A program made the position numbers and the translations under genes. A stretch of DNA of 64,000 bases. Origin: a virus (Duplodnaviria > Caudoviricetes). The notes below the pieces were generated by a model. The model was given only the letters and a program-made list of their open reading frames with translations, searched no databases and was not told where the DNA came from. Positions within the stretch are counted from its first letter, which is position 1. Every line of letters begins with the position of its first letter. Positions 1 through 64,000 of the stretch are shown here, one piece after another. Location of the stretch: the IMG/VR virus record IMGVR_UViG_3300035208_002115; one strand, written 5' to 3'.

Positions 1-26
1 ATTAATGAATTAATAAATTATGTACT

Positions 27-161
27 ATGATTGAAAAAATTAAACGCAAGAAAGAGCTGACTAAAGCATTACAGGATTTTAGAAAACATTATCCATCTAT
101 AACAAGTGCTGATATCCAGACATTTATATTAGGGTGGGAAGCTGCTGAAAAAAGCATTTAA
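27..161 (+). CDS. small hypothetical protein (44 aa)
   Basis: Hand translation MIEKIKRKK...EKSI*, below the ORF-track cutoff. Confidence 0.55.
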   Translation: MIEKIKRKKELTKALQDFRKHYPSITSADIQTFILGWEAAEKSI

Positions 162-179
162 TTAAAATAAAATAATATT

Positions 180-509
180 ATGGAAGAAAAAATAATAGGC
201 AGTATTAAGACTGCTAAAATTCAGGAAAAATTTGGTTGTGTTATAATATTCATAACTGATGATAATGTAATTAAAGAAGATAATGTTATGATTAATTTTG
301 AAGAACATTATCATTATTTCGAAGTTAAAGACATTGAAATAACTGATGATAATAAACTTTTAGTTGAAGCTTATGAAGTTGGTTATTGGGCAACTAAGTT
401 TGATAAAAATGAAGAATTCGATTTACGGTCATTAACTGATATTAGTGTTGCGTTAATTAAAGATAGGGTTACACTTTCTAAAATTAATGATATGTCTTGC
501 TGGTGTTAA
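180..509 (+). CDS. hypothetical protein
   Basis: ORF track, A-rich leader. Confidence 0.7.
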   Translation: MEEKIIGSIKTAKIQEKFGCVIIFITDDNVIKEDNVMINFEEHYHYFEVKDIEITDDNKLLVEAYEVGYWATKFDKNEEFDLRSLTDISVALIKDRVTLSKINDMSCWC

Positions 510-646
510 ATTATTGCGGTATCCGAAAAGCATAAAGAGTAGGTATATTAGAATCTTTTTATTAAAATATGTTAAATATTTTTTTTATAATAATAATTTG
601 ATTATTTTTGAAACTTTATTAGTTTATAAAACGTAAATAATAACAG

Positions 647-657
647 GTTCTTTAACA
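647..657 (+). promoter_or_regulatory. boxA-like antitermination element
   Basis: GTTCTTTAACA, near-identical to rrn boxA (GCTCTTTAACA), 8 nt upstream of the tRNA-like gene. Confidence 0.6.
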
Positions 658-665
658 TTTTTAAT

Positions 666-851
666 CGGGCGATAGCTCAGTTGGTTCAGAGCGCATACAT
701 CAGTCTTCGGATTGGACAGATGAAATTACCTAATTATATAATTAAGAGTGGAGTGAGTGAGTAATTGACACACATGAATCTCAGAACATGTAAGGTGGTA
801 ATTTCAAATGTTACTTGTGTGAGGTCGGGGGTTCGAATCCTTCTCGCTTGA
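666..851 (+). tRNA. tRNA-like RNA with a 118-nt structured insert in place of the anticodon loop; isotype undetermined
   Basis: Acceptor CGGGCGA(666-672)/TCGCTTG(844-850), D arm GCTC-AGTTGGTTCA-GAGC, anticodon stem CATAC(694-698)/GTGTG(817-821), variable AGGTC, T arm GGGGG-TTCGAAT-CCTTC, discriminator A851, no encoded CCA. Confidence 0.8.
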
Positions 852-871
852 CTATTTAAAATAAAAAAGTC

Positions 872-1093
872 ATGAAAGATTTCATGTATAAAAAAAGTAA
901 AACTGCTGATGAGTTAAAAAAAATGATTGAAAAATCTTTTGAAACTCACACAATATCCAGAGACAATTATGATAAAATAATGCATCATGCATTGGAAGAT
1001 TCTCATTTAGATAGAGAAGAAGCTGCTTTACTTGCACAATTTCATGAAATGATTGACCAAAAAGATATACGGTTTATTGTGGATAAATCTTAA
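872..1093 (+). CDS. hypothetical protein
   Basis: ORF track. Confidence 0.7.
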   Translation: MKDFMYKKSKTADELKKMIEKSFETHTISRDNYDKIMHHALEDSHLDREEAALLAQFHEMIDQKDIRFIVDKS

Positions 1094-1097
1094 ATAA

Positions 1098-1631
1098 ATG
1101 GAAAAAACTATCAGAAAAACAAACATCGGTGTTGTAAAGCAAATCCTCAACGAATGTAGATTTTCTGAAGGTTTTGATAATATTTCTATTTTAGAACCCT
1201 CTGCTGGTTCTGGTGATTTAATCGATGGTATATTAAAATTTCATTCTGGGACAGACCTCAACTTCGATTGTATCGAATTAAATCAGGAATTAAGAAATCA
1301 ATTAAAACAAAAAGGTTATAATGTTGTCGGTGAAGATTTTTTCAAATTTGATACCGAAAAACGTTATGATTATATTATTGCTTGTCCAAATTTCAAAGAT
1401 AATATTGATGTTGAACACATCATGCATATGTATAATTTTTTGAATTATTGTGGTAGCATAGTTTCTTTAACACATCCAGCATGGACTTTTCAAAATTCAG
1501 AACGCCAAGTTAAATTTAGGAAATGGCTGGAAGATAAAAAATATTATCTTAAAATGTTGCCAGATAATTCATTTATGGAAGAATATAAAACTCAACCATC
1601 AATGATTATTAAGATTGATAAGACAGTATAA
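1098..1631 (+). CDS. SAM-dependent (DNA adenine-type) methyltransferase-like protein
   Basis: Motif I ILEPSAGSG, CIELN, DFF; motif IV position reads ACPNF rather than NPPF. Confidence 0.7.
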   Translation: MEKTIRKTNIGVVKQILNECRFSEGFDNISILEPSAGSGDLIDGILKFHSGTDLNFDCIELNQELRNQLKQKGYNVVGEDFFKFDTEKRYDYIIACPNFKDNIDVEHIMHMYNFLNYCGSIVSLTHPAWTFQNSERQVKFRKWLEDKKYYLKMLPDNSFMEEYKTQPSMIIKIDKTV

Positions 1632-2119
1632 TGAAAAAAATAATAGTATATAAAGACCACGACAAACATCTATTTGGAAAAATATTCCAAATTAGATTAA
1701 AAGAGCCTTTGGGTCGTCCCGAATGCCCTTATCTCTATCGTTGGAGTTTAGTATTTTTTGGTTATACTATTCGTTTACACCACTGGATTAAATCGGATGA
1801 CCGTAGATTTTTTCATGACCATTCCTGTGATTTGATTTCAATCATTATAAAAGGTTATTACTATAATGTGATGCCCGATGAAAATGATAATCCCGTTGAA
1901 TATTTAGCCAAGGCTTGGAAACCCAGAAGAATGAAAGCTGAACAAAGACATTACCTTGATATACCAAAAGGTGGGGCTTGGACATTATTACTTTGTAGCC
2001 GACCCTATCTAAAATGGGGGTTTTTTGTTAACAATAAAAAAACTGGTGAATTAGTTAAATGGCGACCCCTAAGATATTTCAGTAAATATGGAATTATCCA
2101 AGACGAAAACTATCAATAA
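1631..2119 (+). CDS. cupin-like phage protein
   Basis: RLHHW..SDD...HDH...KGYY...H...WTL pattern. Confidence 0.5.
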   Translation: MKKIIVYKDHDKHLFGKIFQIRLKEPLGRPECPYLYRWSLVFFGYTIRLHHWIKSDDRRFFHDHSCDLISIIIKGYYYNVMPDENDNPVEYLAKAWKPRRMKAEQRHYLDIPKGGAWTLLLCSRPYLKWGFFVNNKKTGELVKWRPLRYFSKYGIIQDENYQ

Positions 2120-2174
2120 TTGGTAGTTTTTTGTTTTTAATTATATTTATTCAATATCCTAATATTTTATTTAA

Positions 2175-2182
2175 TATATTTG
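2175..2182 (+). promoter_or_regulatory. Bacteroidota housekeeping sigma -7 element
   Basis: TATATTTG matches TAnnTTTG; intergenic, 26 nt before ATG 2208. Confidence 0.5.
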
Positions 2183-2207
2183 TGGTAATAATAAGTATAT
2201 AAAAAAT

Positions 2208-2432
2208 ATGATATCTTATTTATCCACCTCTCAACAAGTAGAAGCTGTTAATTTATGGCAGAAATTTGACAGTGTTCAAAAATTTCACTGTAAAAATGAT
2301 ATTAATCATGGTAAATTATCGGTTGGTAATAACAAGGGTGTTATATTTTTATATTGTCAACATTGTAATTATGTGGAAGTAAATATACCAGAAATGATTT
2401 TTCAGAAATATTACTTATTAAAAGATTTGTAA
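2208..2432 (+). CDS. small Zn-binding hypothetical protein
   Basis: HC...H...CQHC. Confidence 0.6.
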   Translation: MISYLSTSQQVEAVNLWQKFDSVQKFHCKNDINHGKLSVGNNKGVIFLYCQHCNYVEVNIPEMIFQKYYLLKDL

Positions 2433-2698
2433 TGAATTTAAAAAAAGATATAGAAATTGATATCATTACTTATCTAAAAGATTATGGTTTTGAAAATTTT
2501 GAAATATCAAATATAAGAGAATGTGTATATAAATATTTAACAAAAACATATACTGTTTACGATTTTAATTTACGTTTAGCTGGAAACTCGCATACATATA
2601 GAATTAAAACTAATAAAATTAACGATTATTATTTGAGAAGAACCAGAAAATTAAAAATAGAAGAATTATTTGATATTGAATTAGAGGTTTTAGAATGA
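2432..2698 (+). CDS. hypothetical protein with RxxK[IL]xx[IL] tail
   Basis: C-terminal TRKLKIEELF. Confidence 0.7.
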   Translation: MNLKKDIEIDIITYLKDYGFENFEISNIRECVYKYLTKTYTVYDFNLRLAGNSHTYRIKTNKINDYYLRRTRKLKIEELFDIELEVLE

Positions 2699-2699
2699 T

Positions 2700-2727
2700 A
2701 AACTTTATTCATTATTTTGAATATATT
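2700..2727 (+). promoter_or_regulatory. AAAC-N18-TATA phage promoter-like motif
   Basis: AAAC 2700-2703, 18 nt, TATATT. Confidence 0.45.
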
Positions 2728-2741
2728 AAATAAAAATTATT

Positions 2742-3293
2742 ATGGATTTTCCTTCTTCTAAAAATAATTTTGATAAAGATTTAATAGATGCTAAGAAATA
2801 TGAACTTTTTGCATTAGAATATTTTCATAAAATTAAACATTATAATATCGTTGAAAATCGTAAAAATGAAGATTTAAAATTTTTCGATTTAATAGTATAT
2901 GATGATAATAATAACGTCCTATGTTTTATTGAGGTTAAGCACGATAAATATGTAGCAATGAATAATCACTTTGCCGTTGAATATGAGTCATGGAAAAAAC
3001 CATCTGGTATAGTAATAACTAAAGCTGAATATTTTATTTTTATTAGCTCCCTTCCTAAAAGTACACAGCATATAATGTATATTTTTAAAACTAAAGAATT
3101 ACGTAAATTTATAAAAAATAATAGGGGTAAACTGGATGCTAAAACTTGTCTTATTATTCAACCATGTATAGTTCAAAATGAAACTAACGCAAAATTTTTT
3201 AGAATTCATTTGGATTATCTTGTTGGTTTATATCAGAAAATAGATGTTACTAAATATGTTGATAATGGTTTATTAACAAACCCTGATTTATAA
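2742..3293 (+). CDS. PD-(D/E)XK nuclease-like protein
   Basis: E...FDL...IEVKHD motif. Confidence 0.55.
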   Translation: MDFPSSKNNFDKDLIDAKKYELFALEYFHKIKHYNIVENRKNEDLKFFDLIVYDDNNNVLCFIEVKHDKYVAMNNHFAVEYESWKKPSGIVITKAEYFIFISSLPKSTQHIMYIFKTKELRKFIKNNRGKLDAKTCLIIQPCIVQNETNAKFFRIHLDYLVGLYQKIDVTKYVDNGLLTNPDL

Positions 3294-3301
3294 AGTTAGA
3301 T

Positions 3302-3604
3302 ATGAAAATATATAACACATCATTACATTTAAAAGCAAAAGAATTTCTTTTAGATGAAGGTTTAAGTGGGGTTAAAATAATATATGTTAAACAGAACATA
3401 TATAGTAAGACAGAAATTTTCACACAAAAAAATAAAAATATAAAAAACCTTGAATATTTGATTTATGAGATTGGGTATGTTTGTTCTAATTTTAATAGAT
3501 TTCATATTTACAAAATAAAATGTGAAAAACTTGAACAATATATTACACAAAGAATGAAAAAATTAAAAGAGTTGTTTGAATATGACCCAGATTTTACAAT
3601 TTAG
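3302..3604 (+). CDS. hypothetical protein with RxxK tail
   Basis: C-terminal QRMKKLKELF. Confidence 0.65.
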   Translation: MKIYNTSLHLKAKEFLLDEGLSGVKIIYVKQNIYSKTEIFTQKNKNIKNLEYLIYEIGYVCSNFNRFHIYKIKCEKLEQYITQRMKKLKELFEYDPDFTI

Positions 3605-4004
3605 AGGTGAATATAGATTTTTATCTAATTTTCATCCAGTTAATATAGAGTACGAAGGAATAGAATACCCTTCAACAGAACATGCATATCAGGCTTGTAA
3701 ATCAACTGATGAAAATACCCGAATATTGGTTTCTAAAATGTCAACCAAGGATGCTAAAGATTTCGGAAAAAACGTGAAATATAGAGATGATTGGGTTGAT
3801 GTTAAAGTCCCATTGATGAAAAATTTATTGATGTTAAAATTTCAGAATGAAGAATTAAAACAAAAACTACTCGCCACTGGAGATGATTATATTGTAGAAG
3901 GTAACGATTGGGGTGATACATTCTGGGGAGTTTGTAATGGTCGAGGTCATAATATGCTTGGAGTTTTATTAATGTATGTCAGATGGCACTATAAAACTTT
4001 ATAA
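3576..4004 (+). CDS. ybiA: NADAR (YbiA-like) ADP-ribose/N-glycoside hydrolase
   Basis: FLSNF, YPSTEHAYQA.K, KF.Q...LL.TG...VEG...D.FWG...G.N.LG..LM. Confidence 0.9.
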   Translation: MNMTQILQFRGEYRFLSNFHPVNIEYEGIEYPSTEHAYQACKSTDENTRILVSKMSTKDAKDFGKNVKYRDDWVDVKVPLMKNLLMLKFQNEELKQKLLATGDDYIVEGNDWGDTFWGVCNGRGHNMLGVLLMYVRWHYKTL

Positions 4005-4005
4005 T

Positions 4006-4638
4006 ATGTTTAATATAGAAAGATACAAAGAATACGAAATTAAATTGATGCCTAATTTTTTTGAAATTCAGACACCAATACTACAATTAAATAAAAAATA
4101 TAATGATAAACCATATAAATTATTTGTCACATACTTTTTAAATGACCAAGGAAAAATTGATATTGTTAAAATATCTTCCTCGTTAATAAATTATATTAGT
4201 TCATGTAAACGAGGTTTCTATGGTACAAGTGAAGGATATTTTTTATCTTATTTAGATGATGAAGTAAAATTTTATTATGCGAATTCCGATAAATCAGATA
4301 TACAATTTGACCCATATATTATGGGTAATGACACAAAAGTGAATGAAGAAGTAGCAGAGAAATATAAAAGATATAATGATGTAGTATTTTATGACCGTTT
4401 TATGTTACATGATGTAAAGTGTGGGTATAATCTCACATTTAAAACAACGGACGTACAAGGATTTATGAAATTTTATAATATTGGTTTGAAAAAATGTGAG
4501 TCACTTTATAAAGAGGGTGATGATAAAAATAAAATATTATCTTTGTATGATGGTGTTTATCAATTAAAAGATTATGATAAATATGTTTTGAATGAAGAAC
4601 GAAAAGCTAAAATAAAATCTATAATTCCTGAGATATGA
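4006..4638 (+). CDS. hypothetical protein with RxxK tail
   Basis: ORF 3976-4638, more likely start ATG 4006; ends ERKAKIKSII. Confidence 0.7.
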   Translation: MFNIERYKEYEIKLMPNFFEIQTPILQLNKKYNDKPYKLFVTYFLNDQGKIDIVKISSSLINYISSCKRGFYGTSEGYFLSYLDDEVKFYYANSDKSDIQFDPYIMGNDTKVNEEVAEKYKRYNDVVFYDRFMLHDVKCGYNLTFKTTDVQGFMKFYNIGLKKCESLYKEGDDKNKILSLYDGVYQLKDYDKYVLNEERKAKIKSIIPEI

Positions 4639-5546
4639 AAGAATTAGTATTGGAAGTTTTTAAGAAGTTTAATATCAATCCAAATGAACTTCTTCGATAT
4701 GATGAACCTCACCGATTTTATCATAACTGGAATCATATTGAATATATGTTATTAAAAGCCCAAGAACAAGGTATATTATCAGATGAATTATTATTAGCTA
4801 TTATATTTCATGATATAATTTATAATCCTAAAAACAAGGATAATGAAGAAAAATCAGCCGAATTATTTAGGCTATATGTAGAGAATGATGAAATAAAATA
4901 TGCTATTTTGGATACTAAAGACCATGTTCCAAATAGTTATTTGTCTACGTTACTATGTAGATTGGACTTGGATGTATTATATTCAGATATTGAAACATTC
5001 ATTAAATTTGAAGATGCAATATTCAAAGAATATCAATTTATCGATTACAAAAAATATAAAGAACACCGACTTAAAATTCTTGAAAATTATAATTTGAAAC
5101 CAGAGTTTTTAGATTATATTAAATATAAAAAGCCAAATATTGCTGTTTATGCAGGTACGTTTTCGCCTTTTCACCGAGGACATTTGAATATTTTAGAAAA
5201 AGCGGAAAAAATATTTGATAAAGTAATTATTGCAAGGGGTATTAACACTGAAAAAAATAATGTTTTAATTGAATTACCAGAAATAATAAAATCCAGACAA
5301 GTAGAATTTTATGATGGGTTGTTGACGGATTTTCTTGACACCCTTGAATATGATGTTACTTTAATCAGGGGATTGCGAAACATTACAGACCTGCAATATG
5401 AATTAACACAGTATAGGTTTCTTCAGGATTTAAAACCTAATATCAAGGTTGTTTCTATATTTTGTGATAAAGAATATGAACATATTAGTAGTTCTGCAAT
5501 AAGGTTATTGGAAAAATATAATAAATCAGATAAATATTTATTATGA
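4635..5546 (+). CDS. coaD: HD-domain / phosphopantetheine adenylyltransferase (CoaD-like) fusion
   Basis: N-terminal RYDEPHRFYHNWNHI...FHD..Y...NEEKSA; C-terminal YAGTFSPFHRGH, IRGLR...D..YE, ISSSAIR. Confidence 0.8.
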   Translation: MKELVLEVFKKFNINPNELLRYDEPHRFYHNWNHIEYMLLKAQEQGILSDELLLAIIFHDIIYNPKNKDNEEKSAELFRLYVENDEIKYAILDTKDHVPNSYLSTLLCRLDLDVLYSDIETFIKFEDAIFKEYQFIDYKKYKEHRLKILENYNLKPEFLDYIKYKKPNIAVYAGTFSPFHRGHLNILEKAEKIFDKVIIARGINTEKNNVLIELPEIIKSRQVEFYDGLLTDFLDTLEYDVTLIRGLRNITDLQYELTQYRFLQDLKPNIKVVSIFCDKEYEHISSSAIRLLEKYNKSDKYLL

Positions 5547-6031
5547 AAAAGAAATTCAGAGAAATAACGATAAATAACAAAAAATATGGTTGGACTCTTA
5601 GAAATAATTGTGATGGTGATGGTGGGGACTGTGTTGAAATTTGGTGTGATAAAAAAGTCATACATCGTGAAATTATATCAGGTCATCTTAATGTTACACC
5701 TAAAATGATTTCTAATTTTATCATTGATTCAACAAATCAAACATATTTAAAAAAATATGCAAAATATCTGGCAAATGAACTGAAAAGTATTAATGATATT
5801 TACGGTGACATATATAAAAAATTAAACGGTGACATATATAAAAAATTAATTGAATTATCTATCAATGGCTCTGATAAACTAAAATCAGAGTTTGAAAAAT
5901 CGTTAATGTCAATTAGAACTATAATAATTATATATGCAAAAACAGATAATTATAATTTGACTTTAAAAACTTATGAAGAATTTGAAAAAATTTCTTCTCG
6001 GAAAGAAAAAATAGATAGTTTATATGATTAA
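5543..6031 (+). CDS. hypothetical protein with RxxK tail
   Basis: Ends SRKEKIDSLYD. Confidence 0.7.
   Translation: MKKKFREITINNKKYGWTLRNNCDGDGGDCVEIWCDKKVIHREIISGHLNVTPKMISNFIIDSTNQTYLKKYAKYLANELKSINDIYGDIYKKLNGDIYKKLIELSINGSDKLKSEFEKSLMSIRTIIIIYAKTDNYNLTLKTYEEFEKISSRKEKIDSLYD
5802..5849 (+). repeat. exact 24-nt tandem duplication (in-frame GDIYKKL repeat)
   Basis: acggtgacatatataaaaaattaa x2. Confidence 0.9.
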
Positions 6032-6257
6032 CCAATCAGTTTATTTTTTAATAGATTCTAATAAAATTATATATGATACACATACAGAAAGAGAATATTA
6101 TGTTTTATCTATAAATAAACATCAGGCAACTTTAAGACCAGTTGGGACAAGTAAGAAAAAATATTTCAGTGTTCCAAATTTTTATGAGAGATTCACAGCA
6201 GATAAAAATGAAATACGGAGATTGAAAATAAAACAGATTTTGGGTGATGATGAGTAA
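6024..6257 (+). CDS. hypothetical protein with RxxK tail
   Basis: Ends EIRRLKIKQILG. Confidence 0.7.
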   Translation: MINQSVYFLIDSNKIIYDTHTEREYYVLSINKHQATLRPVGTSKKKYFSVPNFYERFTADKNEIRRLKIKQILGDDE

Positions 6258-6447
6258 TTATAATATATTTTATAATAGACATACATACAAACAATATCAC
6301 TATGTTAAATGCGATGGAAATGATGTTTATTTAGTCGAAGATGGTTGTAAAAATGTCATACAAATAGCTATTGTTGAATTTCTCACATGTTACACAAATA
6401 GTATAAATGAAATTCGGAAAATTAAAATTGAAAAAATTTTAAAATAA
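6244..6447 (+). CDS. hypothetical protein with RxxK tail
   Basis: Ends EIRKIKIEKILK. Confidence 0.7.
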   Translation: MMMSNYNIFYNRHTYKQYHYVKCDGNDVYLVEDGCKNVIQIAIVEFLTCYTNSINEIRKIKIEKILK

Positions 6448-6472
6448 AACATTTTATTTTCAAATATTTTTT

Positions 6473-6500
6473 AAACAAAAATTGTATTAAGGAATATAAG
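6473..6500 (+). promoter_or_regulatory. AAAC-N18-TATAAG phage promoter-like motif
   Basis: AAAC 6473-6476, 18 nt, TATAAG 6495-6500. Confidence 0.6.
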
Positions 6501-6514
6501 AAAATAAAAACATT

Positions 6515-7027
6515 ATGACAGATTTGTCTTGTTTAAGTATTGAATACTGTAAAAGGTTTTATGTTAGTGTTTTACCGTCCAGCTTAAATCTAAATGTTTT
6601 CCCCTTTAAAAAATATATGCTTGCTTTCCTAAATAAGGAAAGTGATAGTCTTGAAACGTATGCCGAGTGTGTTGATGAAACAGATTTTTCATTGAATATT
6701 AAAGATATTGGTACTATAAAAAGGAATCAAATAAGAATAAACATATCTCAGAGTGAATTTGAGGTTATGTATGCGGTTTCAAAACCCAAAGTGATACATT
6801 ATACCCAATATACCTTAAATGACTCTAAAAACAATCTTATCTCGTTAATTAAGTATGAAAATCTTTATGAAGATATAATGGTCGTGGAATATCGTAGTGA
6901 TATGATATCAATTCAAAGTTATATACCTGACCCTTGGTTTAAAAATGATATAACCAATGATTATAGGTATAATCCAATTTTCTTATCAGTGAATAAGAAA
7001 ATTATTGGAGAAAAAATGATTAAATAA
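6515..7027 (+). CDS. CYTH-like protein (divergent)
   Basis: IE..KRF.V, IS..EFE.MY, VVEY, P.WF..DIT.D.RY.; canonical ExExK incomplete. Confidence 0.55.
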   Translation: MTDLSCLSIEYCKRFYVSVLPSSLNLNVFPFKKYMLAFLNKESDSLETYAECVDETDFSLNIKDIGTIKRNQIRINISQSEFEVMYAVSKPKVIHYTQYTLNDSKNNLISLIKYENLYEDIMVVEYRSDMISIQSYIPDPWFKNDITNDYRYNPIFLSVNKKIIGEKMIK

Positions 7028-7029
7028 AA

Positions 7030-7755
7030 ATGTTAATAGGTGTGAGTGGTAAAATTAGTGTGAAAACAGTATATATTTACACTCTCAGTGACCCTCGTAA
7101 TAATTTAGTTAGGTATGTGGGTAAGACAAATAATCCAAATATGAGATTAAAAAATCATATGAATCGTAAACACAATGAAAAAACACATAAAACAAATTGG
7201 ATAGAATTATTAAAAAGGGAAAAAATAAAACCATTATTTGAAATAATTGATGAAGTATCTGTTTTAGAATGGAAATTCTGGGAAAAATTTTGGATTCAAT
7301 TAATGAATAGTTGGGGTTTTGATTTAGTTAATCATACTTGTGGTGGTGATGGTTTAACATATGGTAATCAAACATCATTTAAAAAAGGTAATATACCTTG
7401 GAATTATGATAAAGCTAATGAATTTATCTGTGAAATGTGTGGAAAAAAATTTACTGCATCACCCAACACGAATAGAAAATTTTGTAGTCAAAAATGTACT
7501 TCAAAATATAAAAGTAATAAACCTAATTCAGGAACATTTAAAAAAGGTAATATACCTTGGAATAAAGGTTTAAATATTGATATTAGTAATAGAAGTAAAT
7601 GTGTAGCACAATATGATATTGATGGTAATTTTATTGATAAATATCAAAATTGTAGAGTTGCATCTGAAAAATATAATTGTGATTCTGAAACTATAAGAAA
7701 TTGTTGCAATAATAAAACAAAAACAGCAAAAGGTTATATATGGAAATATTATTAA
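7030..7755 (+). mobile_element. free-standing GIY-YIG homing endonuclease with NUMOD-type DNA-binding repeats
   Basis: YIYTL.DPR...RYVGKT..P..R...H, E..WI, N; FKKGNIPWN x2; C-terminal VAQYD..G...KTAKGYIWKY. First 10 aa copy the dNMP kinase N-terminus. Confidence 0.8.
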
Positions 7756-7815
7756 TAATTAAAATTTATATCATTTATAATATTTATTAAATATTAAAAA
7801 ATAAAATAAAATAAA

Positions 7816-8429
7816 ATGAATAAAACAATTAAAAAACGACCCTATCTAATCGGGATTTCTGGTAAGATAGGGTCGGGTTAAATGGAAAAGATGCATTTTC
7901 TGAAAGAATTATTCAGTATTACGAAAAACAAGGGATTAAATTTGAAAACAAAAAATTTGCATACGATTTAAAATATATCGTATCTTATTTAACTGGTATA
8001 TCTATGGAAGAAGCTATGTCCAGAGAAGGTAAACTAAAATTTTTACCTGAGTGGGGGATGACAGTTGGTGAAATGCAGCAAAAAATAGGCACTGAAGCTA
8101 TTAGAAATAATCTTCATCATGATGCGTGGGTTTTATCATTGTTTTCAAAGTATCACCCTGAAGTTGATAATTGGGTTGTTTCGGATGTTAGATTTAAAAA
8201 CGAGGCTGATTATATCAAAAAAATGGGTGGTTTATTAATCAGGTTGAATGGTGACCCAACATCTCTAAGAGAAAATGACCAGAGAGATATGAATCATGCA
8301 TCAGAAATTGAACTCGATAATTATGATGGATTTGATTTAATATTTGAAAATAAACCACCAATTGAAAATTTAGACCGAATTATAGATGAGGTTGTTTTAA
8401 ACATGAACCGTTTATATGTTGCTTTATGA
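7816..8429 (+). CDS. deoxynucleoside monophosphate kinase (T4 gp1-like) interrupted in the P-loop; recoded or pseudogene
   Basis: 7816-7881 MNKTIKKRPYLIGISGKIGSG*; frame from 7884 GKDAF...FAYDLK...QKIGTEAIR...W...VSDVRFKNEA..IK..GG..I...H.SE..LD. Confidence 0.8.
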
Positions 8430-9094
8430 TAAATATTGAAACTGAAAAAATGTTCCTGAAAAAACTTAGAAATTTACAGGAAGAATTTGATAATAGAATT
8501 CTGGATTTGAAGAAAGAATTTTATAATTCACAAAAAGTAGAAACAGAAGTTAATACAGTTTCACTTACGAATTTGATTGTAGAAAAATCATCGACTAATT
8601 TGAAAATTGATACACTTAAAAAAAATAAGAAATCAAATGATGAATTATTATTTAAAATAGTAGATGATGAATTATACAAAGAACAAAAAATGATGTTCAA
8701 TCGAGAAGAAGATTTTATGTCTTATAATCATATTATCGGATATTATACAGTTGAACGGGATTTTAGAGATTATTGGTTTAGAAAAATAATATTTGACCAT
8801 TTTAATAGATTAAAAGAATTTTTTGATAATAATGATTTATCTTTTCTCGATTATAAGTCTATACTTGGTGGTGTTGGTATAAAAATCATAAAAACTAAGT
8901 CAAAAAGAAAGGAATACGCATATAAATCTTTTTCTTTTGAAGAATTAGAAAGTAAACTACAATATTATTACAGCACAAATAATAAAAAATGGTTTAGAAG
9001 ATTTTGGAATCAAATATCTGAATACAATCCAGATAAGGTAATATTATTGAAAATAAAATATAAACCCATATTATCAGCTTTAAATATAGTATAA
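8426..9094 (+). CDS. hypothetical protein
   Basis: ORF track, ATGA overlap. Confidence 0.7.
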   Translation: MINIETEKMFLKKLRNLQEEFDNRILDLKKEFYNSQKVETEVNTVSLTNLIVEKSSTNLKIDTLKKNKKSNDELLFKIVDDELYKEQKMMFNREEDFMSYNHIIGYYTVERDFRDYWFRKIIFDHFNRLKEFFDNNDLSFLDYKSILGGVGIKIIKTKSKRKEYAYKSFSFEELESKLQYYYSTNNKKWFRRFWNQISEYNPDKVILLKIKYKPILSALNIV

Positions 9095-9394
9095 ATGAAA
9101 GATTGTCTTCACTATAAAGAATTAATTAAACATATAAATCACGAATCTCCGTATAGACCTGTTGTAGTTCATATTATTAATGAGTATTATATTATTGATA
9201 TGATGGTTTTTGAACCAATAATATCATTTAAATTATTTAAAATTGATATGGATAAATTTGAATTAATAGAAAATTCTGGTGTTATTTTCGAATTAGTAGG
9301 AAATAAAAACCCTAAATATATTACATTACATGAACTATATAAAATTTTTATTCAAAATAAGAGAAAAAATAAAATAGATTCGCTCTATGAATAA
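9095..9394 (+). CDS. hypothetical protein with RxxK tail
   Basis: Ends KRKNKIDSLYE. Confidence 0.7.
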   Translation: MKDCLHYKELIKHINHESPYRPVVVHIINEYYIIDMMVFEPIISFKLFKIDMDKFELIENSGVIFELVGNKNPKYITLHELYKIFIQNKRKNKIDSLYE

Positions 9395-9740
9395 AAAATT
9401 AGTTATATTAAAGTGTACATATCCCGTAGGTATTTCTGCGAGTCAAACCCAAGAAGTTCTAAAGTATTATTTAGAAAAAATACTGGTCGATTTAAATGAT
9501 AATACTGATAATACTGAATTTAAAATGATTGTTATACCATCTGAAAAATATGAAGTAACTGTAATATATCCAAATGTTGCTATAACAAAAAAAGAATTAA
9601 ACAAAATATTAGATGAGCAAAATAAGAATGTTAAATTATTAAACAATTTGGATAATATAACAAGGGATAAACCTGAAATCAATCGAAATATAAAACAGAT
9701 TTTGAGAAGATTAAAAATATTAGAGATTTCTGATTTTTAA
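9387..9740 (+). CDS. hypothetical protein with RxxK tail
   Basis: Ends LRRLKILEISDF. Confidence 0.7.
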   Translation: MNKKLVILKCTYPVGISASQTQEVLKYYLEKILVDLNDNTDNTEFKMIVIPSEKYEVTVIYPNVAITKKELNKILDEQNKNVKLLNNLDNITRDKPEINRNIKQILRRLKILEISDF

Positions 9741-9959
9741 TGCTCTGACTTCATTTTTGATAAAAGGTATTAAATCTTCTATTTTTTCTACCTTTTTAAT
9801 CATTCTATATTGGCCTTGTGACATTCTAACCCACAATGAATTGAAACGAGTGTTTGTTTCAACAAACATTTCCCTTTCGCCATTAACTTTTAAAACAAAA
9901 GAAACTGGACTTTCACAAGTAAAGTCCAGTTTATATAATTCGTCTATATATTTATCCAT
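9720..9959 (-). CDS. hypothetical protein with RxxK tail
   Basis: Ends EVRALKIRNL; coupled to the upstream minus-strand gene. Confidence 0.65.
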   Translation of the reverse strand: MDKYIDELYKLDFTCESPVSFVLKVNGEREMFVETNTRFNSLWVRMSQGQYRMIKKVEKIEDLIPFIKNEVRALKIRNL

Positions 9960-10675
9960 TATATTTTTTTCTGAAGATTATATTTTTTCAGAATTTTATC
10001 CAGATTATATTTAGCTTTATCTATTGGTACATTTAAATCAAAATTTGATAATGCTAAATAATTTGCTGATTCCGTATCAAACCCATCTTTTGGTACTGTT
10101 TTACAACCAGAATCTAAAAACTCAACCACTGTTGAAATACCAATATTGTGAGCCATTGCAACAAGTCCGCTATTTGTTATATAATGAGTTCTTATAACTT
10201 TATTAGAATATTCGTTAAAAATATTCCTAATTCTGGTTACGGTATCTTCCTTCTCCATATAGTGTTCAAATCGACTATTAAGAATAGCAATGTAATAAAT
10301 CATTGCAGCATCTTGAAGTTCTGGATTATTTTTAAAATCTTCCCATGATATGTGGTCGATATCTAAACACATTCTACAAGCTTCACCAAACTGGTATCTA
10401 CCCCAATATTGAGACCACAGAGTATCACCATCTATTATAAAATTTGGTCGTCTTGCAGCGTAATTTGTAGCTGATTCAAATAAACTCAATTCGTGAATAA
10501 ATTTTTGAGCATTTAAAATATTCACTTCAACAGGTACAGGTCTATCGACTGGTACTTCTACTTTAATGTATTGTACATCATTCGATATAGAACTAAGGAA
10601 AATGAACCCTATAAATATTACTAAACCAGTAATAAATGAATTCATTAAACCTCTGTTTTTTTGGAAAATTTTCAT
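9959..10675 (-). CDS. membrane-anchored lysozyme-like peptidoglycan hydrolase
   Basis: N-terminal TM; FES..NY, WGRYQFG, F..NP.LQD, T.SGL.A.AH..G. Confidence 0.6.
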   Translation of the reverse strand: MKIFQKNRGLMNSFITGLVIFIGFIFLSSISNDVQYIKVEVPVDRPVPVEVNILNAQKFIHELSLFESATNYAARRPNFIIDGDTLWSQYWGRYQFGEACRMCLDIDHISWEDFKNNPELQDAAMIYYIAILNSRFEHYMEKEDTVTRIRNIFNEYSNKVIRTHYITNSGLVAMAHNIGISTVVEFLDSGCKTVPKDGFDTESANYLALSNFDLNVPIDKAKYNLDKILKKYNLQKKI

Positions 10676-10761
10676 ACGAGTTTTAAATTAGTTTGGTTAC
10701 AAAAATAATTATTTTATTTAATATAAAAAATAATATATACATTAAAATCAATTTGTGCTTT

Positions 10762-12201
10762 ATGGCAATATTATTAAAAGAAACGAAATTCAGTCAATTA
10801 TCTATTCCAGAAGCAGGTTATATTCTGTTTGGTATTGATAGTGAAACTGGAAATATTAAATATGTTGATTCAACGGGTGAAAGTAAAACTATATCTATTG
10901 ATGTAGGTGGTGATATTACTGGTGATTCTATTGTTGTGGGTACTATTGTTGGTACGCCCGGCACGTATTATTTAGCAAATGGATTAAATGTTCAACCATT
11001 ATCCGATTATGCTCATGCCGAAGGTAGGGAAACAATTGTAACATCATCTGCCGATTATGCTCATGCCGAAGGATATAAAACAACTGCAAGTGCTGAATAT
11101 GCACATTCCCAAGGTGAATATACTACGGCTGCTGGTGAAGCCAGTATGACTGGTGGTATAGGTTCAGCTTCATATCTTGTTATTGCAAGTGCCTCTGCAT
11201 CTGTTAATATTTCATCGACAAGTACCAGAACATCTGATATTGCAGGTTCTAACAGTGTAATAATTGGCGGTGTTGATAATCTTATTGGTATTAGTACAGC
11301 TTCAGCTATCATAGGTGGTAGATTAAATACTATTAACGGTGTTAGTAATAATGGTATATTTGTTGGTATTTCTAATACAATAAATAATACTTCACAAAAT
11401 AGTGTAATAATTGGTGGTAATACTAACACTATTAATACTGCTGGTATATGTGATTCGATAATAGCATCTTATAATTCATCAATCGCATCCAGTTTATCTT
11501 ATGTATCTATTATAGGTATGTCTGGATATGCAGCAACAACATATAACAACGTTGTGTATATGCCAGCAATTGCATTAGTTAATAGTAGTACAACTCCAAC
11601 TGTTAATGGTGCTATTAGATATAATGGTGCAAATTTTCAGGGTTATAGTGGTGGTTGGATTTCATTAGAAAGACCCACTGATTATGTAACAACTGGTTCA
11701 ACCCAATCTATAACAGGTACTAAATCTTTTACCACAATGAATTCTACAACATCAAATATCACCACATTAAATTGTACAACTTCAAATTTTACTGGTGTTA
11801 TGACATTTCCAGTCAATACAAATGTTGTAAAAAATCAAGTAATATATTCTTTCACCACTGGAGCTGATGTTACTACTGAACAAATAATAAGTAGAACATA
11901 TTATTATATTTGTGCAAACATTGAGATACAAAATTCTCATGTAGATGTTATATATAATGTTGAGTTAGACAGTTTTGAGTCTTCAACAACTACTTTATCT
12001 TCAATATTATTGGTTAATATAAACTCAAATGGTTGGTCAAGTGATAGTCTTACTATTAATTTTAGAAATACAGCAAATACTGTTTTAAAAACATATAATA
12101 TACCAGGTTTTACAGGAGGTGTTAAATCTGCTGAATTTACAATTGGATATGTATATGGTGGCACATTGTCAAACAGGTTCATTATAATAGGTAACGTTTA
12201 A
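10762..12201 (+). CDS. tail fibre / adhesin-like virion protein
   Basis: YAHAEG repeats, S.IIGG..N repeats, GAIRYNG..FQGY..GW; start reassigned to MAILL after TAATATATA at 10731. Confidence 0.65.
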   Translation: MAILLKETKFSQLSIPEAGYILFGIDSETGNIKYVDSTGESKTISIDVGGDITGDSIVVGTIVGTPGTYYLANGLNVQPLSDYAHAEGRETIVTSSADYAHAEGYKTTASAEYAHSQGEYTTAAGEASMTGGIGSASYLVIASASASVNISSTSTRTSDIAGSNSVIIGGVDNLIGISTASAIIGGRLNTINGVSNNGIFVGISNTINNTSQNSVIIGGNTNTINTAGICDSIIASYNSSIASSLSYVSIIGMSGYAATTYNNVVYMPAIALVNSSTTPTVNGAIRYNGANFQGYSGGWISLERPTDYVTTGSTQSITGTKSFTTMNSTTSNITTLNCTTSNFTGVMTFPVNTNVVKNQVIYSFTTGADVTTEQIISRTYYYICANIEIQNSHVDVIYNVELDSFESSTTTLSSILLVNINSNGWSSDSLTINFRNTANTVLKTYNIPGFTGGVKSAEFTIGYVYGGTLSNRFIIIGNV

Positions 12202-12217
12202 AATAAAAATATAAATT

Positions 12218-12934
12218 ATGAATGCATTTAATTACTTCGATAAAATTTATTGTATAAATCTTGTGGATGATACCCAAAGAAAAGAAAATATGACTACTCT
12301 TTTTACTGAATTAAATATTTTGAATTTAGTGCAGTTTGTAAGCGGTGTTACTAATGAAAATTCATATATAGGTTGTAATAAATCAAGTGTTAATATATTT
12401 TTAGATGCAAAATCTAATAATTATAATAAAATATTGATATTAGAAGATGATATTGAACCAGATGGTGATGTTTTAACTAAGATGGAAAATTGTGTTAATG
12501 AAATAGACCCAGAATGGGATATGTTTTATCTGGGCGGTATACCTCATAGAGTTGAATGGTTTAAAAATGATGAAGAAATTACAACAGTGGAAGAATATAT
12601 GAATAAAAATCATTATATAAAATATAGTAATAATTTGGTCAAATTGAATGGTGGTAGAATTACATTAAGACATGCCGTAGCTTATAAAAATACAACTTTT
12701 GATACATTTATAGATAGATTTTCAAATATTGAAGTCATAGAAAATCATATTATGGATGATATGGATAAATGGTCATGTAATTATTATCAACAACAACCAA
12801 ATATAAAGACCTTTTTTGCTTGCCCAATGTTATTTAATCAAACGTATGGTTATAGTAATAACCTTAAAGCTTATGTAGATATGAGTATTTTTAATAAAGA
12901 CTTATATAGTTTACTTTTGAATATGAAACCATAA
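12218..12934 (+). CDS. glycosyltransferase family 25-like
   Basis: FDKIYCINL....R, GC..S, ILILEDD, WDMFYLG. Confidence 0.8.
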   Translation: MNAFNYFDKIYCINLVDDTQRKENMTTLFTELNILNLVQFVSGVTNENSYIGCNKSSVNIFLDAKSNNYNKILILEDDIEPDGDVLTKMENCVNEIDPEWDMFYLGGIPHRVEWFKNDEEITTVEEYMNKNHYIKYSNNLVKLNGGRITLRHAVAYKNTTFDTFIDRFSNIEVIENHIMDDMDKWSCNYYQQQPNIKTFFACPMLFNQTYGYSNNLKAYVDMSIFNKDLYSLLLNMKP

Positions 12935-12940
12935 TAAATA

Positions 12941-13699
12941 ATGAAAAGTGATTGTATATATCACCGTTCTTTAGACTGTGTTGAAATCGATATTACTTAT
13001 AAATGTAATTTGAAATGTCATAATTGTAATCGTTCCTGTGATATTATAAATTCAGATGATGTTTTCGAAATAAATCAAATTAGAAAATTTTTAGAAAACA
13101 GTGTAATAAATAATAAAATTTGGAGAAGAATTAGGTTGTTAGGTGGTGAACCAACACTCCATCCAGATTTCTTAGAAATACTGAAATTAATTTATCAATA
13201 TAAGATAAAACATAATAAAGAATTGTTAATTGAAATAACTACTAATAATATTTCAATAGAAACAAAAGAATTATTGAAAATATATTTCATAAAATCGAAC
13301 GTTGTTGTTAATATTAGTTATAAAACAGATTTTTATTTAGATGAATTTGTTAATATTTATAATGCACCTATTGATAATTCATATTTTAAAGAAGATAACT
13401 TCGAAGCTGGTTGTGTAATTAGTCAGAATTGTGGAATAGGATTAAATTTATACGGTTTTTATCCTTGTGCTATTTCTGCGAACATAGATAGAATACTTGG
13501 ATTAAATATTGGACGAAAAGTCATACCAAGTGATGATGATACTATGTTAGATTTGTTAAAAATCTTTTGTAAATCGTGCGGTTATTATAAATATTATAGA
13601 GATGATATAATTAAGAATGAAGTTAGTCATTCATGGAAAAAAGTATTTGAAAAATATTTTGATAATAAACCTGTTTTAACAAAAATATATATACAATAA
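12941..13699 (+). CDS. radical SAM protein
   Basis: CNLKCHNC, LLGGEPTLHP, ITTN, further C-terminal Cys. Confidence 0.85.
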   Translation: MKSDCIYHRSLDCVEIDITYKCNLKCHNCNRSCDIINSDDVFEINQIRKFLENSVINNKIWRRIRLLGGEPTLHPDFLEILKLIYQYKIKHNKELLIEITTNNISIETKELLKIYFIKSNVVVNISYKTDFYLDEFVNIYNAPIDNSYFKEDNFEAGCVISQNCGIGLNLYGFYPCAISANIDRILGLNIGRKVIPSDDDTMLDLLKIFCKSCGYYKYYRDDIIKNEVSHSWKKVFEKYFDNKPVLTKIYIQ

Positions 13700-13716
13700 A
13701 ATAAAAATATTAATTT

Positions 13717-14283
13717 ATGACTCTATTAGCAAGTGGTAGTTTAAGTTTATTGGGGACAGCAGGTATAAATAGAAATATATCTCAGGAAGTTGATAGAAAC
13801 TCAGTATCACCCAAACAATTTACTACTGTATCATCACATGCTATCCCTTCATATTTACCAGTGAGTATGAGTAATTATTATAGTTATACACAACCATATA
13901 TTAATTTTGGGACGGTTTCTTACGATGTGAATAATGCTTCACAAATTGATGCTAATAGGTCAGTCGATATGTATGGAAAATCAGCACAATGGACTATTGT
14001 GGTTTATGGATATTTATATTGTTTAGGTACATCACCAGTTGGTAATTTGTGGTATAGAAGAAGTGGTGGAGCATGGGTTAAGTTTTTAGAATTGTTAACC
14101 ACTGGTAGCAACTATATTTATTATAGTATAGATATGTATTATTCGGAAACGTTAGATGTTAGAATAAACATATATAATAATGCAAGTTTACAAGGTATTA
14201 TTAATTTAGTAAGTGTTTCCGAACCATCAACAACAAGAGTTCCTTATGTTGGTACTACAAATACTTGGACTGTTTCACTTTAA
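13717..14283 (+). CDS. putative virion / tail-fibre-associated protein
   Basis: MTL.ASG.LS N-terminus, S/T/Y-rich, follows ATATATA motif. Confidence 0.45.
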   Translation: MTLLASGSLSLLGTAGINRNISQEVDRNSVSPKQFTTVSSHAIPSYLPVSMSNYYSYTQPYINFGTVSYDVNNASQIDANRSVDMYGKSAQWTIVVYGYLYCLGTSPVGNLWYRRSGGAWVKFLELLTTGSNYIYYSIDMYYSETLDVRINIYNNASLQGIINLVSVSEPSTTRVPYVGTTNTWTVSL

Positions 14284-14284
14284 A

Positions 14285-14662
14285 TTATTTAAGAAGTTTA
14301 ATTAAATCAGTCATTAAAATAGAAATAAGTTTTTTACCTTCTATTTCGACATCTGGTATATTTTTTATTATAGAGTATTTATCATTACCATCTATTTCTA
14401 ATTTAGATAGATGTTCTTTTAAAATTGTGTGGTGTGCATAATAATTTTTCAATTCAGATAAGAATTTAGTTAAATCGAAACCCTCCTTATTGTTATATTT
14501 TATCATTTTTAACTCATTATCTTGGTTCTCAACCATGATATACCATATACTTTTCTTGGAGATTTTAATATTTTCAAGAAAATTATAGGCGTGATGAGCT
14601 TTTGTGTTCTTAGGAAACTTTGCTATTTTACCAATAAAATTTACGTTTTTATCATTTGACAT
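14285..14662 (-). CDS. hypothetical protein, paralogue of 56929-57522 C-terminal part
   Basis: Shared F..KIA.F....KAH.A..FLE...WY..E.....L...KYN..EGF.L...DL.KLL. Confidence 0.75.
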   Translation of the reverse strand: MSNDKNVNFIGKIAKFPKNTKAHHAYNFLENIKISKKSIWYIMVENQDNELKMIKYNNKEGFDLTKFLSELKNYYAHHTILKEHLSKLEIDGNDKYSIIKNIPDVEIEGKKLISILMTDLIKLLK

Positions 14663-14733
14663 ATATAAATATCATATTTTATAGTATATATTTAAAAGAA
14701 TTGGTCGTATTTGGTCGTTTTTAAATATAGTTT

Positions 14734-14991
14734 TTAATTTCGATGCTTATTGTAGTATTTATCAACAGTATAGTTCCAAAAATTTCTTACAACTAATGTT
14801 GATTCGTGCATCCATACAGTCATTTTTTCCAATCTAATGAGAAATTCATTTGTAGTATCATTCCCAAATATATAATGAGAAAATGCTTTTTTATATAAAT
14901 TATTTTCATAATCAAATCTTTTATCTGGATTGTAATCATGTCTGTGATTTAATTCATACAATTCTTTGATATGTTTTTGTTCTTCAATCAT
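14734..14991 (-). CDS. hypothetical protein
   Basis: ORF track. Confidence 0.65.
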   Translation of the reverse strand: MIEEQKHIKELYELNHRHDYNPDKRFDYENNLYKKAFSHYIFGNDTTNEFLIRLEKMTVWMHESTLVVRNFWNYTVDKYYNKHRN

Positions 14992-15009
14992 AAAAATGTT
15001 TTATTTTTT

Positions 15010-15020
15010 AATATATATAA
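15010..15020. promoter_or_regulatory. late-type AATATATA promoter motif, probably bidirectional
   Basis: AATATATATAA between divergent genes, 20-28 nt from both starts. Confidence 0.5.
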
Positions 15021-15037
15021 AAAAAACATATTATAAA

Positions 15038-15337
15038 ATGAAAAGTTTTCTGGATTTTGTAAATGAAAAAGAAATAATGATAAAAGTTGAGTTAGATGTT
15101 GTTGAAACGGAAACATCTGTCGATAGTGATGATGTTGAAGATAATATTTTAACAATAATGAACTCTCTCGAATTTAAACAATGGATATCTAATCTTACCG
15201 AAGAAGAAATAAAAAACATTGAAATTGGAGCTGCTGATTTTTATAAATCCGAACCTCAAAATGCAGAATATTTACGTAAATGTTTTTTTGTAGAAAAATT
15301 TTTAGAACAACAATCAAATGAGGATAAAACTATTTGA
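15038..15337 (+). CDS. putative head-packaged protein (CTS-like N-terminus)
   Basis: Start reassigned: MKSFLDFVNE. Confidence 0.65.
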   Translation: MKSFLDFVNEKEIMIKVELDVVETETSVDSDDVEDNILTIMNSLEFKQWISNLTEEEIKNIEIGAADFYKSEPQNAEYLRKCFFVEKFLEQQSNEDKTI

Positions 15338-15839
15338 ACAATTTAGTAAGAAGTGGTATCATGGTTCTAAAGAAACTTTTTCTGATTTTAAATTAAAAAA
15401 AGGAACTCTTTTAGATTATAATTATATAGCACCTATATTTTTAACGTCTGATTTAGAATTTGCTGAAGCACATGCTGGATATAAAACCCCACATATTTAT
15501 GAAATTGAAGTGTTGACAGATAAATTATTTGATTATAAAAAAATACCAAATGGATATGACTTGTTTAGATTCTTAGAAAAAGATATTAAAAAAGATGATG
15601 ATAAAGATTACACCCTTGGTAAAAAGTTATATTTTGATATCGAAAATAAGTCAGATGATGTAGATAGAATGTATGGTGGTATATGTTCTGGTGAATATAG
15701 TGAATTAGAACAAGTTTGGTTTTATGATTGGTTGAAAAAAAATGGTTATGATGGTGCATATGTGAGAGAAACTGGTATCGTTAATTTATTTATTTTTGAC
15801 ACCAAAAAATTGAAGATAATAAAAACAATAACACAGTAA
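15318..15839 (+). CDS. ADP-ribosyltransferase-fold protein with CTS-like N-terminus
   Basis: MRIKLFEQF; WYHGS...F...IFLTSD..FA..HA...IYE...GYDG. Confidence 0.55.
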   Translation: MRIKLFEQFSKKWYHGSKETFSDFKLKKGTLLDYNYIAPIFLTSDLEFAEAHAGYKTPHIYEIEVLTDKLFDYKKIPNGYDLFRFLEKDIKKDDDKDYTLGKKLYFDIENKSDDVDRMYGGICSGEYSELEQVWFYDWLKKNGYDGAYVRETGIVNLFIFDTKKLKIIKTITQ

Positions 15840-15841
15840 TA

Positions 15842-16381
15842 ATGAAATCTTTTATATGTTTTATTAATGAAAAACGAGTAGTTAGAGAAGAAAGAATTGA
15901 AATTTTAAGAGATTCCAAATATATAGTAGTTGCACCATTATCTGAAATAGCAAGTTGTAAATACGGTGCTTATACTCATTGGTGTACATCTAATCCGCAT
16001 TCTGGTGCATGGTCAGATGATTATGTTAATGGTGAAAACCAAAATAAGTTAATCTATATTATACAACGAAATTATAACATGACTCCAGAAAATAAAGAGA
16101 AATCTGAAGAATATTATTATCTAAATCAGAAAATAGAAAATCAAGATTTTGATGACGAAGAAGATAAAGAAAGAACACAAGAAAGATTTAGTGACTTAAA
16201 TGATGATGAAGAATCATTAGATTTTTCTAAAATTGCAATAGAATATAATAATAGAAATAAAAGTTTTGTCATCTGGAGTGCCAATAATATTCCAATATCT
16301 GAAACTCGGTATTATGACTTGGGTAATTTGCCGATAGATGACTATGTTATAGATAGAATAAAAGATTTTTGTAAAACTTAA
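15842..16381 (+). CDS. CTS-tagged protein with SCKYG..T.WC motif (PcfJ-like)
   Basis: MKSFICFINE; PLS..ASCKYGAYTHWCTS. Confidence 0.5.
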   Translation: MKSFICFINEKRVVREERIEILRDSKYIVVAPLSEIASCKYGAYTHWCTSNPHSGAWSDDYVNGENQNKLIYIIQRNYNMTPENKEKSEEYYYLNQKIENQDFDDEEDKERTQERFSDLNDDEESLDFSKIAIEYNNRNKSFVIWSANNIPISETRYYDLGNLPIDDYVIDRIKDFCKT

Positions 16382-16411
16382 TATTGTTTAATATTATTAA
16401 ACAAAATCATT

Positions 16412-18898
16412 TTAAAAGTCAAATGATTCATTGAGCATATTCTGGAATATTTCTTTCTCTCGTTTACGTTGTTCGATGCCAATTTCGTTTCCTTTTAATC
16501 CAGAATCCATCAACTCTTGACCTGATACGGATAAATTATATTCAATAAATTTATTTGTGAATTTCTTATCCAGACTATGTATATCTGAAAATTCTCTGAT
16601 AATATCAGGATTGATATCTAATTGATTCTGTTTCTTTTTCATATCATATACTTTATCGACATCACCGATATTATCATAGAATGTTATTAAAAAACAAATA
16701 ACATCGGCATAATCAGATGAAAATTTAAATTCCCGAATCAATCTTTTATTAAAATCACCGTTTGGAATGTTTTCTAAAAATAAATAAGTATACATTTGAA
16801 TTAAATCTAAACTATTGATATTTATTACATCTTCATTAATGAGCGTATTTTTAAACATTTGATTCCACATCTTGAACCCAGTTAAATATCTCAAATACAT
16901 TTTCCAAGCTGATAAATCATTTTTATCGGATGCATATTCCCACATTTTCCATATTTCTTCCAGTATTCTTTCTTGTGAAACATCGTCTTCAGGTGAAATA
17001 CCACTTAATTGATTATCTTTTTTAATAGCATTGGCTGTTTCTTCATCAATTTTATTATGACTTCTGGCAGCAAATCTGAAACAACGAATTATGCGAAGGC
17101 GGTCTTCTTTAAATCTTTCTGAAGGGTTTCCAACAGTCCTTATAATACCATTTTTTATATCATCGATACCACCAACCAAATCAATTATTTGTTTCTTATC
17201 TATATCATAAAAAAGAGCATTTTGTGTTAAATCTCTACGCTTAACATCATCTTCAATTGTAATATGAGAACCTATTTCTACCTTTTGGTCATCACCTTTG
17301 GTATTTCTTCCTGATGAGATATCACGCCTGTATGAAGCTATCTCATAACCTTTTGGTTCATCCTCTGTAAATACTCTTATAACACCAAAATGTGCGCCTT
17401 GTAAATCGGTTCTATAATCTTTTAATATCTTCTTAGTTTCTTCTGGTAGAGCATCAGTTACTAAATCATAATCATGTGGTATCTTACCCATAATAAAATC
17501 ACGAATCGCACCACCAACTATGAAAAGTTTTTTACCAGCTTCGCTGAATAAATCATGAAATTCTAAAACATCTTCTGGTATAAACATTTCGGTATTTAAA
17601 TTATTGTTTTCGTTATATTTTTTTATTGTGGTGTTTTTTGTTTCTTCATTTCTACAAATATATGGTTTAATATTAAAATATTCATACACTCCATGTCCAA
17701 TCCCAGACTTATTTTCTATTAAATCATATCTGGCTACTAAGTAATCCCCTGATATAAAAAATGATTTAGCATTAATTAAAACAGAAAATACATACGGTTT
17801 TCCACTATTATTAGTCATCAAACTGTATCTTTTTGATGTTTCATAATCAATACCAAACCAACTTCCACTTTTAAATTTACCTGATTTTAAAATTTTCTTA
17901 AAATTAGCTGGAGTTGTCCCATGATAAACTTGTAAGAATTTTTCTCCATTTAATTCATGAATTGTTACTTTATTCCTGATAGCAAAATCCAAATTCATTT
18001 TCTCATAAAAATCTGAATCATCATCAGATTCATTAATTTTATTATTTTGTAATAAAAAAGAATCCGATTGAATATATGCTAATATTTCTGTTTCACCGTT
18101 TACTAATGCTTGTTCAATTCTATGAAATCCATCAATTACACCTGACTTTTGAACATCACCACCCCTTGAAATATCACCTACTATAATAGGAGTTTCTATA
18201 ATTTTTATTTTTATGATTGGTTCACTCGAATTTAAATATTCTTTTAAATCCACATCATTTTGTATCAGTTTAGAAATAGGGATGTTTGTTAATATATAAT
18301 TATGACTTTTAATAACATTTTCCAAATCATCTATATCATTGTCTTTTTTTCTAATTAATGAAAAAACGACATCACCACTTATAATATTATTTTCATTTGT
18401 TTTATACATTTTAAAATCGGAGAACTTTATAAGAGATTCATATTCTGGTTTATCTCTTTTATCTATTAATTCAACACCATATTTTTTTGCATAATCATGA
18501 AGTAACCCTCTTGCTTTTTCCCAGCCCTTTTTTGAATATCCAGATGTTTCTAATCTGAAATTATTATTTTTACAGAATTTCATCATGGTATCAACTATAT
18601 TCTTAACATATCCACGACCTTGATATTCTTCAATTATAGATATATAATCTATCCAAAATAAATCTTGTTGATTATATGGACTTTCTTCTAATTTACATAG
18701 ACCAATAATTTCTTTATCATCGAATAATGTGACAAAAAATATTCTGGAAACATATAATTTTGATAGAGTGTTTGAATATGATGCACGGACATCATTATAA
18801 TAAAAATATTTTATTTTTTTTTCTAAATCATATGGTTCACCACGACTATATATGATATCTGATAATTCTTTTTGACTTAGTACAACTGTGTTAATCAT
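16412..18898 (-). CDS. polyprotein: GNAT + ParB/Srx-like + ART-like + CCA-adding/poly(A) polymerase-family nucleotidyltransferase
   Basis: aa~80-100 IDYISI.EEYQGRG; aa~235-275 PIIV...VIDGFHRI; aa~323 VYHGT..WF; aa~460-620 VGGAIRD..DYD, RRDLT.NAL, F.EDRLR..R.FRF. Confidence 0.8.
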   Translation of the reverse strand: MINTVVLSQKELSDIIYSRGEPYDLEKKIKYFYYNDVRASYSNTLSKLYVSRIFFVTLFDDKEIIGLCKLEESPYNQQDLFWIDYISIIEEYQGRGYVKNIVDTMMKFCKNNNFRLETSGYSKKGWEKARGLLHDYAKKYGVELIDKRDKPEYESLIKFSDFKMYKTNENNIISGDVVFSLIRKKDNDIDDLENVIKSHNYILTNIPISKLIQNDVDLKEYLNSSEPIIKIKIIETPIIVGDISRGGDVQKSGVIDGFHRIEQALVNGETEILAYIQSDSFLLQNNKINESDDDSDFYEKMNLDFAIRNKVTIHELNGEKFLQVYHGTTPANFKKILKSGKFKSGSWFGIDYETSKRYSLMTNNSGKPYVFSVLINAKSFFISGDYLVARYDLIENKSGIGHGVYEYFNIKPYICRNEETKNTTIKKYNENNNLNTEMFIPEDVLEFHDLFSEAGKKLFIVGGAIRDFIMGKIPHDYDLVTDALPEETKKILKDYRTDLQGAHFGVIRVFTEDEPKGYEIASYRRDISSGRNTKGDDQKVEIGSHITIEDDVKRRDLTQNALFYDIDKKQIIDLVGGIDDIKNGIIRTVGNPSERFKEDRLRIIRCFRFAARSHNKIDEETANAIKKDNQLSGISPEDDVSQERILEEIWKMWEYASDKNDLSAWKMYLRYLTGFKMWNQMFKNTLINEDVININSLDLIQMYTYLFLENIPNGDFNKRLIREFKFSSDYADVICFLITFYDNIGDVDKVYDMKKKQNQLDINPDIIREFSDIHSLDKKFTNKFIEYNLSVSGQELMDSGLKGNEIGIEQRKREKEIFQNMLNESFDF

Positions 18899-18943
18899 TA
18901 AATATGGTATCTTTTTTATTATATATAAAATTAAAGGATGGTA

Positions 18944-20314
18944 TTACCATTTTTTTCGGTCATCATTCACTCTAAAATTGGATATTTTATCTAAATTATC
19001 TTCGGACGGTAATGGTGAAAAACCAAAACGTTTTTTAATATTATTTCTACCATATGCCCAGTTATAATCTTCTTCACCATCTTTTTTGACTCCATATACC
19101 ACACCACCTTTATCATTGGATGACCAAACATAATATGCATGTACGTTCCATTTAACACCTTTATCATCTAATATATCATAATAAGCTTCTTTGGTGTCGT
19201 GTGTAAATGCGCCAACACTCAATGGGTTATTAGTAGCTATAAGATAATCCTCATCTGTTACAATGATATCATCTTTTTCAAATTTGTAATTCTTAGGTAC
19301 AACTACGATATATTCTCGTTCTTTTTTATTACTAACATAGTCTTCTTTGTCAAATAGTTCTTCAGTTAATTCAGAAGAAATTATATTTATTTTTGAAGTT
19401 TCAACTCGAAGAACAAAACCCTCTTTATTTGAGAAGTATTTAGCTACTGGTAAACTGGCAGTGAAAGAAATGAATTTCCCATCAGTCAACTTATGAATAC
19501 CATTCTTTAGAATGTAATCAAACAACAAATCATACTTTTCTTGCATGGCTTTGTTATGCTTAAATTTCGAATCTGAATGATATTTAGTCATATCTTTCCA
19601 TTGTTGACCAATAGCTTTTTCGGCTTTTTGCCACATTGTTCCTCGGATTCCTCTGTAAATATATTTTGGTAACTTATGAGTTTTTTCTTTTATACCTTTT
19701 TTCAAAATATAATGATTATAAAATATGTATAACCAAATATATTGTAGTATATTATTTACTTTTTTAATTCCTTCTTCTGTCCTAACAGTGAATGCTGTTG
19801 TTCCAGCTACTGTTACGAATCTTTTCATTACATCTTTATTTGAATATTGGTCACGTTCTGTTTCTTTAGGGTCAGTATTTTTTATTTTTTCTAAATCTCT
19901 GTATTGACTTAATAAACCAAGACCATTAACTGACATCGTATTTCCATATATGTTCCTTGAATTATAACCACCAGAAGTTAATATTAGAAATCGAGTCTGA
20001 GTTTTTAAATCTTTGAAAATATTTGTGTCTTTTTTTGGAATTTTATAATTAAGTTCGGCTATTGAATGTATTATACTTTTAGATAGAGAATCTTTCCAAT
20101 GTAATATCATATGCTCTTTAATCTTGATATATATTTCCATATTCATACCCATTAAAGAAATTAATTCTTCAATAGTATTGAAACCAGTTAATACGGATTC
20201 ACGCAATTTGTTTCTAAAATCAGTCCAATCTGAATATTGAATATTTCCTTCAAATTTACCAAACATAGATTCATTTATTGAGTTAAACTTATTATAATTA
20301 AAGAGATGTTTCAT
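18944..20314 (-). CDS. R-S-E type ADP-ribosyltransferase-like protein (Alt/Mod-like) with CTS-like N-terminus
   Basis: YIYRG, FISFT....A..F, EREYIV; MKHLFNYNKFNSINE. Confidence 0.6.
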   Translation of the reverse strand: MKHLFNYNKFNSINESMFGKFEGNIQYSDWTDFRNKLRESVLTGFNTIEELISLMGMNMEIYIKIKEHMILHWKDSLSKSIIHSIAELNYKIPKKDTNIFKDLKTQTRFLILTSGGYNSRNIYGNTMSVNGLGLLSQYRDLEKIKNTDPKETERDQYSNKDVMKRFVTVAGTTAFTVRTEEGIKKVNNILQYIWLYIFYNHYILKKGIKEKTHKLPKYIYRGIRGTMWQKAEKAIGQQWKDMTKYHSDSKFKHNKAMQEKYDLLFDYILKNGIHKLTDGKFISFTASLPVAKYFSNKEGFVLRVETSKINIISSELTEELFDKEDYVSNKKEREYIVVVPKNYKFEKDDIIVTDEDYLIATNNPLSVGAFTHDTKEAYYDILDDKGVKWNVHAYYVWSSNDKGGVVYGVKKDGEEDYNWAYGRNNIKKRFGFSPLPSEDNLDKISNFRVNDDRKKW

Positions 20315-20371
20315 TAAAAATTTAAATATTTTTCTTTATATATTTAATTCTAAAGAAAAATTTATTTGAAA

Positions 20372-20962
20372 TTAAAATTCAGGAAATAACTCTTTTATTT
20401 TTTCTGCCCTGACTCTTTTCAATTCGGGTAATGTCCAAAACGCTTGTCCTTTTGAATATGAGAAATCTCTATCATTAACTACCTTATACATTCTATCTTC
20501 AAATGTGATATAATAATTGTTAAATTGTGTTTTATATACATCAGATTCTTTACCGTTGATAGTTATATTATCATCCCATGCATATTCAAGTTCAACTTTT
20601 CTTAGAATAAGATTTATTTCTGTATCATCTTCGTCATAAATTCTCGAAACGGGTTTAGTTGGGAGTTTTTTATTCGGCATTTTTTTACCTGTCGATACAA
20701 AATAAAAATATGTATTTTCTATCACTTTTTCCGAATGCTTTCTTACATCTGTTTCAAGTTTTTTATAAACAAACCTAATATATTTCAGCAATTCTAATTC
20801 TTTTAGAATTTGTAAGACCTTTTCATTTTTTTCGTGATAACCCAGCAACATACCAGTTTTTCTTTTGGTATAATATCTTCGATAATATTTTCTATGTAAA
20901 TCTGTTATTTCGATGTTATTTTTCATTATTTTATGATTTAAATTCATCATTAAATATTTCAT
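20372..20962 (-). CDS. hypothetical protein with RxxK tail
   Basis: Ends VRAEKIKELFPEF. Confidence 0.7.
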   Translation of the reverse strand: MKYLMMNLNHKIMKNNIEITDLHRKYYRRYYTKRKTGMLLGYHEKNEKVLQILKELELLKYIRFVYKKLETDVRKHSEKVIENTYFYFVSTGKKMPNKKLPTKPVSRIYDEDDTEINLILRKVELEYAWDDNITINGKESDVYKTQFNNYYITFEDRMYKVVNDRDFSYSKGQAFWTLPELKRVRAEKIKELFPEF

Positions 20963-21296
20963 CTAAAGCGAGAATTCTTCGTCCAATTTTTTTCTCATTC
21001 CATAAAGATTGTTCTGAAAAATTAATAAATCTAAGACTCCTATACCAATTATTATTATATTGAATATAAGCTGAACTAATATTGTGTCCAGAAGACTGTA
21101 ATAATGTACATTCTTTTCTATTTATGAAAATTATAGATTTAATAAGATAAGGGAAAAATTTTTTGTGTTTCGATAAATTGAATGACACTTCACAAAATTC
21201 ATATTCCCCATCATTTATATCATATAGAAACATACTCATTATATTATAAATATTTATCAAAAATAATAAGATATAATGTATAAAAAAAATCATCAA
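20931..21296 (-). CDS. hypothetical protein with tail variant (true start probably further downstream)
   Basis: Ends RRILALDEIF. Confidence 0.55.
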   Translation of the reverse strand: MMIFFIHYILLFLINIYNIMSMFLYDINDGEYEFCEVSFNLSKHKKFFPYLIKSIIFINRKECTLLQSSGHNISSAYIQYNNNWYRSLRFINFSEQSLWNEKKIGRRILALDEIFNDEFKS

Positions 21297-21410
21297 GAAT
21301 AATTCGGACTTATATTTTTAAATATATAGATAAAAATTAAAACTAATCATGGTGGTGCTTTTACATATCTTAAAAGAAATAATTTAATTTTAAAGTGTAC
21401 AGAATATATA

Positions 21411-21442
21411 AAAAAGAACCAGATTTAAATCTGGTTCTTTTT
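21411..21442. terminator. bidirectional intrinsic terminator
   Basis: Perfect palindrome aaaaagaaccagattt/aaatctggttcttttt right after phoH. Confidence 0.8.
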
Positions 21443-21446
21443 ATTT

Positions 21447-22232
21447 TTAATATTTATCTAATATATCTTTTATAATTGGGTTTCTAACAATATCTTCATT
21501 ATCAAATTCAAAAACCCCGATTTTTTCTATCGATTTCAATCGTTCAAATGCATCATACAATCCACTTTCTTTAACATCTTTAAATCTATCAACTTGTTCC
21601 ATGTCACCTGATATTATAAATTTAGAATTATATCCTATACGAGTTAGAACTGTTTTCATCGATTTTTTTGTTGAATTCTGAGCTTCTTCAAAAATCATTA
21701 TGCAATTATCTAAGTTACAACCTCTTAGAAACCCAAGTGCTAAAGGTTTTATGATTTCTTTTTCGATTAATTTTTCTCTTGCTTGTTTACCTATTAATTT
21801 ATCTATGATATAATAAGTTGAAAATAGATATTCTGAAAGTTTATCATTTATGTCACCGGGGAGAAATCCATAAGATTCCTCTGATTCCACAGCAGGTGTA
21901 ATAATATAAATTTTATCATATGAATTATCTGGTTTCTGTAAAAGTTTTAAAGCTTCTACTATCGATAAATATGACTTACCAACACCAGCCGGGCCTTTAC
22001 AGATAATGATTTCCTTCTCATCTATTAAATTTATAAAATCTTTTTGTTTTTTATTTTTACATTTTACTATTAATCTTTTACCTATTAACACTTCAGTTTT
22101 ATGTTTATTTGTTAATTCGAGAACCTGTTCACCGTTTGTGATAGTTTCATAGTCACCACTAATTCTGGATTTTAAAGCTGTTGTACTTAAAAACTGATAG
22201 TTGTTGTTAGGTTTACCGTTTTTCTTTGACAT
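21447..22232 (-). CDS. phoH: PhoH family ATPase
   Basis: GPAGVGKS, GFLPG...K, LRG, EEAQN, TRIG..SK....GD..Q.D, DIVRNP. Confidence 0.92.
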   Translation of the reverse strand: MSKKNGKPNNNYQFLSTTALKSRISGDYETITNGEQVLELTNKHKTEVLIGKRLIVKCKNKKQKDFINLIDEKEIIICKGPAGVGKSYLSIVEALKLLQKPDNSYDKIYIITPAVESEESYGFLPGDINDKLSEYLFSTYYIIDKLIGKQAREKLIEKEIIKPLALGFLRGCNLDNCIMIFEEAQNSTKKSMKTVLTRIGYNSKFIISGDMEQVDRFKDVKESGLYDAFERLKSIEKIGVFEFDNEDIVRNPIIKDILDKY

Positions 22233-22289
22233 AATAGAGTCTTTGTTTTTAATTCCATTTTACTGGAATAATGACTTACTTAAAATAAA

Positions 22290-22389
22290 AAAGCACAAGA
22301 CAACCGTTTTCACTTTTCAATCCTGTTTTCAAACGAATTATTCGAAATAGTTCCGTTAAAACTTAGATTTTTATGGTTTCTTGTGCTTT
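22290..22389 (-). ncRNA. candidate ~100-nt structured RNA / leader upstream of phoH
   Basis: aaagcacaaga(22290-300)/tcttgtgcttt(22379-389) closing stem, inner stems, U-tract on the minus strand. Confidence 0.45.
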
Positions 22390-22570
22390 CTATTGTAATC
22401 ATATTTAGTGTATCCATAATACATAATTATATATTAATAGTGCCATTATGAGATTTTTCTAAGAAAAATAAAAATATTTTTTATACTGGTGAATATCAAC
22501 AAAATAATATTTAGTCAATATATAAGATAATAAAATATATTTTTCTTTTTTTTAAGAATAAAATAAACGC

Positions 22571-22849
22571 ATGAATAACAAGGTAATAGCTGGGAAGATA
22601 ATTAATAAAGAACTTGGAAATAAACTTTTAAAAATAGATTTAAATAGTATTAAGTATATAACAATTGCTGGTACAAGTAAAATTGATGGAATGCCATTTA
22701 TAATAATTAGTAAAAATATACTTAGGAGAATGAAAATAAATGAATTATTTTCAGATTTTAATGATTGTGTAATATCTGATATTGAAAGAGAAATATTAAA
22801 AGCCTTTGAAGATAATAATAAAGAAATACTTGAAATCATAATGATATAA
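22571..22849 (+). CDS. hypothetical protein with internal RxxK motif
   Basis: LRRMKINELF; followed by a terminator. Confidence 0.65.
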   Translation: MNNKVIAGKIINKELGNKLLKIDLNSIKYITIAGTSKIDGMPFIIISKNILRRMKINELFSDFNDCVISDIEREILKAFEDNNKEILEIIMI

Positions 22850-22875
22850 AAAAGCCACTTAAAAAGTGGCTTTTT
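22849..22875. terminator. bidirectional intrinsic terminator
   Basis: aaaaagccactt-aaa-aagtggcttttt between convergent genes. Confidence 0.8.
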
Positions 22876-22916
22876 CATTGAACTTAACTTAACTTAAAAA
22901 TCCCTATGAAAAATTT

Positions 22917-24143
22917 TTAAACATTCTCTGTATATGTAGTATCAGTAGTATCAGTTGTTTCTTTTACTCTGTTTTTATCATATAAAGACAGGTATATTTT
23001 TCTGTCATCTTTTAAAACATTGACTACTTTCACACTGATTTTATCGTTTTGAGAAAGATGTTTTTTGTATTTATTCAAATAACTTATCTGAATTAAACCA
23101 ATTGTTTCATAATCAAGCTTAACTAAAGCTCCAAATGGTTTCATTGCTACAACTTCTCCATCCAGTATCATTCCAACTTTAATGGTGTCCCAAAGTGAAT
23201 CATCTAAAGTTTGGGTCAATATAATTTTGCTATTTTTTGTGATTTCTTTGATATAAAACACCATCAGTGTTCCTGGTTTTATTTCCTCAATCCTATCTCT
23301 CCAGTCAGAATTCACATTTGCTTTGTGAATCATACCTGTTAAACAACCATCGAATTGAACAAATACACCAAATGGGGTTGTACCAGTAACTAAACCCTCA
23401 TATTTTTCTTCAAAACTCAGTTTGTTCATTTTTTCAGGTATCAGAGTACGTAGATATTTTTTCCTACTTACAACGTATACACCTTTTTCCTGTTGCATAG
23501 TTTCCAACAATACATTTATTTCCTTACCTAATAAAACATTCGGGTCGTATAACCTATTTACATCAGCCAATGTATTAGGCATAAATGCACCAACTTTAAC
23601 TTTATCTATTTCCATAGACAACATAAAACCTGCTGGTATTATTTCATTGACAACAGCTACTATTGGTGTGTTTTCTTCAAAATATGTTCTGATTTTAGTA
23701 TCAACATTTCTTCTTAATAAATCCATGATTGAACCTCTAATCATGAAAATTGGTTTACTTTGTATTTCTTTTATCAGAACGTCAATAACATCACCCTCTT
23801 TGAATGATTTTAGTGTAGGCCAGTCCGATAGTTTATTTTCGACATAGATATAATCCTTATAATTGAAATCGATTTGCATTTCCCTCTTGGTCATAAATCG
23901 AATTTGACCTGTTACTACCATCCCTTCTTCTACTTTCTTATCGAAAGAATGCAACCCATCATACAACGATAGTTTGTATTCTTGTTCATTTGTTAAGTTG
24001 GCATTTTCTTTATTTTTATAACTAAAAATATGTTCTCTGCCATTTAAAATAGAATTCCAATCAAAATTATCATTCCCATCAACTTGATTAGATGTTTTTA
24101 GCTCATTGCTAATTTCTCCCTTTATTTTTTGTTCCATATCCAT
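22917..24143 (-). CDS. rpsA: ribosomal protein S1-like protein (about 4 S1 domains)
   Basis: EEG.VV.G.I, GF......AFMP...VVSRK, G.V.G...FGVFV..DG...G.IH, G.V....FGALV...GLI..S. Confidence 0.8.
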   Translation of the reverse strand: MDMEQKIKGEISNELKTSNQVDGNDNFDWNSILNGREHIFSYKNKENANLTNEQEYKLSLYDGLHSFDKKVEEGMVVTGQIRFMTKREMQIDFNYKDYIYVENKLSDWPTLKSFKEGDVIDVLIKEIQSKPIFMIRGSIMDLLRRNVDTKIRTYFEENTPIVAVVNEIIPAGFMLSMEIDKVKVGAFMPNTLADVNRLYDPNVLLGKEINVLLETMQQEKGVYVVSRKKYLRTLIPEKMNKLSFEEKYEGLVTGTTPFGVFVQFDGCLTGMIHKANVNSDWRDRIEEIKPGTLMVFYIKEITKNSKIILTQTLDDSLWDTIKVGMILDGEVVAMKPFGALVKLDYETIGLIQISYLNKYKKHLSQNDKISVKVVNVLKDDRKIYLSLYDKNRVKETTDTTDTTYTENV

Positions 24144-24166
24144 GAATTAATTAATTGTTTTAATTA

Positions 24167-24194
24167 CTTGTAGTGGTGGGATGTTTAAAAGTTT
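24167..24194 (-). promoter_or_regulatory. AAAC-N18-TACAAG promoter-like motif upstream of S1
   Basis: Reverse complement: AAAC, 18 nt, TACAAG. Confidence 0.45.
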
Positions 24195-24213
24195 TTATTT
24201 TTAAGAAAAAAAT

Positions 24214-24825
24214 TTATATCCTATGTTTTGGTTCATTTATAGGTATATCAAAAATGTTTTTGTCGGGTGTGTTCGGTTTATCTCCAATTTTCCAGAGAAT
24301 GTCGATAAAATTATATAGAAATGTTATAGAAAACGTTTTTTCAGATATATCCATCACATGATAACTTAATCTATTTTCTGATATAGATTTTAGTAAATTT
24401 TCTTTGAATACAACAGCATATATAACATCACCATTTTTATCTAAGATGTCAAGATTAAAAATTGGTATATATTGAGTATCATTATTTAAATAATATTCAT
24501 TTAATATTTCCACTAACATAAAATAATTAATATGAGCATCTACGCTTCTGAATGTTATATCAAGTTCTCTTGTAAAATTATCAAACACAGACCCAGCATT
24601 TTTCCAATGTACCTCTTTACCCCTTTTTAATATTTGGGTTGATGTGTTAAATTGGATGGATGGGAATGTTATTTCTTTTATTGTACTATTAATATAATCC
24701 AATACACCATCATATGGTATAAAATTTTTATCCATAAAAATAAGCATACGTTCTTCTATTTCTTTTGGAATGAAATCACTCGGAAAATTGAATACGAATT
24801 GGTTATTTTGTGATGATAGTCTCAT
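24214..24825 (-). CDS. tail tube / tail completion (T4 gp3/gp19-fold)-like protein
   Basis: ITFPSI, L.ITF..VD..NY, L.ILD......V.F, L.Y.....TF..TF.Y pattern. Confidence 0.5.
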   Translation of the reverse strand: MRLSSQNNQFVFNFPSDFIPKEIEERMLIFMDKNFIPYDGVLDYINSTIKEITFPSIQFNTSTQILKRGKEVHWKNAGSVFDNFTRELDITFRSVDAHINYFMLVEILNEYYLNNDTQYIPIFNLDILDKNGDVIYAVVFKENLLKSISENRLSYHVMDISEKTFSITFLYNFIDILWKIGDKPNTPDKNIFDIPINEPKHRI

Positions 24826-24828
24826 ATG

Positions 24829-27072
24829 TTATAATATATCTTTTAATTTTATTGTTTTTGAAATACCATTAGCAACATATTTTATTAAAGTTGGTGAATT
24901 CTTTGTTGTTTGTGTAGTGTTCAATTTATTTAATTTTTCATCAATGGCCTTTTTAACTTGACTTTCTGTTATAGTATTATTTGTTTTAGCACTTTGGTTT
25001 TGACCATCATAAATATCTATTCTTATTACTTTACTAATAAATTCGGTTTTCTTTTCTATAACAGTAACTTTCAATAAATGAACAGCATTTATGTAATATA
25101 CATAATCATTATAAATCCACGTTTTAATACCAAGTGTTTTAATATATGTTTCAAAATCAGCTTTTACGATTTTCTTTTTAATAAAAATTAATAAATTAAA
25201 ATAATTTTTATTATTTTTTATTTGATTATTTGGTGTTGTTAAAGGTACGTTTACTGCTTTGAACTGAGAGTTTTGACTGACTTGTTTATCTAATTCTAAT
25301 TTTTTTATTTTTTGATTTAATAAACTAACAGTTTGGTTATATTTTTTATTTGTTGCTTCCAATTGTTTTTTATAAATATCAACACCAATACCAGTTCCAG
25401 CAGAAGTTACTGGTGACTTTGTAGTATTTTTAATATCTACAAATTTGATGTTTTCATAAAAATCATATTTTCCAGAATATAATAGTGTTCTACTATCATT
25501 TGAGTATAATATCAAATAGAAATTTTTAAATTTTTTATTGTATATACTTTTTATCGTTGCAATATCACTCTCTTTAATTTTAAATACCACATCTCCATTT
25601 TTAAAATCATTTTCATTAGATTGAGCAAAATAATCTATTTCCAATGTTTTAGCATCGGATTTAAATACCAGTTTAAGTTTAGCATTGTTTGATATTGTAA
25701 ATAAATCATAGGGTACAGGCTCACCCGTTTTATTATCAACAGCCGTTGCTAAACTAAATTTAACTATGTTATCAAACGGGGTAATAACAATGTTTAATAA
25801 ACCATTTGATTTATATTCACTATTAATAGAAACAGTACTATTAACCAGTAATTTATATTTATCATATAAAACTGGGTATGGAACTTTTGTTATACTGGTT
25901 GTATCATCATTTGAAGTGCCATTAATTATAATTGTTTCTGGTTTAGCTTTATAAATTTTAGGCTTAAATACAGAACTGTCCAGATTAATTCGGGATAATG
26001 TTTTACCATATTTAAATATACTTTTTGTTAATCCAATTGAAGCATAACGTTCAATTTGATTATTATTCACTAAATCTTTGACATTCATTTGAACATCAAT
26101 AGCTGCTGTTGTATTTGAAAACCGTATAATTGGTCTGTATAAAAGTTTTTGAGAAAAGTTTTCATTTACAACAAATGTCTGAGGATACCCACTTTGAATG
26201 TTTTCTTCAAATAATGTAATAACATATTCTAATTCAATACGTTTTCCTTTAGCTTCAACATCGCTTACGAAATCATCCAAATTTTCATTAGTACCTTTGT
26301 ATATTCCATATATTTCAAAAAAATCTCCCTGAGTTGATTCAACTATTTCCACTCCCAGTGATTGGTATTCTGGTTGTTGTGGTACTGATGTTTCAAATGT
26401 TTCACCTAATCTGTAATATAATTTATTTAAAACAACTTCACCTGTTACAATGTATGAAAAATCTATAAAAATTGGAGCTGATTGACTTAATCCAACACCG
26501 TTTGTTAAATTATAATTTATAGTATTAGGTATTACAGTATTCGAAGTATCATTAATTATTCGGTCTTTGGCTATATTATATATAGATGGAATATCTAATG
26601 TAATACTTTTTCCCCATAACTTTTCATCATAAGTAAAGGGTGTTTCTAAATTAATCATACCAATATTATCATCGAGAGCTATATCATAATAAAATTTACA
26701 AATTGAATGTATGTTTTCGTTTGCATAATCCAACGTGTAAATATCTAAATGAAATCCCCTATATGTGTTGAAAACATAATTAACAGGAAAATATAATTTT
26801 ATTTTATCATGTGATAAAGGATTACCTGCATAATTTTGTTTTTTTAAGAAATTAAAAGATTCAGTATTAAACTGTGAATATTTCTTAACTACTTTATCGA
26901 CACAAAATAATGTATGGTCTTCACTATTAAGTGGAAGAAATGATACATAATCTCTTGTACCTAAGTTTAAATTGGAAAGGACTGAATAATTTTCATTTTT
27001 TATATTATTATCATCGTATGTCCATTCAAGTAAAACATTAATGTCAAGCTTTATCCTTTTAGTAATCGCCAT
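24829..27072 (-). CDS. large putative structural protein
   Basis: 747 aa, beta-rich, follows ATATATA motif, co-transcribed with the tail-tube-like gene. Confidence 0.5.
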   Translation of the reverse strand: MAITKRIKLDINVLLEWTYDDNNIKNENYSVLSNLNLGTRDYVSFLPLNSEDHTLFCVDKVVKKYSQFNTESFNFLKKQNYAGNPLSHDKIKLYFPVNYVFNTYRGFHLDIYTLDYANENIHSICKFYYDIALDDNIGMINLETPFTYDEKLWGKSITLDIPSIYNIAKDRIINDTSNTVIPNTINYNLTNGVGLSQSAPIFIDFSYIVTGEVVLNKLYYRLGETFETSVPQQPEYQSLGVEIVESTQGDFFEIYGIYKGTNENLDDFVSDVEAKGKRIELEYVITLFEENIQSGYPQTFVVNENFSQKLLYRPIIRFSNTTAAIDVQMNVKDLVNNNQIERYASIGLTKSIFKYGKTLSRINLDSSVFKPKIYKAKPETIIINGTSNDDTTSITKVPYPVLYDKYKLLVNSTVSINSEYKSNGLLNIVITPFDNIVKFSLATAVDNKTGEPVPYDLFTISNNAKLKLVFKSDAKTLEIDYFAQSNENDFKNGDVVFKIKESDIATIKSIYNKKFKNFYLILYSNDSRTLLYSGKYDFYENIKFVDIKNTTKSPVTSAGTGIGVDIYKKQLEATNKKYNQTVSLLNQKIKKLELDKQVSQNSQFKAVNVPLTTPNNQIKNNKNYFNLLIFIKKKIVKADFETYIKTLGIKTWIYNDYVYYINAVHLLKVTVIEKKTEFISKVIRIDIYDGQNQSAKTNNTITESQVKKAIDEKLNKLNTTQTTKNSPTLIKYVANGISKTIKLKDIL

Positions 27073-27150
27073 TAATTCATTGATTAATTTTTAATATATA
27101 TTAAATTAGAAATATCTACCTTATATATTAAAAAATAAATCTTATCAATT

Positions 27151-27159
27151 TAATATATA
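27151..27159 (+). promoter_or_regulatory. late-type TAATATATA motif
   Basis: 30 nt before ATG 27181. Confidence 0.5.
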
Positions 27160-27180
27160 AATAAAAATAAAAATAATTTT

Positions 27181-27507
27181 ATGGCACTTTTAGTATCTTC
27201 AGGAATAACCATATTTAGAGATATAAGTTTAGAAACTCTTTATATTAGGTTGGATATAAATTTCATACAATCTGGTAATGAAATAGTGATAACACCACAC
27301 CCATATACATCTAAACAAGCTTTTAAAGAAAGTAGATTCAATAATGAATTAATTATGAGAGGTTTCGACCCCATTTCAATTGAATATAATTATGAAATAG
27401 ATGGTGATATGATATTACATGCACACAATAGTTTCGTTGAATATGTTAATAATAATTTAACAGATTTAATACCAATCAACTCTACAATAATTATTGATTT
27501 AGATTAA
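27181..27507 (+). CDS. hypothetical (late) protein
   Basis: ORF track. Confidence 0.7.
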   Translation: MALLVSSGITIFRDISLETLYIRLDINFIQSGNEIVITPHPYTSKQAFKESRFNNELIMRGFDPISIEYNYEIDGDMILHAHNSFVEYVNNNLTDLIPINSTIIIDLD

Positions 27508-27522
27508 AAATATTTTTATTTT

Positions 27523-27813
27523 ATGAAAGTAAAAAAATTTGAAATGTTCATGAATGAGAGTATTGCTTCAATATTCAATTATACCAGAACATATAGCGAT
27601 GATGTTAGTAGGTCACTTATTGATGTTATTATGAGAGCTAATAAAGTTTCTGAAAAAAGTTTCAACCAAGTCGATTCTATTATGGCTAATGTCAAAGAAT
27701 TATTAACTAACAATAATGAAGCTAAAGATGTTATAGCTGAATTTGAATCCGAAAATAAAAGAGCAGAGTTTTGTGCCGAATATATTTACCATTATATTAT
27801 AAATAAAAAATAA
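27523..27813 (+). CDS. CTS-tagged hypothetical protein
   Basis: MKVKKFEMFMNE. Confidence 0.7.
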   Translation: MKVKKFEMFMNESIASIFNYTRTYSDDVSRSLIDVIMRANKVSEKSFNQVDSIMANVKELLTNNNEAKDVIAEFESENKRAEFCAEYIYHYIINKK

Positions 27814-27818
27814 AATTT

Positions 27819-28142
27819 ATGTATTCATTTGAACAATTTCAATTACTGGAGAAACGTAATCGGTATCAAGAAAATAAAAAATCTTTACACCTGAGTAGGA
27901 AAATATCAGATAAAATGAAAGAATTGATAGAACCATTGATGAATACTGGTTCTAAAGTTAGAAATGGTTTTGTGACAGGACTTAAAAAGCCTTTTGGTTT
28001 ATCTAAAAAGATGGGTGGTATTGGTCTTGGTGCTGATAAGGATGGATTTTTTGTTTATACTCATAGAGCATCCAGTGAAAGATACGCTTCTCCAGAAGCA
28101 ATTCCTGAAAAGGATATAAAATTTATACAAAGTACAGGATAA
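27819..28142 (+). CDS. CTS-tagged hypothetical protein
   Basis: MYSFEQFQLLE; GFFVYTHRA.S..Y. Confidence 0.7.
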   Translation: MYSFEQFQLLEKRNRYQENKKSLHLSRKISDKMKELIEPLMNTGSKVRNGFVTGLKKPFGLSKKMGGIGLGADKDGFFVYTHRASSERYASPEAIPEKDIKFIQSTG

Positions 28143-28708
28143 TGGAAGAATTAAAATATATAAAAACATTTGAAACGTATGTTCATTCAAATTATAATGT
28201 TGATATGAACAATCCTATTGATTTATTAAAAGACTATCCAAATTTATTTTATTCAGAACCAACACCTGAAATGTTGAAAGAATTTAATAAAATAATAAAT
28301 CCAAATAAAAATCAGTATCAACCAAAAATTAGACCCGTGAAATTATATCATGGTACATCGGCTAATATTGATATTTTAAAAGATGGGTTATTAACTACAA
28401 AAATGAAAACTAAAAAATCTATGCAATCTCAAACTGGATATGTTTATTTATCTATTTTTCCAGATATGGCTAAAACTTTTGGGGATATAGCATATCCATA
28501 TGATGATATTGTGGTTTATGAAGTTGTAGTGCCAATTTATTTATTACAAGCTGATAAAGACCAATTAAGAAATCAACGTGCATACGCAGGTAGGGACACT
28601 GGTGATTCATTAGCTGAAAGTGCATTATATGGTCATGGTTTCAGGGTTAAAGGTGATATACCACCTTATATGATTAGTGTGTATAAAAAATATCCGAGAA
28701 ACAAATGA
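28142..28708 (+). CDS. ART-fold (Tpt1/PARP-like H-Y) protein with CTS-like N-terminus
   Basis: LKYIKTFE; LYHGT......I...GL; GYVYLS....A..F; G.IPP..I. Confidence 0.6.
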   Translation: MEELKYIKTFETYVHSNYNVDMNNPIDLLKDYPNLFYSEPTPEMLKEFNKIINPNKNQYQPKIRPVKLYHGTSANIDILKDGLLTTKMKTKKSMQSQTGYVYLSIFPDMAKTFGDIAYPYDDIVVYEVVVPIYLLQADKDQLRNQRAYAGRDTGDSLAESALYGHGFRVKGDIPPYMISVYKKYPRNK

Positions 28709-29532
28709 TTACCAAACAAGAAGGTTTAGAAAGTTTAATGGATAGTGCCAAAAGACATGGTTTTACTTTTGAAAAAGACAGTAAAAATAATATTATAGTG
28801 TATCACGGTACAAGTGAATTTGCTGCTAAACAAATTGAAGCAACTAAATATTTCAAGGACGGTTTCTTTTTTCATAGTGATGAAGGTAGTTTTGAAAGTG
28901 ATTTCGATAATGTGTGGAATTATGCTACAATTAGAGCTGGACAAAAAGGTGAAAAAGGAAACGGTGAAGTTTTAACTATGGTAGTTGACCCAAGATGTTT
29001 ATTAATTAATGGTGCTGGTGAAACGGAATCGGATGGCGACCTATACTTAGATACAGATGATGTATGGAAAACTAAAGAATATCTAAATAAAAATATAAAA
29101 GAGGTTTCTAAGAATCCCGAATTAAGAACAAAAGAAGAAATAAAAAAGGTTATTGATGATGATTTAAATGTAATAGTTACTGATAAATTCGCTGAGTGGA
29201 TATTACAAACAGTTAGACATTATCTGTTTACTAAGAAAATTTCTTTAGATGGTGTTATTACTGCTATTTGTGGTGACTTAAACTATTTTTATGATATAAG
29301 TTATGATTATAAAGATTTTTTGGATGACCCAGACCCAGAAATGGTCGATGATATGAGTAAAATAAACACATTCAAAGATTTTATATCAACATGGGGTTAT
29401 ACAGATGAAAATTTTAAAGTATTACAAGATGTTTTATGGATGTTAAAAGACGATTTGAAAGTAAAACATATCGCTAATGTGATAACAGAAAACTTAAAAT
29501 ATATAAAACGATTTAAATATTTTAAAAGTTAA
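28705..29532 (+). CDS. ART-fold-like protein with CTS-like motif at the C-terminus
   Basis: VYHGTS...A..I; ends ITENLKYIKRFKYF. Confidence 0.5.
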   Translation: MITKQEGLESLMDSAKRHGFTFEKDSKNNIIVYHGTSEFAAKQIEATKYFKDGFFFHSDEGSFESDFDNVWNYATIRAGQKGEKGNGEVLTMVVDPRCLLINGAGETESDGDLYLDTDDVWKTKEYLNKNIKEVSKNPELRTKEEIKKVIDDDLNVIVTDKFAEWILQTVRHYLFTKKISLDGVITAICGDLNYFYDISYDYKDFLDDPDPEMVDDMSKINTFKDFISTWGYTDENFKVLQDVLWMLKDDLKVKHIANVITENLKYIKRFKYFKS

Positions 29533-29556
29533 AGGTCAGATTTCTCTGACCTTTTT
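29531..29556. terminator. intrinsic terminator
   Basis: aaaggtcaga-tttc-tctgaccttttt. Confidence 0.75.
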
Positions 29557-29571
29557 GTGTAAATAATCTCG

Positions 29572-29814
29572 TTATATTTTTTTACTAAGAGAACATGTCT
29601 TAATAGAATCTGGTTTTGGTCTATGACCAATTACTACAACTTCATCAAGAAGAATTGTATTATGTAGTACGGGGTATCCGTTTATTGTATCGATTCTATC
29701 AATTGTATCAACTTTATCAAATGAATTTTTCGGGTTTGGTTTTGGTTGAATTTCACGAAATGTTAATAGTAATAATAGTGCAAACACAGAATAAACAATA
29801 ATAGTTTTTTTCAT
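29572..29814 (-). CDS. small exported protein with TonB-box-like LDEVVVIG
   Basis: Signal/TM N-terminus; LLDEVVVIG. Confidence 0.6.
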   Translation of the reverse strand: MKKTIIVYSVFALLLLLTFREIQPKPNPKNSFDKVDTIDRIDTINGYPVLHNTILLDEVVVIGHRPKPDSIKTCSLSKKI

Positions 29815-29920
29815 TGGGGGTTATATGGTTTTTTAATTAAGATTATACATCTTAATGAACCCCATTATACTGTAAATGCTGACTAAAGGTTATGTTTTTA
29901 TTGATAATAATTAATAAAAA

Positions 29921-29947
29921 AAAAAGTCAGAAATTTTCTGACTTTTT
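29921..29947. terminator. intrinsic terminator
   Basis: aaaaagtcagaa-att-ttctgacttttt. Confidence 0.75.
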
Positions 29948-29976
29948 GGTAATTATTTTTACTCGCTCGATTATTT

Positions 29977-30159
29977 TTATTTAATAGAATCGGTTTTAAC
30001 TGAGTCAGCTATAATTGCTGTGGTATCTACTACAAAAGTAGTTGAATCAACAGCAGTGCTGTCTATACCTTCAGTTGTGGCGGTAGTTGAATTGTTACAA
30101 GCTAATGTTAATACTAATACAGTTGTAATAACAGTGATAAAATAAATAATTTTCTTCAT
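29977..30159 (-). CDS. small lipoprotein
   Basis: MKK + hydrophobic segment + LTLA-C lipobox; DST/DTT repeats typical of Bacteroidota lipoproteins. Confidence 0.7.
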   Translation of the reverse strand: MKKIIYFITVITTVLVLTLACNNSTTATTEGIDSTAVDSTTFVVDTTAIIADSVKTDSIK

Positions 30160-30297
30160 AATACTTTATAAATTGTTTTTTAATTTTTAATCCTCTATAT
30201 ATTAAAATTTTTTATGAATTTAATATAAAAAGATTTTGGTAATAAGTCATTATACCCTTTTTATAGCATTTTGTTATATAAATATTGAAATTAAATA

Positions 30298-30325
30298 AAA
30301 CTTTTTTCGTATTTGTATTTATAAG
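30298..30325 (+). promoter_or_regulatory. AAAC-N18-TATAAG motif
   Basis: AAAC 30298-301, TATAAG 30320-325. Confidence 0.6.
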
Positions 30326-30385
30326 TACATGTCATACTATATTTTCTCATTAATATATGTGGCCTAAAAAATAACTGTGTAATGG

Positions 30386-31597
30386 ATGGAAAAATTAAAA
30401 GTTCTCGCAATCAATGTAGATAATGATGGTGTTGGATATCATAGAGTCTTATCACCACATACAATTTTAGACGAAGAAAACATTGATGTTGATATAAGAA
30501 ATCTGGGAGACCACACACTCCCGTTATTAGATGAAAACTTTTTAAAAAATTATAATATTATTTTTTACAACAAAAAAATTCCCTTTTCTGACGAAATAAA
30601 GAAAATCACGTTTAAAAATATATTGAATAAATATAACATTAAACTTGTGTTTGATATCGATGACCATTGGGAATTAAACAGCAGTCACGTTAATTATAAA
30701 AGTTGGATTCAGAATAATGGTAAAGAATCGGTATTAACTGAATTAAGGGGTGCTGATTATGTCACTACTACCACACCAATTTTTGCTGAAGATATTAAAG
30801 AAATAAATCCAAATGTAAAAGTGATACCAAATGCTGTTAATTTAAAAGAATACCAGTGGTTGGATAAAAAAGTACCATCTGATAAAATCAGATTTTTATG
30901 GGGTGGTGGTATTACACATTTGCCAGATTTAAGATTATTACAACCATCTTTTAAGAAATTTGATAAAGAATTCCTTGAAAAATGTCAATTGTATCTATGT
31001 GGTTTTGATTTAAGAATGAGAACTAAGGAAGGGATGGCTAAATCTGACTGGAGAAGTAATCAGTGGACATTCTTTGAAGATATATTCACAAATGATTTAA
31101 AATACATTAAGAATACTGAATATTTTCAATGGTTAAGAAAATATGAAGATGGTGGTAAGGATAATTATGGCGCAAGACCAGAATATATTAATGAATTTTA
31201 TCAAAGACGTTGGACTAAACCTATTTTACTTTATGGTACTCAATATAATGAAACTGATGTGGCATTAGCACCTATTAAATCAGGTGTTAAATTTAATATG
31301 GTAAAGAGTCAGTTGAAAATTATCGAAGCTGGCGCACATAAATGTCCAATAATTGCATCAAATTTTGGTTCATATACTTTGGATGATATTGAAGGAAAAA
31401 TAGACAGTAAACCAAAAGGCTTCTTAATTGATGAGAATGATAAAGACGGATGGTATCAGAAAATGAAATGGTTTTCTCAAAATCCAGAAGCGGTCAGAGA
31501 ATATGGTGACAATTTATATGAATATATTAAATCAAATTATGATTTAAGAGTTGTAAATAAAGAACGTGCGGAGTTTTATAGAAGCATCGTTAGATAA
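30386..31597 (+). CDS. glycosyltransferase (GT-B, GT4-like)
   Basis: GVGYHR, FDIDD, ADYVTTTT, VIPNA, DVALAP...FN..KS.LK.IEAG...PIIAS. Confidence 0.8.
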   Translation: MEKLKVLAINVDNDGVGYHRVLSPHTILDEENIDVDIRNLGDHTLPLLDENFLKNYNIIFYNKKIPFSDEIKKITFKNILNKYNIKLVFDIDDHWELNSSHVNYKSWIQNNGKESVLTELRGADYVTTTTPIFAEDIKEINPNVKVIPNAVNLKEYQWLDKKVPSDKIRFLWGGGITHLPDLRLLQPSFKKFDKEFLEKCQLYLCGFDLRMRTKEGMAKSDWRSNQWTFFEDIFTNDLKYIKNTEYFQWLRKYEDGGKDNYGARPEYINEFYQRRWTKPILLYGTQYNETDVALAPIKSGVKFNMVKSQLKIIEAGAHKCPIIASNFGSYTLDDIEGKIDSKPKGFLIDENDKDGWYQKMKWFSQNPEAVREYGDNLYEYIKSNYDLRVVNKERAEFYRSIVR

Positions 31598-31603
31598 CAA
31601 AAC

Positions 31604-31761
31604 GGTTTTAAATTAATCTCGGAGAAGGAGATGGGGGTGCTGAATGGATGCGAATCCTACTTAAAGGCTTAAAACGGCTACCAATGGTAAATATCGAAGT
31701 CCAATAAATAGCAGACAGTGTGCTGTGTTCATGTGGAATAGAATATCTCTAATTTAAAATC
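31604..31761 (+). ncRNA. candidate ~160-nt structured RNA
   Basis: 12-bp terminal helix 31604-615/31750-761, GGAT-GCGA-ATCC GNRA hairpin, further hairpins, GC-richer than the flanks. Confidence 0.5.
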
Positions 31762-31783
31762 ATTTAAAAAATGATAATATGTT

Positions 31784-32257
31784 TTGGAATTAAAACGTTG
31801 CAAAAATTGTGGTGATGAATTTCCAGCTACGACTGAATATTTTGCCCGAAATAAACTATCAAAAGACGGTTTGTTTTATCATTGTAAAACCTGTCAGAAC
31901 AATAAACGAAATGCAAGTAGAAAAATAAATGGTCGGGTGTGGTATGAGAGAGTGTTAAGTTCTGTACATTATCGAGCAAAAGTTACAAATAAACAGGATG
32001 ATATTGATAAGAATTTTTTAATGGAATTAAAAGAAAAACAAAATGGAATGTGTTATTGGTTTAATATACCGATAGATTTCACTATGAAAAATAAATTAAG
32101 AAGACCAAGTATCGATAGGTTGGATAATTCAAAAGGATACACTAAAGAAAATGTAGTATTAAGTACACAATTTGCTAATCTCGGTAGACAATCGGAGTCG
32201 GCAGTTAATTTTAGGATATTTTTAGAACGATATATAAAAAATAATAGTATAGAATAA
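31784..32257 (+). mobile_element. HNH/His-Me finger homing-endonuclease-like protein next to thyA
   Basis: CKNC...CKTC zinc finger; Q.G.C, SIDRLDNSKGY...NV......N. Confidence 0.7.
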
Positions 32258-33222
32258 TGAAACAATATTTAGATTTAATGATTAAAATAAAAGACGAAGG
32301 GGTTCTTAAACCTAATCGTACAGGTGTTGATACATATGCTCTATTTGGAGAGGCACTTAAATTTAATTTACAAGATGGATTTCCATTATTGACAACAAAA
32401 CGTATTCATTTAAAATCAGTTATACATGAGTTGTTATGGTTTTTAGGTTGTCATATGAAAGATGAACGATATATGAATTTACCAATGACTAATATAAAAT
32501 ATTTAAAGGATAATGGAGTTTCAATTTGGGACGAATGGGCTGACTCTGAAGGAAACCTTGGTAAAGTTTATGGTTATCAATGGACACATTGGGAAAAATT
32601 CATTGAAGTTGAAAATGGTCTTTATAAAAAAGTCTTTATCAATCAAATTGATGAATTAATTAATAAATTAATTAATAAACCAGAAGATAGAAGGATGATG
32701 GTAACGGCTTGGAATCCAGCTCAGTTAGATGAAATGAATCTCCCACCGTGTCATTATGGATTTCAATGTTATAGTTCATTATTGCCTGATAATAAAAGGC
32801 GAGAGTTGTTTAAAAATTGGGTACAAGATAATAATACAGATGATACAGGTATGAGCGTTGATGATGCGATGGAACATTTTAATTTCCCCAAACGAGTATT
32901 ATCATTAGCTTATAATCAAAGAAGTAATGATTATATGTTAGGTAATCCATTTAATTTTGCCTCATACGCATTTTTAACTTATATGTTGGCACATGTAACA
33001 AATCATATCGTGGGTGAGTTAACTACATTCATGGGTGATGTTCACTTATATGTTAATCATTTTGAATATATTAATGAACAATTAACAAGAATACCCAGAC
33101 CTCTACCACAATTAAAAATAAAGAGAAAAGTAGATAGTATATATGACTTTAAATATGAAGATTTTGAAATAGTTGGGTATGACCCGTATCCTAATTGGAA
33201 AAATGTACCTATTGCTGTCTAA
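32257..33222 (+). CDS. thyA: thymidylate synthase
   Basis: RTG, FPLLTTK, ELLWF, LGKVYG.QW, LPPCH, QRS.D...G.PFN..SY, GD.HLY.NH. Confidence 0.97.
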   Translation: MKQYLDLMIKIKDEGVLKPNRTGVDTYALFGEALKFNLQDGFPLLTTKRIHLKSVIHELLWFLGCHMKDERYMNLPMTNIKYLKDNGVSIWDEWADSEGNLGKVYGYQWTHWEKFIEVENGLYKKVFINQIDELINKLINKPEDRRMMVTAWNPAQLDEMNLPPCHYGFQCYSSLLPDNKRRELFKNWVQDNNTDDTGMSVDDAMEHFNFPKRVLSLAYNQRSNDYMLGNPFNFASYAFLTYMLAHVTNHIVGELTTFMGDVHLYVNHFEYINEQLTRIPRPLPQLKIKRKVDSIYDFKYEDFEIVGYDPYPNWKNVPIAV

Positions 33223-33223
33223 T

Positions 33224-33439
33224 ATGGAAAATAATTTAAATATAATACCTTCTGATATATTTAATCAGAATAATGCGGTATCTTTTATAGATTGTTTTCA
33301 ACAATGTACATATCTTACAACTATACCAAGTACATTATTTGACCCAAATCATACTAAAAGATTAGAAAGAAAAGCGAAACTTGATGAAATATTCGGTCAT
33401 AGTTTAAATAAAAAATTAATATATGAAACATCCAAATAA
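33224..33439 (+). CDS. single BspA-type LRR-like unit fused to RxxK tail
   Basis: IPSDIF...SF..CF..C..LTTIP..LF then ERKAKLDEIF; start reassigned. Confidence 0.6.
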   Translation: MENNLNIIPSDIFNQNNAVSFIDCFQQCTYLTTIPSTLFDPNHTKRLERKAKLDEIFGHSLNKKLIYETSK

Positions 33440-33650
33440 ATTAATACATTATTTAGTTAGTGTTGGAAAGATTGTACCAGTCGGTTCACCTAACTATGCC
33501 AGTCAACAGATTACATATCTTACTGAAGATAAAAAATGGGGTGGCAATCTCAATTTAACAAACATTGGTGAAGTTATTTATTATATGACAGATGAAGAAA
33601 TAATGTCGTTTGTTAAATCTATGAGGAAAAAGAAAACATCAACAGAATGA
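33423..33650 (+). CDS. hypothetical protein
   Basis: ORF track. Confidence 0.6.
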   Translation: MKHPNKLIHYLVSVGKIVPVGSPNYASQQITYLTEDKKWGGNLNLTNIGEVIYYMTDEEIMSFVKSMRKKKTSTE

Positions 33651-33880
33651 CATACTCAGAATATATAGTAGAGCATCTTGATAATTCAATTGCATATGCT
33701 GAATATATTACTGAACAATTAAACAAACCATCATCATTAGACCCACACTATAAAGAGAAAAAACTTAGAGAGGTAAGACAAAAAAAGATAAAGGAAATTT
33801 TGGGTGAAGATGCTGATGGTATATTGGTTGAATCTATGAAAGATTCCAATGACATAAAAAAAATTGATATATGGTTTTAA
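33647..33880 (+). CDS. small protein with Y.EYI.E.L repeats and RxxK motif
   Basis: YSEYIVEHL..SIAYAEYITEQL; VRQKKIKEILG. Confidence 0.65.
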   Translation: MTYSEYIVEHLDNSIAYAEYITEQLNKPSSLDPHYKEKKLREVRQKKIKEILGEDADGILVESMKDSNDIKKIDIWF

Positions 33881-33896
33881 TTTAAAATAAAAATAT

Positions 33897-33904
33897 TAAA
33901 TTTG
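33897..33904 (+). promoter_or_regulatory. Bacteroidota -7 element
   Basis: TAAATTTG, intergenic. Confidence 0.4.
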
Positions 33905-33947
33905 GAGTCTAAAAATATTAATCAGTTAAAACTTAAAACTTAAAACC

Positions 33948-34517
33948 ATGTATTTTATAATTTCTTTATTGCTTTGTAGTGTGTTATTTACCGCATCCAC
34001 TATATTAAAAACTTTTACAACTTCGGATGAGTTTGCCACATTCTTTTTAATTCTGCAAATAATATTCGTTGTCGCATTTTTTGTTTTTCTTATTGTGATG
34101 GTGTTTTATAATCTTGATTGGCATAGAGCATATAAAAAAATATACAATAAAATAAATAAAATAAAAAAAGAAATTGTATTAAGTGAAGCAAAATATAAAG
34201 AATTAAGTGAGTATTATAATAAATGTATATCTGATGGATTTCCGACTTTAGAGAAAGATTTGTTTTCGAAAATTGCAGATAACCAACCAAAAGAATTAAT
34301 TGCTTTATTACAAAATTATCCTGAATTACAATCATCTAAGCTGTATTCTGATATGACAACATCTGTGTCACATTTAATTAGCAGCATTTACATTAAAAAG
34401 AATGAATTATATGAAAATCATGAAAAATTAGAAAATATTCACTGTGATGGTTGGATTTTAATCAAACCCAAAAATTATGCTGGATTGTTGACCGAAGAAT
34501 TACATGATAAAAAGTAA
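33948..34517 (+). CDS. membrane protein with coiled coil
   Basis: Two TM segments, YPELQSS. Confidence 0.65.
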   Translation: MYFIISLLLCSVLFTASTILKTFTTSDEFATFFLILQIIFVVAFFVFLIVMVFYNLDWHRAYKKIYNKINKIKKEIVLSEAKYKELSEYYNKCISDGFPTLEKDLFSKIADNQPKELIALLQNYPELQSSKLYSDMTTSVSHLISSIYIKKNELYENHEKLENIHCDGWILIKPKNYAGLLTEELHDKK

Positions 34518-34693
34518 TGGCTAATAAAACTACTATAAAATTAAAAGACCTTAAAAAGGTTTTGGGTGAAATGCCCAAGGACAAGATAGAGTTAAATAAT
34601 AATTCTTGGGGCGATGTTAGGATTCATTACAAAGAAGTAGTAGAAGTTAATTCTATTATGTACCATGTTAATAACTATTTAAATAATGTTTAA
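34517..34693 (+). CDS. small hypothetical protein (58 aa)
   Basis: Hand translation MANKTTIKLK...; TAATG overlap. Confidence 0.55.
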   Translation: MANKTTIKLKDLKKVLGEMPKDKIELNNNSWGDVRIHYKEVVEVNSIMYHVNNYLNNV

Positions 34694-34695
34694 GT

Positions 34696-34962
34696 ATGGA
34701 AGATAAAGACATTTCAAAAATATTTGATTCTATGTATTTTGATACATTTATATATTCTGATTATATGGATAAGATAAAAGATTTTTCTAATTTTGAATTT
34801 TCTAATCCAGATGTCATAGAAAATTTCAATAAAGTCATGTCTAAATTGTTGATTGAACGTAAAGAATATAAAAAACAAGTTGTTTTTTCAGATGAAGAAA
34901 AATTAAGAGCTGAACGCAAACAAAAATTAGAAACAATTTTTGATAAAAAAGAATTAGTTTAA
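34696..34962 (+). CDS. hypothetical protein with RxxK tail
   Basis: LRAERKQKLETIF. Confidence 0.7.
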   Translation: MEDKDISKIFDSMYFDTFIYSDYMDKIKDFSNFEFSNPDVIENFNKVMSKLLIERKEYKKQVVFSDEEKLRAERKQKLETIFDKKELV

Positions 34963-34963
34963 A

Positions 34964-35119
34964 ATGTGTATGGCTGGTTCTACAACGTCTTGGGGTGATT
35001 CTGAAATTGATTTGAATAGTATGGAAAGAATCAAGAGAGAAGAACTTCGTAAAGAACGTAAAAATAAAATTGAAGAAATATTTGATATAAAGAAAAAAAA
35101 TCTTCTAAAAGATAAATAG
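34964..35119 (+). CDS. 51-aa microprotein, mostly RxxK tail
   Basis: MCMAGSTTSW...REELRKERKNKIEEIFDIKK. Confidence 0.65.
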   Translation: MCMAGSTTSWGDSEIDLNSMERIKREELRKERKNKIEEIFDIKKKNLLKDK

Positions 35120-35257
35120 ATGGGTTGTGCGAGTTATAGTCAAATTAATTTTAGAACCGAAGCTGAAAATGAGGCTATACGTAGAGAGAATCTTCGTAAA
35201 GAACGAAAAGCTAAAATTGAATATATTTTTGAGTTGAAAAAAGGAAAAAAATTATAA
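35120..35257 (+). CDS. 45-aa microprotein, mostly RxxK tail
   Basis: MGCASYSQ...RENLRKERKAKIEYIFELKK. Confidence 0.65.
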   Translation: MGCASYSQINFRTEAENEAIRRENLRKERKAKIEYIFELKKGKKL

Positions 35258-35267
35258 TTATAAAAAT

Positions 35268-35296
35268 AAAAAGAGAGCTGAATTAGCTCTCTTTTT
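35268..35296. terminator. bidirectional intrinsic terminator
   Basis: aaaagagagct-gaatt-agctctctttt between convergent genes. Confidence 0.8.
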
Positions 35297-35684
35297 ATTT
35301 TTTATTCTCTTTTTTATTCTCAAAATCATGAATCATCTCAATGATTTTATATTTTAATTCTTCTTTTCGGACGGGTTTTCTCAATACACCATCTATCTGT
35401 TTATCTTTTGATAAATCAACAATATCATAAGAGGTAACAGCTAAAATGGGTACATTCGGTGTCATATTTTTAATAGTGTTGGCTGCTTCTAACCCATTCA
35501 TAACAGGCATCATAATATCAGTTAAGATTATATCATAATGATTTCTAAAAGCTTTTGTGACAGCTTCAGAGCCATTCATAGCAATATCAACTTCAAATTT
35601 TTTATCCACTAACATAGCTTTGACCATTGTGATTACATTTAGGTCGTCTTCTACATATAATATTTTATAAATTCTTTCTTCCAT
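35295..35684 (-). CDS. single-domain response regulator (CheY-like receiver)
   Basis: ILYVEDD, A.NG.EA, DIILTDIMMPVMNG, PILAVT, KP. Confidence 0.9.
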   Translation of the reverse strand: MEERIYKILYVEDDLNVITMVKAMLVDKKFEVDIAMNGSEAVTKAFRNHYDIILTDIMMPVMNGLEAANTIKNMTPNVPILAVTSYDIVDLSKDKQIDGVLRKPVRKEELKYKIIEMIHDFENKKENKK

Positions 35685-35691
35685 GACTATT

Positions 35692-36219
35692 TTAATAAAT
35701 TTTTATCAATTCTAAATCTTTAACGGCATCATAATCATCTATTTTATCAACTTTTACGTGAAAATCCACATTAGGGTTTTTCTTTTTTATATCTAAAAAT
35801 GTTTTTGAATTTAAAAATTCCTTTTCAACATCGTCTTTAGATAATTCACTTCTTGTTTTCATAGATAATATAACCCCCTTATCTGGTGCAGTTTTCCTAT
35901 TTAAATCTCGAATAATAATCCTATATAAACTTGTTGTAGGATTATATTTTTCAAATTTTTCAACCTTTTTTTTGTTTAACATATTCATAAAAGAATCCTG
36001 TAAGTCGGATATTCTTATTTCTAAATCAATATTAGGATTGTCTTTCTTAATTCTTAGAAATTCATGAGATTTTTTAAAATCTGTTTCTACTGAATATTTA
36101 TCATTTTTTCCAGTTACAGTGGTAGTTGTAATAGTATTAATTGGTTCATTTTTGTCATAAACCTCAATTCTATATAATTTATCATTCATAAGATATTCAA
36201 ATGTTTTTAAGTATTTCAT
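35692..36219 (-). CDS. CTS-tagged protein with an internal two-domain repeat
   Basis: MKYLKTFE...LYRI...F..S..FL.IKK.NP repeated after internal KVEKFEKY. Confidence 0.7.
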   Translation of the reverse strand: MKYLKTFEYLMNDKLYRIEVYDKNEPINTITTTTVTGKNDKYSVETDFKKSHEFLRIKKDNPNIDLEIRISDLQDSFMNMLNKKKVEKFEKYNPTTSLYRIIIRDLNRKTAPDKGVILSMKTRSELSKDDVEKEFLNSKTFLDIKKKNPNVDFHVKVDKIDDYDAVKDLELIKIY

Positions 36220-36322
36220 AGTAGAGAACCTATTTTTTATTATATATAAAAATTATAATAATGAAATTTTATTCTAAAAAAATCGTATGTGTTAATACGA
36301 GTGAAAAAATAAAGAAATATAT

Positions 36323-36964
36323 ATGAAAGTATCGGTGATAATGGCTTCTTATTTACAATTTTATCAAGGATGTGCAAAAAATTCTGATAAAAAATTTTTA
36401 CGTGCTGTTAATTCATTTAAAAAACAAACATATACAGATTGTGAATTAATTATAATTAGTGATGGTTGCCAGATTACAAATACTTTATATGACCAACACT
36501 TCGCAAACGATAATAATATAAAACTCATAAGAGCAAATAAATATCCTACATATGGTGGGCTTCGTCAGGAAGGTTTACAAGCTGCCACAGGTGATATTAT
36601 TTGTTACTTGGATGCTGATGATGTTTTGGGAAAAACCCACATAGAAACAATTGTAAACCAATTTCCACAGGATACAGATATGGTTTATTATAATGATTAT
36701 TTGGTTATGAGTACTGATTTTAAAAAATTATTCACCAGAGATGTTGAACCAAGATGGGGTTCTATTGGTACAAGTTCTTTTGCCCATAGAAATTTTTATA
36801 CGGATAGATATAAAGATATGACCATTAAACCCACTTGGAAAGCTGGATACGGCCATGATTGGTTCTTTATGTTGAGTCTCGCTGGTAAAGGATTTCAATT
36901 CAGAAAATTGGAAAAAACACCTTCATATCTCGTATGTCACTGGGGTGGACAATCTGATTTTTAA
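36323..36964 (+). CDS. glycosyltransferase family 2
   Basis: VSVIM, S...QTY...ELIIISDG, G....GDIICYLDADD, HDW. Confidence 0.85.
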   Translation: MKVSVIMASYLQFYQGCAKNSDKKFLRAVNSFKKQTYTDCELIIISDGCQITNTLYDQHFANDNNIKLIRANKYPTYGGLRQEGLQAATGDIICYLDADDVLGKTHIETIVNQFPQDTDMVYYNDYLVMSTDFKKLFTRDVEPRWGSIGTSSFAHRNFYTDRYKDMTIKPTWKAGYGHDWFFMLSLAGKGFQFRKLEKTPSYLVCHWGGQSDF

Positions 36965-36979
36965 AAAGTTAAAAGTTAA

Positions 36980-37534
36980 ATGGGGAAAAATATTGAAATA
37001 TGGTTGGATATACAAGATTTTGAAGGTGTATATCAAATAAGTAATTATGGTAGAGTTAAAAGTTTAGAAAGATTAATAATTCAAAAAGACGGAAAAACTA
37101 AATTAATAAAAGAAAATATATTAAAGGGTGGTATAGACAAAGATGGTTATATTATGGTTACTTTATGTCATTCTAACAAACAATATACAAAATATATCCA
37201 TAAATTAGTTGCAAAGCATTTTATAGAAAATGTTGATAATTTTATTCAAGTTAATCATAAAAACGGCAATAAAAAGGATAATATCTATACTAATTTAGAA
37301 TGGTGTGACGCTTCTTATAATATTAGACATGCATTGAGAACTGGGTTATTAATACCATTGAAAGGTGAAGAAAAATGTAATCATATAATCACTGAAAATG
37401 ATGTTATAGAAATAAGAAAAATGTGGAAACATTTAAATATTAAACAGCGTGAAATAGCTAATATTTATAATATAACACCGAAACATGTATGGAAAATAAT
37501 TCATAACCACATTTGGAAACACATAGATATTTAA
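36980..37534 (+). mobile_element. NUMOD4-HNH homing endonuclease
   Basis: EIW.DI..FEG.YQISNYGRVKS; HKLVA..F..VNHKNG.K.DN...NLEW....N..HA. Confidence 0.9.
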
Positions 37535-37535
37535 C

Positions 37536-37877
37536 ATGCCAATAAAAAGTAAAAGTTGTAAGAATAAAGGTAAAAGGTTACAGAATGAAATAGTTAAACT
37601 TATTCTTGACTATTATCCTCAATTGACAACAGATGATGTTAAATCGAATATTGGTAGTGAAAATGGTGTTGATGTTCAGTTATCAACCGCAGCTAAAAAA
37701 TTGTTCCCCTATTCAATAGAAGCCAAAAACCAAGAAACAGCTAAAATATGGGCATGGCTGGAACAGTCCGAGAAGAATTGTCACCCGAACACCGACCCAC
37801 TTTTAATATTCCGAAGAAATAGAAGTAAAACATATGTAACACTAAATATTGAAGACTTTTTTAAATTATTGAAATAA
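37536..37877 (+). CDS. Holliday junction resolvase-like PD-(D/E)XK nuclease
   Basis: K.KG.R.Q, G.DV, PYSIEAKNQE, Q, PLLIFRRNR. Confidence 0.7.
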   Translation: MPIKSKSCKNKGKRLQNEIVKLILDYYPQLTTDDVKSNIGSENGVDVQLSTAAKKLFPYSIEAKNQETAKIWAWLEQSEKNCHPNTDPLLIFRRNRSKTYVTLNIEDFFKLLK

Positions 37878-37902
37878 ATAATATATAAAAATAAAAACTC
37901 TT

Positions 37903-38187
37903 ATGAAATTATTGATGTGTTCAAAATGTAATGATGTTTTTAATTTGGGATATACACTTAAAACTTGTCAATGTGGAGTAACCAAAGGTAAATATTTATC
38001 TGATGATGAATCTAAAAAACATGGTATAGTTGAATATACTGATTCTGGTATCCCACTGGTCATTAAAAATAATTCTTTAGTTCATATTTTAAATGAAAAA
38101 GATGGTGACCAAGATGGTAAAAGTGTTATTTGTTTTGTGGCCTCAAATAAATCAACTTATTTCAGAAAAAATAATAGTATTGAATAA
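37903..38187 (+). CDS. Zn-ribbon hypothetical protein
   Basis: C..C.D...C.CG. Confidence 0.65.
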   Translation: MKLLMCSKCNDVFNLGYTLKTCQCGVTKGKYLSDDESKKHGIVEYTDSGIPLVIKNNSLVHILNEKDGDQDGKSVICFVASNKSTYFRKNNSIE

Positions 38188-38375
38188 AATAATTCGAATA
38201 TTATCGTTATTTTTGTATTTGTAAGGTAAGTTTAAATGTCTAAACTGTGAATAAAACTCTAAATTGTTTGATGAGATAACATCTAAAACTATCAACATAT
38301 TATATATGATAAATAGATTTATGAGAGACATACTCGGACATTTAAATCTTACCTTCTTTATTAAAAATATTTATT

Positions 38376-38891
38376 ATGATACCTATTAGGAGTGGTTTAG
38401 ATTTTTATAGTAATGCTATTAATAATAAAGCATTCTTAGTGCCTGTTAATCTTCCAAGTAAAGTCGTAGTATATTATTCCATATTATTAACATATTGTCC
38501 GTTGAGCGAAAAAAAGAAAACTCAATATACTAAGTTAGACCCTAATAAAAAAGCTGGTTTTTTATTTAAACACCTGTTAAAATGTGCTTATCATGTAAAT
38601 GTACCGAAACCTTTAATTGAAGATTTAATTTCAACAAAAAATAAATATGATTCAATTCAAAAATCCTATAAAAACGAAAACCTTGATAATAATACTTTAT
38701 TAATTGAAAAAATAAAAAAAAGTTCATTAAATGATATGATAGATGATGTTGAAACAATGTTAGAAAAAAGTAATTTAGTGAAATCATTTGAAGAAAAAAT
38801 AGGAGTGATGACCGATTCTATTTATTATAATACATCTCGTGAAAATAAAAGAAAAAAGAAATTAGAAGAAATTTTCGATATAAATAAATAA
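38376..38891 (+). CDS. hypothetical protein with RxxK tail
   Basis: Ends KRKKKLEEIF. Confidence 0.65.
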   Translation: MIPIRSGLDFYSNAINNKAFLVPVNLPSKVVVYYSILLTYCPLSEKKKTQYTKLDPNKKAGFLFKHLLKCAYHVNVPKPLIEDLISTKNKYDSIQKSYKNENLDNNTLLIEKIKKSSLNDMIDDVETMLEKSNLVKSFEEKIGVMTDSIYYNTSRENKRKKKLEEIFDINK

Positions 38892-38900
38892 TAGTTAAAA

Positions 38901-39344
38901 ATGAATGATTTTAAGATAGATATTATTAAGGATAACTATACTAAACCAGAAAAAAATATAGCTATTCATAATAACGCTAATTTATTTATAAAATGTTTTT
39001 CTAATGGTTCTCGTAAACTTATCGGTGAATTGATTGGTTATTATCCATTAACAGAAAGAAAATTAAAAATATTTCAAAATTTTACCTTATCTGAAAAAAG
39101 GGGATTCATTTCAAGATATATTATGGGGTGTGCAAATAAAGCTGGTATCCCAGATATTTACATAAAAGATTTTTTATCTTTGAAATATCGCCTACGAGTG
39201 GAAAAATATAAAATGTCTGAAAATAGAACATTATTAAAAACAAGAGTATTTAAAGAAGAATTGAAATTATTAAATGCTACATTACAACTAACAAGAAAAA
39301 CATCTATCCGAAAACGGAAATTAGATGAGATATTTTTCAAATAA
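38901..39344 (+). CDS. hypothetical protein with RxxK tail
   Basis: Ends IRKRKLDEIFF. Confidence 0.7.
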   Translation: MNDFKIDIIKDNYTKPEKNIAIHNNANLFIKCFSNGSRKLIGELIGYYPLTERKLKIFQNFTLSEKRGFISRYIMGCANKAGIPDIYIKDFLSLKYRLRVEKYKMSENRTLLKTRVFKEELKLLNATLQLTRKTSIRKRKLDEIFFK

Positions 39345-39368
39345 GTAAAAATTCATTTTAATATATAA

Positions 39369-39402
39369 AGGGTGTATTCAGTTTATCTGGATACACCTTT
39401 TT
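39369..39402 (+). terminator. intrinsic terminator-like hairpin
   Basis: ggtgtattcag-tttat-ctggatacacc followed by a T-tract. Confidence 0.65.
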
Positions 39403-39457
39403 GTTTTCTTATGGATTCTAAAAATTTTATATATAACTAAAAATTTAATTAATATTT

Positions 39458-42073
39458 ATGGCTACACCATTGTATAAGAGCATGAAAAATAAGGGTATAA
39501 GTTTTATGGCTTTCCCTTCGGCTTCTGAAGATATAAATATATCCTTTCAAAATGCTGATTATAAGGTAGATTTTACAAAGTTTGTATTATTAAACTTACC
39601 AAAACAAGATTTAATTAATAATGTTTTAGATTTTAGAGAATCTTTCTATACAGTTGACCCTAATACACCGTCAAAATTTTCTGACCAGTTGATAGAATCA
39701 TTAAGAAATTATGTAGCCAATCATGATGTTAATATCAGACAAGCAAAGATAAACTCAAATACTGACTTTTATAATGTTGGTGAACCAAGGACTGTCGTAG
39801 AAAAAATATTTTGGAAGTGGTTAAGGAAAACTGGTGTTATTGATTTAGAACCAGCTTTACACAAAACAGATTGGGATAAAAATCTGACCGATTATAAAAA
39901 TGCGAACGAAGATACTGTATCAAATAGTGATTATTTTAGAAAATATTTATGGAAAGAAAGAGATGTTGTTCCTTATTCAGTTCCATTTATTGAATATATT
40001 GGTTCTGGTCAATTTCAGATAATTGTAAATGAACAATGTAAATTTAGAACAGGTGATATGGTGGTGTTTTCTGGTGATACTGGTGGACAAGTCTCTACGG
40101 GTATTACATATGAAATAATTTCTTTAACAGTTGGGACTGGAAATACAACATTAATAATGGAAGAACCATCTATTACAACAAGTTATACACCATCTAATTT
40201 AGTATTATACTTAAATTATAATAAAGTTATTCAATATATTGGTGAAATAAATGCAATGTCTAAAGTACAAAATTCAAAAAGTAATTTCACTGAAATAACA
40301 GCGTTCATACCCCATCAAGCTGGACAAACACCAACTATTTTATTTGATATCGATAGTGATAATAATTACAGACCAACGATGGAATATCCAATTTTACCGA
40401 GTGATATACAAAGTGAGATTTTAGGTGCAGAAAATTTAAATTCACCCATCAGAACAAACCCAGGGAATTATGCTGGTTCTTTCTATGGACAATTCGATAC
40501 AACAGATAAAAATTATGTTACAAGTAATGGTGATGTTTTAAGATTATCTGGTGATTATTATGGTGTAAAACTGACAAATAATGTCGGGTTAGATGCTGAA
40601 GAATATTTTGAAAAGTTAGATGATTTCGATTCTACTAATATAGATGGTTTAGTTTTAGATTTTACAACAAATCATTATTTGAAAATGAATCTACCAGATT
40701 ATATTTCGAAAAACTTTGATGAATTTAATGCTATGCCATTAAATGGTGAAGCACCAAACGATTTTATGTTTAATGCTATATTGTGGTATTATACGGTTGA
40801 CGATGGTGCTGGTAATATAACTTCTAATCTTTATGGTATATCATTTTTAAATAACCCAGAAAATGATGATGATGACAGTGACGTAGAAAACACATTAATT
40901 ACACCATATAAAAAATATGTTTCTAATGGTGAACAAGATGGTTTATCTTATAATTTTGATTTAAACCTAACATTTGAAGTTGATAATGATATGGTGTCAC
41001 CAAATTTCGACCCAACCGCAATTCATAATTTGTTTGGATTTGAGTTATATAATAATGTAATAAGCACTCTTGGTAAACTTCAAGAGAATTTTATAAATAT
41101 ATCGAATCAATTTGTTAGAATAAATAGTGAATTAAATGATATAAGAAGTTTGGTTTATTCTCAAACTGATTTGGATTATATTAAATTACGTTTAGCTAAT
41201 CTGGAAGAATTATTACAATTGTATCAGACAAATCAACTTGTAAATTCAGAAACTGCGGAAATAGAAGTGGATTATACTGGTATCTACCCAGCAGTGAGTG
41301 TTAATGTTATTGATTTAGAATTTAAAGATATTGAAACCGTTTCAACTTCAACCATTTATCTTTATAATGTGACTAATAGTGCTACCACCGCTAATAGTTA
41401 TAATATAATTGTACCGACTCACAATAAAAAATTATTATACATAATAAATGATGATTTAAACGGTGTTGATTTACCGTTAAAAGTGGTATTGAATAACGAT
41501 TTAAAATATAAACAGGTATTAGATATTTTAATTACGCCTAAAAAGGCTTTATATAGTAAGAAACTTACCGTTTCGATGAATTATGACAACGGGGTTGATG
41601 GTATTATTGAAACAGACTTGATAACAGATATCGATATGCCAATTGATTTGAAAACATATAATCAGACAAATTCAGCCGTTACATATAATAGAACGTATTA
41701 TTCAACCGCTTCTGTTCACCAATATGCTGAATTAGTATTACCAACTGGTGTTACATATGACCAAACTGTTTTATATACAGCATCGAGTAATTTTTATGAA
41801 GTAGGTGAATATGTGTATATAAGTAACTTTTTCTTTTATAGTGGAACGAGTATAATGGATTATAGTGGTTTATACCAAGTTATTGATTCTAAACAACCTT
41901 ATATTATTATAAATTTAAATACTAATGGCATCACATTAACTGGTATACCAAGAATAAGTTTATATAAAGGTTTTAAAATTTCAATATTAAGAATAACTGA
42001 TATTGATGCTATTACTGGTGTTGACACATCGTCAATATTAGATAGATATCTAATTGAAAAAGAAATAATTTAA
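39458..42073 (+). CDS. large structural (baseplate-region) protein
   Basis: 871 aa, ATATATA motif upstream, operon with the gp6-like gene. Confidence 0.55.
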   Translation: MATPLYKSMKNKGISFMAFPSASEDINISFQNADYKVDFTKFVLLNLPKQDLINNVLDFRESFYTVDPNTPSKFSDQLIESLRNYVANHDVNIRQAKINSNTDFYNVGEPRTVVEKIFWKWLRKTGVIDLEPALHKTDWDKNLTDYKNANEDTVSNSDYFRKYLWKERDVVPYSVPFIEYIGSGQFQIIVNEQCKFRTGDMVVFSGDTGGQVSTGITYEIISLTVGTGNTTLIMEEPSITTSYTPSNLVLYLNYNKVIQYIGEINAMSKVQNSKSNFTEITAFIPHQAGQTPTILFDIDSDNNYRPTMEYPILPSDIQSEILGAENLNSPIRTNPGNYAGSFYGQFDTTDKNYVTSNGDVLRLSGDYYGVKLTNNVGLDAEEYFEKLDDFDSTNIDGLVLDFTTNHYLKMNLPDYISKNFDEFNAMPLNGEAPNDFMFNAILWYYTVDDGAGNITSNLYGISFLNNPENDDDDSDVENTLITPYKKYVSNGEQDGLSYNFDLNLTFEVDNDMVSPNFDPTAIHNLFGFELYNNVISTLGKLQENFINISNQFVRINSELNDIRSLVYSQTDLDYIKLRLANLEELLQLYQTNQLVNSETAEIEVDYTGIYPAVSVNVIDLEFKDIETVSTSTIYLYNVTNSATTANSYNIIVPTHNKKLLYIINDDLNGVDLPLKVVLNNDLKYKQVLDILITPKKALYSKKLTVSMNYDNGVDGIIETDLITDIDMPIDLKTYNQTNSAVTYNRTYYSTASVHQYAELVLPTGVTYDQTVLYTASSNFYEVGEYVYISNFFFYSGTSIMDYSGLYQVIDSKQPYIIINLNTNGITLTGIPRISLYKGFKISILRITDIDAITGVDTSSILDRYLIEKEII

Positions 42074-42074
42074 A

Positions 42075-42734
42075 ATGAATATATCTTTAGAGAACATACA
42101 AAAAATTATAAAAGAATTGTTCGATGAATCTAAAGTAACGTCAGTCGAAACAGTGTATGAGAAAACTGATGATGGAAAAGGTTTTAAAGTTGTCATATTT
42201 ATTCATAATTTATTTTATAATAAATCAAATATAATTTATAGTAAATTATTATTTGTTGTTGATGACCAGAAAGTGAATTTATTGAATAATCATTTTACAT
42301 ATTTATATGATATAAATTGTGATTACAGGCGAGTCAATTTTAAGGATTTAGATGAATTGGAATCTAAATTAAAAAAAGTTTTTTTAACCAGATTGTTCGG
42401 AAACGATTTAAAATTATTATCGGATATTATGACTGCGCCGGGCACGTTGATTGATAAGTGGTTTAAAGATAATGAATTGAGTGAGTATAATGTATATAGT
42501 TTCAAATATGAACCAAAAATAAAAGTAATGCCTTGTGAAAACCTTTTTTTCACCTTTGTTTTAAATCTCAATAATAAGGATATTATTGAAATTTTACTTA
42601 TTAAAATAAGCAAAACAGAATATAGTTTGAAATTTAAGTGTAATGATATTATAAAGGATTCAACTATACAAAATTTAAACGATTTCGTAAATGAAACCGG
42701 GATTTATATTAAAGAAAATATAAAAAATAATTAA
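42075..42734 (+). CDS. hypothetical protein
   Basis: ORF track. Confidence 0.7.
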   Translation: MNISLENIQKIIKELFDESKVTSVETVYEKTDDGKGFKVVIFIHNLFYNKSNIIYSKLLFVVDDQKVNLLNNHFTYLYDINCDYRRVNFKDLDELESKLKKVFLTRLFGNDLKLLSDIMTAPGTLIDKWFKDNELSEYNVYSFKYEPKIKVMPCENLFFTFVLNLNNKDIIEILLIKISKTEYSLKFKCNDIIKDSTIQNLNDFVNETGIYIKENIKNN

Positions 42735-42741
42735 TAAATGA

Positions 42742-44604
42742 ATGGCCTTTTTCAATTTTATAGAATTAGAAGCACAAAAGCTTTCTGACCAGATTAGAAA
42801 CTGGTTACGTGGTGTATATAATAAAAGCGATTTAAATTTTACAAATGCTTCACCACATGGTCAAATTGTCAATGTTCAGGAAGAATTTTTTCAACATACC
42901 ATGTTACATTTGAAAAACTCTGTCAATCAAATAGATATTGAGAACACATTCAATGAAAAGGCTATTAGAAGTATAGCAAGAATAAGTGGTCATAATGCAA
43001 GTAGGGCGGTTTCAGCAACAGGTGTTTTAAAACTGAGAATAAAATCTGGAGTTAATTTATTAGAGGATGTTGGGACTACCAGCATTGTGATACCAAACGA
43101 AACCGTTATTAAAAATAATACAAATGGTTTAAATTATACAATATTGTCTAATGATGAATTTAGTTCTTACAATTTTGGTAGTTCAAAAGAAATTTATTTA
43201 AATCTAATTCAGGGAAAATACGAAGTTAAACGATTTACTGGTAATGGTTTACCACACCAGTCTTTTAGTATTGAAGTATCAAATCTTAAAAAAATTGATA
43301 ATTTTGAAGTGTATGTGACATATAATGATTATCAAGTTACATTAAAAGATGATTTATATGATTTACTTCCAACTGCATATGAGTGTTTTGTTAAAACTGG
43401 AATGAATGGTGGTGTTGACGTATATTTTGGTACAAATGATTTTGGATTCATACCATCCCAAGGTTCTCGAATAGAAATTAAATTTTTATTAACTGATGGT
43501 ACAGATGGTAACATAACAAATTTAACATTAAACGATTTTAAATTCGTAGATGAGGTTTCATCATCTGTTGGTGATGTTATATCAGTAGAAGATTATTTCG
43601 ATATTACAATAGACAGAGAAATAAGTTTTTCATCTAATGGTGAAAGTACGTTATTTACCAAAAATATATTACCATATGTTTCAAGAAATTTTGTGTTAGC
43701 TACGCCAAATCAGTTTATATATCATTTAAAACGTTTGAATATGTTTTCAAAGGTAAATGCTTATAATTTATTAAATGATTATGATGAATTTAATAAAAAT
43801 AAAATTATAAATGAATTAAAAAATGATATCAATGATAATATTATAAATAATGTTAAAAGAGCAGATATTTTAAATAAAATAACATATCTTGAAAATCTAA
43901 ATATATCGAATGATGATAAAATGTTTTTATATTTAGTCCCAGATATTACCCGTTTCTTTACGAGTGATGTTAATTATTTCAATGCACCTTTAAGTATATT
44001 TTATTTGGATAATGATGAACAGAATAAAGTTATGAAGTATCTTAAAAAAATGGGTATATTAATGTTGACAAGTGATGTTGAAATAATACAACCAACAATA
44101 ACAAGATATATAGCAAACATTTTTGTCAGAAGATACAGTGATACTGTTGAAGAAAATGTGAGAGAAGAAATAATTGAGAAAATGTCCAATTATTTTATTA
44201 ATAATCAAAGGTTCGACAGAGTTATTAAAGCCGACATTATTAAAACTTTAAAATTTTCTAATAATATAGATTCTATTGATATTTATTTTATTTCTGAAAA
44301 AAATGAAAGTTATCATAAAGACGGACAAAAGACTTATAATACAGCTCCCAAAGAATTAGAAAAAGCTTCTTTCACTAAAAATAATGTCATGTATCAATTA
44401 AAAAAATATGATAAAAAAATAGTATTGGGATTAGATTCTTCTATGGGTGATATTGTAATAGGGAAGGATGAACTTCCAATTATAAGAGGTGGTTGGATAG
44501 ATAGAAATGGTCTATATTATAATGAAACCCCTATGGAGAACGGACTTGGGCCAGTTAATATTATTTTTAAGGGAGTTAGTGAAAGAAAAACTAACAACAA
44601 TTAA
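42742..44604 (+). CDS. baseplate wedge protein (T4 gp6-like)
   Basis: SI..IA...G....RA.SA, L.QG....F.G.G...Q.F, VYFG...FG.IP..G..I...L.TDG..GN, GES, R..VLA. Confidence 0.75.
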   Translation: MAFFNFIELEAQKLSDQIRNWLRGVYNKSDLNFTNASPHGQIVNVQEEFFQHTMLHLKNSVNQIDIENTFNEKAIRSIARISGHNASRAVSATGVLKLRIKSGVNLLEDVGTTSIVIPNETVIKNNTNGLNYTILSNDEFSSYNFGSSKEIYLNLIQGKYEVKRFTGNGLPHQSFSIEVSNLKKIDNFEVYVTYNDYQVTLKDDLYDLLPTAYECFVKTGMNGGVDVYFGTNDFGFIPSQGSRIEIKFLLTDGTDGNITNLTLNDFKFVDEVSSSVGDVISVEDYFDITIDREISFSSNGESTLFTKNILPYVSRNFVLATPNQFIYHLKRLNMFSKVNAYNLLNDYDEFNKNKIINELKNDINDNIINNVKRADILNKITYLENLNISNDDKMFLYLVPDITRFFTSDVNYFNAPLSIFYLDNDEQNKVMKYLKKMGILMLTSDVEIIQPTITRYIANIFVRRYSDTVEENVREEIIEKMSNYFINNQRFDRVIKADIIKTLKFSNNIDSIDIYFISEKNESYHKDGQKTYNTAPKELEKASFTKNNVMYQLKKYDKKIVLGLDSSMGDIVIGKDELPIIRGGWIDRNGLYYNETPMENGLGPVNIIFKGVSERKTNNN

Positions 44605-44606
44605 TC

Positions 44607-45188
44607 ATGATTAAATTATATTTTGATTTTTTAAATGAGAGAATCAATACTAATCTAATTGTAACACCTATTTATCATTTCACCAGTATTTATAATTTAT
44701 ATAAAATACTTCGTTCTTATAAACCAAATGAAGGGATATTTCTTCATAATACATATTCTAATTACATGTCTTTTAGTCGTAATTTTGATATGAAATCTAA
44801 AGAATTACGTGTAGATAAAAGAAGTTGTAGAATCGCTGTTGATTATAATAAATTAAAAAACAATTATAAAATAAAACCATATTCTGACCAAATATATAAA
44901 GATGAAACAGAACGGGAAGAAAGAGTTTTTACACAAAAATATAATCTGGATGGTATAAATATTGTGTCCTCATTAATTGATATTGAAATATTAAAAGATG
45001 CCCCATATGAAGAAGAATTAAATGATAGGAAGTATGGTATTATAAACACTCATCACCCAGATGAAAATATATATTTAAATGATAAGAATGCAATAGATAA
45101 AATTTATAATGAATATAAAAATAAAATATATAATTTAAAAACACATTTACCTATAAAATTTGTAGATAATTTTAAACCAGTACTATGA
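44607..45188 (+). CDS. CTS-tagged ART-fold-like protein
   Basis: MIKLYFDFLNE; IYHFT......IL, MSFSRN, D..KL...YKIKPY, E.EERV. Confidence 0.5.
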   Translation: MIKLYFDFLNERINTNLIVTPIYHFTSIYNLYKILRSYKPNEGIFLHNTYSNYMSFSRNFDMKSKELRVDKRSCRIAVDYNKLKNNYKIKPYSDQIYKDETEREERVFTQKYNLDGINIVSSLIDIEILKDAPYEEELNDRKYGIINTHHPDENIYLNDKNAIDKIYNEYKNKIYNLKTHLPIKFVDNFKPVL

Positions 45189-45931
45189 AAACATTTGAAG
45201 AATATCATACTAATTATAACTTATTCACATTCAAACCTTATGATTCTTATGAGATAGAAACCCCAACTAATAAAATTTTATATTATAGGGTGTATGATAA
45301 GATAAAAGAGATATCTGGGCTGTATCCATATATAATAAAACATTTAGATGAAATAAGGGAATTTATTAAGCTGGACGTAATAATACAACAACCTGAAAAT
45401 GAAAAGTTATTATTTGATAAATTAATCAGAATTGGTAATGCATTTAATGTTGATTTTGATATGAATCTTTCTTCTATATCAGAATTAGAAGCTGATAAGA
45501 TATTAGATAAAAGATTGCCCAATTTATATGAACCTATATTTAAAAAACCTATTAGTTTTGACTTTGATGGTGTATTACATAAATCAATAATACGGGGTAC
45601 TATACACCCAAAAAATTATAATGATTATGATAATTTCGAACCTAATCTGGAGATGATTAACAAAATAAACGAATTATCAAAAAACCATTCTATTGTTATC
45701 ATAACATCACGACAAAATTATGAAATAAGTAGTATTTGGAGATTTTTACACCAAAACAATGTGAAAATTCAAGAGGTGTTCACAACCGATGGAGATAGAG
45801 TTAAAAAATCATATATCTTAAAAACTATAAAAGCTCTGCAACACTATGATGATAACATCCAGATAAAGAATGATGTTGAACAGGCTGGTGTTGTTTTTCA
45901 ATTTGTCAACACAAACATATATTTTAAGTAA
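45185..45931 (+). CDS. CTS-tagged protein with C-terminal HAD-family phosphatase domain
   Basis: MKTFEEY; SFDFDGVL, ITSR, K, HYDD. Confidence 0.7.
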   Translation: MKTFEEYHTNYNLFTFKPYDSYEIETPTNKILYYRVYDKIKEISGLYPYIIKHLDEIREFIKLDVIIQQPENEKLLFDKLIRIGNAFNVDFDMNLSSISELEADKILDKRLPNLYEPIFKKPISFDFDGVLHKSIIRGTIHPKNYNDYDNFEPNLEMINKINELSKNHSIVIITSRQNYEISSIWRFLHQNNVKIQEVFTTDGDRVKKSYILKTIKALQHYDDNIQIKNDVEQAGVVFQFVNTNIYFK

Positions 45932-45939
45932 CAATTATC

Positions 45940-45967
45940 AAACAAATAATAGTTTATTTATTATAAG
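45940..45967 (+). promoter_or_regulatory. AAAC-N18-TATAAG motif
   Basis: AAAC 45940-943, TATAAG 45962-967. Confidence 0.6.
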
Positions 45968-45987
45968 TATAAAAAGATAAATTATTA

Positions 45988-46899
45988 ATGGGTATTATTG
46001 ATTATAATGATAAAAAGTTAAAAGATATATATGTTTTTTTAAAAGACCCGAACATAATGTTCTTCAACGATGGGTATAAAATTCTACATGCAACAAGATA
46101 TAACTTCAGGAGAATATTCAAAACGAAAGATATTTTTACTTATATAAATTATTTCACTTTAAATCGATATTTACTATTAAAGAGTTTACTGGGTTATAAA
46201 GGTTCGAATGACCGTTTGAAAAGTATTGTTAAAATGCTTGTTAATGATAATTCTAATAAAAGACTAAAAATTCTTGATAGTATATTAAGTGATAAATATC
46301 TTTTTAAGATAATATGTAAATATTATCCGAATAAAATTATTTATAATAATGAAGAACGCAATATTGATTATTTAAATCATATATATGTTCATGCTGATAA
46401 AATATATTCAGAGGGTAATTTCATTAAATTATTAGACCGTGCTGAAAGTACTACACTTGTTCCAAATGATGATAATTCTATCTGTAAATTACTAAATGCT
46501 GGTTTAGTGAAAGGTATGATTTGTAAAGATTCTACTTTAAATCATAAAAAATTCGGTGTTGATTTAATAATGATAAATGAAAAAAATAAAAGTGAATTTG
46601 GTCTTAAAACAATAATATTAAATGTAAAAAGCGAATGGAACATATTACATTTGAATGTTGTAAAAATAATTTTTTTAGATGTAGAATCGGATATATTTAA
46701 CTTTAAAAAAGATACAAATACTATGAAATATCAATTTATAGTATTTTTATGTGACGACTGTTTGGGGTTTATAAGTACAGCAGAAATACAGCTTATAGAA
46801 AATAAAAAAACAGATAAGATTGTTAAATTAGAATTCAGTAAAAACGTAACTAAAGCAACATTAAACTCTTACTTAAAAAAATACCCTTTAAAAAAATAA
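45988..46899 (+). CDS. hypothetical protein
   Basis: ORF track. Confidence 0.65.
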   Translation: MGIIDYNDKKLKDIYVFLKDPNIMFFNDGYKILHATRYNFRRIFKTKDIFTYINYFTLNRYLLLKSLLGYKGSNDRLKSIVKMLVNDNSNKRLKILDSILSDKYLFKIICKYYPNKIIYNNEERNIDYLNHIYVHADKIYSEGNFIKLLDRAESTTLVPNDDNSICKLLNAGLVKGMICKDSTLNHKKFGVDLIMINEKNKSEFGLKTIILNVKSEWNILHLNVVKIIFLDVESDIFNFKKDTNTMKYQFIVFLCDDCLGFISTAEIQLIENKKTDKIVKLEFSKNVTKATLNSYLKKYPLKK

Positions 46900-46932
46900 A
46901 TATATAGTAATATAAAAAAATAAATCCAATCA

Positions 46933-47481
46933 ATGAAAAAAATTTGTTTTTTACTATTACTATTTTTTATCAGTAGTAATACTTTTTCTCAATTATTATT
47001 AGATACTTTACCACCTGATTCTTTGGGTGTTATCATTATTGACAAAGAACGAGTTAAAAAATCAGAATTAGACCTTAATTTGTATGTTTATTATTATGCC
47101 GAAGCTAATCAGAATTATTATGCTGGTAATTATAAAAAAGCCTACAAGATGTATTCTAAACTATTTGATTATGACCCATACAATTATAATTTCAATTATA
47201 GGATGGGTTTAACCCTTTATAAAAGGAGTTTATATAGCTCATCATTATATTATTTTTTATATGCTGCTGAATGTATAAATTCTAACTACTTGAATTCGGT
47301 TTATGAACAAGAAACACCGCCTATTGTTTTTATGTATTTAGGTGATATATATTGTGATATAAATGCTAAATATCCAATGGAATTCTTTTATAATAAATAT
47401 TTAGAATATGTAAATGATGATAGTACGAAAATTGATATTGAATCGAAAATTAAAGAATGTAGTAGACCCAACTGGCGTTAA
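46933..47481 (+). CDS. exported TPR-like protein
   Basis: Signal peptide ending FSQ; A...Y..GNY..A...Y..L...P...FNYRMG. Confidence 0.65.
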   Translation: MKKICFLLLLFFISSNTFSQLLLDTLPPDSLGVIIIDKERVKKSELDLNLYVYYYAEANQNYYAGNYKKAYKMYSKLFDYDPYNYNFNYRMGLTLYKRSLYSSSLYYFLYAAECINSNYLNSVYEQETPPIVFMYLGDIYCDINAKYPMEFFYNKYLEYVNDDSTKIDIESKIKECSRPNWR

Positions 47482-48257
47482 AAAATCGAAGAAACTATAA
47501 AATATTTATTTGTATCTATTAATTTAGAATGAGTTTTTCTGATTCCCTGTTTTATTGTAACCTTTGGCATCCAGTCAAGTTTTTTGACCGTTCTGTTATA
47601 TTTTGAATTCCTATACTGGTATTTATTTTCATCCCAGAAAATTAATTCCCCAGTATAATTTAAACATTCTTTTATTAAATCCGCTAAACACTTCAGGTTT
47701 AAATTAGAACCAGTTCTTAAATCTACTATTTGATTCGTATTAAAATTGTCTATAATATTAATGGTGGCGTTTGCTAAATCGTCACCATGTATGAAGTTTC
47801 TTTTACGATTATTTTCTATTTGTAAATAAATTATTGGATTATTATAAATATTAGATTCATGAATTTGTCTTAATATGGTGGCAAATATACTACATGTTTC
47901 AAAATTATAATCATCATTATCACCATATACTTCATCTATCAATATAGTAATCAAAGACTGTTGTTGTAATTTAGTGTAATTATCGTAATCATTTATATTT
48001 AAATAATTTATTATTTTTTTACATTTAATATTTATAAGGAGATTTATTATTTTTTGTTCATACTCTTTATCAAATGTAGTAATAAAACAATAATCTGGTT
48101 TTGTTGCAAATATAAATTCCTTCAATTCATTATCATTCTTATAATTTAAATCAGATGAATCGATGACATTAAATTTATTAAATACAAGCTTATGATAAAT
48201 TGATGAACCAATAACATCCTCTTGATTAAGAATGAGAATTCTATTATTCTTATTCAT
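47478..48257 (-). CDS. degenerate GDP-L-fucose synthase / NAD-dependent epimerase-like protein
   Basis: KPDY.F, VYG.NDDY, R.FIH.DDLA.A, GS.....LA..I.....Y.G...WD, L.W.P......GI..T; GxxGxxG absent. Confidence 0.65.
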   Translation of the reverse strand: MNKNNRILILNQEDVIGSSIYHKLVFNKFNVIDSSDLNYKNDNELKEFIFATKPDYCFITTFDKEYEQKIINLLINIKCKKIINYLNINDYDNYTKLQQQSLITILIDEVYGDNDDYNFETCSIFATILRQIHESNIYNNPIIYLQIENNRKRNFIHGDDLANATINIIDNFNTNQIVDLRTGSNLNLKCLADLIKECLNYTGELIFWDENKYQYRNSKYNRTVKKLDWMPKVTIKQGIRKTHSKLIDTNKYFIVSSIF

Positions 48258-48326
48258 TAAAACTAAAAATTTTTTGTGTACTTATAATTTAGTAGAAATA
48301 TATGAGTTTCCCCACAATAGTATATA

Positions 48327-48596
48327 TTAAATAATATTGTTCTCTTTTAAGAAATCTTTGTGAGCTTCGATTATAGAATCTATTGTTGAAAAATCATGTT
48401 CTTCAAAATTTGGGTGTCTAAAAAAATCAATTTGTTCTAATATTATTTTTAAACGAGATACACAATCTAATATATCAAAACTTATATAATCATAGTATGC
48501 TGGCATACTTTTTAATTCTTGAATGTTTTTAATATTACTTTCTAATTCAGATTCCCAAAATACAACTAAAGAAGAAAAGGTATTATCTTGTTTCAT
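48327..48596 (-). CDS. hypothetical protein
   Basis: ORF track. Confidence 0.65.
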   Translation of the reverse strand: MKQDNTFSSLVVFWESELESNIKNIQELKSMPAYYDYISFDILDCVSRLKIILEQIDFFRHPNFEEHDFSTIDSIIEAHKDFLKENNII

Positions 48597-49002
48597 ACTT
48601 TTTTAATTTTTTAATTTCTTCCTTCATATCTTCTTCGTAGAATTCCATGATAAATTCTAAATATCTTGGGTTAATGGCTGGGTTGTATTTTATAAACAAA
48701 TCTATATCGCCTTTTGGAAATTTTTTACTCTCTTTCTTTTCAACTTTAGTCCAATACCACCAAGGGGTATCAAATGTTTTCTTAAATATTTTAAACCAAA
48801 TATCTAAGGCAGAGGCTCTATTTCCAAGTTTAGTGTTGAAAAAATTAGCTTCCGTTGGAAATTTAGCTGCAAATTTCCTATTTATAATAAAAAAAGTATT
48901 TTCTTTATCTATATCACTCAGACCAAGATATTTGTCTTTTTCTCTGAATATATAATTTACTACTTTTATAAAATCTATTTTTTCCTCTACCATATTAAAC
49001 AA
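48583..49002 (-). CDS. hypothetical protein, possibly clamp-loader small subunit (gp62)-like
   Basis: FIINR.F....AN..N...W..K pattern and size. Confidence 0.35.
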   Translation of the reverse strand: MFNMVEEKIDFIKVVNYIFREKDKYLGLSDIDKENTFFIINRKFAAKFPTEANFFNTKLGNRASALDIWFKIFKKTFDTPWWYWTKVEKKESKKFPKGDIDLFIKYNPAINPRYLEFIMEFYEEDMKEEIKKLKKYETR

Positions 49003-49381
49003 AATTTAAAAAACAATTATAAGTACATTCAAATGATTCTTGAACTTTTATCATCACTTCGTTTGGTGTTTTACCATAAATGTATGATTCATTGAAACCG
49101 ATATTAGCATCTCTTATGTATGGGAAATGAGCGCAAAAGTTATCCACAATTGAAGGTACGGTTGAACCAGCGCACCCTTTTTGTTGAATAACAACCATTG
49201 GTATGAGTATTTTTTTACCAAACATTTCATAATCAGGCATGGCTTTAGTTTTCATTTTAACATACCCCTTTATTACCCATCGATTGTGTTCATCAGGCTT
49301 TATATTAATAATATCATCTGGCGTTACTATATTACATTTTTCTAAATAGTGATATCTCCATATTATTTTAGGGGGTGTCAT
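48995..49381 (-). CDS. hypothetical protein
   Basis: ORF track. Confidence 0.65.
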   Translation of the reverse strand: MTPPKIIWRYHYLEKCNIVTPDDIINIKPDEHNRWVIKGYVKMKTKAMPDYEMFGKKILIPMVVIQQKGCAGSTVPSIVDNFCAHFPYIRDANIGFNESYIYGKTPNEVMIKVQESFECTYNCFLNFV

Positions 49382-49397
49382 AATACGATGTTTTAAT

Positions 49398-49425
49398 GTT
49401 ATATTCTAAAAAACTGTTTTTGTTT
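49398..49425 (-). promoter_or_regulatory. AAAC-N18-TATAAC motif
   Basis: Reverse-complement match upstream of 49381. Confidence 0.55.
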
Positions 49426-50351
49426 TAGAAATTATATAAATCGTCTAAAGATTCGATGGGAGTAAAACTGTTTAAATCCATAAGTTTACCAGTGTATAAA
49501 TAATAAATAAAAGCAGTTATTATTTTATTTTGAGAATATTGTTCTATCAAACTTTTTATAGTAAAATATTCACCATATTTTTCTGAGTAATCGGTTTCAA
49601 ATTGTAATAAATATTCGTTGAATAACGTTAAAGAATTATGTTGAATATCTTCATTATCCAGTTTATATTTTGGTATATCTTCGGCCTTTTGTTTGTGAGT
49701 TTTAGATTTTGTAGCCAAATCAACATTCTGGTATAATACTTGCTTTATCTCATCGGGTGTCAAATCTTTTCTCACTTTGGCTAAATTATCAATAATGGTT
49801 TTTTCTATTCTTTGGGCGAATTGAGAATGTGAATTTTTTAGAACTTTAGTAAAATAATCAATTAAATTCTTTCTAAAATTATTATTAAAATCATCAAATT
49901 CTTTCTGAGCTTTTTCTATACCTCTAACATCGCTTTTAACAACAGAAAAATTATCATATTTTAATTTATAATTTTTATATTTAGGTTCACTTTCTATATC
50001 AATTAATAATTGAGTTAGTGTGATACCTTCCCTGTCATCTTTTTCCCAATGGTCTCCCCATTCTCCAGTGAATTTAATATATCTGTCTATGATATAAAAT
50101 TTTCTTTTATTTTCAATCACTGAACAATATACTTTTATTGAATCATCGCCAATCTGTACAAAAAAAATATTTTTATTTTTAATTAATTCAGCCTTAATAT
50201 CCTTTTTTGATGTATATTCTATCCATTCTACATTTGGTTGTAGTGCATAATCTCTCTGAATATTTTGCATTACCTCTTTGGGAACACCCAGAGCAGTTAA
50301 TGAGCTTTTTTCTAATATCTTGGTTATAAAAAGATTATATGATGGTATCAT
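49425..50351 (-). CDS. putative head-packaged protein
   Basis: MIPSYNLFITKILE; ATATATA motif upstream. Confidence 0.6.
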   Translation of the reverse strand: MIPSYNLFITKILEKSSLTALGVPKEVMQNIQRDYALQPNVEWIEYTSKKDIKAELIKNKNIFFVQIGDDSIKVYCSVIENKRKFYIIDRYIKFTGEWGDHWEKDDREGITLTQLLIDIESEPKYKNYKLKYDNFSVVKSDVRGIEKAQKEFDDFNNNFRKNLIDYFTKVLKNSHSQFAQRIEKTIIDNLAKVRKDLTPDEIKQVLYQNVDLATKSKTHKQKAEDIPKYKLDNEDIQHNSLTLFNEYLLQFETDYSEKYGEYFTIKSLIEQYSQNKIITAFIYYLYTGKLMDLNSFTPIESLDDLYNF

Positions 50352-50446
50352 GAAAATATTAATTGATATTTTTATTTTGTAATATATATAAAATTTTTAA
50401 ATATTAAAATGTAAGTCTGCGATTTTTTTTCCTCGATATGTGATTG

Positions 50447-50454
50447 TATATTTG
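50447..50454 (+). promoter_or_regulatory. Bacteroidota -7 element
   Basis: TATATTTG 25 nt before ATG 50479. Confidence 0.5.
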
Positions 50455-50478
50455 TTTAATAAATTAAAATATACGGAT

Positions 50479-50979
50479 ATGATAAAATGGATAATAATAA
50501 CAGTATTAGTTCTCGTCATCATGAGTAATATCAAGGGTGGTATTGAACTATTAGGTCAGATAATAAAGACTGGTTTTAATCTCCTAAAGAATTCATTGGG
50601 TATGTTTTTATTTCTTTTATTGATAGTTGCCTTGTATTTTCATGGAGAAAACCCAGATAATAAAATTTATTCCGACCTTTCTAAAGAAAAAATAGAAAGT
50701 TATGAGCCACATTTTAAATGTTCTATGCTGGTGATAGATTGTGAAAAAGAACTTTATACCATTAAATCTCTTAAAGATGGTGAAATTTATACTCATGTAC
50801 AGAAAATGAATAAGGCGGTTAAAGTTGACCTTATCAATAAATATTCCAGAATTGTTCTAATACGCCCTAAATGTGATGAATTTGAAGTCGATACTTTTAA
50901 TATTGGGGAAATTCGATTCAGAGATGGGGACACATACGTGGATTATAAAAGAGGTGGTAAAGTATTTGAATATAGATAA
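50479..50979 (+). CDS. membrane protein
   Basis: Two TM segments; start reassigned to MIKWII. Confidence 0.65.
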   Translation: MIKWIIITVLVLVIMSNIKGGIELLGQIIKTGFNLLKNSLGMFLFLLLIVALYFHGENPDNKIYSDLSKEKIESYEPHFKCSMLVIDCEKELYTIKSLKDGEIYTHVQKMNKAVKVDLINKYSRIVLIRPKCDEFEVDTFNIGEIRFRDGDTYVDYKRGGKVFEYR

Positions 50980-51213
50980 ATGGAAAAACAAGCCGATTAT
51001 ATAAAAGAAAGAATGTCTTTTTTTGCGATGGATATAGATTCATTTGTAATTGGAGAAAAAATTAAAGATATTGATAATACTTTATGCGAAATAACTAATA
51101 AAACAGTTAATAGTATTGAAGTTTTTATTAAACACAAAACAGACCAAGGTGTCGATTGTAAACAATGGTTTTCAATGGATAAATTTCATAAAAGATTTAA
51201 AACAATAAAATGA
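50980..51213 (+). CDS. hypothetical protein
   Basis: ORF track. Confidence 0.7.
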   Translation: MEKQADYIKERMSFFAMDIDSFVIGEKIKDIDNTLCEITNKTVNSIEVFIKHKTDQGVDCKQWFSMDKFHKRFKTIK

Positions 51214-51605
51214 TGAAAACCTCGAATTTTTTAATATATTCATTGATGTTATTATCAACTTTATTTGTAATTATAATTGGTTTCTTCTGTTATGTATCAT
51301 TTGAGTTATCGATAGCCTCAAATTTTTTTGAAAAATATGATATAATTAAAAAGTATAATATACTGCATAGTATGTGGTATATCACTATATTTTTAATTTT
51401 ATTTATATTTTTATTTTGTTATATAGTATTTTTGTTAATTAGAGAGCGATTTAGAATGAAAATAGAACTGACAAAGGATGATATTATAAAAATTGTTTAT
51501 CCATGCTCGGCTGCCAAATATTTTAGTGTTGATAATAAAAGTTACCTTTACCAACAAATGATAGATTCTTCTGAAAATATTATAAATTTAACAAAAATAA
51601 AATAG
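51210..51605 (+). CDS. membrane protein; frame continues through two stops to 51791
   Basis: Two TM segments. Confidence 0.55.
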   Translation: MMKTSNFLIYSLMLLSTLFVIIIGFFCYVSFELSIASNFFEKYDIIKKYNILHSMWYITIFLILFIFLFCYIVFLLIRERFRMKIELTKDDIIKIVYPCSAAKYFSVDNKSYLYQQMIDSSENIINLTKIK

Positions 51606-51794
51606 TATGTCTGTTATGAAAAAAAAGTAAAAACTATAAAAGTAAAGATACTTTTTGCTGAAGTGTTGGTTAATGGAGATTACCAATATTTAGTAAGAAA
51701 CCTTTTGATAATATAAATTCCAAATGTTATTCAGACTAAGATAATAGCAGAGTTTAATAAGGCTATGAAAAAAAGAATGGAAAAATTATAATAA

Positions 51795-51820
51795 AAAAAC
51801 CCACTTAATAGTGGGTTTTT
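51795..51820. terminator. bidirectional intrinsic terminator
   Basis: aaaaacccact-taat-agtgggttttt. Confidence 0.8.
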
Positions 51821-51842
51821 AATATTGTAAATATCGTATAAA

Positions 51843-52823
51843 TTATTTACTTTCAACATTGAAGAAATTATCAACATCATTGTCTTCTTCTACTTTATCG
51901 AAAGAAAAATCATCACTTGAATTATCGTCAGTTGTAGCACTAAATGTTTCTTTTGAAGCTTTACCGATAGATGACTTTGCACCAGATATACCAGAACCAT
52001 TAACTAACGAAATGATTTTATCAACCTTATCAACTTCTTCATCTGTCCAAGGTTTTGCTTCATATTCATCTAAGTCTACATCTCTCTTTAATAAAAATTC
52101 TTGTAAACCCTTTTGAATTTTTTCGTTAGTAATAACGATTTTACCAGATTCATTCTTTTCAACTGGTACTTTCTTACCGTTAATTTTAATAGGTGATGCT
52201 TCAAGGAAACTACTTGCATCATAATTGGGATAAACTCCCTGTGGTGTTTTGTTTTCCTTTATAATAAGACGAAAATCTTTACCATTGGCAAGGTCAAAAA
52301 CGTTGCTTTTTATACCATCGAGTTCGCCTTTTTTCTGAGCATTGATTTTTTCTTTTATTTTGAAACCGAATGGATAAATAAGAATTTTACCTTCCAACTC
52401 CTTATTATTTTCATCTTCGATTACCAAAATATAACTGTAATATTTAGTATTACGTTTTATTAATTCCGCTTTCTCTTTATCAGCAGCGTTCTTAGAATTA
52501 TATAATTCCCAGTACGTTGTACAAAGTGGACAATCCGAATTTAAATTCTTTTTACATTCGTAGTAACCTTTTAAATCTGGGTTGTTTAAAAGTTTTGCAT
52601 AATGCAAATGCTTTTCGATTGCTGATGCTCCTACTGTGCCGTCTTTTTTGAAATTTGGAAGAAAACGGATAGTTGCTTTGTAACCCTCTTTTTTGTCAAC
52701 TGCATCTTCTAATGATGGTCTAAATATACCATCTGCGTTTCTTTTCTTTTCATCTAAAAAACTCATTGTACTGTCATCATCCGACATGTCGAATAAATTG
52801 ACTTTCTTTTCTTTTTCACTCAT
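51843..52823 (-). CDS. single-stranded DNA-binding protein (T4 gp32-like)
   Basis: A.IRFLP, H, C......CP.C, Y...LVI.D...EGK..Y.FG.KI, FDL..G..F, NYD.S.F, acidic tail ending DNFF. Confidence 0.88.
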   Translation of the reverse strand: MSEKEKKVNLFDMSDDDSTMSFLDEKKRNADGIFRPSLEDAVDKKEGYKATIRFLPNFKKDGTVGASAIEKHLHYAKLLNNPDLKGYYECKKNLNSDCPLCTTYWELYNSKNAADKEKAELIKRNTKYYSYILVIEDENNKELEGKILIYPFGFKIKEKINAQKKGELDGIKSNVFDLANGKDFRLIIKENKTPQGVYPNYDASSFLEASPIKINGKKVPVEKNESGKIVITNEKIQKGLQEFLLKRDVDLDEYEAKPWTDEEVDKVDKIISLVNGSGISGAKSSIGKASKETFSATTDDNSSDDFSFDKVEEDNDVDNFFNVESK

Positions 52824-52894
52824 AATGCTTGTGATTCTTTTTTGATGCTTTAAGTTGCCCTAAATGCATTTTTTGCTATAAAAGCTAATTATTA

Positions 52895-52922
52895 CTTATA
52901 TAATGCCTCAATAAAAAAGTTT
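52895..52922 (-). promoter_or_regulatory. AAAC-N18-TATAAG motif upstream of the SSB gene
   Basis: Reverse-complement exact match. Confidence 0.6.
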
Positions 52923-53015
52923 GAAAAACTTTATAACTATATATTAAAAAATAAAAGTCTAAAAATACCAAACCCATATTTTTATATATATGAATAAATA
53001 ATAATAAGGTTTATT

Positions 53016-54782
53016 ATGATTTCTAATATCTCAAATGCTGTTAAAATAATACCTAAAATAGATAACAAGGATAGTTTCATAAAACTATACACTAATGTTA
53101 ATAGTAATTTTTTGGTTGGTGATAGGGTTTATATTTTATCTTATAATTCGGGTGATACTAACGCTGATTTAGATAATTACACATATTACACATCAAGAAG
53201 TGGAACATCCTATGGAGAGATATCATGTGAACAATATTTACAGGGATATTTAGTAAAGGAAATCGATATTAATACTAATTCTATTGTTATTAATCGTTTA
53301 TATTCATCAATACCAGATATTAGCGGTATAACATCAGATAATTTTTTCATTTCAAAAACTATTATATTTAATAGTACTATCACTGGCGGTGAATTAAATG
53401 GTGTGGTTTTAAAGAATACAGCGATAGATAATTCATTAGAAAATGTAAAATGGATTCAGGGAATTGTATTGGGAGGTTCTATAAATAATTTGGTTTTAAG
53501 TGATAAATATGAAAGTATGACATTATCTTTAAATTCGGTAGTGAATAATGGCGGTGTATCATCATATTATACATACAATAATGATACCTATGGTTATAGT
53601 GTTTTTTCTGGTAAAACTTCGTTAACAATAAATATGCCGACTATTTATAATGGATATTTCTACAATAGTGTTTTAACTGGTTATTTTAGTAGCACACCAG
53701 TTAATTATCCGATAATTTATAACGGATATTATGAATTATGTGATTTTGATAATAATTTTAAATTCAATAATGGGTATTATAAGATGTCGAATATAAATAG
53801 TGTTACATCACTATGGAATTATGGTATATTAGACCCAGTTGATATATCTATCTATGAATTTCACCCTATAATTTGGTATGATGGTATATGGGAATCAAGT
53901 AATACACCTATATCATCATTAACATGGGAAACTGGTGTATTTAATGGTGATACTTTCACATCTTCTTGTGAATGGCGAAATGGTATTTTTAATGGTGTCC
54001 AGTTTTTAGGTACTTGGGCTAATGGTACATTTAATAAGGGATTTTTTAATACTACTTCGTGGGTAAATGGTATATTTAATGATGGAATATTCTCATCGAC
54101 AAGTACTTGGCAAAAAGGTACATTTAATAATGGTACATTTTATGGTATTTGGAATGATGGTGTATTTAATAATGGGACTTTTGGAACAGGCGCAACTTGG
54201 ACAACTGGTACTTTTAACAATGGTATTTTTAGTAATAGTTTATGGTCAAACGGTACATGGAATAATGGTTTCTTTGACAATTCCACTTGGGTAATTGGTA
54301 ATTGGTATAACGGTACTATGTCAGCATCGGATTGGTATGATGGTTATTTTTATAATGGGACAATAAATTTAGATACTTTGTGGTATAATGGTATTTTTTA
54401 TTTCGGTAATTTTAATGATAGTACATGGTTGAATGGTGAGTGGAATAATGGACTTATGAGTAATTCTAATTTCCAAAGTGGTGTATGGTGGGATGGTGTG
54501 TTTACTGGTGGTAATATAGGCGTTATGGGTGGTGCTGAAACGGTAAATTGGTATAGTGGTAATTTTAATAATGGTTATTTTTGGCAAAATTCACAATGGT
54601 ATACTGGTTCTTTCCATAATGGTTCTTTTAATGGAATTTGGAATAATGGTATTTTTTATAATGGTACATTTACTGGTAGCGGTTCACCTACAATATTACA
54701 TAAAGCTTTTGAACCATATCAAAAACAAAAATTCATCAGGAACTTAGGTAAACCTTTAAATATTAAAATAAAAATTAAATAA
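53016..54782 (+). CDS. W/F-x-x-G-x pentapeptide repeat (beta-helix) protein, probably virion-associated
   Basis: Dozens of W.NG.F..G.F repeats in the C-terminal half. Confidence 0.7.
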   Translation: MISNISNAVKIIPKIDNKDSFIKLYTNVNSNFLVGDRVYILSYNSGDTNADLDNYTYYTSRSGTSYGEISCEQYLQGYLVKEIDINTNSIVINRLYSSIPDISGITSDNFFISKTIIFNSTITGGELNGVVLKNTAIDNSLENVKWIQGIVLGGSINNLVLSDKYESMTLSLNSVVNNGGVSSYYTYNNDTYGYSVFSGKTSLTINMPTIYNGYFYNSVLTGYFSSTPVNYPIIYNGYYELCDFDNNFKFNNGYYKMSNINSVTSLWNYGILDPVDISIYEFHPIIWYDGIWESSNTPISSLTWETGVFNGDTFTSSCEWRNGIFNGVQFLGTWANGTFNKGFFNTTSWVNGIFNDGIFSSTSTWQKGTFNNGTFYGIWNDGVFNNGTFGTGATWTTGTFNNGIFSNSLWSNGTWNNGFFDNSTWVIGNWYNGTMSASDWYDGYFYNGTINLDTLWYNGIFYFGNFNDSTWLNGEWNNGLMSNSNFQSGVWWDGVFTGGNIGVMGGAETVNWYSGNFNNGYFWQNSQWYTGSFHNGSFNGIWNNGIFYNGTFTGSGSPTILHKAFEPYQKQKFIRNLGKPLNIKIKIK

Positions 54783-54799
54783 AAAATAATAAAAATAAA

Positions 54800-55624
54800 A
54801 TGTTAGAAATTTTAAAGAAAATATGGGGATTCCTTAAAAATCCAAAAAATGGAAAGTTAATTTATTTTTCAATTATAATATTACTTTTCATAGCACTGTT
54901 GTCACAATGTAATTCAAATAGAAGGTTAAGAAATGATGCTTTTATAAGTGAACATAATATCGCTGCGTTACAAGACACTGTTATAACAGTTAAAAATAAA
55001 GTTGGTGAACTTCAACAGGAAAAAATTCTTTTGATTACTTCTAAGAAAACACTGGAAGATTTTAGTAAAGAATTAGCAGCCGAGTTAGAAAAACAAAAAG
55101 GTCGTGTTATTTATATTTCTAATATGCTGGCTCAATTGAAAAGTGATAATGCTGCATTGAAAGCAGAAAATAACACATTAAAAGATTCCTTGGCAAATAT
55201 TATAGTGGATGGAACAAATGTTACGTATTTGTATTGGGACTTTTCAAAAGTTTATGATGATTATAATTATAGAGTAATAAAAGGCCATACCGCATTTGTT
55301 CTTGACACTACAACTAACGGAATTACATCTAAGGGGTCAGAACTGTCTAATTTTGATATGGGTTTTAATATAACTACTGGTATTCGTGAAGAAGAAAAAA
55401 AATTAAGAATATTTATAAAATCTAATTATCCAGATTTAACATTCACAAATATCGAAGGTTCGTTAGTTGACCCACAAAAATCGGATGTTATTAAAAAATT
55501 GATACCACAACATAAGTGGACTTTTGGCCCACAACTTGGTGTTGGTGCGGTTTATTTTAACGGAACTATAAAACCATCTATATATTTTGGCATTGGTGGT
55601 CAATATACTTTATTTGGGTTTTAA
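54800..55624 (+). CDS. membrane-anchored coiled-coil protein (spanin-like lysis candidate)
   Basis: N-terminal TM, coiled coil, C-terminal amphipathic beta strands ending in F; adjacent to a hydrolase. Confidence 0.45.
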   Translation: MLEILKKIWGFLKNPKNGKLIYFSIIILLFIALLSQCNSNRRLRNDAFISEHNIAALQDTVITVKNKVGELQQEKILLITSKKTLEDFSKELAAELEKQKGRVIYISNMLAQLKSDNAALKAENNTLKDSLANIIVDGTNVTYLYWDFSKVYDDYNYRVIKGHTAFVLDTTTNGITSKGSELSNFDMGFNITTGIREEEKKLRIFIKSNYPDLTFTNIEGSLVDPQKSDVIKKLIPQHKWTFGPQLGVGAVYFNGTIKPSIYFGIGGQYTLFGF

Positions 55625-55626
55625 AT

Positions 55627-56253
55627 ATGAGAATAAAAAAATTTAAAGTTTTTTATTATTCTTTATTGATAATATTAATAGCTGTAATAGCCTTTTTGTG
55701 TTATGCTTATTTTGATATTAAAAAGGAATGTGATAAAAATAAAAATATTAATTCAGAAATTATTCAATTATTTCAAAATGATATTGAATTATCTAATGAT
55801 TCTATCGATTATCTTAAAATCGAAAGAGATTCATTAGTGAAAGTATTCACCAAACAGTTAGAAATTAATAGAAATTTATATAAATTTAATTGGGAGAATG
55901 TGTGTTACTGGGTGGATTATTATCAAATAAAACATCCAGATATAGTTAAAGGTCAAATTTTATTAGAAACTAATTTTTTAACTTCAGAAGTATGTCGATA
56001 CAATCATAATTTGTTTGGCATGAAGTTACCTATTAATAAAAAAGGTCGAAAAGGTATTGGTTTATATAAAAGTCATGCTGTGTATAATAACTACATTGAA
56101 AGTATAGAAGATTATAAAATATGGCAAGATAGATATTATAAATATAATGACGATTATTATAAATTTTTAAAACGCATTGGATACGCTAAAGATGATAAAT
56201 ATATTTCGAAATTAAAACATATTATTAAATATGATATATTGAAGGAAAAATAA
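55627..56253 (+). CDS. glucosaminidase (GH73-like) peptidoglycan hydrolase
   Basis: Q.LLET, HNLFGMK, ESIEDY, GYA.D..Y..KL; N-terminal TM. Confidence 0.8.
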   Translation: MRIKKFKVFYYSLLIILIAVIAFLCYAYFDIKKECDKNKNINSEIIQLFQNDIELSNDSIDYLKIERDSLVKVFTKQLEINRNLYKFNWENVCYWVDYYQIKHPDIVKGQILLETNFLTSEVCRYNHNLFGMKLPINKKGRKGIGLYKSHAVYNNYIESIEDYKIWQDRYYKYNDDYYKFLKRIGYAKDDKYISKLKHIIKYDILKEK

Positions 56254-56335
56254 ATTTTAATATATAGATAAATTTAGAATGATAAAAAAGGATTATTTTA
56301 AATTAATATATAAATAAAAAATATAAAAAGTTAAT

Positions 56336-56818
56336 ATGGAAAACATAACTGGATTTAATGATTTCAAAGATAAAAAACACGGTTCAAAATTGAACGAAGG
56401 TGTTATAAAGATTGGTAACGCTTATGTACTTAGCGATATTGAAGTGCCTGTTTCATTAGTAAATGCTTTTATTAAGAAGGTTAAAGATGAAACTCAGAGG
56501 AATTTGCGTGAATTTATGTCTGATTCAGATGTTGCTTATAGATTATTAAAATATTGTGTTGAAAATAATATGCTTATTGATAATCTTCCAAGTAGCATAA
56601 TATTTAGTGAAGAAGGTGGTAATGTTGAAGTTACTGATGATATGGGTGGTCAAGTTCAAACATCAGGACAGACACAAGCTCAGACTCAGCCAGCAGCTCA
56701 GACTCAGCCAGCAGCTCAACCAGCAGCTCAACAGACAACTCAACCTAATGCTACTCAAACTCAACAAACAGTACAGGAAATACCTGCACAAGAGACTGGT
56801 AGTATACAGGCTATTTAA
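56336..56818 (+). CDS. CTS-tagged protein with Q/T/P/A low-complexity tail
   Basis: ITGFNDF...LNE; QTQPAA tandem repeats; TAATATATA at 56304. Confidence 0.7.
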   Translation: MENITGFNDFKDKKHGSKLNEGVIKIGNAYVLSDIEVPVSLVNAFIKKVKDETQRNLREFMSDSDVAYRLLKYCVENNMLIDNLPSSIIFSEEGGNVEVTDDMGGQVQTSGQTQAQTQPAAQTQPAAQPAAQQTTQPNATQTQQTVQEIPAQETGSIQAI

Positions 56819-56841
56819 AAGGTAAAAAAGAAAATATTTAA

Positions 56842-56877
56842 AAAGTCAACGGAAATAACCTTTTCGTTGATTTTTTT
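56842..56877 (+). terminator. intrinsic terminator-like hairpin
   Basis: tcaacg...cgttga followed by a T-tract. Confidence 0.5.
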
Positions 56878-56928
56878 ATTAAAAACGACTTTTAAAATAA
56901 AATATATAATAAAAAACAAATTGATATT

Positions 56929-57522
56929 TTGGCTAAAATTAAAAACTTTAACGATTTTAAAAAAACAACAGAAAGTCATAGTGTAAGTGAACCTGTTGTT
57001 AAAGAACCCAAAGTACTTGAACCTAAAATGAAAGAACCAAAGGTACGAGAACCTAATGTTAAAAGGAAAGGTGCGTTCAATGTTGTAAAGCCTATGATTA
57101 AAAAGCCAATTATAAAAGAACCAACTATAAAAAAAGAAAACGTGAATAATACATTAGAAGATTTATTTAAGAATATCAAATTTGTTAATAAAATAGCAGT
57201 TTTTGAAAAGGTTATAAAAGCTCATGATGCATTTTTGTTTTTGGAATCTGCTAAAATTGATAATAATAAGTTGTGGTATTTCTTAATGGAAAGAAATGAT
57301 ACAACCTTACAGATTGTTAAATATAATCCAAAAGAAGGCTTTAACTTAAAAGAATTAGTAGAAGGTGTCATCACACATTATAAGTCATTAGAATCGATTA
57401 AAAAGCATTTAAATGAAAATATTACGGTGGATGGTTCTAAAGAATATGTTGTGATATCTAATTTAACACCTGTTATGAAAGCTATCATTAAAAATGATTT
57501 GGTAAAATTACTATCTAAATAA
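56929..57522 (+). CDS. CTS-tagged protein with KEP repeats; paralogue of 14285-14662
   Basis: KIKNFNDF; KEPK/EP repeats; shared C-terminal domain. Confidence 0.7.
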   Translation: MAKIKNFNDFKKTTESHSVSEPVVKEPKVLEPKMKEPKVREPNVKRKGAFNVVKPMIKKPIIKEPTIKKENVNNTLEDLFKNIKFVNKIAVFEKVIKAHDAFLFLESAKIDNNKLWYFLMERNDTTLQIVKYNPKEGFNLKELVEGVITHYKSLESIKKHLNENITVDGSKEYVVISNLTPVMKAIIKNDLVKLLSK

Positions 57523-57523
57523 T

Positions 57524-57985
57524 ATGAAAATATTAACCTTCGAATCTTATGATATAATAGATTCTGTGAGGAAAGATTTCAACGATTACTATTATTATTT
57601 CCGAAGTGCTAACCATGACTATCAAGTTAGAATTACTGAATTTAACAATTCTAAATATTATTCTGTCGGATTTCGAGCTAAAACAGATAATGAATATTTT
57701 TATGATATGTCTATAATTGTTAATGAAAACCCATATAAATTAATGGAAACAATAATTGGGATATGTGAAAAATTCATTGATGATTTAAACGAAAAAATAA
57801 CCGAGGTAAACAACAAGATAAAGGTTAATATGTCTATTGATGATATTTTTAAGGGATTTGTATTTAGTTTTACTGGAAATTTACAAAAAAATTATCAGCG
57901 ATTACAACTTTATAAACGTTATATACCAAATGATTGGAAAATATCATTTTCTGGAAATAAATACATTATTACTAAAAATATTTAA
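57524..57985 (+). CDS. CTS-tagged hypothetical protein
   Basis: MKILTFESY; Y.V.F...R..LY.RY. Confidence 0.7.
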   Translation: MKILTFESYDIIDSVRKDFNDYYYYFRSANHDYQVRITEFNNSKYYSVGFRAKTDNEYFYDMSIIVNENPYKLMETIIGICEKFIDDLNEKITEVNNKIKVNMSIDDIFKGFVFSFTGNLQKNYQRLQLYKRYIPNDWKISFSGNKYIITKNI

Positions 57986-58608
57986 CTTTTCTTTTTCTTC
58001 TTATCCATAGTTGAATCTTTATACTCATCCAATTCTTTATTAATAAGTCTAAGGTCGATTATTTTTATTTTATCGGATTGTTCTATTTCGGGTGCTTTTT
58101 CTTCACCAGTATTAATACTTGAAAGTTCATCTTTTAATTCTTTGTAGAAATCTTTCATTCGTTTTTGTATATCATATAACATTTTAATACTGTCTCGGAT
58201 TTCTTTCTGGAATGTACCAACTGCCTCATACATTTCTGGGTGATTAACACCACTGTCTATTTGTTCCATTAAGTTAATTAAAGCTCTTTTGGACATAGAT
58301 AATGAAAATTTCAAATCACACAATGATTGAGCATCATTTTGAATTATATTATTAACGTTTTTTCTATTTACTATTTCATCGGTTAGATATAAACTTGAAA
58401 GACAATTTAGAGTTTCTTGACATTCTTCACGTATTTTTTCCACTTCACCTTTATAATCAAAGTGTACTACATTCAAATCGATACCAGGCACTTCATCTGG
58501 GAAGAAATTATCTGGGTCAATATTTATTTCTGTTATTTCCTGTTCTAAGATTTCAATACTATCTCTAATTCTATCTTTCTCTTGTTTTATTGAATCATCG
58601 TCATTCAT
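57982..58608 (-). CDS. helical hypothetical protein (late)
   Basis: ORF track; ATATATA motif upstream. Confidence 0.7.
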   Translation of the reverse strand: MNDDDSIKQEKDRIRDSIEILEQEITEINIDPDNFFPDEVPGIDLNVVHFDYKGEVEKIREECQETLNCLSSLYLTDEIVNRKNVNNIIQNDAQSLCDLKFSLSMSKRALINLMEQIDSGVNHPEMYEAVGTFQKEIRDSIKMLYDIQKRMKDFYKELKDELSSINTGEEKAPEIEQSDKIKIIDLRLINKELDEYKDSTMDKKKKKS

Positions 58609-58702
58609 AGTTATTTATCTATTTTTATGTATATATTTAATTTTGAAAGTTCAATATTCTCAACATTTAATTTAATATATAATATTAAAATAAATTTATA
58701 TT

Positions 58703-59203
58703 ATGAAATTTCTAATGCTTTTCGAGGAATATTCAAGTTATCAAACAAAAGTTTTGGATGATTTATTAGATAAAATTTCAAAGAACGGTGTTGATTCATT
58801 AACACCTGAAGAAAAAATTCAATTAAAAAATATCGAAGATATTAAATCTCCAGAAGTCCAAAAATTATTAAAAAATAATGAAGAACCAGCCGAACAATCT
58901 ATATTTGATTCTGAAAATATAATAAATAAAAAATATTACGATTCGACAAATGAAATTTGTTTTCTATTGAAAAAAATTGAGAATGAATCAACTGGAGTTG
59001 TTTATATTGGTGAGATTCATTTTAGATATAAGATTTATAAGGGTTACTTAGTTAAAGATAAAGAGACCGAACAATCTGATTATAAATTTATATCTGAAAA
59101 TGATGAAGAATTTGACCCCGTTGATTATGATTTACATTATGAGTTTGATGGATTGATAGAAGAAATATTTTATGATGATACGATTAATAAAAATATAAAT
59201 TAA
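58703..59203 (+). CDS. CTS-tagged hypothetical protein
   Basis: MKFLMLFEEY; LD.LLDKIS..G..SLT.EEK..L. Confidence 0.7.
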   Translation: MKFLMLFEEYSSYQTKVLDDLLDKISKNGVDSLTPEEKIQLKNIEDIKSPEVQKLLKNNEEPAEQSIFDSENIINKKYYDSTNEICFLLKKIENESTGVVYIGEIHFRYKIYKGYLVKDKETEQSDYKFISENDEEFDPVDYDLHYEFDGLIEEIFYDDTINKNIN

Positions 59204-59210
59204 AACATTT

Positions 59211-59723
59211 ATGAAAAATTATAAACAATTTCTTGAAAATCTTGGTTCTGGTGCATACGCATCATTCGCTAATGATTCTGGCGAGAACTTTTGGGGTAAC
59301 GTGGGTGGTGGAGTATTACCAATATGCACTGAAACTAAAAGAATATTATTACCTTTTCGTTCAGGATATGTAAATGAGCCTCATTGTTTTGGAGTTTGGG
59401 GTGGTAAAATAGATGAAGAATATGGTCAGACCGAAGATGATATTATGGATGTGGTAAAACGTGAATTCATGGAAGAATCTGGTTATGACAGTGAAATTAA
59501 ATTAATACCAGCATACATTTTTAAAACTTCCAATAATTCGTTTACATATTATAATTTCATTGGGTTGTTAGATGAAGAATTCGACCCCGAATTAAATTGG
59601 GAAACCGAAAGTTACAAATGGGTTACATTCGATGAAATGATAGAAATTAAACCTAAACATTTCGGGTTGGTTGGTTTATTAAAACACGATTCAAATAAAA
59701 TAAGAAATTATTGTAATGCTTAA
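59211..59723 (+). CDS. CTS-tagged Nudix hydrolase
   Basis: MKNYKQFLE; WGG.......E......REFMEESG Nudix box. Confidence 0.85.
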   Translation: MKNYKQFLENLGSGAYASFANDSGENFWGNVGGGVLPICTETKRILLPFRSGYVNEPHCFGVWGGKIDEEYGQTEDDIMDVVKREFMEESGYDSEIKLIPAYIFKTSNNSFTYYNFIGLLDEEFDPELNWETESYKWVTFDEMIEIKPKHFGLVGLLKHDSNKIRNYCNA

Positions 59724-60624
59724 AACTTTTTTATTTTTTATTAAAGAGAATAATACACATATTAATGAATATAAAAACGTTGGAGTTGTATATCATATAG
59801 TTGACATAGAGAAACTTTTTTATATATTAAGAAACAATAAGATATCTTCAAAATCATTCTCAAATATATCAACAACCAGAGATAAAATGATGGGTGGTTA
59901 TATAGGTGGTTCTCCGACATCAGTTTTTAAATTGGAATTAGACGGTGATGCTTTATCACATAAATATAAAATTAAACCGTTTTCTTATATAAGCAATACA
60001 AATATATATTTTGATGAAAAAGAAGAACAAATAAAAACTCAGGAAATAAAAGATATAAAAAAATATATTAATAAAATCATAATCAGTAAGAATAGATTAG
60101 ATGATTTAAAACAAAGTGGTTGGTTCACGACTGATGGTGGACATGTTGATGGTAAAGGTCGAATACCGTTCCCAGAGATATTCAAAGAATTAATCGATTT
60201 AATAAAAGAAGACGGATTATATGATAAATTATATATTCAAGATGGTTCGATTATCAAGAAAGATGATGTTTATATTCAATCGGTGTTGAATTATTTTTTA
60301 TTAAAAATATATCACGGGTATTGTTATTATATGAGAGGATATAAAGAAGGTATACATCAAGAATTAGGTTTGAAAGTTATGTTAGATGATATCTTACCTA
60401 TTGATGAACGAAATAAAAAGATTGAAAAATTAGTAATTGGATATGATTATGAAAATATGTGGCTACATAAAAAATCATACCCAATGGATGTTAAACTGAA
60501 AGATGGTTATTCTTTATACGAATTTGATTTTAAGTATGAATTAGAAGATATTATATCTGAAGATGTTAATTTCGTCTTTGTTAAAAATACACACCTAAAA
60601 CATATTGGTAAATTAAAAGGTTAA
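59716..60624 (+). CDS. CTS-tagged ART-fold-like protein (similar to 44607-45188)
   Basis: MLKTFLFFIKE; VYH......IL, ISTTRD, LDG..LS..YKIKPF, E.EEQI. Confidence 0.5.
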   Translation: MLKTFLFFIKENNTHINEYKNVGVVYHIVDIEKLFYILRNNKISSKSFSNISTTRDKMMGGYIGGSPTSVFKLELDGDALSHKYKIKPFSYISNTNIYFDEKEEQIKTQEIKDIKKYINKIIISKNRLDDLKQSGWFTTDGGHVDGKGRIPFPEIFKELIDLIKEDGLYDKLYIQDGSIIKKDDVYIQSVLNYFLLKIYHGYCYYMRGYKEGIHQELGLKVMLDDILPIDERNKKIEKLVIGYDYENMWLHKKSYPMDVKLKDGYSLYEFDFKYELEDIISEDVNFVFVKNTHLKHIGKLKG

Positions 60625-60626
60625 CA

Positions 60627-60977
60627 ATGAAAAAATATTTAATAATAATATTTTTATTTTTATTTACTATTAGTTATTCTCAGCGAATATACAGGACGGA
60701 GTATAAAGATAGCGCACAATATTGTATATATGAAAGTGTGTTTAAGAGTGATAGCACCTATTCTATATATGTAGTTAAGGATACTATTGAATTTATAGGC
60801 CAAGGTAACTGGTATTTTGTGACAGATAAAAATCAGGCCGATTTTATATTATATTTCACCGATTATAAATCGGAAGCCCAATTTAGAGTGTATTATGTCA
60901 GTAATCGTTTTCAGATAAACGAAAAAGAGACGGTTATTATTAAAAAGAAATTTTTTAAAAGATTTTTTAAATTGTAA
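60627..60977 (+). CDS. exported Bacteroidota-type small protein (DUF6150-like)
   Basis: Signal peptide ending YSQ; repeats ..Y...A...VY.V, G.WYFV....ADF..YF. Confidence 0.5.
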   Translation: MKKYLIIIFLFLFTISYSQRIYRTEYKDSAQYCIYESVFKSDSTYSIYVVKDTIEFIGQGNWYFVTDKNQADFILYFTDYKSEAQFRVYYVSNRFQINEKETVIIKKKFFKRFFKL

Positions 60978-61317
60978 CAGAATTAAAAAAATCTTGCATT
61001 TCTTTTACACCCCCGATAAGTATAAAATTCCCCTTTAATGTTAGTTTTTGAAATTCAGATGAATTTATATCTACAAATTTGTAATCATCTTCAGTATGTG
61101 AAACAAATTGTTCTGTTACTTTCATCAAAGTAACTATGTTTTCACTAATAGATGAAGTAAATTTTGTGTTGATTAACGATTTTAACTTTTTTTGTTCTTT
61201 CTTTAACTGGTCGGAATATTTTATTCCGTTTTTTCTTAATGTAATCTCATCTATTTTCTGAAATTGACTGTAATTTGTGGATGCCAAAGGGGATTTTGAA
61301 AACATACCAGCTTTCAT
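60967..61317 (-). CDS. hypothetical protein
   Basis: ORF track; TAACTTTG (-7 element) at 61347-354 on the minus strand. Confidence 0.65.
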   Translation of the reverse strand: MKAGMFSKSPLASTNYSQFQKIDEITLRKNGIKYSDQLKKEQKKLKSLINTKFTSSISENIVTLMKVTEQFVSHTEDDYKFVDINSSEFQKLTLKGNFILIGGVKEMQDFFNSVTI

Positions 61318-61393
61318 TACTTAGATTTAGATTAATAATAAACAGACAAAGTTATTAAAAAATAATATATTAACAAATATTTTAACAAATATT

Positions 61394-61678
61394 TTAATCT
61401 TCTTTAAAAATATCTCTAATTTTACTTCTTCGGGCTAATTTAAGAGCATCTTTTTCCCAATCCACCTTATCTTTATAGTGTTTGCCGTTTATATAATATT
61501 GATTAGTTCCAGTATTTTTGTGGTATAATATAGCAGCATCAAAAATATTATGATATTCACCGTTAAATTTGGATTCTATTCTATCTGTAAATCTTATTTT
61601 TATTATCTTATTTTGATAATCTTCAAAAAACCATTCATCTAATTTATACTTCTCTATTTGATGTTGTTCAAGACTCAT
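61394..61678 (-). CDS. hypothetical protein with RxxK tail
   Basis: G..H....AA.......YYING; ends ARRSKIRDIF. Confidence 0.7.
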   Translation of the reverse strand: MSLEQHQIEKYKLDEWFFEDYQNKIIKIRFTDRIESKFNGEYHNIFDAAILYHKNTGTNQYYINGKHYKDKVDWEKDALKLARRSKIRDIFKED

Positions 61679-61891
61679 TTAAAAAGTTATTTGATTTGTG
61701 AAAGCAGTGATTAATTTATTAATAAATGTGCCAGCTATATGTCCATAGAAAGCTGGAAACAGTAACAAAGATAAAATAAATAAAAATAAAAATATTTTAA
61801 ATTTATTCTTATTAAATATTTTCAATAAATTGGGTTTATCGAATGACTTGTTCATTCGTTCTTTTTGATATTTTAATCTTTGGTCATCCAT
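61679..61891 (-). CDS. small membrane protein
   Basis: One TM segment. Confidence 0.65.
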   Translation of the reverse strand: MDDQRLKYQKERMNKSFDKPNLLKIFNKNKFKIFLFLFILSLLLFPAFYGHIAGTFINKLITAFTNQITF

Positions 61892-61907
61892 TGTAACTAT
61901 TTTTATG

Positions 61908-61935
61908 TTTATATATTTCTAAATGTAAATTGTTT
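61908..61935 (-). promoter_or_regulatory. AAAC-N18-TATAAA motif
   Basis: Reverse-complement match upstream of 61891. Confidence 0.5.
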
Positions 61936-62022
61936 TATTTATAGAGCAACAATCTCAATTCTTTGTAGATATTTTTTAATATATACAAAAGAAATTGTTC
62001 TATAAAAATATTTATATTTTTC

Positions 62023-64000
62023 ATGAGAGATATATGGAATCCAAAATACGAGTGGACACAGAATCCTAAATATACTGGGAAAGTAGTTTTAAATCTTAAA
62101 GAAACTGGGGTTATTTATAATAATTCTGGAAGTTCAGATATTCAAATTGCTTTACCAGATAATATTATTAATGATTTTTGTCGTGTAGAGGATAAAATAT
62201 ATTTAGCAACAAATAGTGGTATTTGTATTTTAGATGTTTCAACAAATAGTGGACTTACAGTTATTGATACATCATACACACCATCTGAAGGTAGTGGGTT
62301 AACATCAAATATAATTTATGCAGTAACAATTGATGAATTAAATGGGATTCTTTATGCTACTACAAGTACTTGTATATGGAGATGGAATTTAATAACAGAT
62401 ACGGGAAAAAGAATAGATGATACATATATTCCAGATTATGGAAATTCACCTCCAAGTGGTATTGCATATAGTAAATGTAATATTTTACACTTTAGGACAG
62501 CTTTAAATCATGATATATTTTATTTTGGATATGAAACGTTGGGGTTTTGGGAATGGGATGTCACTATTGACCAAGGTAAACTAATAGATGTGACAACTCC
62601 TGTTATATTTGGTGTTAAACTAATATCAAACGAGGTATTTCAAATAGCAGCCGATAAAGAATCTGAACTGATTTATGTTGCTACACCATTAGGTGTGTGG
62701 AGATGGAGAAGAACTAATAATGAAGGTGTTACTTTTAGTGCTGGATATACACCAACTACTGGTGACTTATATCCTGTTGGTAATACAAGAACCGTTTTTT
62801 ACGATGATATTCATAATATTTTATATGTTGGATTTGATAATAATGGGTTTTGGGTTTTAGATACTCAATATAACACAGGAACACATTATAGCACATCAAC
62901 ACCTTTCACAACAAATAGTGTAGAATTACCAAGTGATAATGTATCAAAAATTTATAAAGATATTATTAATAAAACATTATATACCACATCTTTAACAAAT
63001 GGAGTTTGGTCATTTAATACTGAAACTGGTGCTGGTAGAATTTTTAATTCGATATCGGGTGTTACTTATGGTAATAATTTACCAAGTGAGGTAGTTTCGA
63101 GTTTCTTAGTGACTGGAGAATATAGATTATTATACATTGGTAATGAACTTGGATTATGGAAATTTAATTATGATGTGGAATATTACGATGCTATTTTAGG
63201 TGGTGAAATTGTAAGGGTGAATAGAGAACAGTTGTGGAACGTTGATGAATTATCTGACGTATATTTTAGAATTCAAAAATGTATATCTGGTGTTTCTTTC
63301 ACATATGTTGATAATCTTCAAGATGTCTATCGTTTTGGTGTTTTAACAAATGACGATGCCGATTCATTATTTAATATGTATAATGAATATGAAATAATGA
63401 ATAAATTCATCAAGAATTATATACAAATTGATGTAGCATCTAATTCCAATATTGACTTAAATTTGCCCCAACATGCAATAGATGATGTTGTATTGAAAGA
63501 AAATCATTTAGTTTTATTAAAAGACCAAGATAATGTATATACTAATAATATTTATAAAGTTAATGAAAAAAATTATTTAATACTGACTGATTATTTATCA
63601 ACAAGGGAAAAGTCGGATAGATTTAAAGCTTATGTTAAACTGGGGGAAGTAAATAAAAATAAACAATATTTTTTACTACCAGATGCTGATGATATATTTC
63701 CTATATCTGGTGAAGCTAAAGTTTTTGATGCTCGACATTCTTATATTTTAAAACATAGAACTTGTTATGATATCGATACAATTCCAACAAATACAGGGAA
63801 TACTCATAAATTAGTATTTGCTGATTATGATGTTGCACGACTTATGAACCATAAAAATTTCGAGCTGTATAATAATTTCGTGATGCCTTTAAGTACATTA
63901 AGTACAGGAAGTACATTTGACATAGAACGATATACTAAAAAATATTCTATAAAGTTTTCATCAACATATAACCCATTTGATGATTATCTTAAACACACAA
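62023..64000 (+). CDS. large virion protein (5' part, runs off the window): beta-propeller repeats plus tail-fibre-like segment
   Basis: Not in the ORF track; MRDIWNP...LPDNIINDF...IYLATNSG, LTSNIIY, LPSDNV repeats, later ID.V.L.....VLLKDQ.....N.IY; TAATATATA at 61977. Confidence 0.7.
   Translation, partial: MRDIWNPKYEWTQNPKYTGKVVLNLKETGVIYNNSGSSDIQIALPDNIINDFCRVEDKIYLATNSGICILDVSTNSGLTVIDTSYTPSEGSGLTSNIIYAVTIDELNGILYATTSTCIWRWNLITDTGKRIDDTYIPDYGNSPPSGIAYSKCNILHFRTALNHDIFYFGYETLGFWEWDVTIDQGKLIDVTTPVIFGVKLISNEVFQIAADKESELIYVATPLGVWRWRRTNNEGVTFSAGYTPTTGDLYPVGNTRTVFYDDIHNILYVGFDNNGFWVLDTQYNTGTHYSTSTPFTTNSVELPSDNVSKIYKDIINKTLYTTSLTNGVWSFNTETGAGRIFNSISGVTYGNNLPSEVVSSFLVTGEYRLLYIGNELGLWKFNYDVEYYDAILGGEIVRVNREQLWNVDELSDVYFRIQKCISGVSFTYVDNLQDVYRFGVLTNDDADSLFNMYNEYEIMNKFIKNYIQIDVASNSNIDLNLPQHAIDDVVLKENHLVLLKDQDNVYTNNIYKVNEKNYLILTDYLSTREKSDRFKAYVKLGEVNKNKQYFLLPDADDIFPISGEAKVFDARHSYILKHRTCYDIDTIPTNTGNTHKLVFADYDVARLMNHKNFELYNNFVMPLSTLSTGSTFDIERYTKKYSIKFSSTYNPFDDYLKHT

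Follow-up and report, generated by a model that had tools for sequence, protein, structure and literature searches.

Known C-terminal labels and a tail shared by unrelated phage proteins

In poxviruses, fast-evolving binder bodies of the ankyrin/PRANC (F-box-like) proteins are joined by one C-terminal handle to a single host machine. We propose a similar layout for a short C-terminal tail found in a giant phage, and the fusion of fragments of essential viral genes to a common module is a further point of likeness to PRANC-type systems. PRANC, however, folds into a domain of ~50 residues and binds eukaryotic Skp1, whereas the tail is a bacteriophage motif of 9-12 residues. PIP-box and other clamp-binding peptides, known from T4/RB69 phages and from archaeal and eukaryotic PCNA clients, are also short helices placed at the C-terminus or close to it. 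Their hydrophobic side chains at i, i+3 and i+4 are surrounded by basic ones, and one hub serves many clients, as may hold for the tail; yet clamp motifs lack an invariant R and K, and the tail has no Gln. The C-motif 2 of MuA and the XB peptide of SspB combine a basic cluster with an aliphatic residue after it at the C-terminus and have one AAA+ reader, but they stand at the very end of the protein; the tail motif does not, and it differs between phage lineages. The T4 capsid-targeting sequence (CTS) is likewise a portable label of roughly 10 residues on unrelated small proteins, but it is N-terminal and cleaved. Type IV effectors of the Legionella Dot/Icm system make up ~10% of the proteome and have unrelated bodies with a signal in the last 20-30 residues; that signal is compositional and the tail motif strict, and the phage shows no sign of a secretion machine. 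Our literature search found no published account of such a shared C-terminal tail.

The window analysed here (the whole 64,000-nucleotide stretch) is part of a 675,678-bp phage genome with 27% GC, the host of which is probably a member of the Bacteroidota. The first-pass annotation had assigned the motif to 19 named ORFs of the window, and we found it in all 19, each time where it had been placed. The pattern R..K[IL]..[IL] occurs no more than 25 residues before the stop in 16 of them and lies deeper in ORFs 22571-22849, 33647-33880 and 33224-33439, where 32, 25 and 14 residues follow. The copies in the window are as follows.

2645..2671, plus strand: tail RKLKIEELF, ORF 2432-2698 (88 aa)
3551..3577, plus strand: tail RMKKLKELF, ORF 3302-3604 (100 aa)
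4600..4626, plus strand: tail RKAKIKSII, ORF 3976-4638 (220 aa)
5999..6025, plus strand: tail RKEKIDSLY, ORF 5543-6031 (162 aa)
6216..6242, plus strand: tail RRLKIKQIL, ORF 6024-6257 (77 aa)
6415..6441, plus strand: tail RKIKIEKIL, ORF 6244-6447 (67 aa)
9362..9388, plus strand: tail RKNKIDSLY, ORF 9095-9394 (99 aa)
9705..9731, plus strand: tail RRLKILEIS, ORF 9387-9740 (117 aa)
9723..9746, minus strand: tail RALKIRNL, the final 8 residues of ORF 9720-9959 (79 aa)
20384..20410, minus strand: tail RAEKIKELF, ORF 20372-20962 (196 aa)
20952..20978, minus strand: degenerate tail RILALDEIF with the K replaced, ORF 20931-21296 (121 aa), absent from the first-pass list
22724..22750, plus strand: RRMKINELF, ORF 22571-22849 (92 aa), not strictly terminal (32 residues after)
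33368..33394, plus strand: tail RKAKLDEIF, ORF 33224-33439 (frame open from 33173), 14 residues after
33776..33802, plus strand: RQKKIKEIL, ORF 33647-33880 (77 aa), 25 residues after
34915..34941, plus strand: tail RKQKLETIF, ORF 34696-34962 (88 aa)
35057..35083, plus strand: tail RKNKIEEIF, micro-ORF 34964-35119 (51 aa)
35204..35230, plus strand: tail RKAKIEYIF, micro-ORF 35120-35257 (45 aa)
38850..38876, plus strand: tail RKKKLEEIF, ORF 38376-38891 (171 aa)
39309..39335, plus strand: tail RKRKLDEIF, ORF 38901-39344 (147 aa), paralogue of ORF 38376-38891
61406..61432, minus strand: tail RRSKIRDIF, ORF 61394-61678 (94 aa)

The C-terminal bias claimed for the motif was borne out by comparison with within-protein shuffles of the 104 window ORFs: 19 motifs were observed vs. 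2.1 expected, and 16 vs. 0.21 within 25 residues of the C-terminus. The estimate of about 20 carriers is real for the window, and genome-wide the extent is far larger, as the tail R-K-x-K-[IL]-x-x-[IL]-[FL] ends 171 of 1,154 ORFs (15%, about one in seven). A position matrix score above 10 was reached genome-wide by 183 real proteins and by only 3 of 1,154 shuffled ones, and 171 of these 183 lie within 30 residues of the C-terminus, a stretch that holds 90% of strong matches. The motif is also not driven by AT content, since it is present in only 0.8-1.9% of genes in related phage contigs of 24-26% GC.

Selection on the peptide, modularity and clade distribution

Codon usage at the motif equals that of the genome, with all six Arg codons in use and the choice for K, I, L and F in genome proportions, which indicates a constraint on the peptide and not on the DNA; a DNA-level repeat read as protein was rejected because this holds at each motif position. 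In a 150-sequence alignment, 90% conservation was reached only by R and K. E or D is frequent at positions +5, +6, +9 and +10, and the motif is followed by 0-12 variable, often acidic residues (most often 2) before the stop. The carriers evolve fast, with 59% identity to a 640-kb relative, G001; in the 105 orthologue pairs with this genome the identity of the bodies is 56%. Within the motif of these pairs, identity rises to 95% for R and 93% for K, 79-81% for the two I/L positions and 76% for F, vs. 49-69% for the x positions, and the strict motif is kept in 87 of the 105 pairs.

Gene structure offers another account, in which the tail would be a by-product of coupling, of promoter or terminator DNA or of a common 3' end origin, with no role for the peptide itself. 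Overlap with the following gene was seen in 47% of carriers vs. 24% of other conserved small genes, and a TGA stop in 30% vs. 13%. Nevertheless, 36% of them have no coupling to a downstream gene, the distance from motif to stop varies, R and K are exactly where amino-acid identity is highest, and synonymous codons are free at every motif position. The last of these results largely refutes the by-product account, which we consider extremely unlikely.

In the AF2 model of ORF 38376-38891 the tail forms a separate C-terminal helix (residues 155-168) after a break, with a pLDDT of 65-73 vs. >90 for most of the body, and so it is not integral to the fold. The tail is also modular, being present or absent on homologous bodies. 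In the family of ORF 38376 it was found in five loci and is replaced by a ~110-residue extension in L059 and L062, and homologues at tag-poor loci do not have it. Homologues of ORF 38901 in distant phages (~30% identity) retain the tail, and Acb3 homologues in G007 and G008 are without it.

The tail marks one clade of giant phages and is kept there by selection. Tag-rich relatives bear it on 11-16% of genes (109/986 in G001, 95/600 in G008, 14/127 in G003) vs. about 1-2% in AT-matched sister lineages (9/469 in G006, 7/567 in G007, 2/236 in G004), and no tagged genes were found at loci with a polymerase identity of 48% or less. Its near-absence is thus tolerated by phages of this clade, as the tag-poor sister lineages indicate. 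Position +8 is F or L in our genome; in G003 and G008 it is polar (N, K or E), with R, K and the two aliphatic residues unchanged; such a lineage-specific residue is expected if the tail tracks a lineage-specific pocket.

Carrier proteins and candidate readers of the tail

The bodies of the carriers had been described as unrelated, and BLASTP grouping (E<1e-3, tails removed) upheld this, as 169 tail-less bodies fell into 160 components with 152 singletons; a paralogous family with a common C-terminal domain was rejected on the same result and on the alignment in which R and K alone reach 90% conservation. Carriers are small (median 113 aa), and membrane proteins are rare among them (a TM-like segment in 7 of 171). 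Pfam matches were obtained for only ~7 of the 150 carriers scanned and comprise Acb3, a receiver domain, ankyrin, DUF4987, an SprT-type zinc ribbon and fragments of capsid protein and polymerase B. The statement that none of the listed window carriers is a recognisable structural protein held. Tagged mini-proteins reproduce conserved motifs from the capsid, protease and polymerase of the phage itself. By a rough promoter assignment, carriers account for ~25% of genes behind Bacteroidota-type promoters and ~10% of those behind the phage-type promoter, so that they span more than one temporal class.

A label present on ~15% of the proteome, on small unrelated bodies and in one C-terminal position, would also suit a sorting signal that addresses proteins to the virion, across a membrane or into a compartment. 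Such repertoires resemble secretion-system effectors, encapsulin cargo peptides and microcompartment encapsulation peptides. The phage has a Bcs1-like ATPase with a membrane anchor, and a role in moving folded proteins into heads has been suggested for Bcs1 homologues of phages (PMC7824862). Yet G001, a complete and tag-rich genome, lacks a homologue of this gene. Moreover, a separate T4-CTS-like N-terminal tag, M-K-Y-L-K-T-F-E-x-F, is borne by 38 other, mostly acidic proteins; as previously noted, the carriers lack it, with zero overlap between the two sets, which makes capsid targeting unlikely and counts against a compartment of this kind as the hub named in the first-pass annotation. Identity with the T4-type CTS itself was rejected, since that sequence stands at the N-terminus and is cut away by the prohead protease. 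Carriers are further concentrated in units led by promoters of the host type, which are presumably early, and not among late genes, and known cytoplasmic functions (Acb3, receiver domains) occur among them. Taken as a whole, a sorting role is unlikely, and the capsid interior and the Bcs1-like ATPase are both improbable as the receptor.

The sliding clamp had been named as a hub as well. Carriers would then dock on the phage clamp through a PIP-like tail, as the C-termini of T4/RB69 gp43, gp33 and gp55 do. The phage encodes an RB69-like polymerase and a gp44-like clamp loader, and the C-terminal position of the tail and its hydrophobic core flanked by basic residues agree with this reading; flanking basic residues strengthen PCNA binding by orders of magnitude, and divergent PIP motifs have been described (PMC6881253). 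The spacing [IL]-x-x-[IL]-F is that of the PIP box and of the phage's own polymerase tail, ...F-S-S-I-F-D-F. Compared with the PIP-box core Q-x-x-[ILM]-x-x-[FY]-[FY], however, the tail has K for Q and an aliphatic residue at position 7, and compared with T4-type ...[LF]-x-x-[IM]-F-D-F the spacing is alike but F is lost from the tags of G003 and G008. The polymerase tail is of the T4/RB69 type, misses the R and K that define the tag, and in G003 retains ...S-I-F although the tags of that phage lost F. Recognisable replication proteins (polymerase, exonuclease, clamp loader) are untagged and the carriers are not DNA enzymes; membership in a set of clamp-acting replication, repair or late-transcription proteins was rejected, with no complete replication enzyme among the ~7 Pfam-matched carriers. 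About 170 clients, including anti-CBASS and ankyrin proteins, also lie far beyond the known clamp clientele. Searches for a clamp gene with three Pfam models and with a two-sequence gp45 HMM gave no match. Clamp binding is in our judgement very unlikely.

Alternatively, the tail could be a handle for proteolysis that hands carriers or their cargo to an AAA+ unfoldase/protease and times their turnover. It is C-terminal and runs from basic to aliphatic, comparable to MuA's C-motif-2 tag for ClpX (RRKKAI) and to the XB peptide of SspB; a short life is plausible for many fast-evolving accessory proteins, and the mini-proteins copying core phage motifs would fit a bait-and-destroy logic. Against this, the motif is set off from the extreme C-terminus by the 0-12 variable, often acidic residues, for which a degron with a free carboxylate adjoining the motif was rejected (most often 2 residues intervene), and the tail sequence differs by lineage though host proteases are conserved. 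The phage encodes no ClpP. We regard a degradation handle as improbable, to the same degree as sorting.

The tail might also do without a protein receptor, as a basic amphipathic helix that concentrates carriers on anionic membrane, DNA or structured RNA. Its three basic and two or three aliphatic residues are spaced as in a helix, its form in G008 (R-K-x-K-L-x-K-I-N) is strongly basic, and MinD-type membrane-targeting sequences resemble it. Membrane or non-specific nucleic-acid binders accept any basic residue, however, whereas R and K are near-invariant here at fixed positions; acidic residues are common within and after the motif in this genome, and only two hydrophobic residues are left in sister lineages. 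A MinD/FtsA-type membrane helix was rejected on the invariant R/K, the frequent E/D and the 2-3 hydrophobic residues, and receptor-free binding in general is quite unlikely.

A proposed portable docking helix and its meaning for giant phages

Our preferred reading takes the tail as a short linear motif for docking, portable between proteins, by which all carriers bind one common receptor, and we give it a chance somewhat short of even. The first-pass annotation had proposed a phage-wide docking or addressing helix. The portable helix fits the selection, R/K invariance, modularity, C-terminal bias and modelled helix described above; as no hub was identified, a single partner for all tails is something that we infer, together with the binding itself and the events after docking. 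In this proposal, ~170 fast-evolving accessory proteins, mostly small and of unassigned function, would bear at their C-terminus an amphipathic helix of two to three turns. One face would present the invariant Arg together with two aliphatic residues, plus Phe in this sub-clade, and the invariant Lys would sit at the margin of this face. The face would meet a putative hydrophobic groove, rimmed by acidic residues, on a protein of the phage or the host. The tail would link each body to the shared machine while the body, which varies, recognises a target of its own, much as in F-box/PRANC proteins and other substrate-adaptor families. Some points speak against this reading: the strict invariance of R and K could also serve an R/K-modifying enzyme or the binding of a nucleic acid, the carriers span more than one temporal class, and the tag-poor sister lineages manage almost without the tag.

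A bolder form of docking, which we consider rather unlikely, is a universal handle that plugs ~170 binders, including the mini-proteins copying core phage motifs, into one effector machine as a phage counterpart of F-box/PRANC. If true, it would mean programmable sequestering, relocation or destruction of many host or rival-phage targets via one reader.

The genes of giant phages are mostly small ORFans without an experimental handle. A 9-residue label on 15% of the proteome places ~170 of them into one functional class, and the tail peptide is an experimental hook for pulling down its reader. If one such reader exists, its identification would make clear how order is kept in the very large accessory repertoire of a megaphage, and the tail could serve as a transferable tag for phage engineering.

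The genome and its probable host

The window corresponds to bases 381,370-445,369 of one 675,678-bp contig with a GC content of 27%, and its nearest public records, 642-735 kb in size, come from uncultured megaphages. The family-B DNA polymerase of this genome (G000) is RB69-like and is split over two distant genes, about 118 kb apart:

Genome 539510-540991 (+): family-B polymerase, one of two parts
Genome 659109-660566 (-): family-B polymerase, the other part

In the related, complete 640-kb genome G001, the ORF with the polymerase C-terminal part encodes 656 aa vs. 485 aa in G000, with an insertion between two matched parts. The clamp loader of G000 is gp44-like, and a gene for a sigma-70-type factor adjoins the C-terminal polymerase part. 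Two classes of upstream motif were found enriched: a phage-type motif, AATATATA, located 5' of most large genes, and, in intergenic regions of the whole genome, the Bacteroidota -7 element TAnnTTTG. The phage-type class, TTAATATATA-like in these regions, lies 20-40 nt upstream of approximately 117 genes, most large genes among them. The two classes indicate a host within Bacteroidota and a sigma factor specific to the phage. Based on the polymerase, clamp loader, sigma factor and both promoter classes, we conclude that G000 is a T4-related giant phage whose host is probably a member of Bacteroidota. Further genes recognized were:

Genome 633578-635560 (-): nucleotide-sugar epimerase/dehydratase gene, split by a LAGLIDADG-containing intein
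Window 16412-18898 (-): GNAT acetyltransferase and poly(A)/CCA-type nucleotidyltransferase head fusion
Window 21447-22232 (-): PhoH-like protein
Window 22917-24143 (-): 408-aa protein with S1 RNA-binding domains

Position, consensus and conservation of the C-terminal tail

The first-pass annotation had listed 19 window ORFs sharing a short C-terminal motif, R-x-x-K-[IL]-x-x-[IL]-(F) (here the tail, or tag), and the motif was confirmed in all of them. The pattern R..K[IL]..[IL] occurs 19 times in the window, 16 times at most 25 residues from the C-terminus, compared with 2.1 and 0.21 occurrences, respectively, in within-protein shuffles, so that the suspected C-terminal excess exceeds what composition would give. 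An additional degenerate tail, in one copy, was seen at the end of window ORF 20931-21296. One of the 19 listed ORFs, with a tag-like motif, is the shorter of two overlapping ORFs on opposite strands:

Window 22552-22878 (-): longer ORF of the pair
Window 22571-22849 (+): shorter ORF, with the tag-like motif; probably the real gene

Among 1,154 ORFs obtained for the whole genome with a simple longest-ORF caller, we counted 190 motif matches, and in 164 ORFs the motif lies no further than 30 residues from the end. A position matrix recovered 171 C-terminal carriers genome-wide at a score threshold that only 3 of the shuffled proteins passed. The genome-wide consensus is R-K-x-K-[IL]-[KE]-E-[IL]-[FL]-[DGE]-[DE], with the stop most commonly two residues past the F or L. 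The median carrier length is 113 aa; the carriers are distributed across the entire genome, frequently in arrays. In two proteins the tag is at an internal position, with [IL]-F-G-F-E-K after it:

Genome 291443-291958 (-): internal tag; tail-bearing unit fused N-terminal to a MazG-like pyrophosphohydrolase domain
Genome 565419-566657 (-): internal tag

That the tail is a by-product we consider extremely unlikely. Overlap with the following gene is indeed commoner for carriers than for other small conserved genes (47% vs. 24%), probably owing to their place in dense arrays. All six Arg codons are used in the tails (AGA 43%, CGA 23%, AGG 17%, the remainder CGT, CGG and CGC), codon choice for K, I, L, F, E and D within the motif follows genome usage, and the I/L exchange takes two base changes. 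Codon usage excludes a gene-end artefact and likewise rules out that the tails are a translated promoter, terminator or recombination cassette. For 105 carriers with reciprocal best hits in G001, the strict motif is kept in 87 of the orthologue pairs. Carriers are less conserved between the two genomes (median identity 59%) than large proteins (81%) and small proteins of other kinds (76%). Per-position identity within the tails reaches 95% for R, 93% for K, 79-81% for the aliphatic residues and 76% for F; the x positions reach 49-69% and the bodies 56%.

Carrier bodies and distribution among relatives

With tails removed, 169 bodies fell into 160 BLASTP components, in agreement with the earlier view that they are unrelated, and an alignment of 150 sequences showed conservation at R and K only. 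A Pfam match was obtained for only about 7 of those 150 carriers: an Acb3-type CBASS inhibitor, a receiver domain, an ankyrin protein, DUF4987, a SprT-type zinc ribbon, and short pieces of major capsid protein and polymerase B. Membrane proteins are rare among carriers (7/171). Members of the helical family to which window ORFs 38376 and 38901 belong bear the tail at five loci of other phages, and in two further loci (L059 and L062) a C-terminal extension of approximately 110 residues replaces it. In the AF2 model of ORF 38376-38888 (mean pLDDT 82), the tail forms its own helix (residues 155-168) past a break, with pLDDT of 65-73 vs. >90 for most of the body; a Foldseek search with this model gave no match at E <= 0.001. 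For the Acb3 homologues of relatives G007 and G008, the C-terminus is a related basic stretch lacking the motif, which suggests that the tail could arise in place via few substitutions.

The tag is a trait of one clade of AT-rich giant phages, in which its frequency varies:

Tagged genes in related phage genomes and contigs
G001: 109/986
G008 (330 kb): 95/600
G003: 14/127
G006: 9/469
G007: 7/567
G004: 2/236

G006, G007 and G004 have the same GC content as the tag-rich relatives and similar polymerase identity, and no tagged genes were found in loci at polymerase identity of 48% or less. The carriers of tag-poor G006 and G007, checked for conserved clients, were ORFans as well. G003 and G008 retain the core R-K-x-K-L-x-x-[IL], with N, K or E at the F/L position. 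For the published genomes, a 50-kb sample of LR756502 (642 kb) contained 3 tail-like ends vs. 0.3 expected, and a sample of LR756501 (735 kb) contained 1.

Candidate partners and role of the tail

A sorting signal is an unlikely role for the tail. The N-terminal sequence M-K-Y-L-K-T-F-E-x-F, which closely parallels the capsid targeting sequence (CTS) of T4, was found in 38 ORFs genome-wide, mostly of acidic proteins and often in arrays. Examples are:

Window 35692-36219 (-)
Genome 13434-16698
Genome 124507-127337
Genome 608813-610709

None of the 38 proteins has the C-terminal tail, in line with the first-pass annotation, which saw no CTS-like tag on the carriers it listed. Capsid targeting is an unlikely role for the tail, since these 38 other proteins bear the T4-like tag and none has both.

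Two candidates for a common partner (reader) of the tail were discarded:

Genome 632267-633565 (-): Bcs1-like AAA ATPase; N-terminal membrane anchor; E=1e-37 against mitochondrial Bcs1
Genome 210626-211051: acidic 141-aa protein seen in tag-rich genomes only

For phage proteins of the Bcs1-like type, a role in transporting folded proteins into heads has been proposed (PMC7824862). The ATPase was rejected as reader because the complete, tag-rich G001 has no homologue. The acidic protein, which has the CTS-like N-terminal tag and was dropped, was the most striking of the weak candidates from presence/absence profiling against seven related contigs, a comparison made too noisy by relatives that are fragments 9-49% complete, and invalid because tag-poor lineages do retain a few good tails.

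The tail is also not likely to be a degron. No ClpP is encoded in G000.

A reader was also sought in a conserved module:

Genome 184817-189010 (+): 567-aa HExxH metallopeptidase and VWA protein (184817-186520), small second VWA-like protein, MoxR-like AAA ATPase

Both the HExxH motif and the VWA MIDAS motif D-x-S-x-S are intact in the 567-aa protein, which has homologues in G001 and G007; those of the MoxR-like ATPase occur in G001, G003, G004 and G007. Complex prediction for the metallopeptidase with the last 47 residues of ORF 38376-38888 gave no answer and counts neither way.

It is very unlikely that the tail is a clamp ligand. The G000 polymerase ends in ...G-F-F-S-S-I-F-D-F, with the hydrophobic spacing of the tag. 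The sliding clamp is nevertheless a weak candidate judging from these sequences, as the polymerase end lacks R and K, and in G003 the polymerase still has ...S-I-F, F being absent from the tags. No sliding-clamp gene was found with Pfam gp45-slide_C, DNA_PPF and DNA_pol3_beta, with PHROGs on ten conserved proteins, with an HMM from two annotated gp45 sequences or by Atlas look-up of the clamp loader's 313-aa neighbour. The top match of the gp45 HMM in relatives was a phage IF3 homologue, not a clamp:

G003 65675-66199, G006 145026-145559, G007 61394-61939, G008 10964-11491: 175-aa translation initiation factor IF3 homologue (judged by eye)

BLAST with the G003 and G006 copies gave no match in G000 or G001.

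On a helical wheel, R(0), [IL](4), [IL](7) and F(8) of the tail share a face, and K(3) borders it. Such a face would suit a hydrophobic groove with an acidic rim, and the tail would act as a portable docking helix. Self-association of tails appears unlikely, as the G008 variant is purely basic. Binding to membrane or bulk nucleic acid is quite unlikely, and a specific reader is favoured because R and K are near-invariant, the intervening residues vary freely, and position +8 changes by lineage.

Shared docking tails are known in principle from the PIP-box, SSB and T7 acidic tails, degrons, cargo peptides and the T4 CTS. Literature searches on huge-phage C-terminal motifs, megaphage motifs, shared targeting sequences and phage short linear motifs returned no account of this one. 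In the papers that could be searched, there is no description of a strict tag that marks 15% of the proteins of a phage and is kept across a megaphage clade. By a rough assignment, carriers are enriched approximately 2.5-fold in units behind host-type promoters. This enrichment, the fast evolution of carriers, and the anti-defence protein and bait-like mini-proteins among them lead us to suggest, tentatively, that by docking to a specific reader the tail would connect many proteins of host interaction with a single machine.

Follow-up and report, generated by a model that had tools for sequence, protein, structure and literature searches.

The dNMP kinase gene is interrupted within its P-loop codons

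The window analysed here, a stretch of 64,000 nucleotides, is part of a single phage contig of 675,678 bp with a G+C content of 27.4%. An ATG at position 7816 opens a reading frame of 21 codons (MNKTIKKRPYLIGISGKIGSG), the last of which is a glycine codon, GGT (7876–7878). It is followed immediately by TAA (7879–7881), by two further nucleotides, AT (7882–7883), and by a second glycine codon, GGA (7884–7886), after which AAA GAT (7887–7892) continues a frame that stays open from 7884 until the TGA at 8427–8429 and encodes an otherwise intact dNMP kinase (Table 1). This downstream frame matches PF21448 with 31 bits (cut-off 27.1) and phrog_139 with an E value of 3.7e-31, and the nearest solved relative of the kinase, T4 gp1 (1DEK), aligns without a gap. 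Both hallmarks of a dNMP kinase of the T4 gp1 type (PF21448) are found, namely the family profile and a Walker A loop, GxxxxGK[D], directly after strand 1; the loop is complete only in the product of a hop from the first glycine codon to the second. The ATG inside TAAATGG additionally opens a 29-codon ORF in the upstream frame (7882–7971).

The original prediction, made from the window itself, had described this order of elements (Gly GGT, TAA, AT, Gly GGA and the resumed kinase frame) and had argued that joining Gly to Gly rebuilds GKIGSGKD. The letters and open reading frames confirm the description, and the profile of the intact homologues aligns to the joined product without insertion or deletion. 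Its further remark that the two glycine codons are not identical extends to the relatives described below, with take-off and landing codons differing in all 11 lineages. Using blastn, we found no similar DNA in public phage records, nor was the junction found in the prokaryote genome collection.

Table 1 Features of the interrupted kinase locus (window coordinates) and gap variants among its relatives
Feature	Location	Strand	Basis or remark
GIY-YIG homing endonuclease ORF, 241 aa, with NUMOD1 DNA-binding module	7030..7755	+	PF01541, 38 bits; PF07453, 30 bits; both above cut-offs
Remnant of the original kinase 5' end (MLIGVSGKIS, ten codons), fused in frame to the endonuclease ORF	7030..7059	+	ORF translation, sister alleles
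Replacement 5' kinase segment (MNKTIKKRPYLIGISGKIGSG) whose last codon is the take-off codon; putatively cassette-borne	7816..7878	+	ORF reading, identity comparison
Predicted RNA hairpin, 3' end abutting the take-off codon	7837..7875	+	Folding, covariation
Proposed take-off codon GGT, for the final Gly of GxxxxGK in the P-loop	7876..7878	+	GGT or GGC in all lineages, stop directly after
Putatively untranslated gap TAAAT (stop TAA 7879–7881 plus AT)	7879..7883	+	TAA, TGA, TGAA or TAAAT there in relatives
Proposed landing codon GGA, which would be re-paired by peptidyl-tRNA-Gly and not decoded again	7884..7886	+	First GGN 3' of take-off in every variant
Resumed kinase coding sequence (KDAFSER... 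to TGA 8427–8429)	7887..8429	+	Profile matches, selection on frame
Type A gap, GGT TAA AT GGA	Window, L001–L006, L016, L022		
Type B gap, GGT TGA GGA	L007–L009		Several sequencing runs
Type C gap, GGT TAA AT GGC	L011/L012		
Type D gap, GGT TGA A GGC	L017/L038 and diverged L129		Two diverged genomes
Type F gap, GGT TAA AT GGA AAG	L035		
Type G gap, GGT TAA GGC	L036		
Type H gap, GGT TAA AT GGA			At least eight ENA samples
Type J gap, GGC TAA GGA	L143		More distant kinase; adjoins an endonuclease 45% identical to the window's

The break recurs in diverged phages with gaps of three lengths

A protein search with the downstream part of the kinase returned full-length intact kinases together with a set of shortened gene calls, and the DNA behind the shortened calls shows the break every time. 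The same break is found in at least ten diverged phage lineages from many samples, where the original prediction had pointed to relatives as the place to look for the insert. The identical junction (GGGTCGGGTTAAATGGAAAAGA) recurs in two more contigs of giant phages, 640 kb and 422 kb long, as well as in short ones that come from two additional samples, which excludes an assembly error of this record, a possibility that had been left open; the 640-kb relative, which carries an A-type gap, is a complete phage.

The variants differ in detail while keeping one plan (Table 1). The take-off codon is GGT in ten lineages and GGC in L143, a stop (TAA or TGA) lies immediately 3' of it in each variant, and in 11 of 11 lineages the landing codon is the nearest GGN downstream of take-off. 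Gaps of 3, 4 and 5 nt occupy the same site with the downstream frame intact, so that all three frame relations between the two coding blocks are represented. Types A, B, C, D and H were reached via protein similarity with no DNA pattern used, and their Gly-stop-Gly form is therefore no artefact of the search. Of 80 kinase loci from IMG/VR, the broken ones are of the A and D types only.

In two B-type contigs (L007:870-1478 and L008:119-727) the TGA of the gap was called as Trp under code 4, giving a 202-aa 'GSGWGKD' protein (P0048); this is a gene-caller artefact, because the neighbouring gene of the same phage ends in TGA. The gap allele of L035 (L035:1-771, minus strand) has a kinase frame of 257 codons that meets no stop before the contig ends; it has lost its terminal stop, or else it is joined to the neighbouring gene.

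A similar arrangement was seen once outside these lineages, in a guanylate-kinase-family gene (PF00625) of an unrelated phage (L024:3323-3871, on the same contig as L134; IMGVR_UViG_3300032280_000786, 90 kb). It reads MFKTEKVIIIGPSGSG, then TAA, then GKDYLMRKL, with GGG TCG GGT TAA GGA AAA GAT at the same P-loop position. The gap is preceded by a GGCCC-UUCG-GGGUC hairpin, no endonuclease lies nearby, and the relatives (P0108–P0112 and L135) have GSGKD intact; the case is known from this single contig.

The gap forms the right edge of a GIY-YIG endonuclease cassette

The ORF upstream of the kinase has the features of a free-standing GIY-YIG element, that is, a catalytic domain, a DNA-binding module, and presence or absence at a conserved target between near-identical genomes. 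In the intact sister allele (P0002, 86% identical) the kinase start, MLIAVSGKIGSGKD, lies directly after the same 170-aa ORF. Intermediate states are found among the relatives: L004 has kept the MLIGVSGKIS remnant and deleted the endonuclease, and L001 has lost both. Endonuclease homologues of 75% identity stand upstream of the gapped kinases in L011/L012 (type C) and in L122/L123; a full endonuclease lies upstream of the kinase in C and H, and a 60-aa remnant in D (L017/L038). In the distant L143 (L143:1300-1500) the old kinase start of 14 codons, MKNIIGISGKIGSG, with a TGA after it, persists ahead of the endonuclease. This relic is cut exactly after the last P-loop Gly, and both copies of the 5' end stop there. 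Neither the endonuclease nor the junction has a second copy elsewhere in the window's own genome.

Comparison of a cassette-bearing contig (L011) with an intact one (L131) delimits the element: the flanks are 97.9% and 98.8% identical, and homology returns exactly at the landing codon. The polymorphic block between them (L011:1581-2030 versus L131:1301-1537) includes a further exchange, of an unrelated ORF that lies upstream of the endonuclease and has 149 aa in one contig and 78 aa in the other, neither with a Pfam match. In the kinase tree, gap alleles occur at no fewer than six separate places, each beside intact alleles, and the protein sequence of the type C kinase does not differ from that of the intact P0030. 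Between the A-type cassette block and that of all the other TAAAT, TGA and TGAA lineages identity is 76–87%, and with that of G, whose 63-nt block begins upstream of its ATG, it is 71–73%, versus only 64–67% for the kinase bodies of A against B, C and H. A co-conversion gradient, a sign of very recent homing, was not seen, and identity drops abruptly after the gap.

Taken from sequence comparison, these observations point to a homing cassette made up of the endonuclease, a replacement kinase 5' end and the gap and inserted where the Gly and Lys codons of the P-loop meet, and the cassette is, judged in the same way, mobile. They also uphold the link to the adjacent endonuclease that had been drawn initially, in that the GIY-YIG cassette ends on its right with the gap. 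As suggested by the example of MobA (bioRxiv 10.1101/2022.08.31.505936), the gap probably protects the invaded allele from cleavage by the endonuclease. A group I intron or an intein was considered and rejected: in the interval 6900–8500 no intron core was found and no Rfam match came up to its threshold, the endonuclease has an ORF of its own, and the kinase 5' end is present twice.

The kinase frame is under purifying selection from the landing site onwards

In the kinase body, dN/dS is 0.07–0.09 among A-type genomes (dS 0.6–1.1), 0.096 between the two genomes with the rare TGAA gap and 0.09 between F and H; across the groups sharing a gap type it is 0.07–0.10, with dS of 0.45–1.1. The first 40 codons past the landing site contain no ATG, GTG or TTG, the first in-frame ATG being at 8004. 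Their pN/pS is 0.13–0.16, with 10–16 synonymous changes among three A-type genomes and 6.5–9 in the D and F/H pairs, and this constraint on a stretch with no start codon of its own argues that it is translated in the kinase frame. The roughly 180–260 downstream codons are free of frameshifts and internal stops in all 11 gap lineages, the one exception to an intact gene being L035 with its missing terminal stop.

Purifying selection downstream, which the original prediction had named as a check, is thus present both in the kinase body and in the 40 codons next to the gap. Together with the recurrence of the break and the intact frames, the low dN/dS excludes the simple pseudogene that had been left open. 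Two modes of re-initiation were likewise rejected. An internal start at Met 8004 does not account for selection on the 40 codons that precede it, and a restart at the ATG within TAAATG would be in the wrong frame; the 29-aa ORF that it opens is unlike that of the C-type relative, and the ATG is missing in the 3-nt and 4-nt variants.

A covarying hairpin ends exactly at the take-off codon

The replacement segment is predicted to fold into a hairpin with a lower stem of 11 bp (7837–7847 with 7865–7875) and an upper stem of 5–6 bp (7849–7854 with 7858–7863), a total of 17 bp ending exactly at the take-off codon (position −1). The 90 nt from 7816 to 7905, which include the hairpin and a weak downstream helix, fold with −28 kcal/mol (z −5.3 versus shuffles). 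Across the 11 lineages 96.8% of cells are paired, compared with 34–56% in slid controls; compensatory changes occur at four hairpin pairs, and the covariation score was reached by none of 500 shuffles. Some of the compensatory changes alter amino acids (Y, N, P or H with I or V; RP..GS versus SP..GA). The 45 nt before take-off fold with −23 to −30 kcal/mol in ten gap alleles and with −27.0 kcal/mol in L143, whereas the same region of seven intact alleles, in which the hairpin is missing, gives −0.5 to −3.6 kcal/mol.

Shared descent with the cassette could partly account for the confinement of the hairpin to gap alleles. Within the A group the 60-nt cassette block is 95–98% identical, as against 75–88% for the kinase body and 60–72% for the upstream spacer: the block with the hairpin is the best conserved part of the locus, and identity falls abruptly right at the gap. 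One intact allele with an N-terminal extension (L041:2438-2510) carries the 5' arm of the hairpin only (CGACCCCACCT), with ordinary P-loop codons and no gap; its sequence suggests that recombination with an intact allele has healed a cassette. The N-extended intact alleles of L119 and L120 are similar to it. No Rfam family scored above threshold in 6900–8500, and a terminator scan gave nothing relevant.

Judging by what is generally known of the path of mRNA through the ribosome, with GGU in the P site the 3' arm of the hairpin should occupy the exit path and the upper stem should just have emerged. We infer from this geometry that the hairpin may drive the hop proposed below.

A short Gly-to-Gly bypass would restore the kinase

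We propose that a short translational bypass, a stop-hop from one glycine codon to the next, yields the kinase as a single polypeptide, and on the strength of the comparisons above we put the probability of this reading at roughly two in three. The ribosome would translate the 21-codon replacement segment until peptidyl-tRNA-Gly occupies GGU (7876–7878) in the P site, with UAA in the A site. The anticodon of the tRNA-Gly would then unpair, the mRNA would slip by 8 nt, and re-pairing would take place at GGA (7884–7886). Decoding would restart at AAA and create the canonical P-loop GKIGSGKD, in a product that reads ...GKIGSGKDAFSE. The mRNA could be drawn along by the necessary 6–8 nt as the lower stem zips up.

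The locus displays what is expected of a bypass: two selected coding blocks, Gly codons on both sides, a stop in the A site and a frame set by the landing site. A hop to the first GGN would produce GSGKD in every variant (GAGKD in J), and the same ungapped P-loop is present in 54 of 54 intact homologues. Aligned to the profile of these homologues, the hop product has no indel and scores 319.8 bits, compared with 312–314 bits for the alternatives, which carry one to three inserted residues; this comparison and that with 1DEK settle the spacing of the loop. Gaps of 3, 4 and 5 nt lie behind one and the same signal, and only a Gly-to-Gly hop of 6–8 nt rescues every variant. The minimal Gly-stop-Gly bypass first suggested for the window alone thus gains support from the comparative data, in which three gap lengths share one rescue; the hop as such is what we infer from them.

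Several considerations count against the hop. A single tRNA-Gly(GCC) reads GGU and GGC as cognate codons, whereas movement from GGU to GGA needs wobble tolerance: in the window, re-pairing by a tRNA-Gly with the GCC anticodon would carry a wobble mismatch. An unusual tRNA-Gly was rejected, both phage tRNA-Gly genes having normal 7-nt anticodon loops. According to the literature, uninduced stop-hops in E. coli are low-level events, and an ochre suppressor tRNA, for which a candidate is described below, would compete at UAA. Recent spread of the cassette could moreover explain part of the apparent long-term selection, a possibility raised by the stronger conservation of the 60-nt cassette block relative to the kinase body.

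More broadly, a family of GIY-YIG cassettes may invade the P-loop codons of phage dNMP kinases, each carrying a new kinase 5' end with a hairpin right against the Gly take-off codon that would drive a hop of 6–8 nt past a stop to the next Gly codon. Such a family would amount to a natural, efficient stop-hop and to an independent second origin of the strategy of gene 60; we regard this extended reading as slightly favoured over its negation.

Alternative explanations

The bypass has to be weighed against conventional recoding, in which each gap type would be rescued by its own mechanism and the kinase would tolerate two or three extra P-loop residues. The 5-nt gaps would then be crossed by a tRNA-Gly slipping −1 from GGU to the GGG that overlaps it, with GSGLNGKD (...GSGLNGKDAFSE) as the product, the 3-nt gaps by readthrough or suppression of the stop, and the 4-nt gap by a +1 shift. 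UCG GGU is indeed conserved, so that a GGG overlaps the take-off codon, and the −1 product retains a formal GxxxxGKD. The scheme nevertheless demands three mechanisms in close relatives that share one conserved signal, and it predicts a loop insertion that occurs in none of the 54 intact homologues. The site has no X XXY YYZ heptamer, its sole strong structure lies 5', and no 3' stimulator is supported, a weak A-U-rich helix being predicted there and broken at one pair in 3 of 8 sequences; a +1 slip from GGU to GUU would pair poorly. The −1 frameshift to GSGLNGKD, which had been offered at the outset as the other option, is accordingly disfavoured as a general mechanism, the 3-nt and 4-nt gaps of relatives being beyond −1 rescue. 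Suppression could draw on a tRNA encoded by the window's own genome: outside the window (G000:C1:37754-37827, minus strand) lies a well-formed 74-nt tRNA gene with the anticodon UUA, which could read UAA, and a normal 7-nt anticodon loop; its G+C content is 50%, against 27% for the genome, in which TAA is the stop of most genes. As a rescuer it was rejected, for suppression in the window continues in the wrong frame, and a search of the complete 640-kb relative by DNA similarity, with four candidate stretches scanned for tRNAs, brought up no clear counterpart. An alternative genetic code was rejected as well: standard-code ORFs span 85% of the genome, TAA and TGA end normal genes, and in a TGA-gap genome the TGA of an ATGA overlap ends a normal gene. 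Taken together, we consider separate recoding of each gap type quite unlikely.

It is also conceivable, if improbable, that the full-length kinase is not made at all, either because each lineage has suffered a recent knock-out or because a C-terminal product devoid of the P-loop is what matters; conservation would then reflect recent invasion or another function. Gene callers do begin at an internal Met (P0004, P0005, P0063 and P0073), homing elements can be mildly harmful, and recent spread would fit with the far stronger conservation of the cassette block relative to its flanks. This explanation is, however, hard to square with a pN/pS of 0.13–0.16 in the codons before the first ATG, with the freedom of the 11 gap lineages from downstream frameshifts and internal stops, with the preservation of P-loop residues in the replacement 5' segment, or with the several lineages in which the endonuclease has decayed or been deleted and the kinase frame is still intact. 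Removal of the gap at the level of the nucleic acid, as a tiny intron, by RNA editing or by transcriptional slippage, or its dismissal as a sequencing artefact, seems very improbable. The strong hairpin beside the gap could in principle serve as a processing signal; yet there is no Rfam family at threshold and no intron core, the site has no homopolymer run on which a polymerase could slip, and independent assemblies from many samples have the same sequence. To our knowledge, no splicing system handles inserts of 3–5 nt. We therefore retain the Gly-to-Gly hop as the preferred reading.

Comparison with known systems

Efficient bypassing in phages has been firmly established for the T4 gene 60 cassette family only, with the phiHau3 terminase as a partly supported short case, and shorter counterparts of gene 60 have long been expected by specialists. 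The locus described here would offer a compact natural system of about 75 nt with built-in variation: GGU or GGC at take-off, GGA or GGC at landing, several gap lengths, and hairpins with compensatory changes, by which the idea that exiting mRNA acts as a driver becomes testable. It also illustrates a route by which a homing endonuclease may enter the most conserved motif of an enzyme with neither an intron nor an intein, and it cautions that gene callers shorten the gapped kinase genes or miscall them by reading TGA as Trp. Full-text literature searches found no report of bypassing in a dNMP kinase.

If true, the proposal would supply a natural stop-hop, including the in-frame form in which nine nucleotides specify one residue. 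Synthetic stop-hops of this form were described in E. coli (Weiss et al. 1987, reviewed in PMC5009743), and a review of 2016 stated that a natural in-frame stop-hop was not known (PMC5009743). The 3-nt variants GGU UGA GGA, GGU UAA GGC and GGC UAA GGA have exactly the synthetic form. The synthetic cases were low-level, artificial and devoid of stimulators; those reported here are natural, conserved and mobile and come with a covarying hairpin.

The nearest natural short case is the terminase of Streptomyces phage phiHau3, which has a 10-nt insert led by UUA (7 nt in a prophage) that is found in only 3 of 100 terminase genes (PMC10732093). As in the kinase, a short gap follows Gly in an essential phage gene (GWG|KDPLL) and begins with a codon that is slow to decode. 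There, however, the trigger is a rare sense codon, UUA, thought to be regulatory, the gap is longer, and no homing endonuclease has been reported. A different solution is seen in nrdA of phage Aeh1, where the endonuclease MobE lies inside a conserved enzyme gene whose function is kept without splicing (bioRxiv 10.1101/2022.08.31.505936). In that gene two polypeptides reassemble, whereas the kinase has a second copy of its 5' end and most likely depends on the ribosome to join the two parts of its product.

The closest parallel remains T4 gene 60, with its 50-nt bypass on a MobA element (Manning and Atkins, bioRxiv 10.1101/2022.08.31.505936; Wills et al., bioRxiv 10.1101/2024.12.09.627546). Both loci combine a Gly take-off codon, an adjacent stop and a Gly landing codon, encode one protein in two blocks, and have the gap within a mobile cassette with an endonuclease and replacement coding sequence; at either locus the gap outlives the endonuclease. 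The two systems share no homology: the target is the large-subunit gene of a topoisomerase in T4 and the P-loop of a dNMP kinase here, and the endonucleases are MobA and a GIY-YIG enzyme, respectively. The gap is 50 nt long in gene 60 and 3–5 nt long here, where, unlike in gene 60, its length varies through all three frames among relatives. The take-off stem-loop of gene 60 contains GGA-UAG, whereas the 17-bp hairpin of the kinase ends at −1 and leaves the take-off codon and the stop outside. Gene 60 further has a long nascent-peptide signal, for which a chain of 21 residues leaves no room. For gene 60, pairing of mRNA as it leaves the ribosome has been put forward as what drives the forward movement (bioRxiv 10.1101/2024.12.09.627546), and the zipping of the hairpin that we envisage would agree with that proposal. 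As we read it, the kinase locus works like gene 60, yet stands outside that homologous family.
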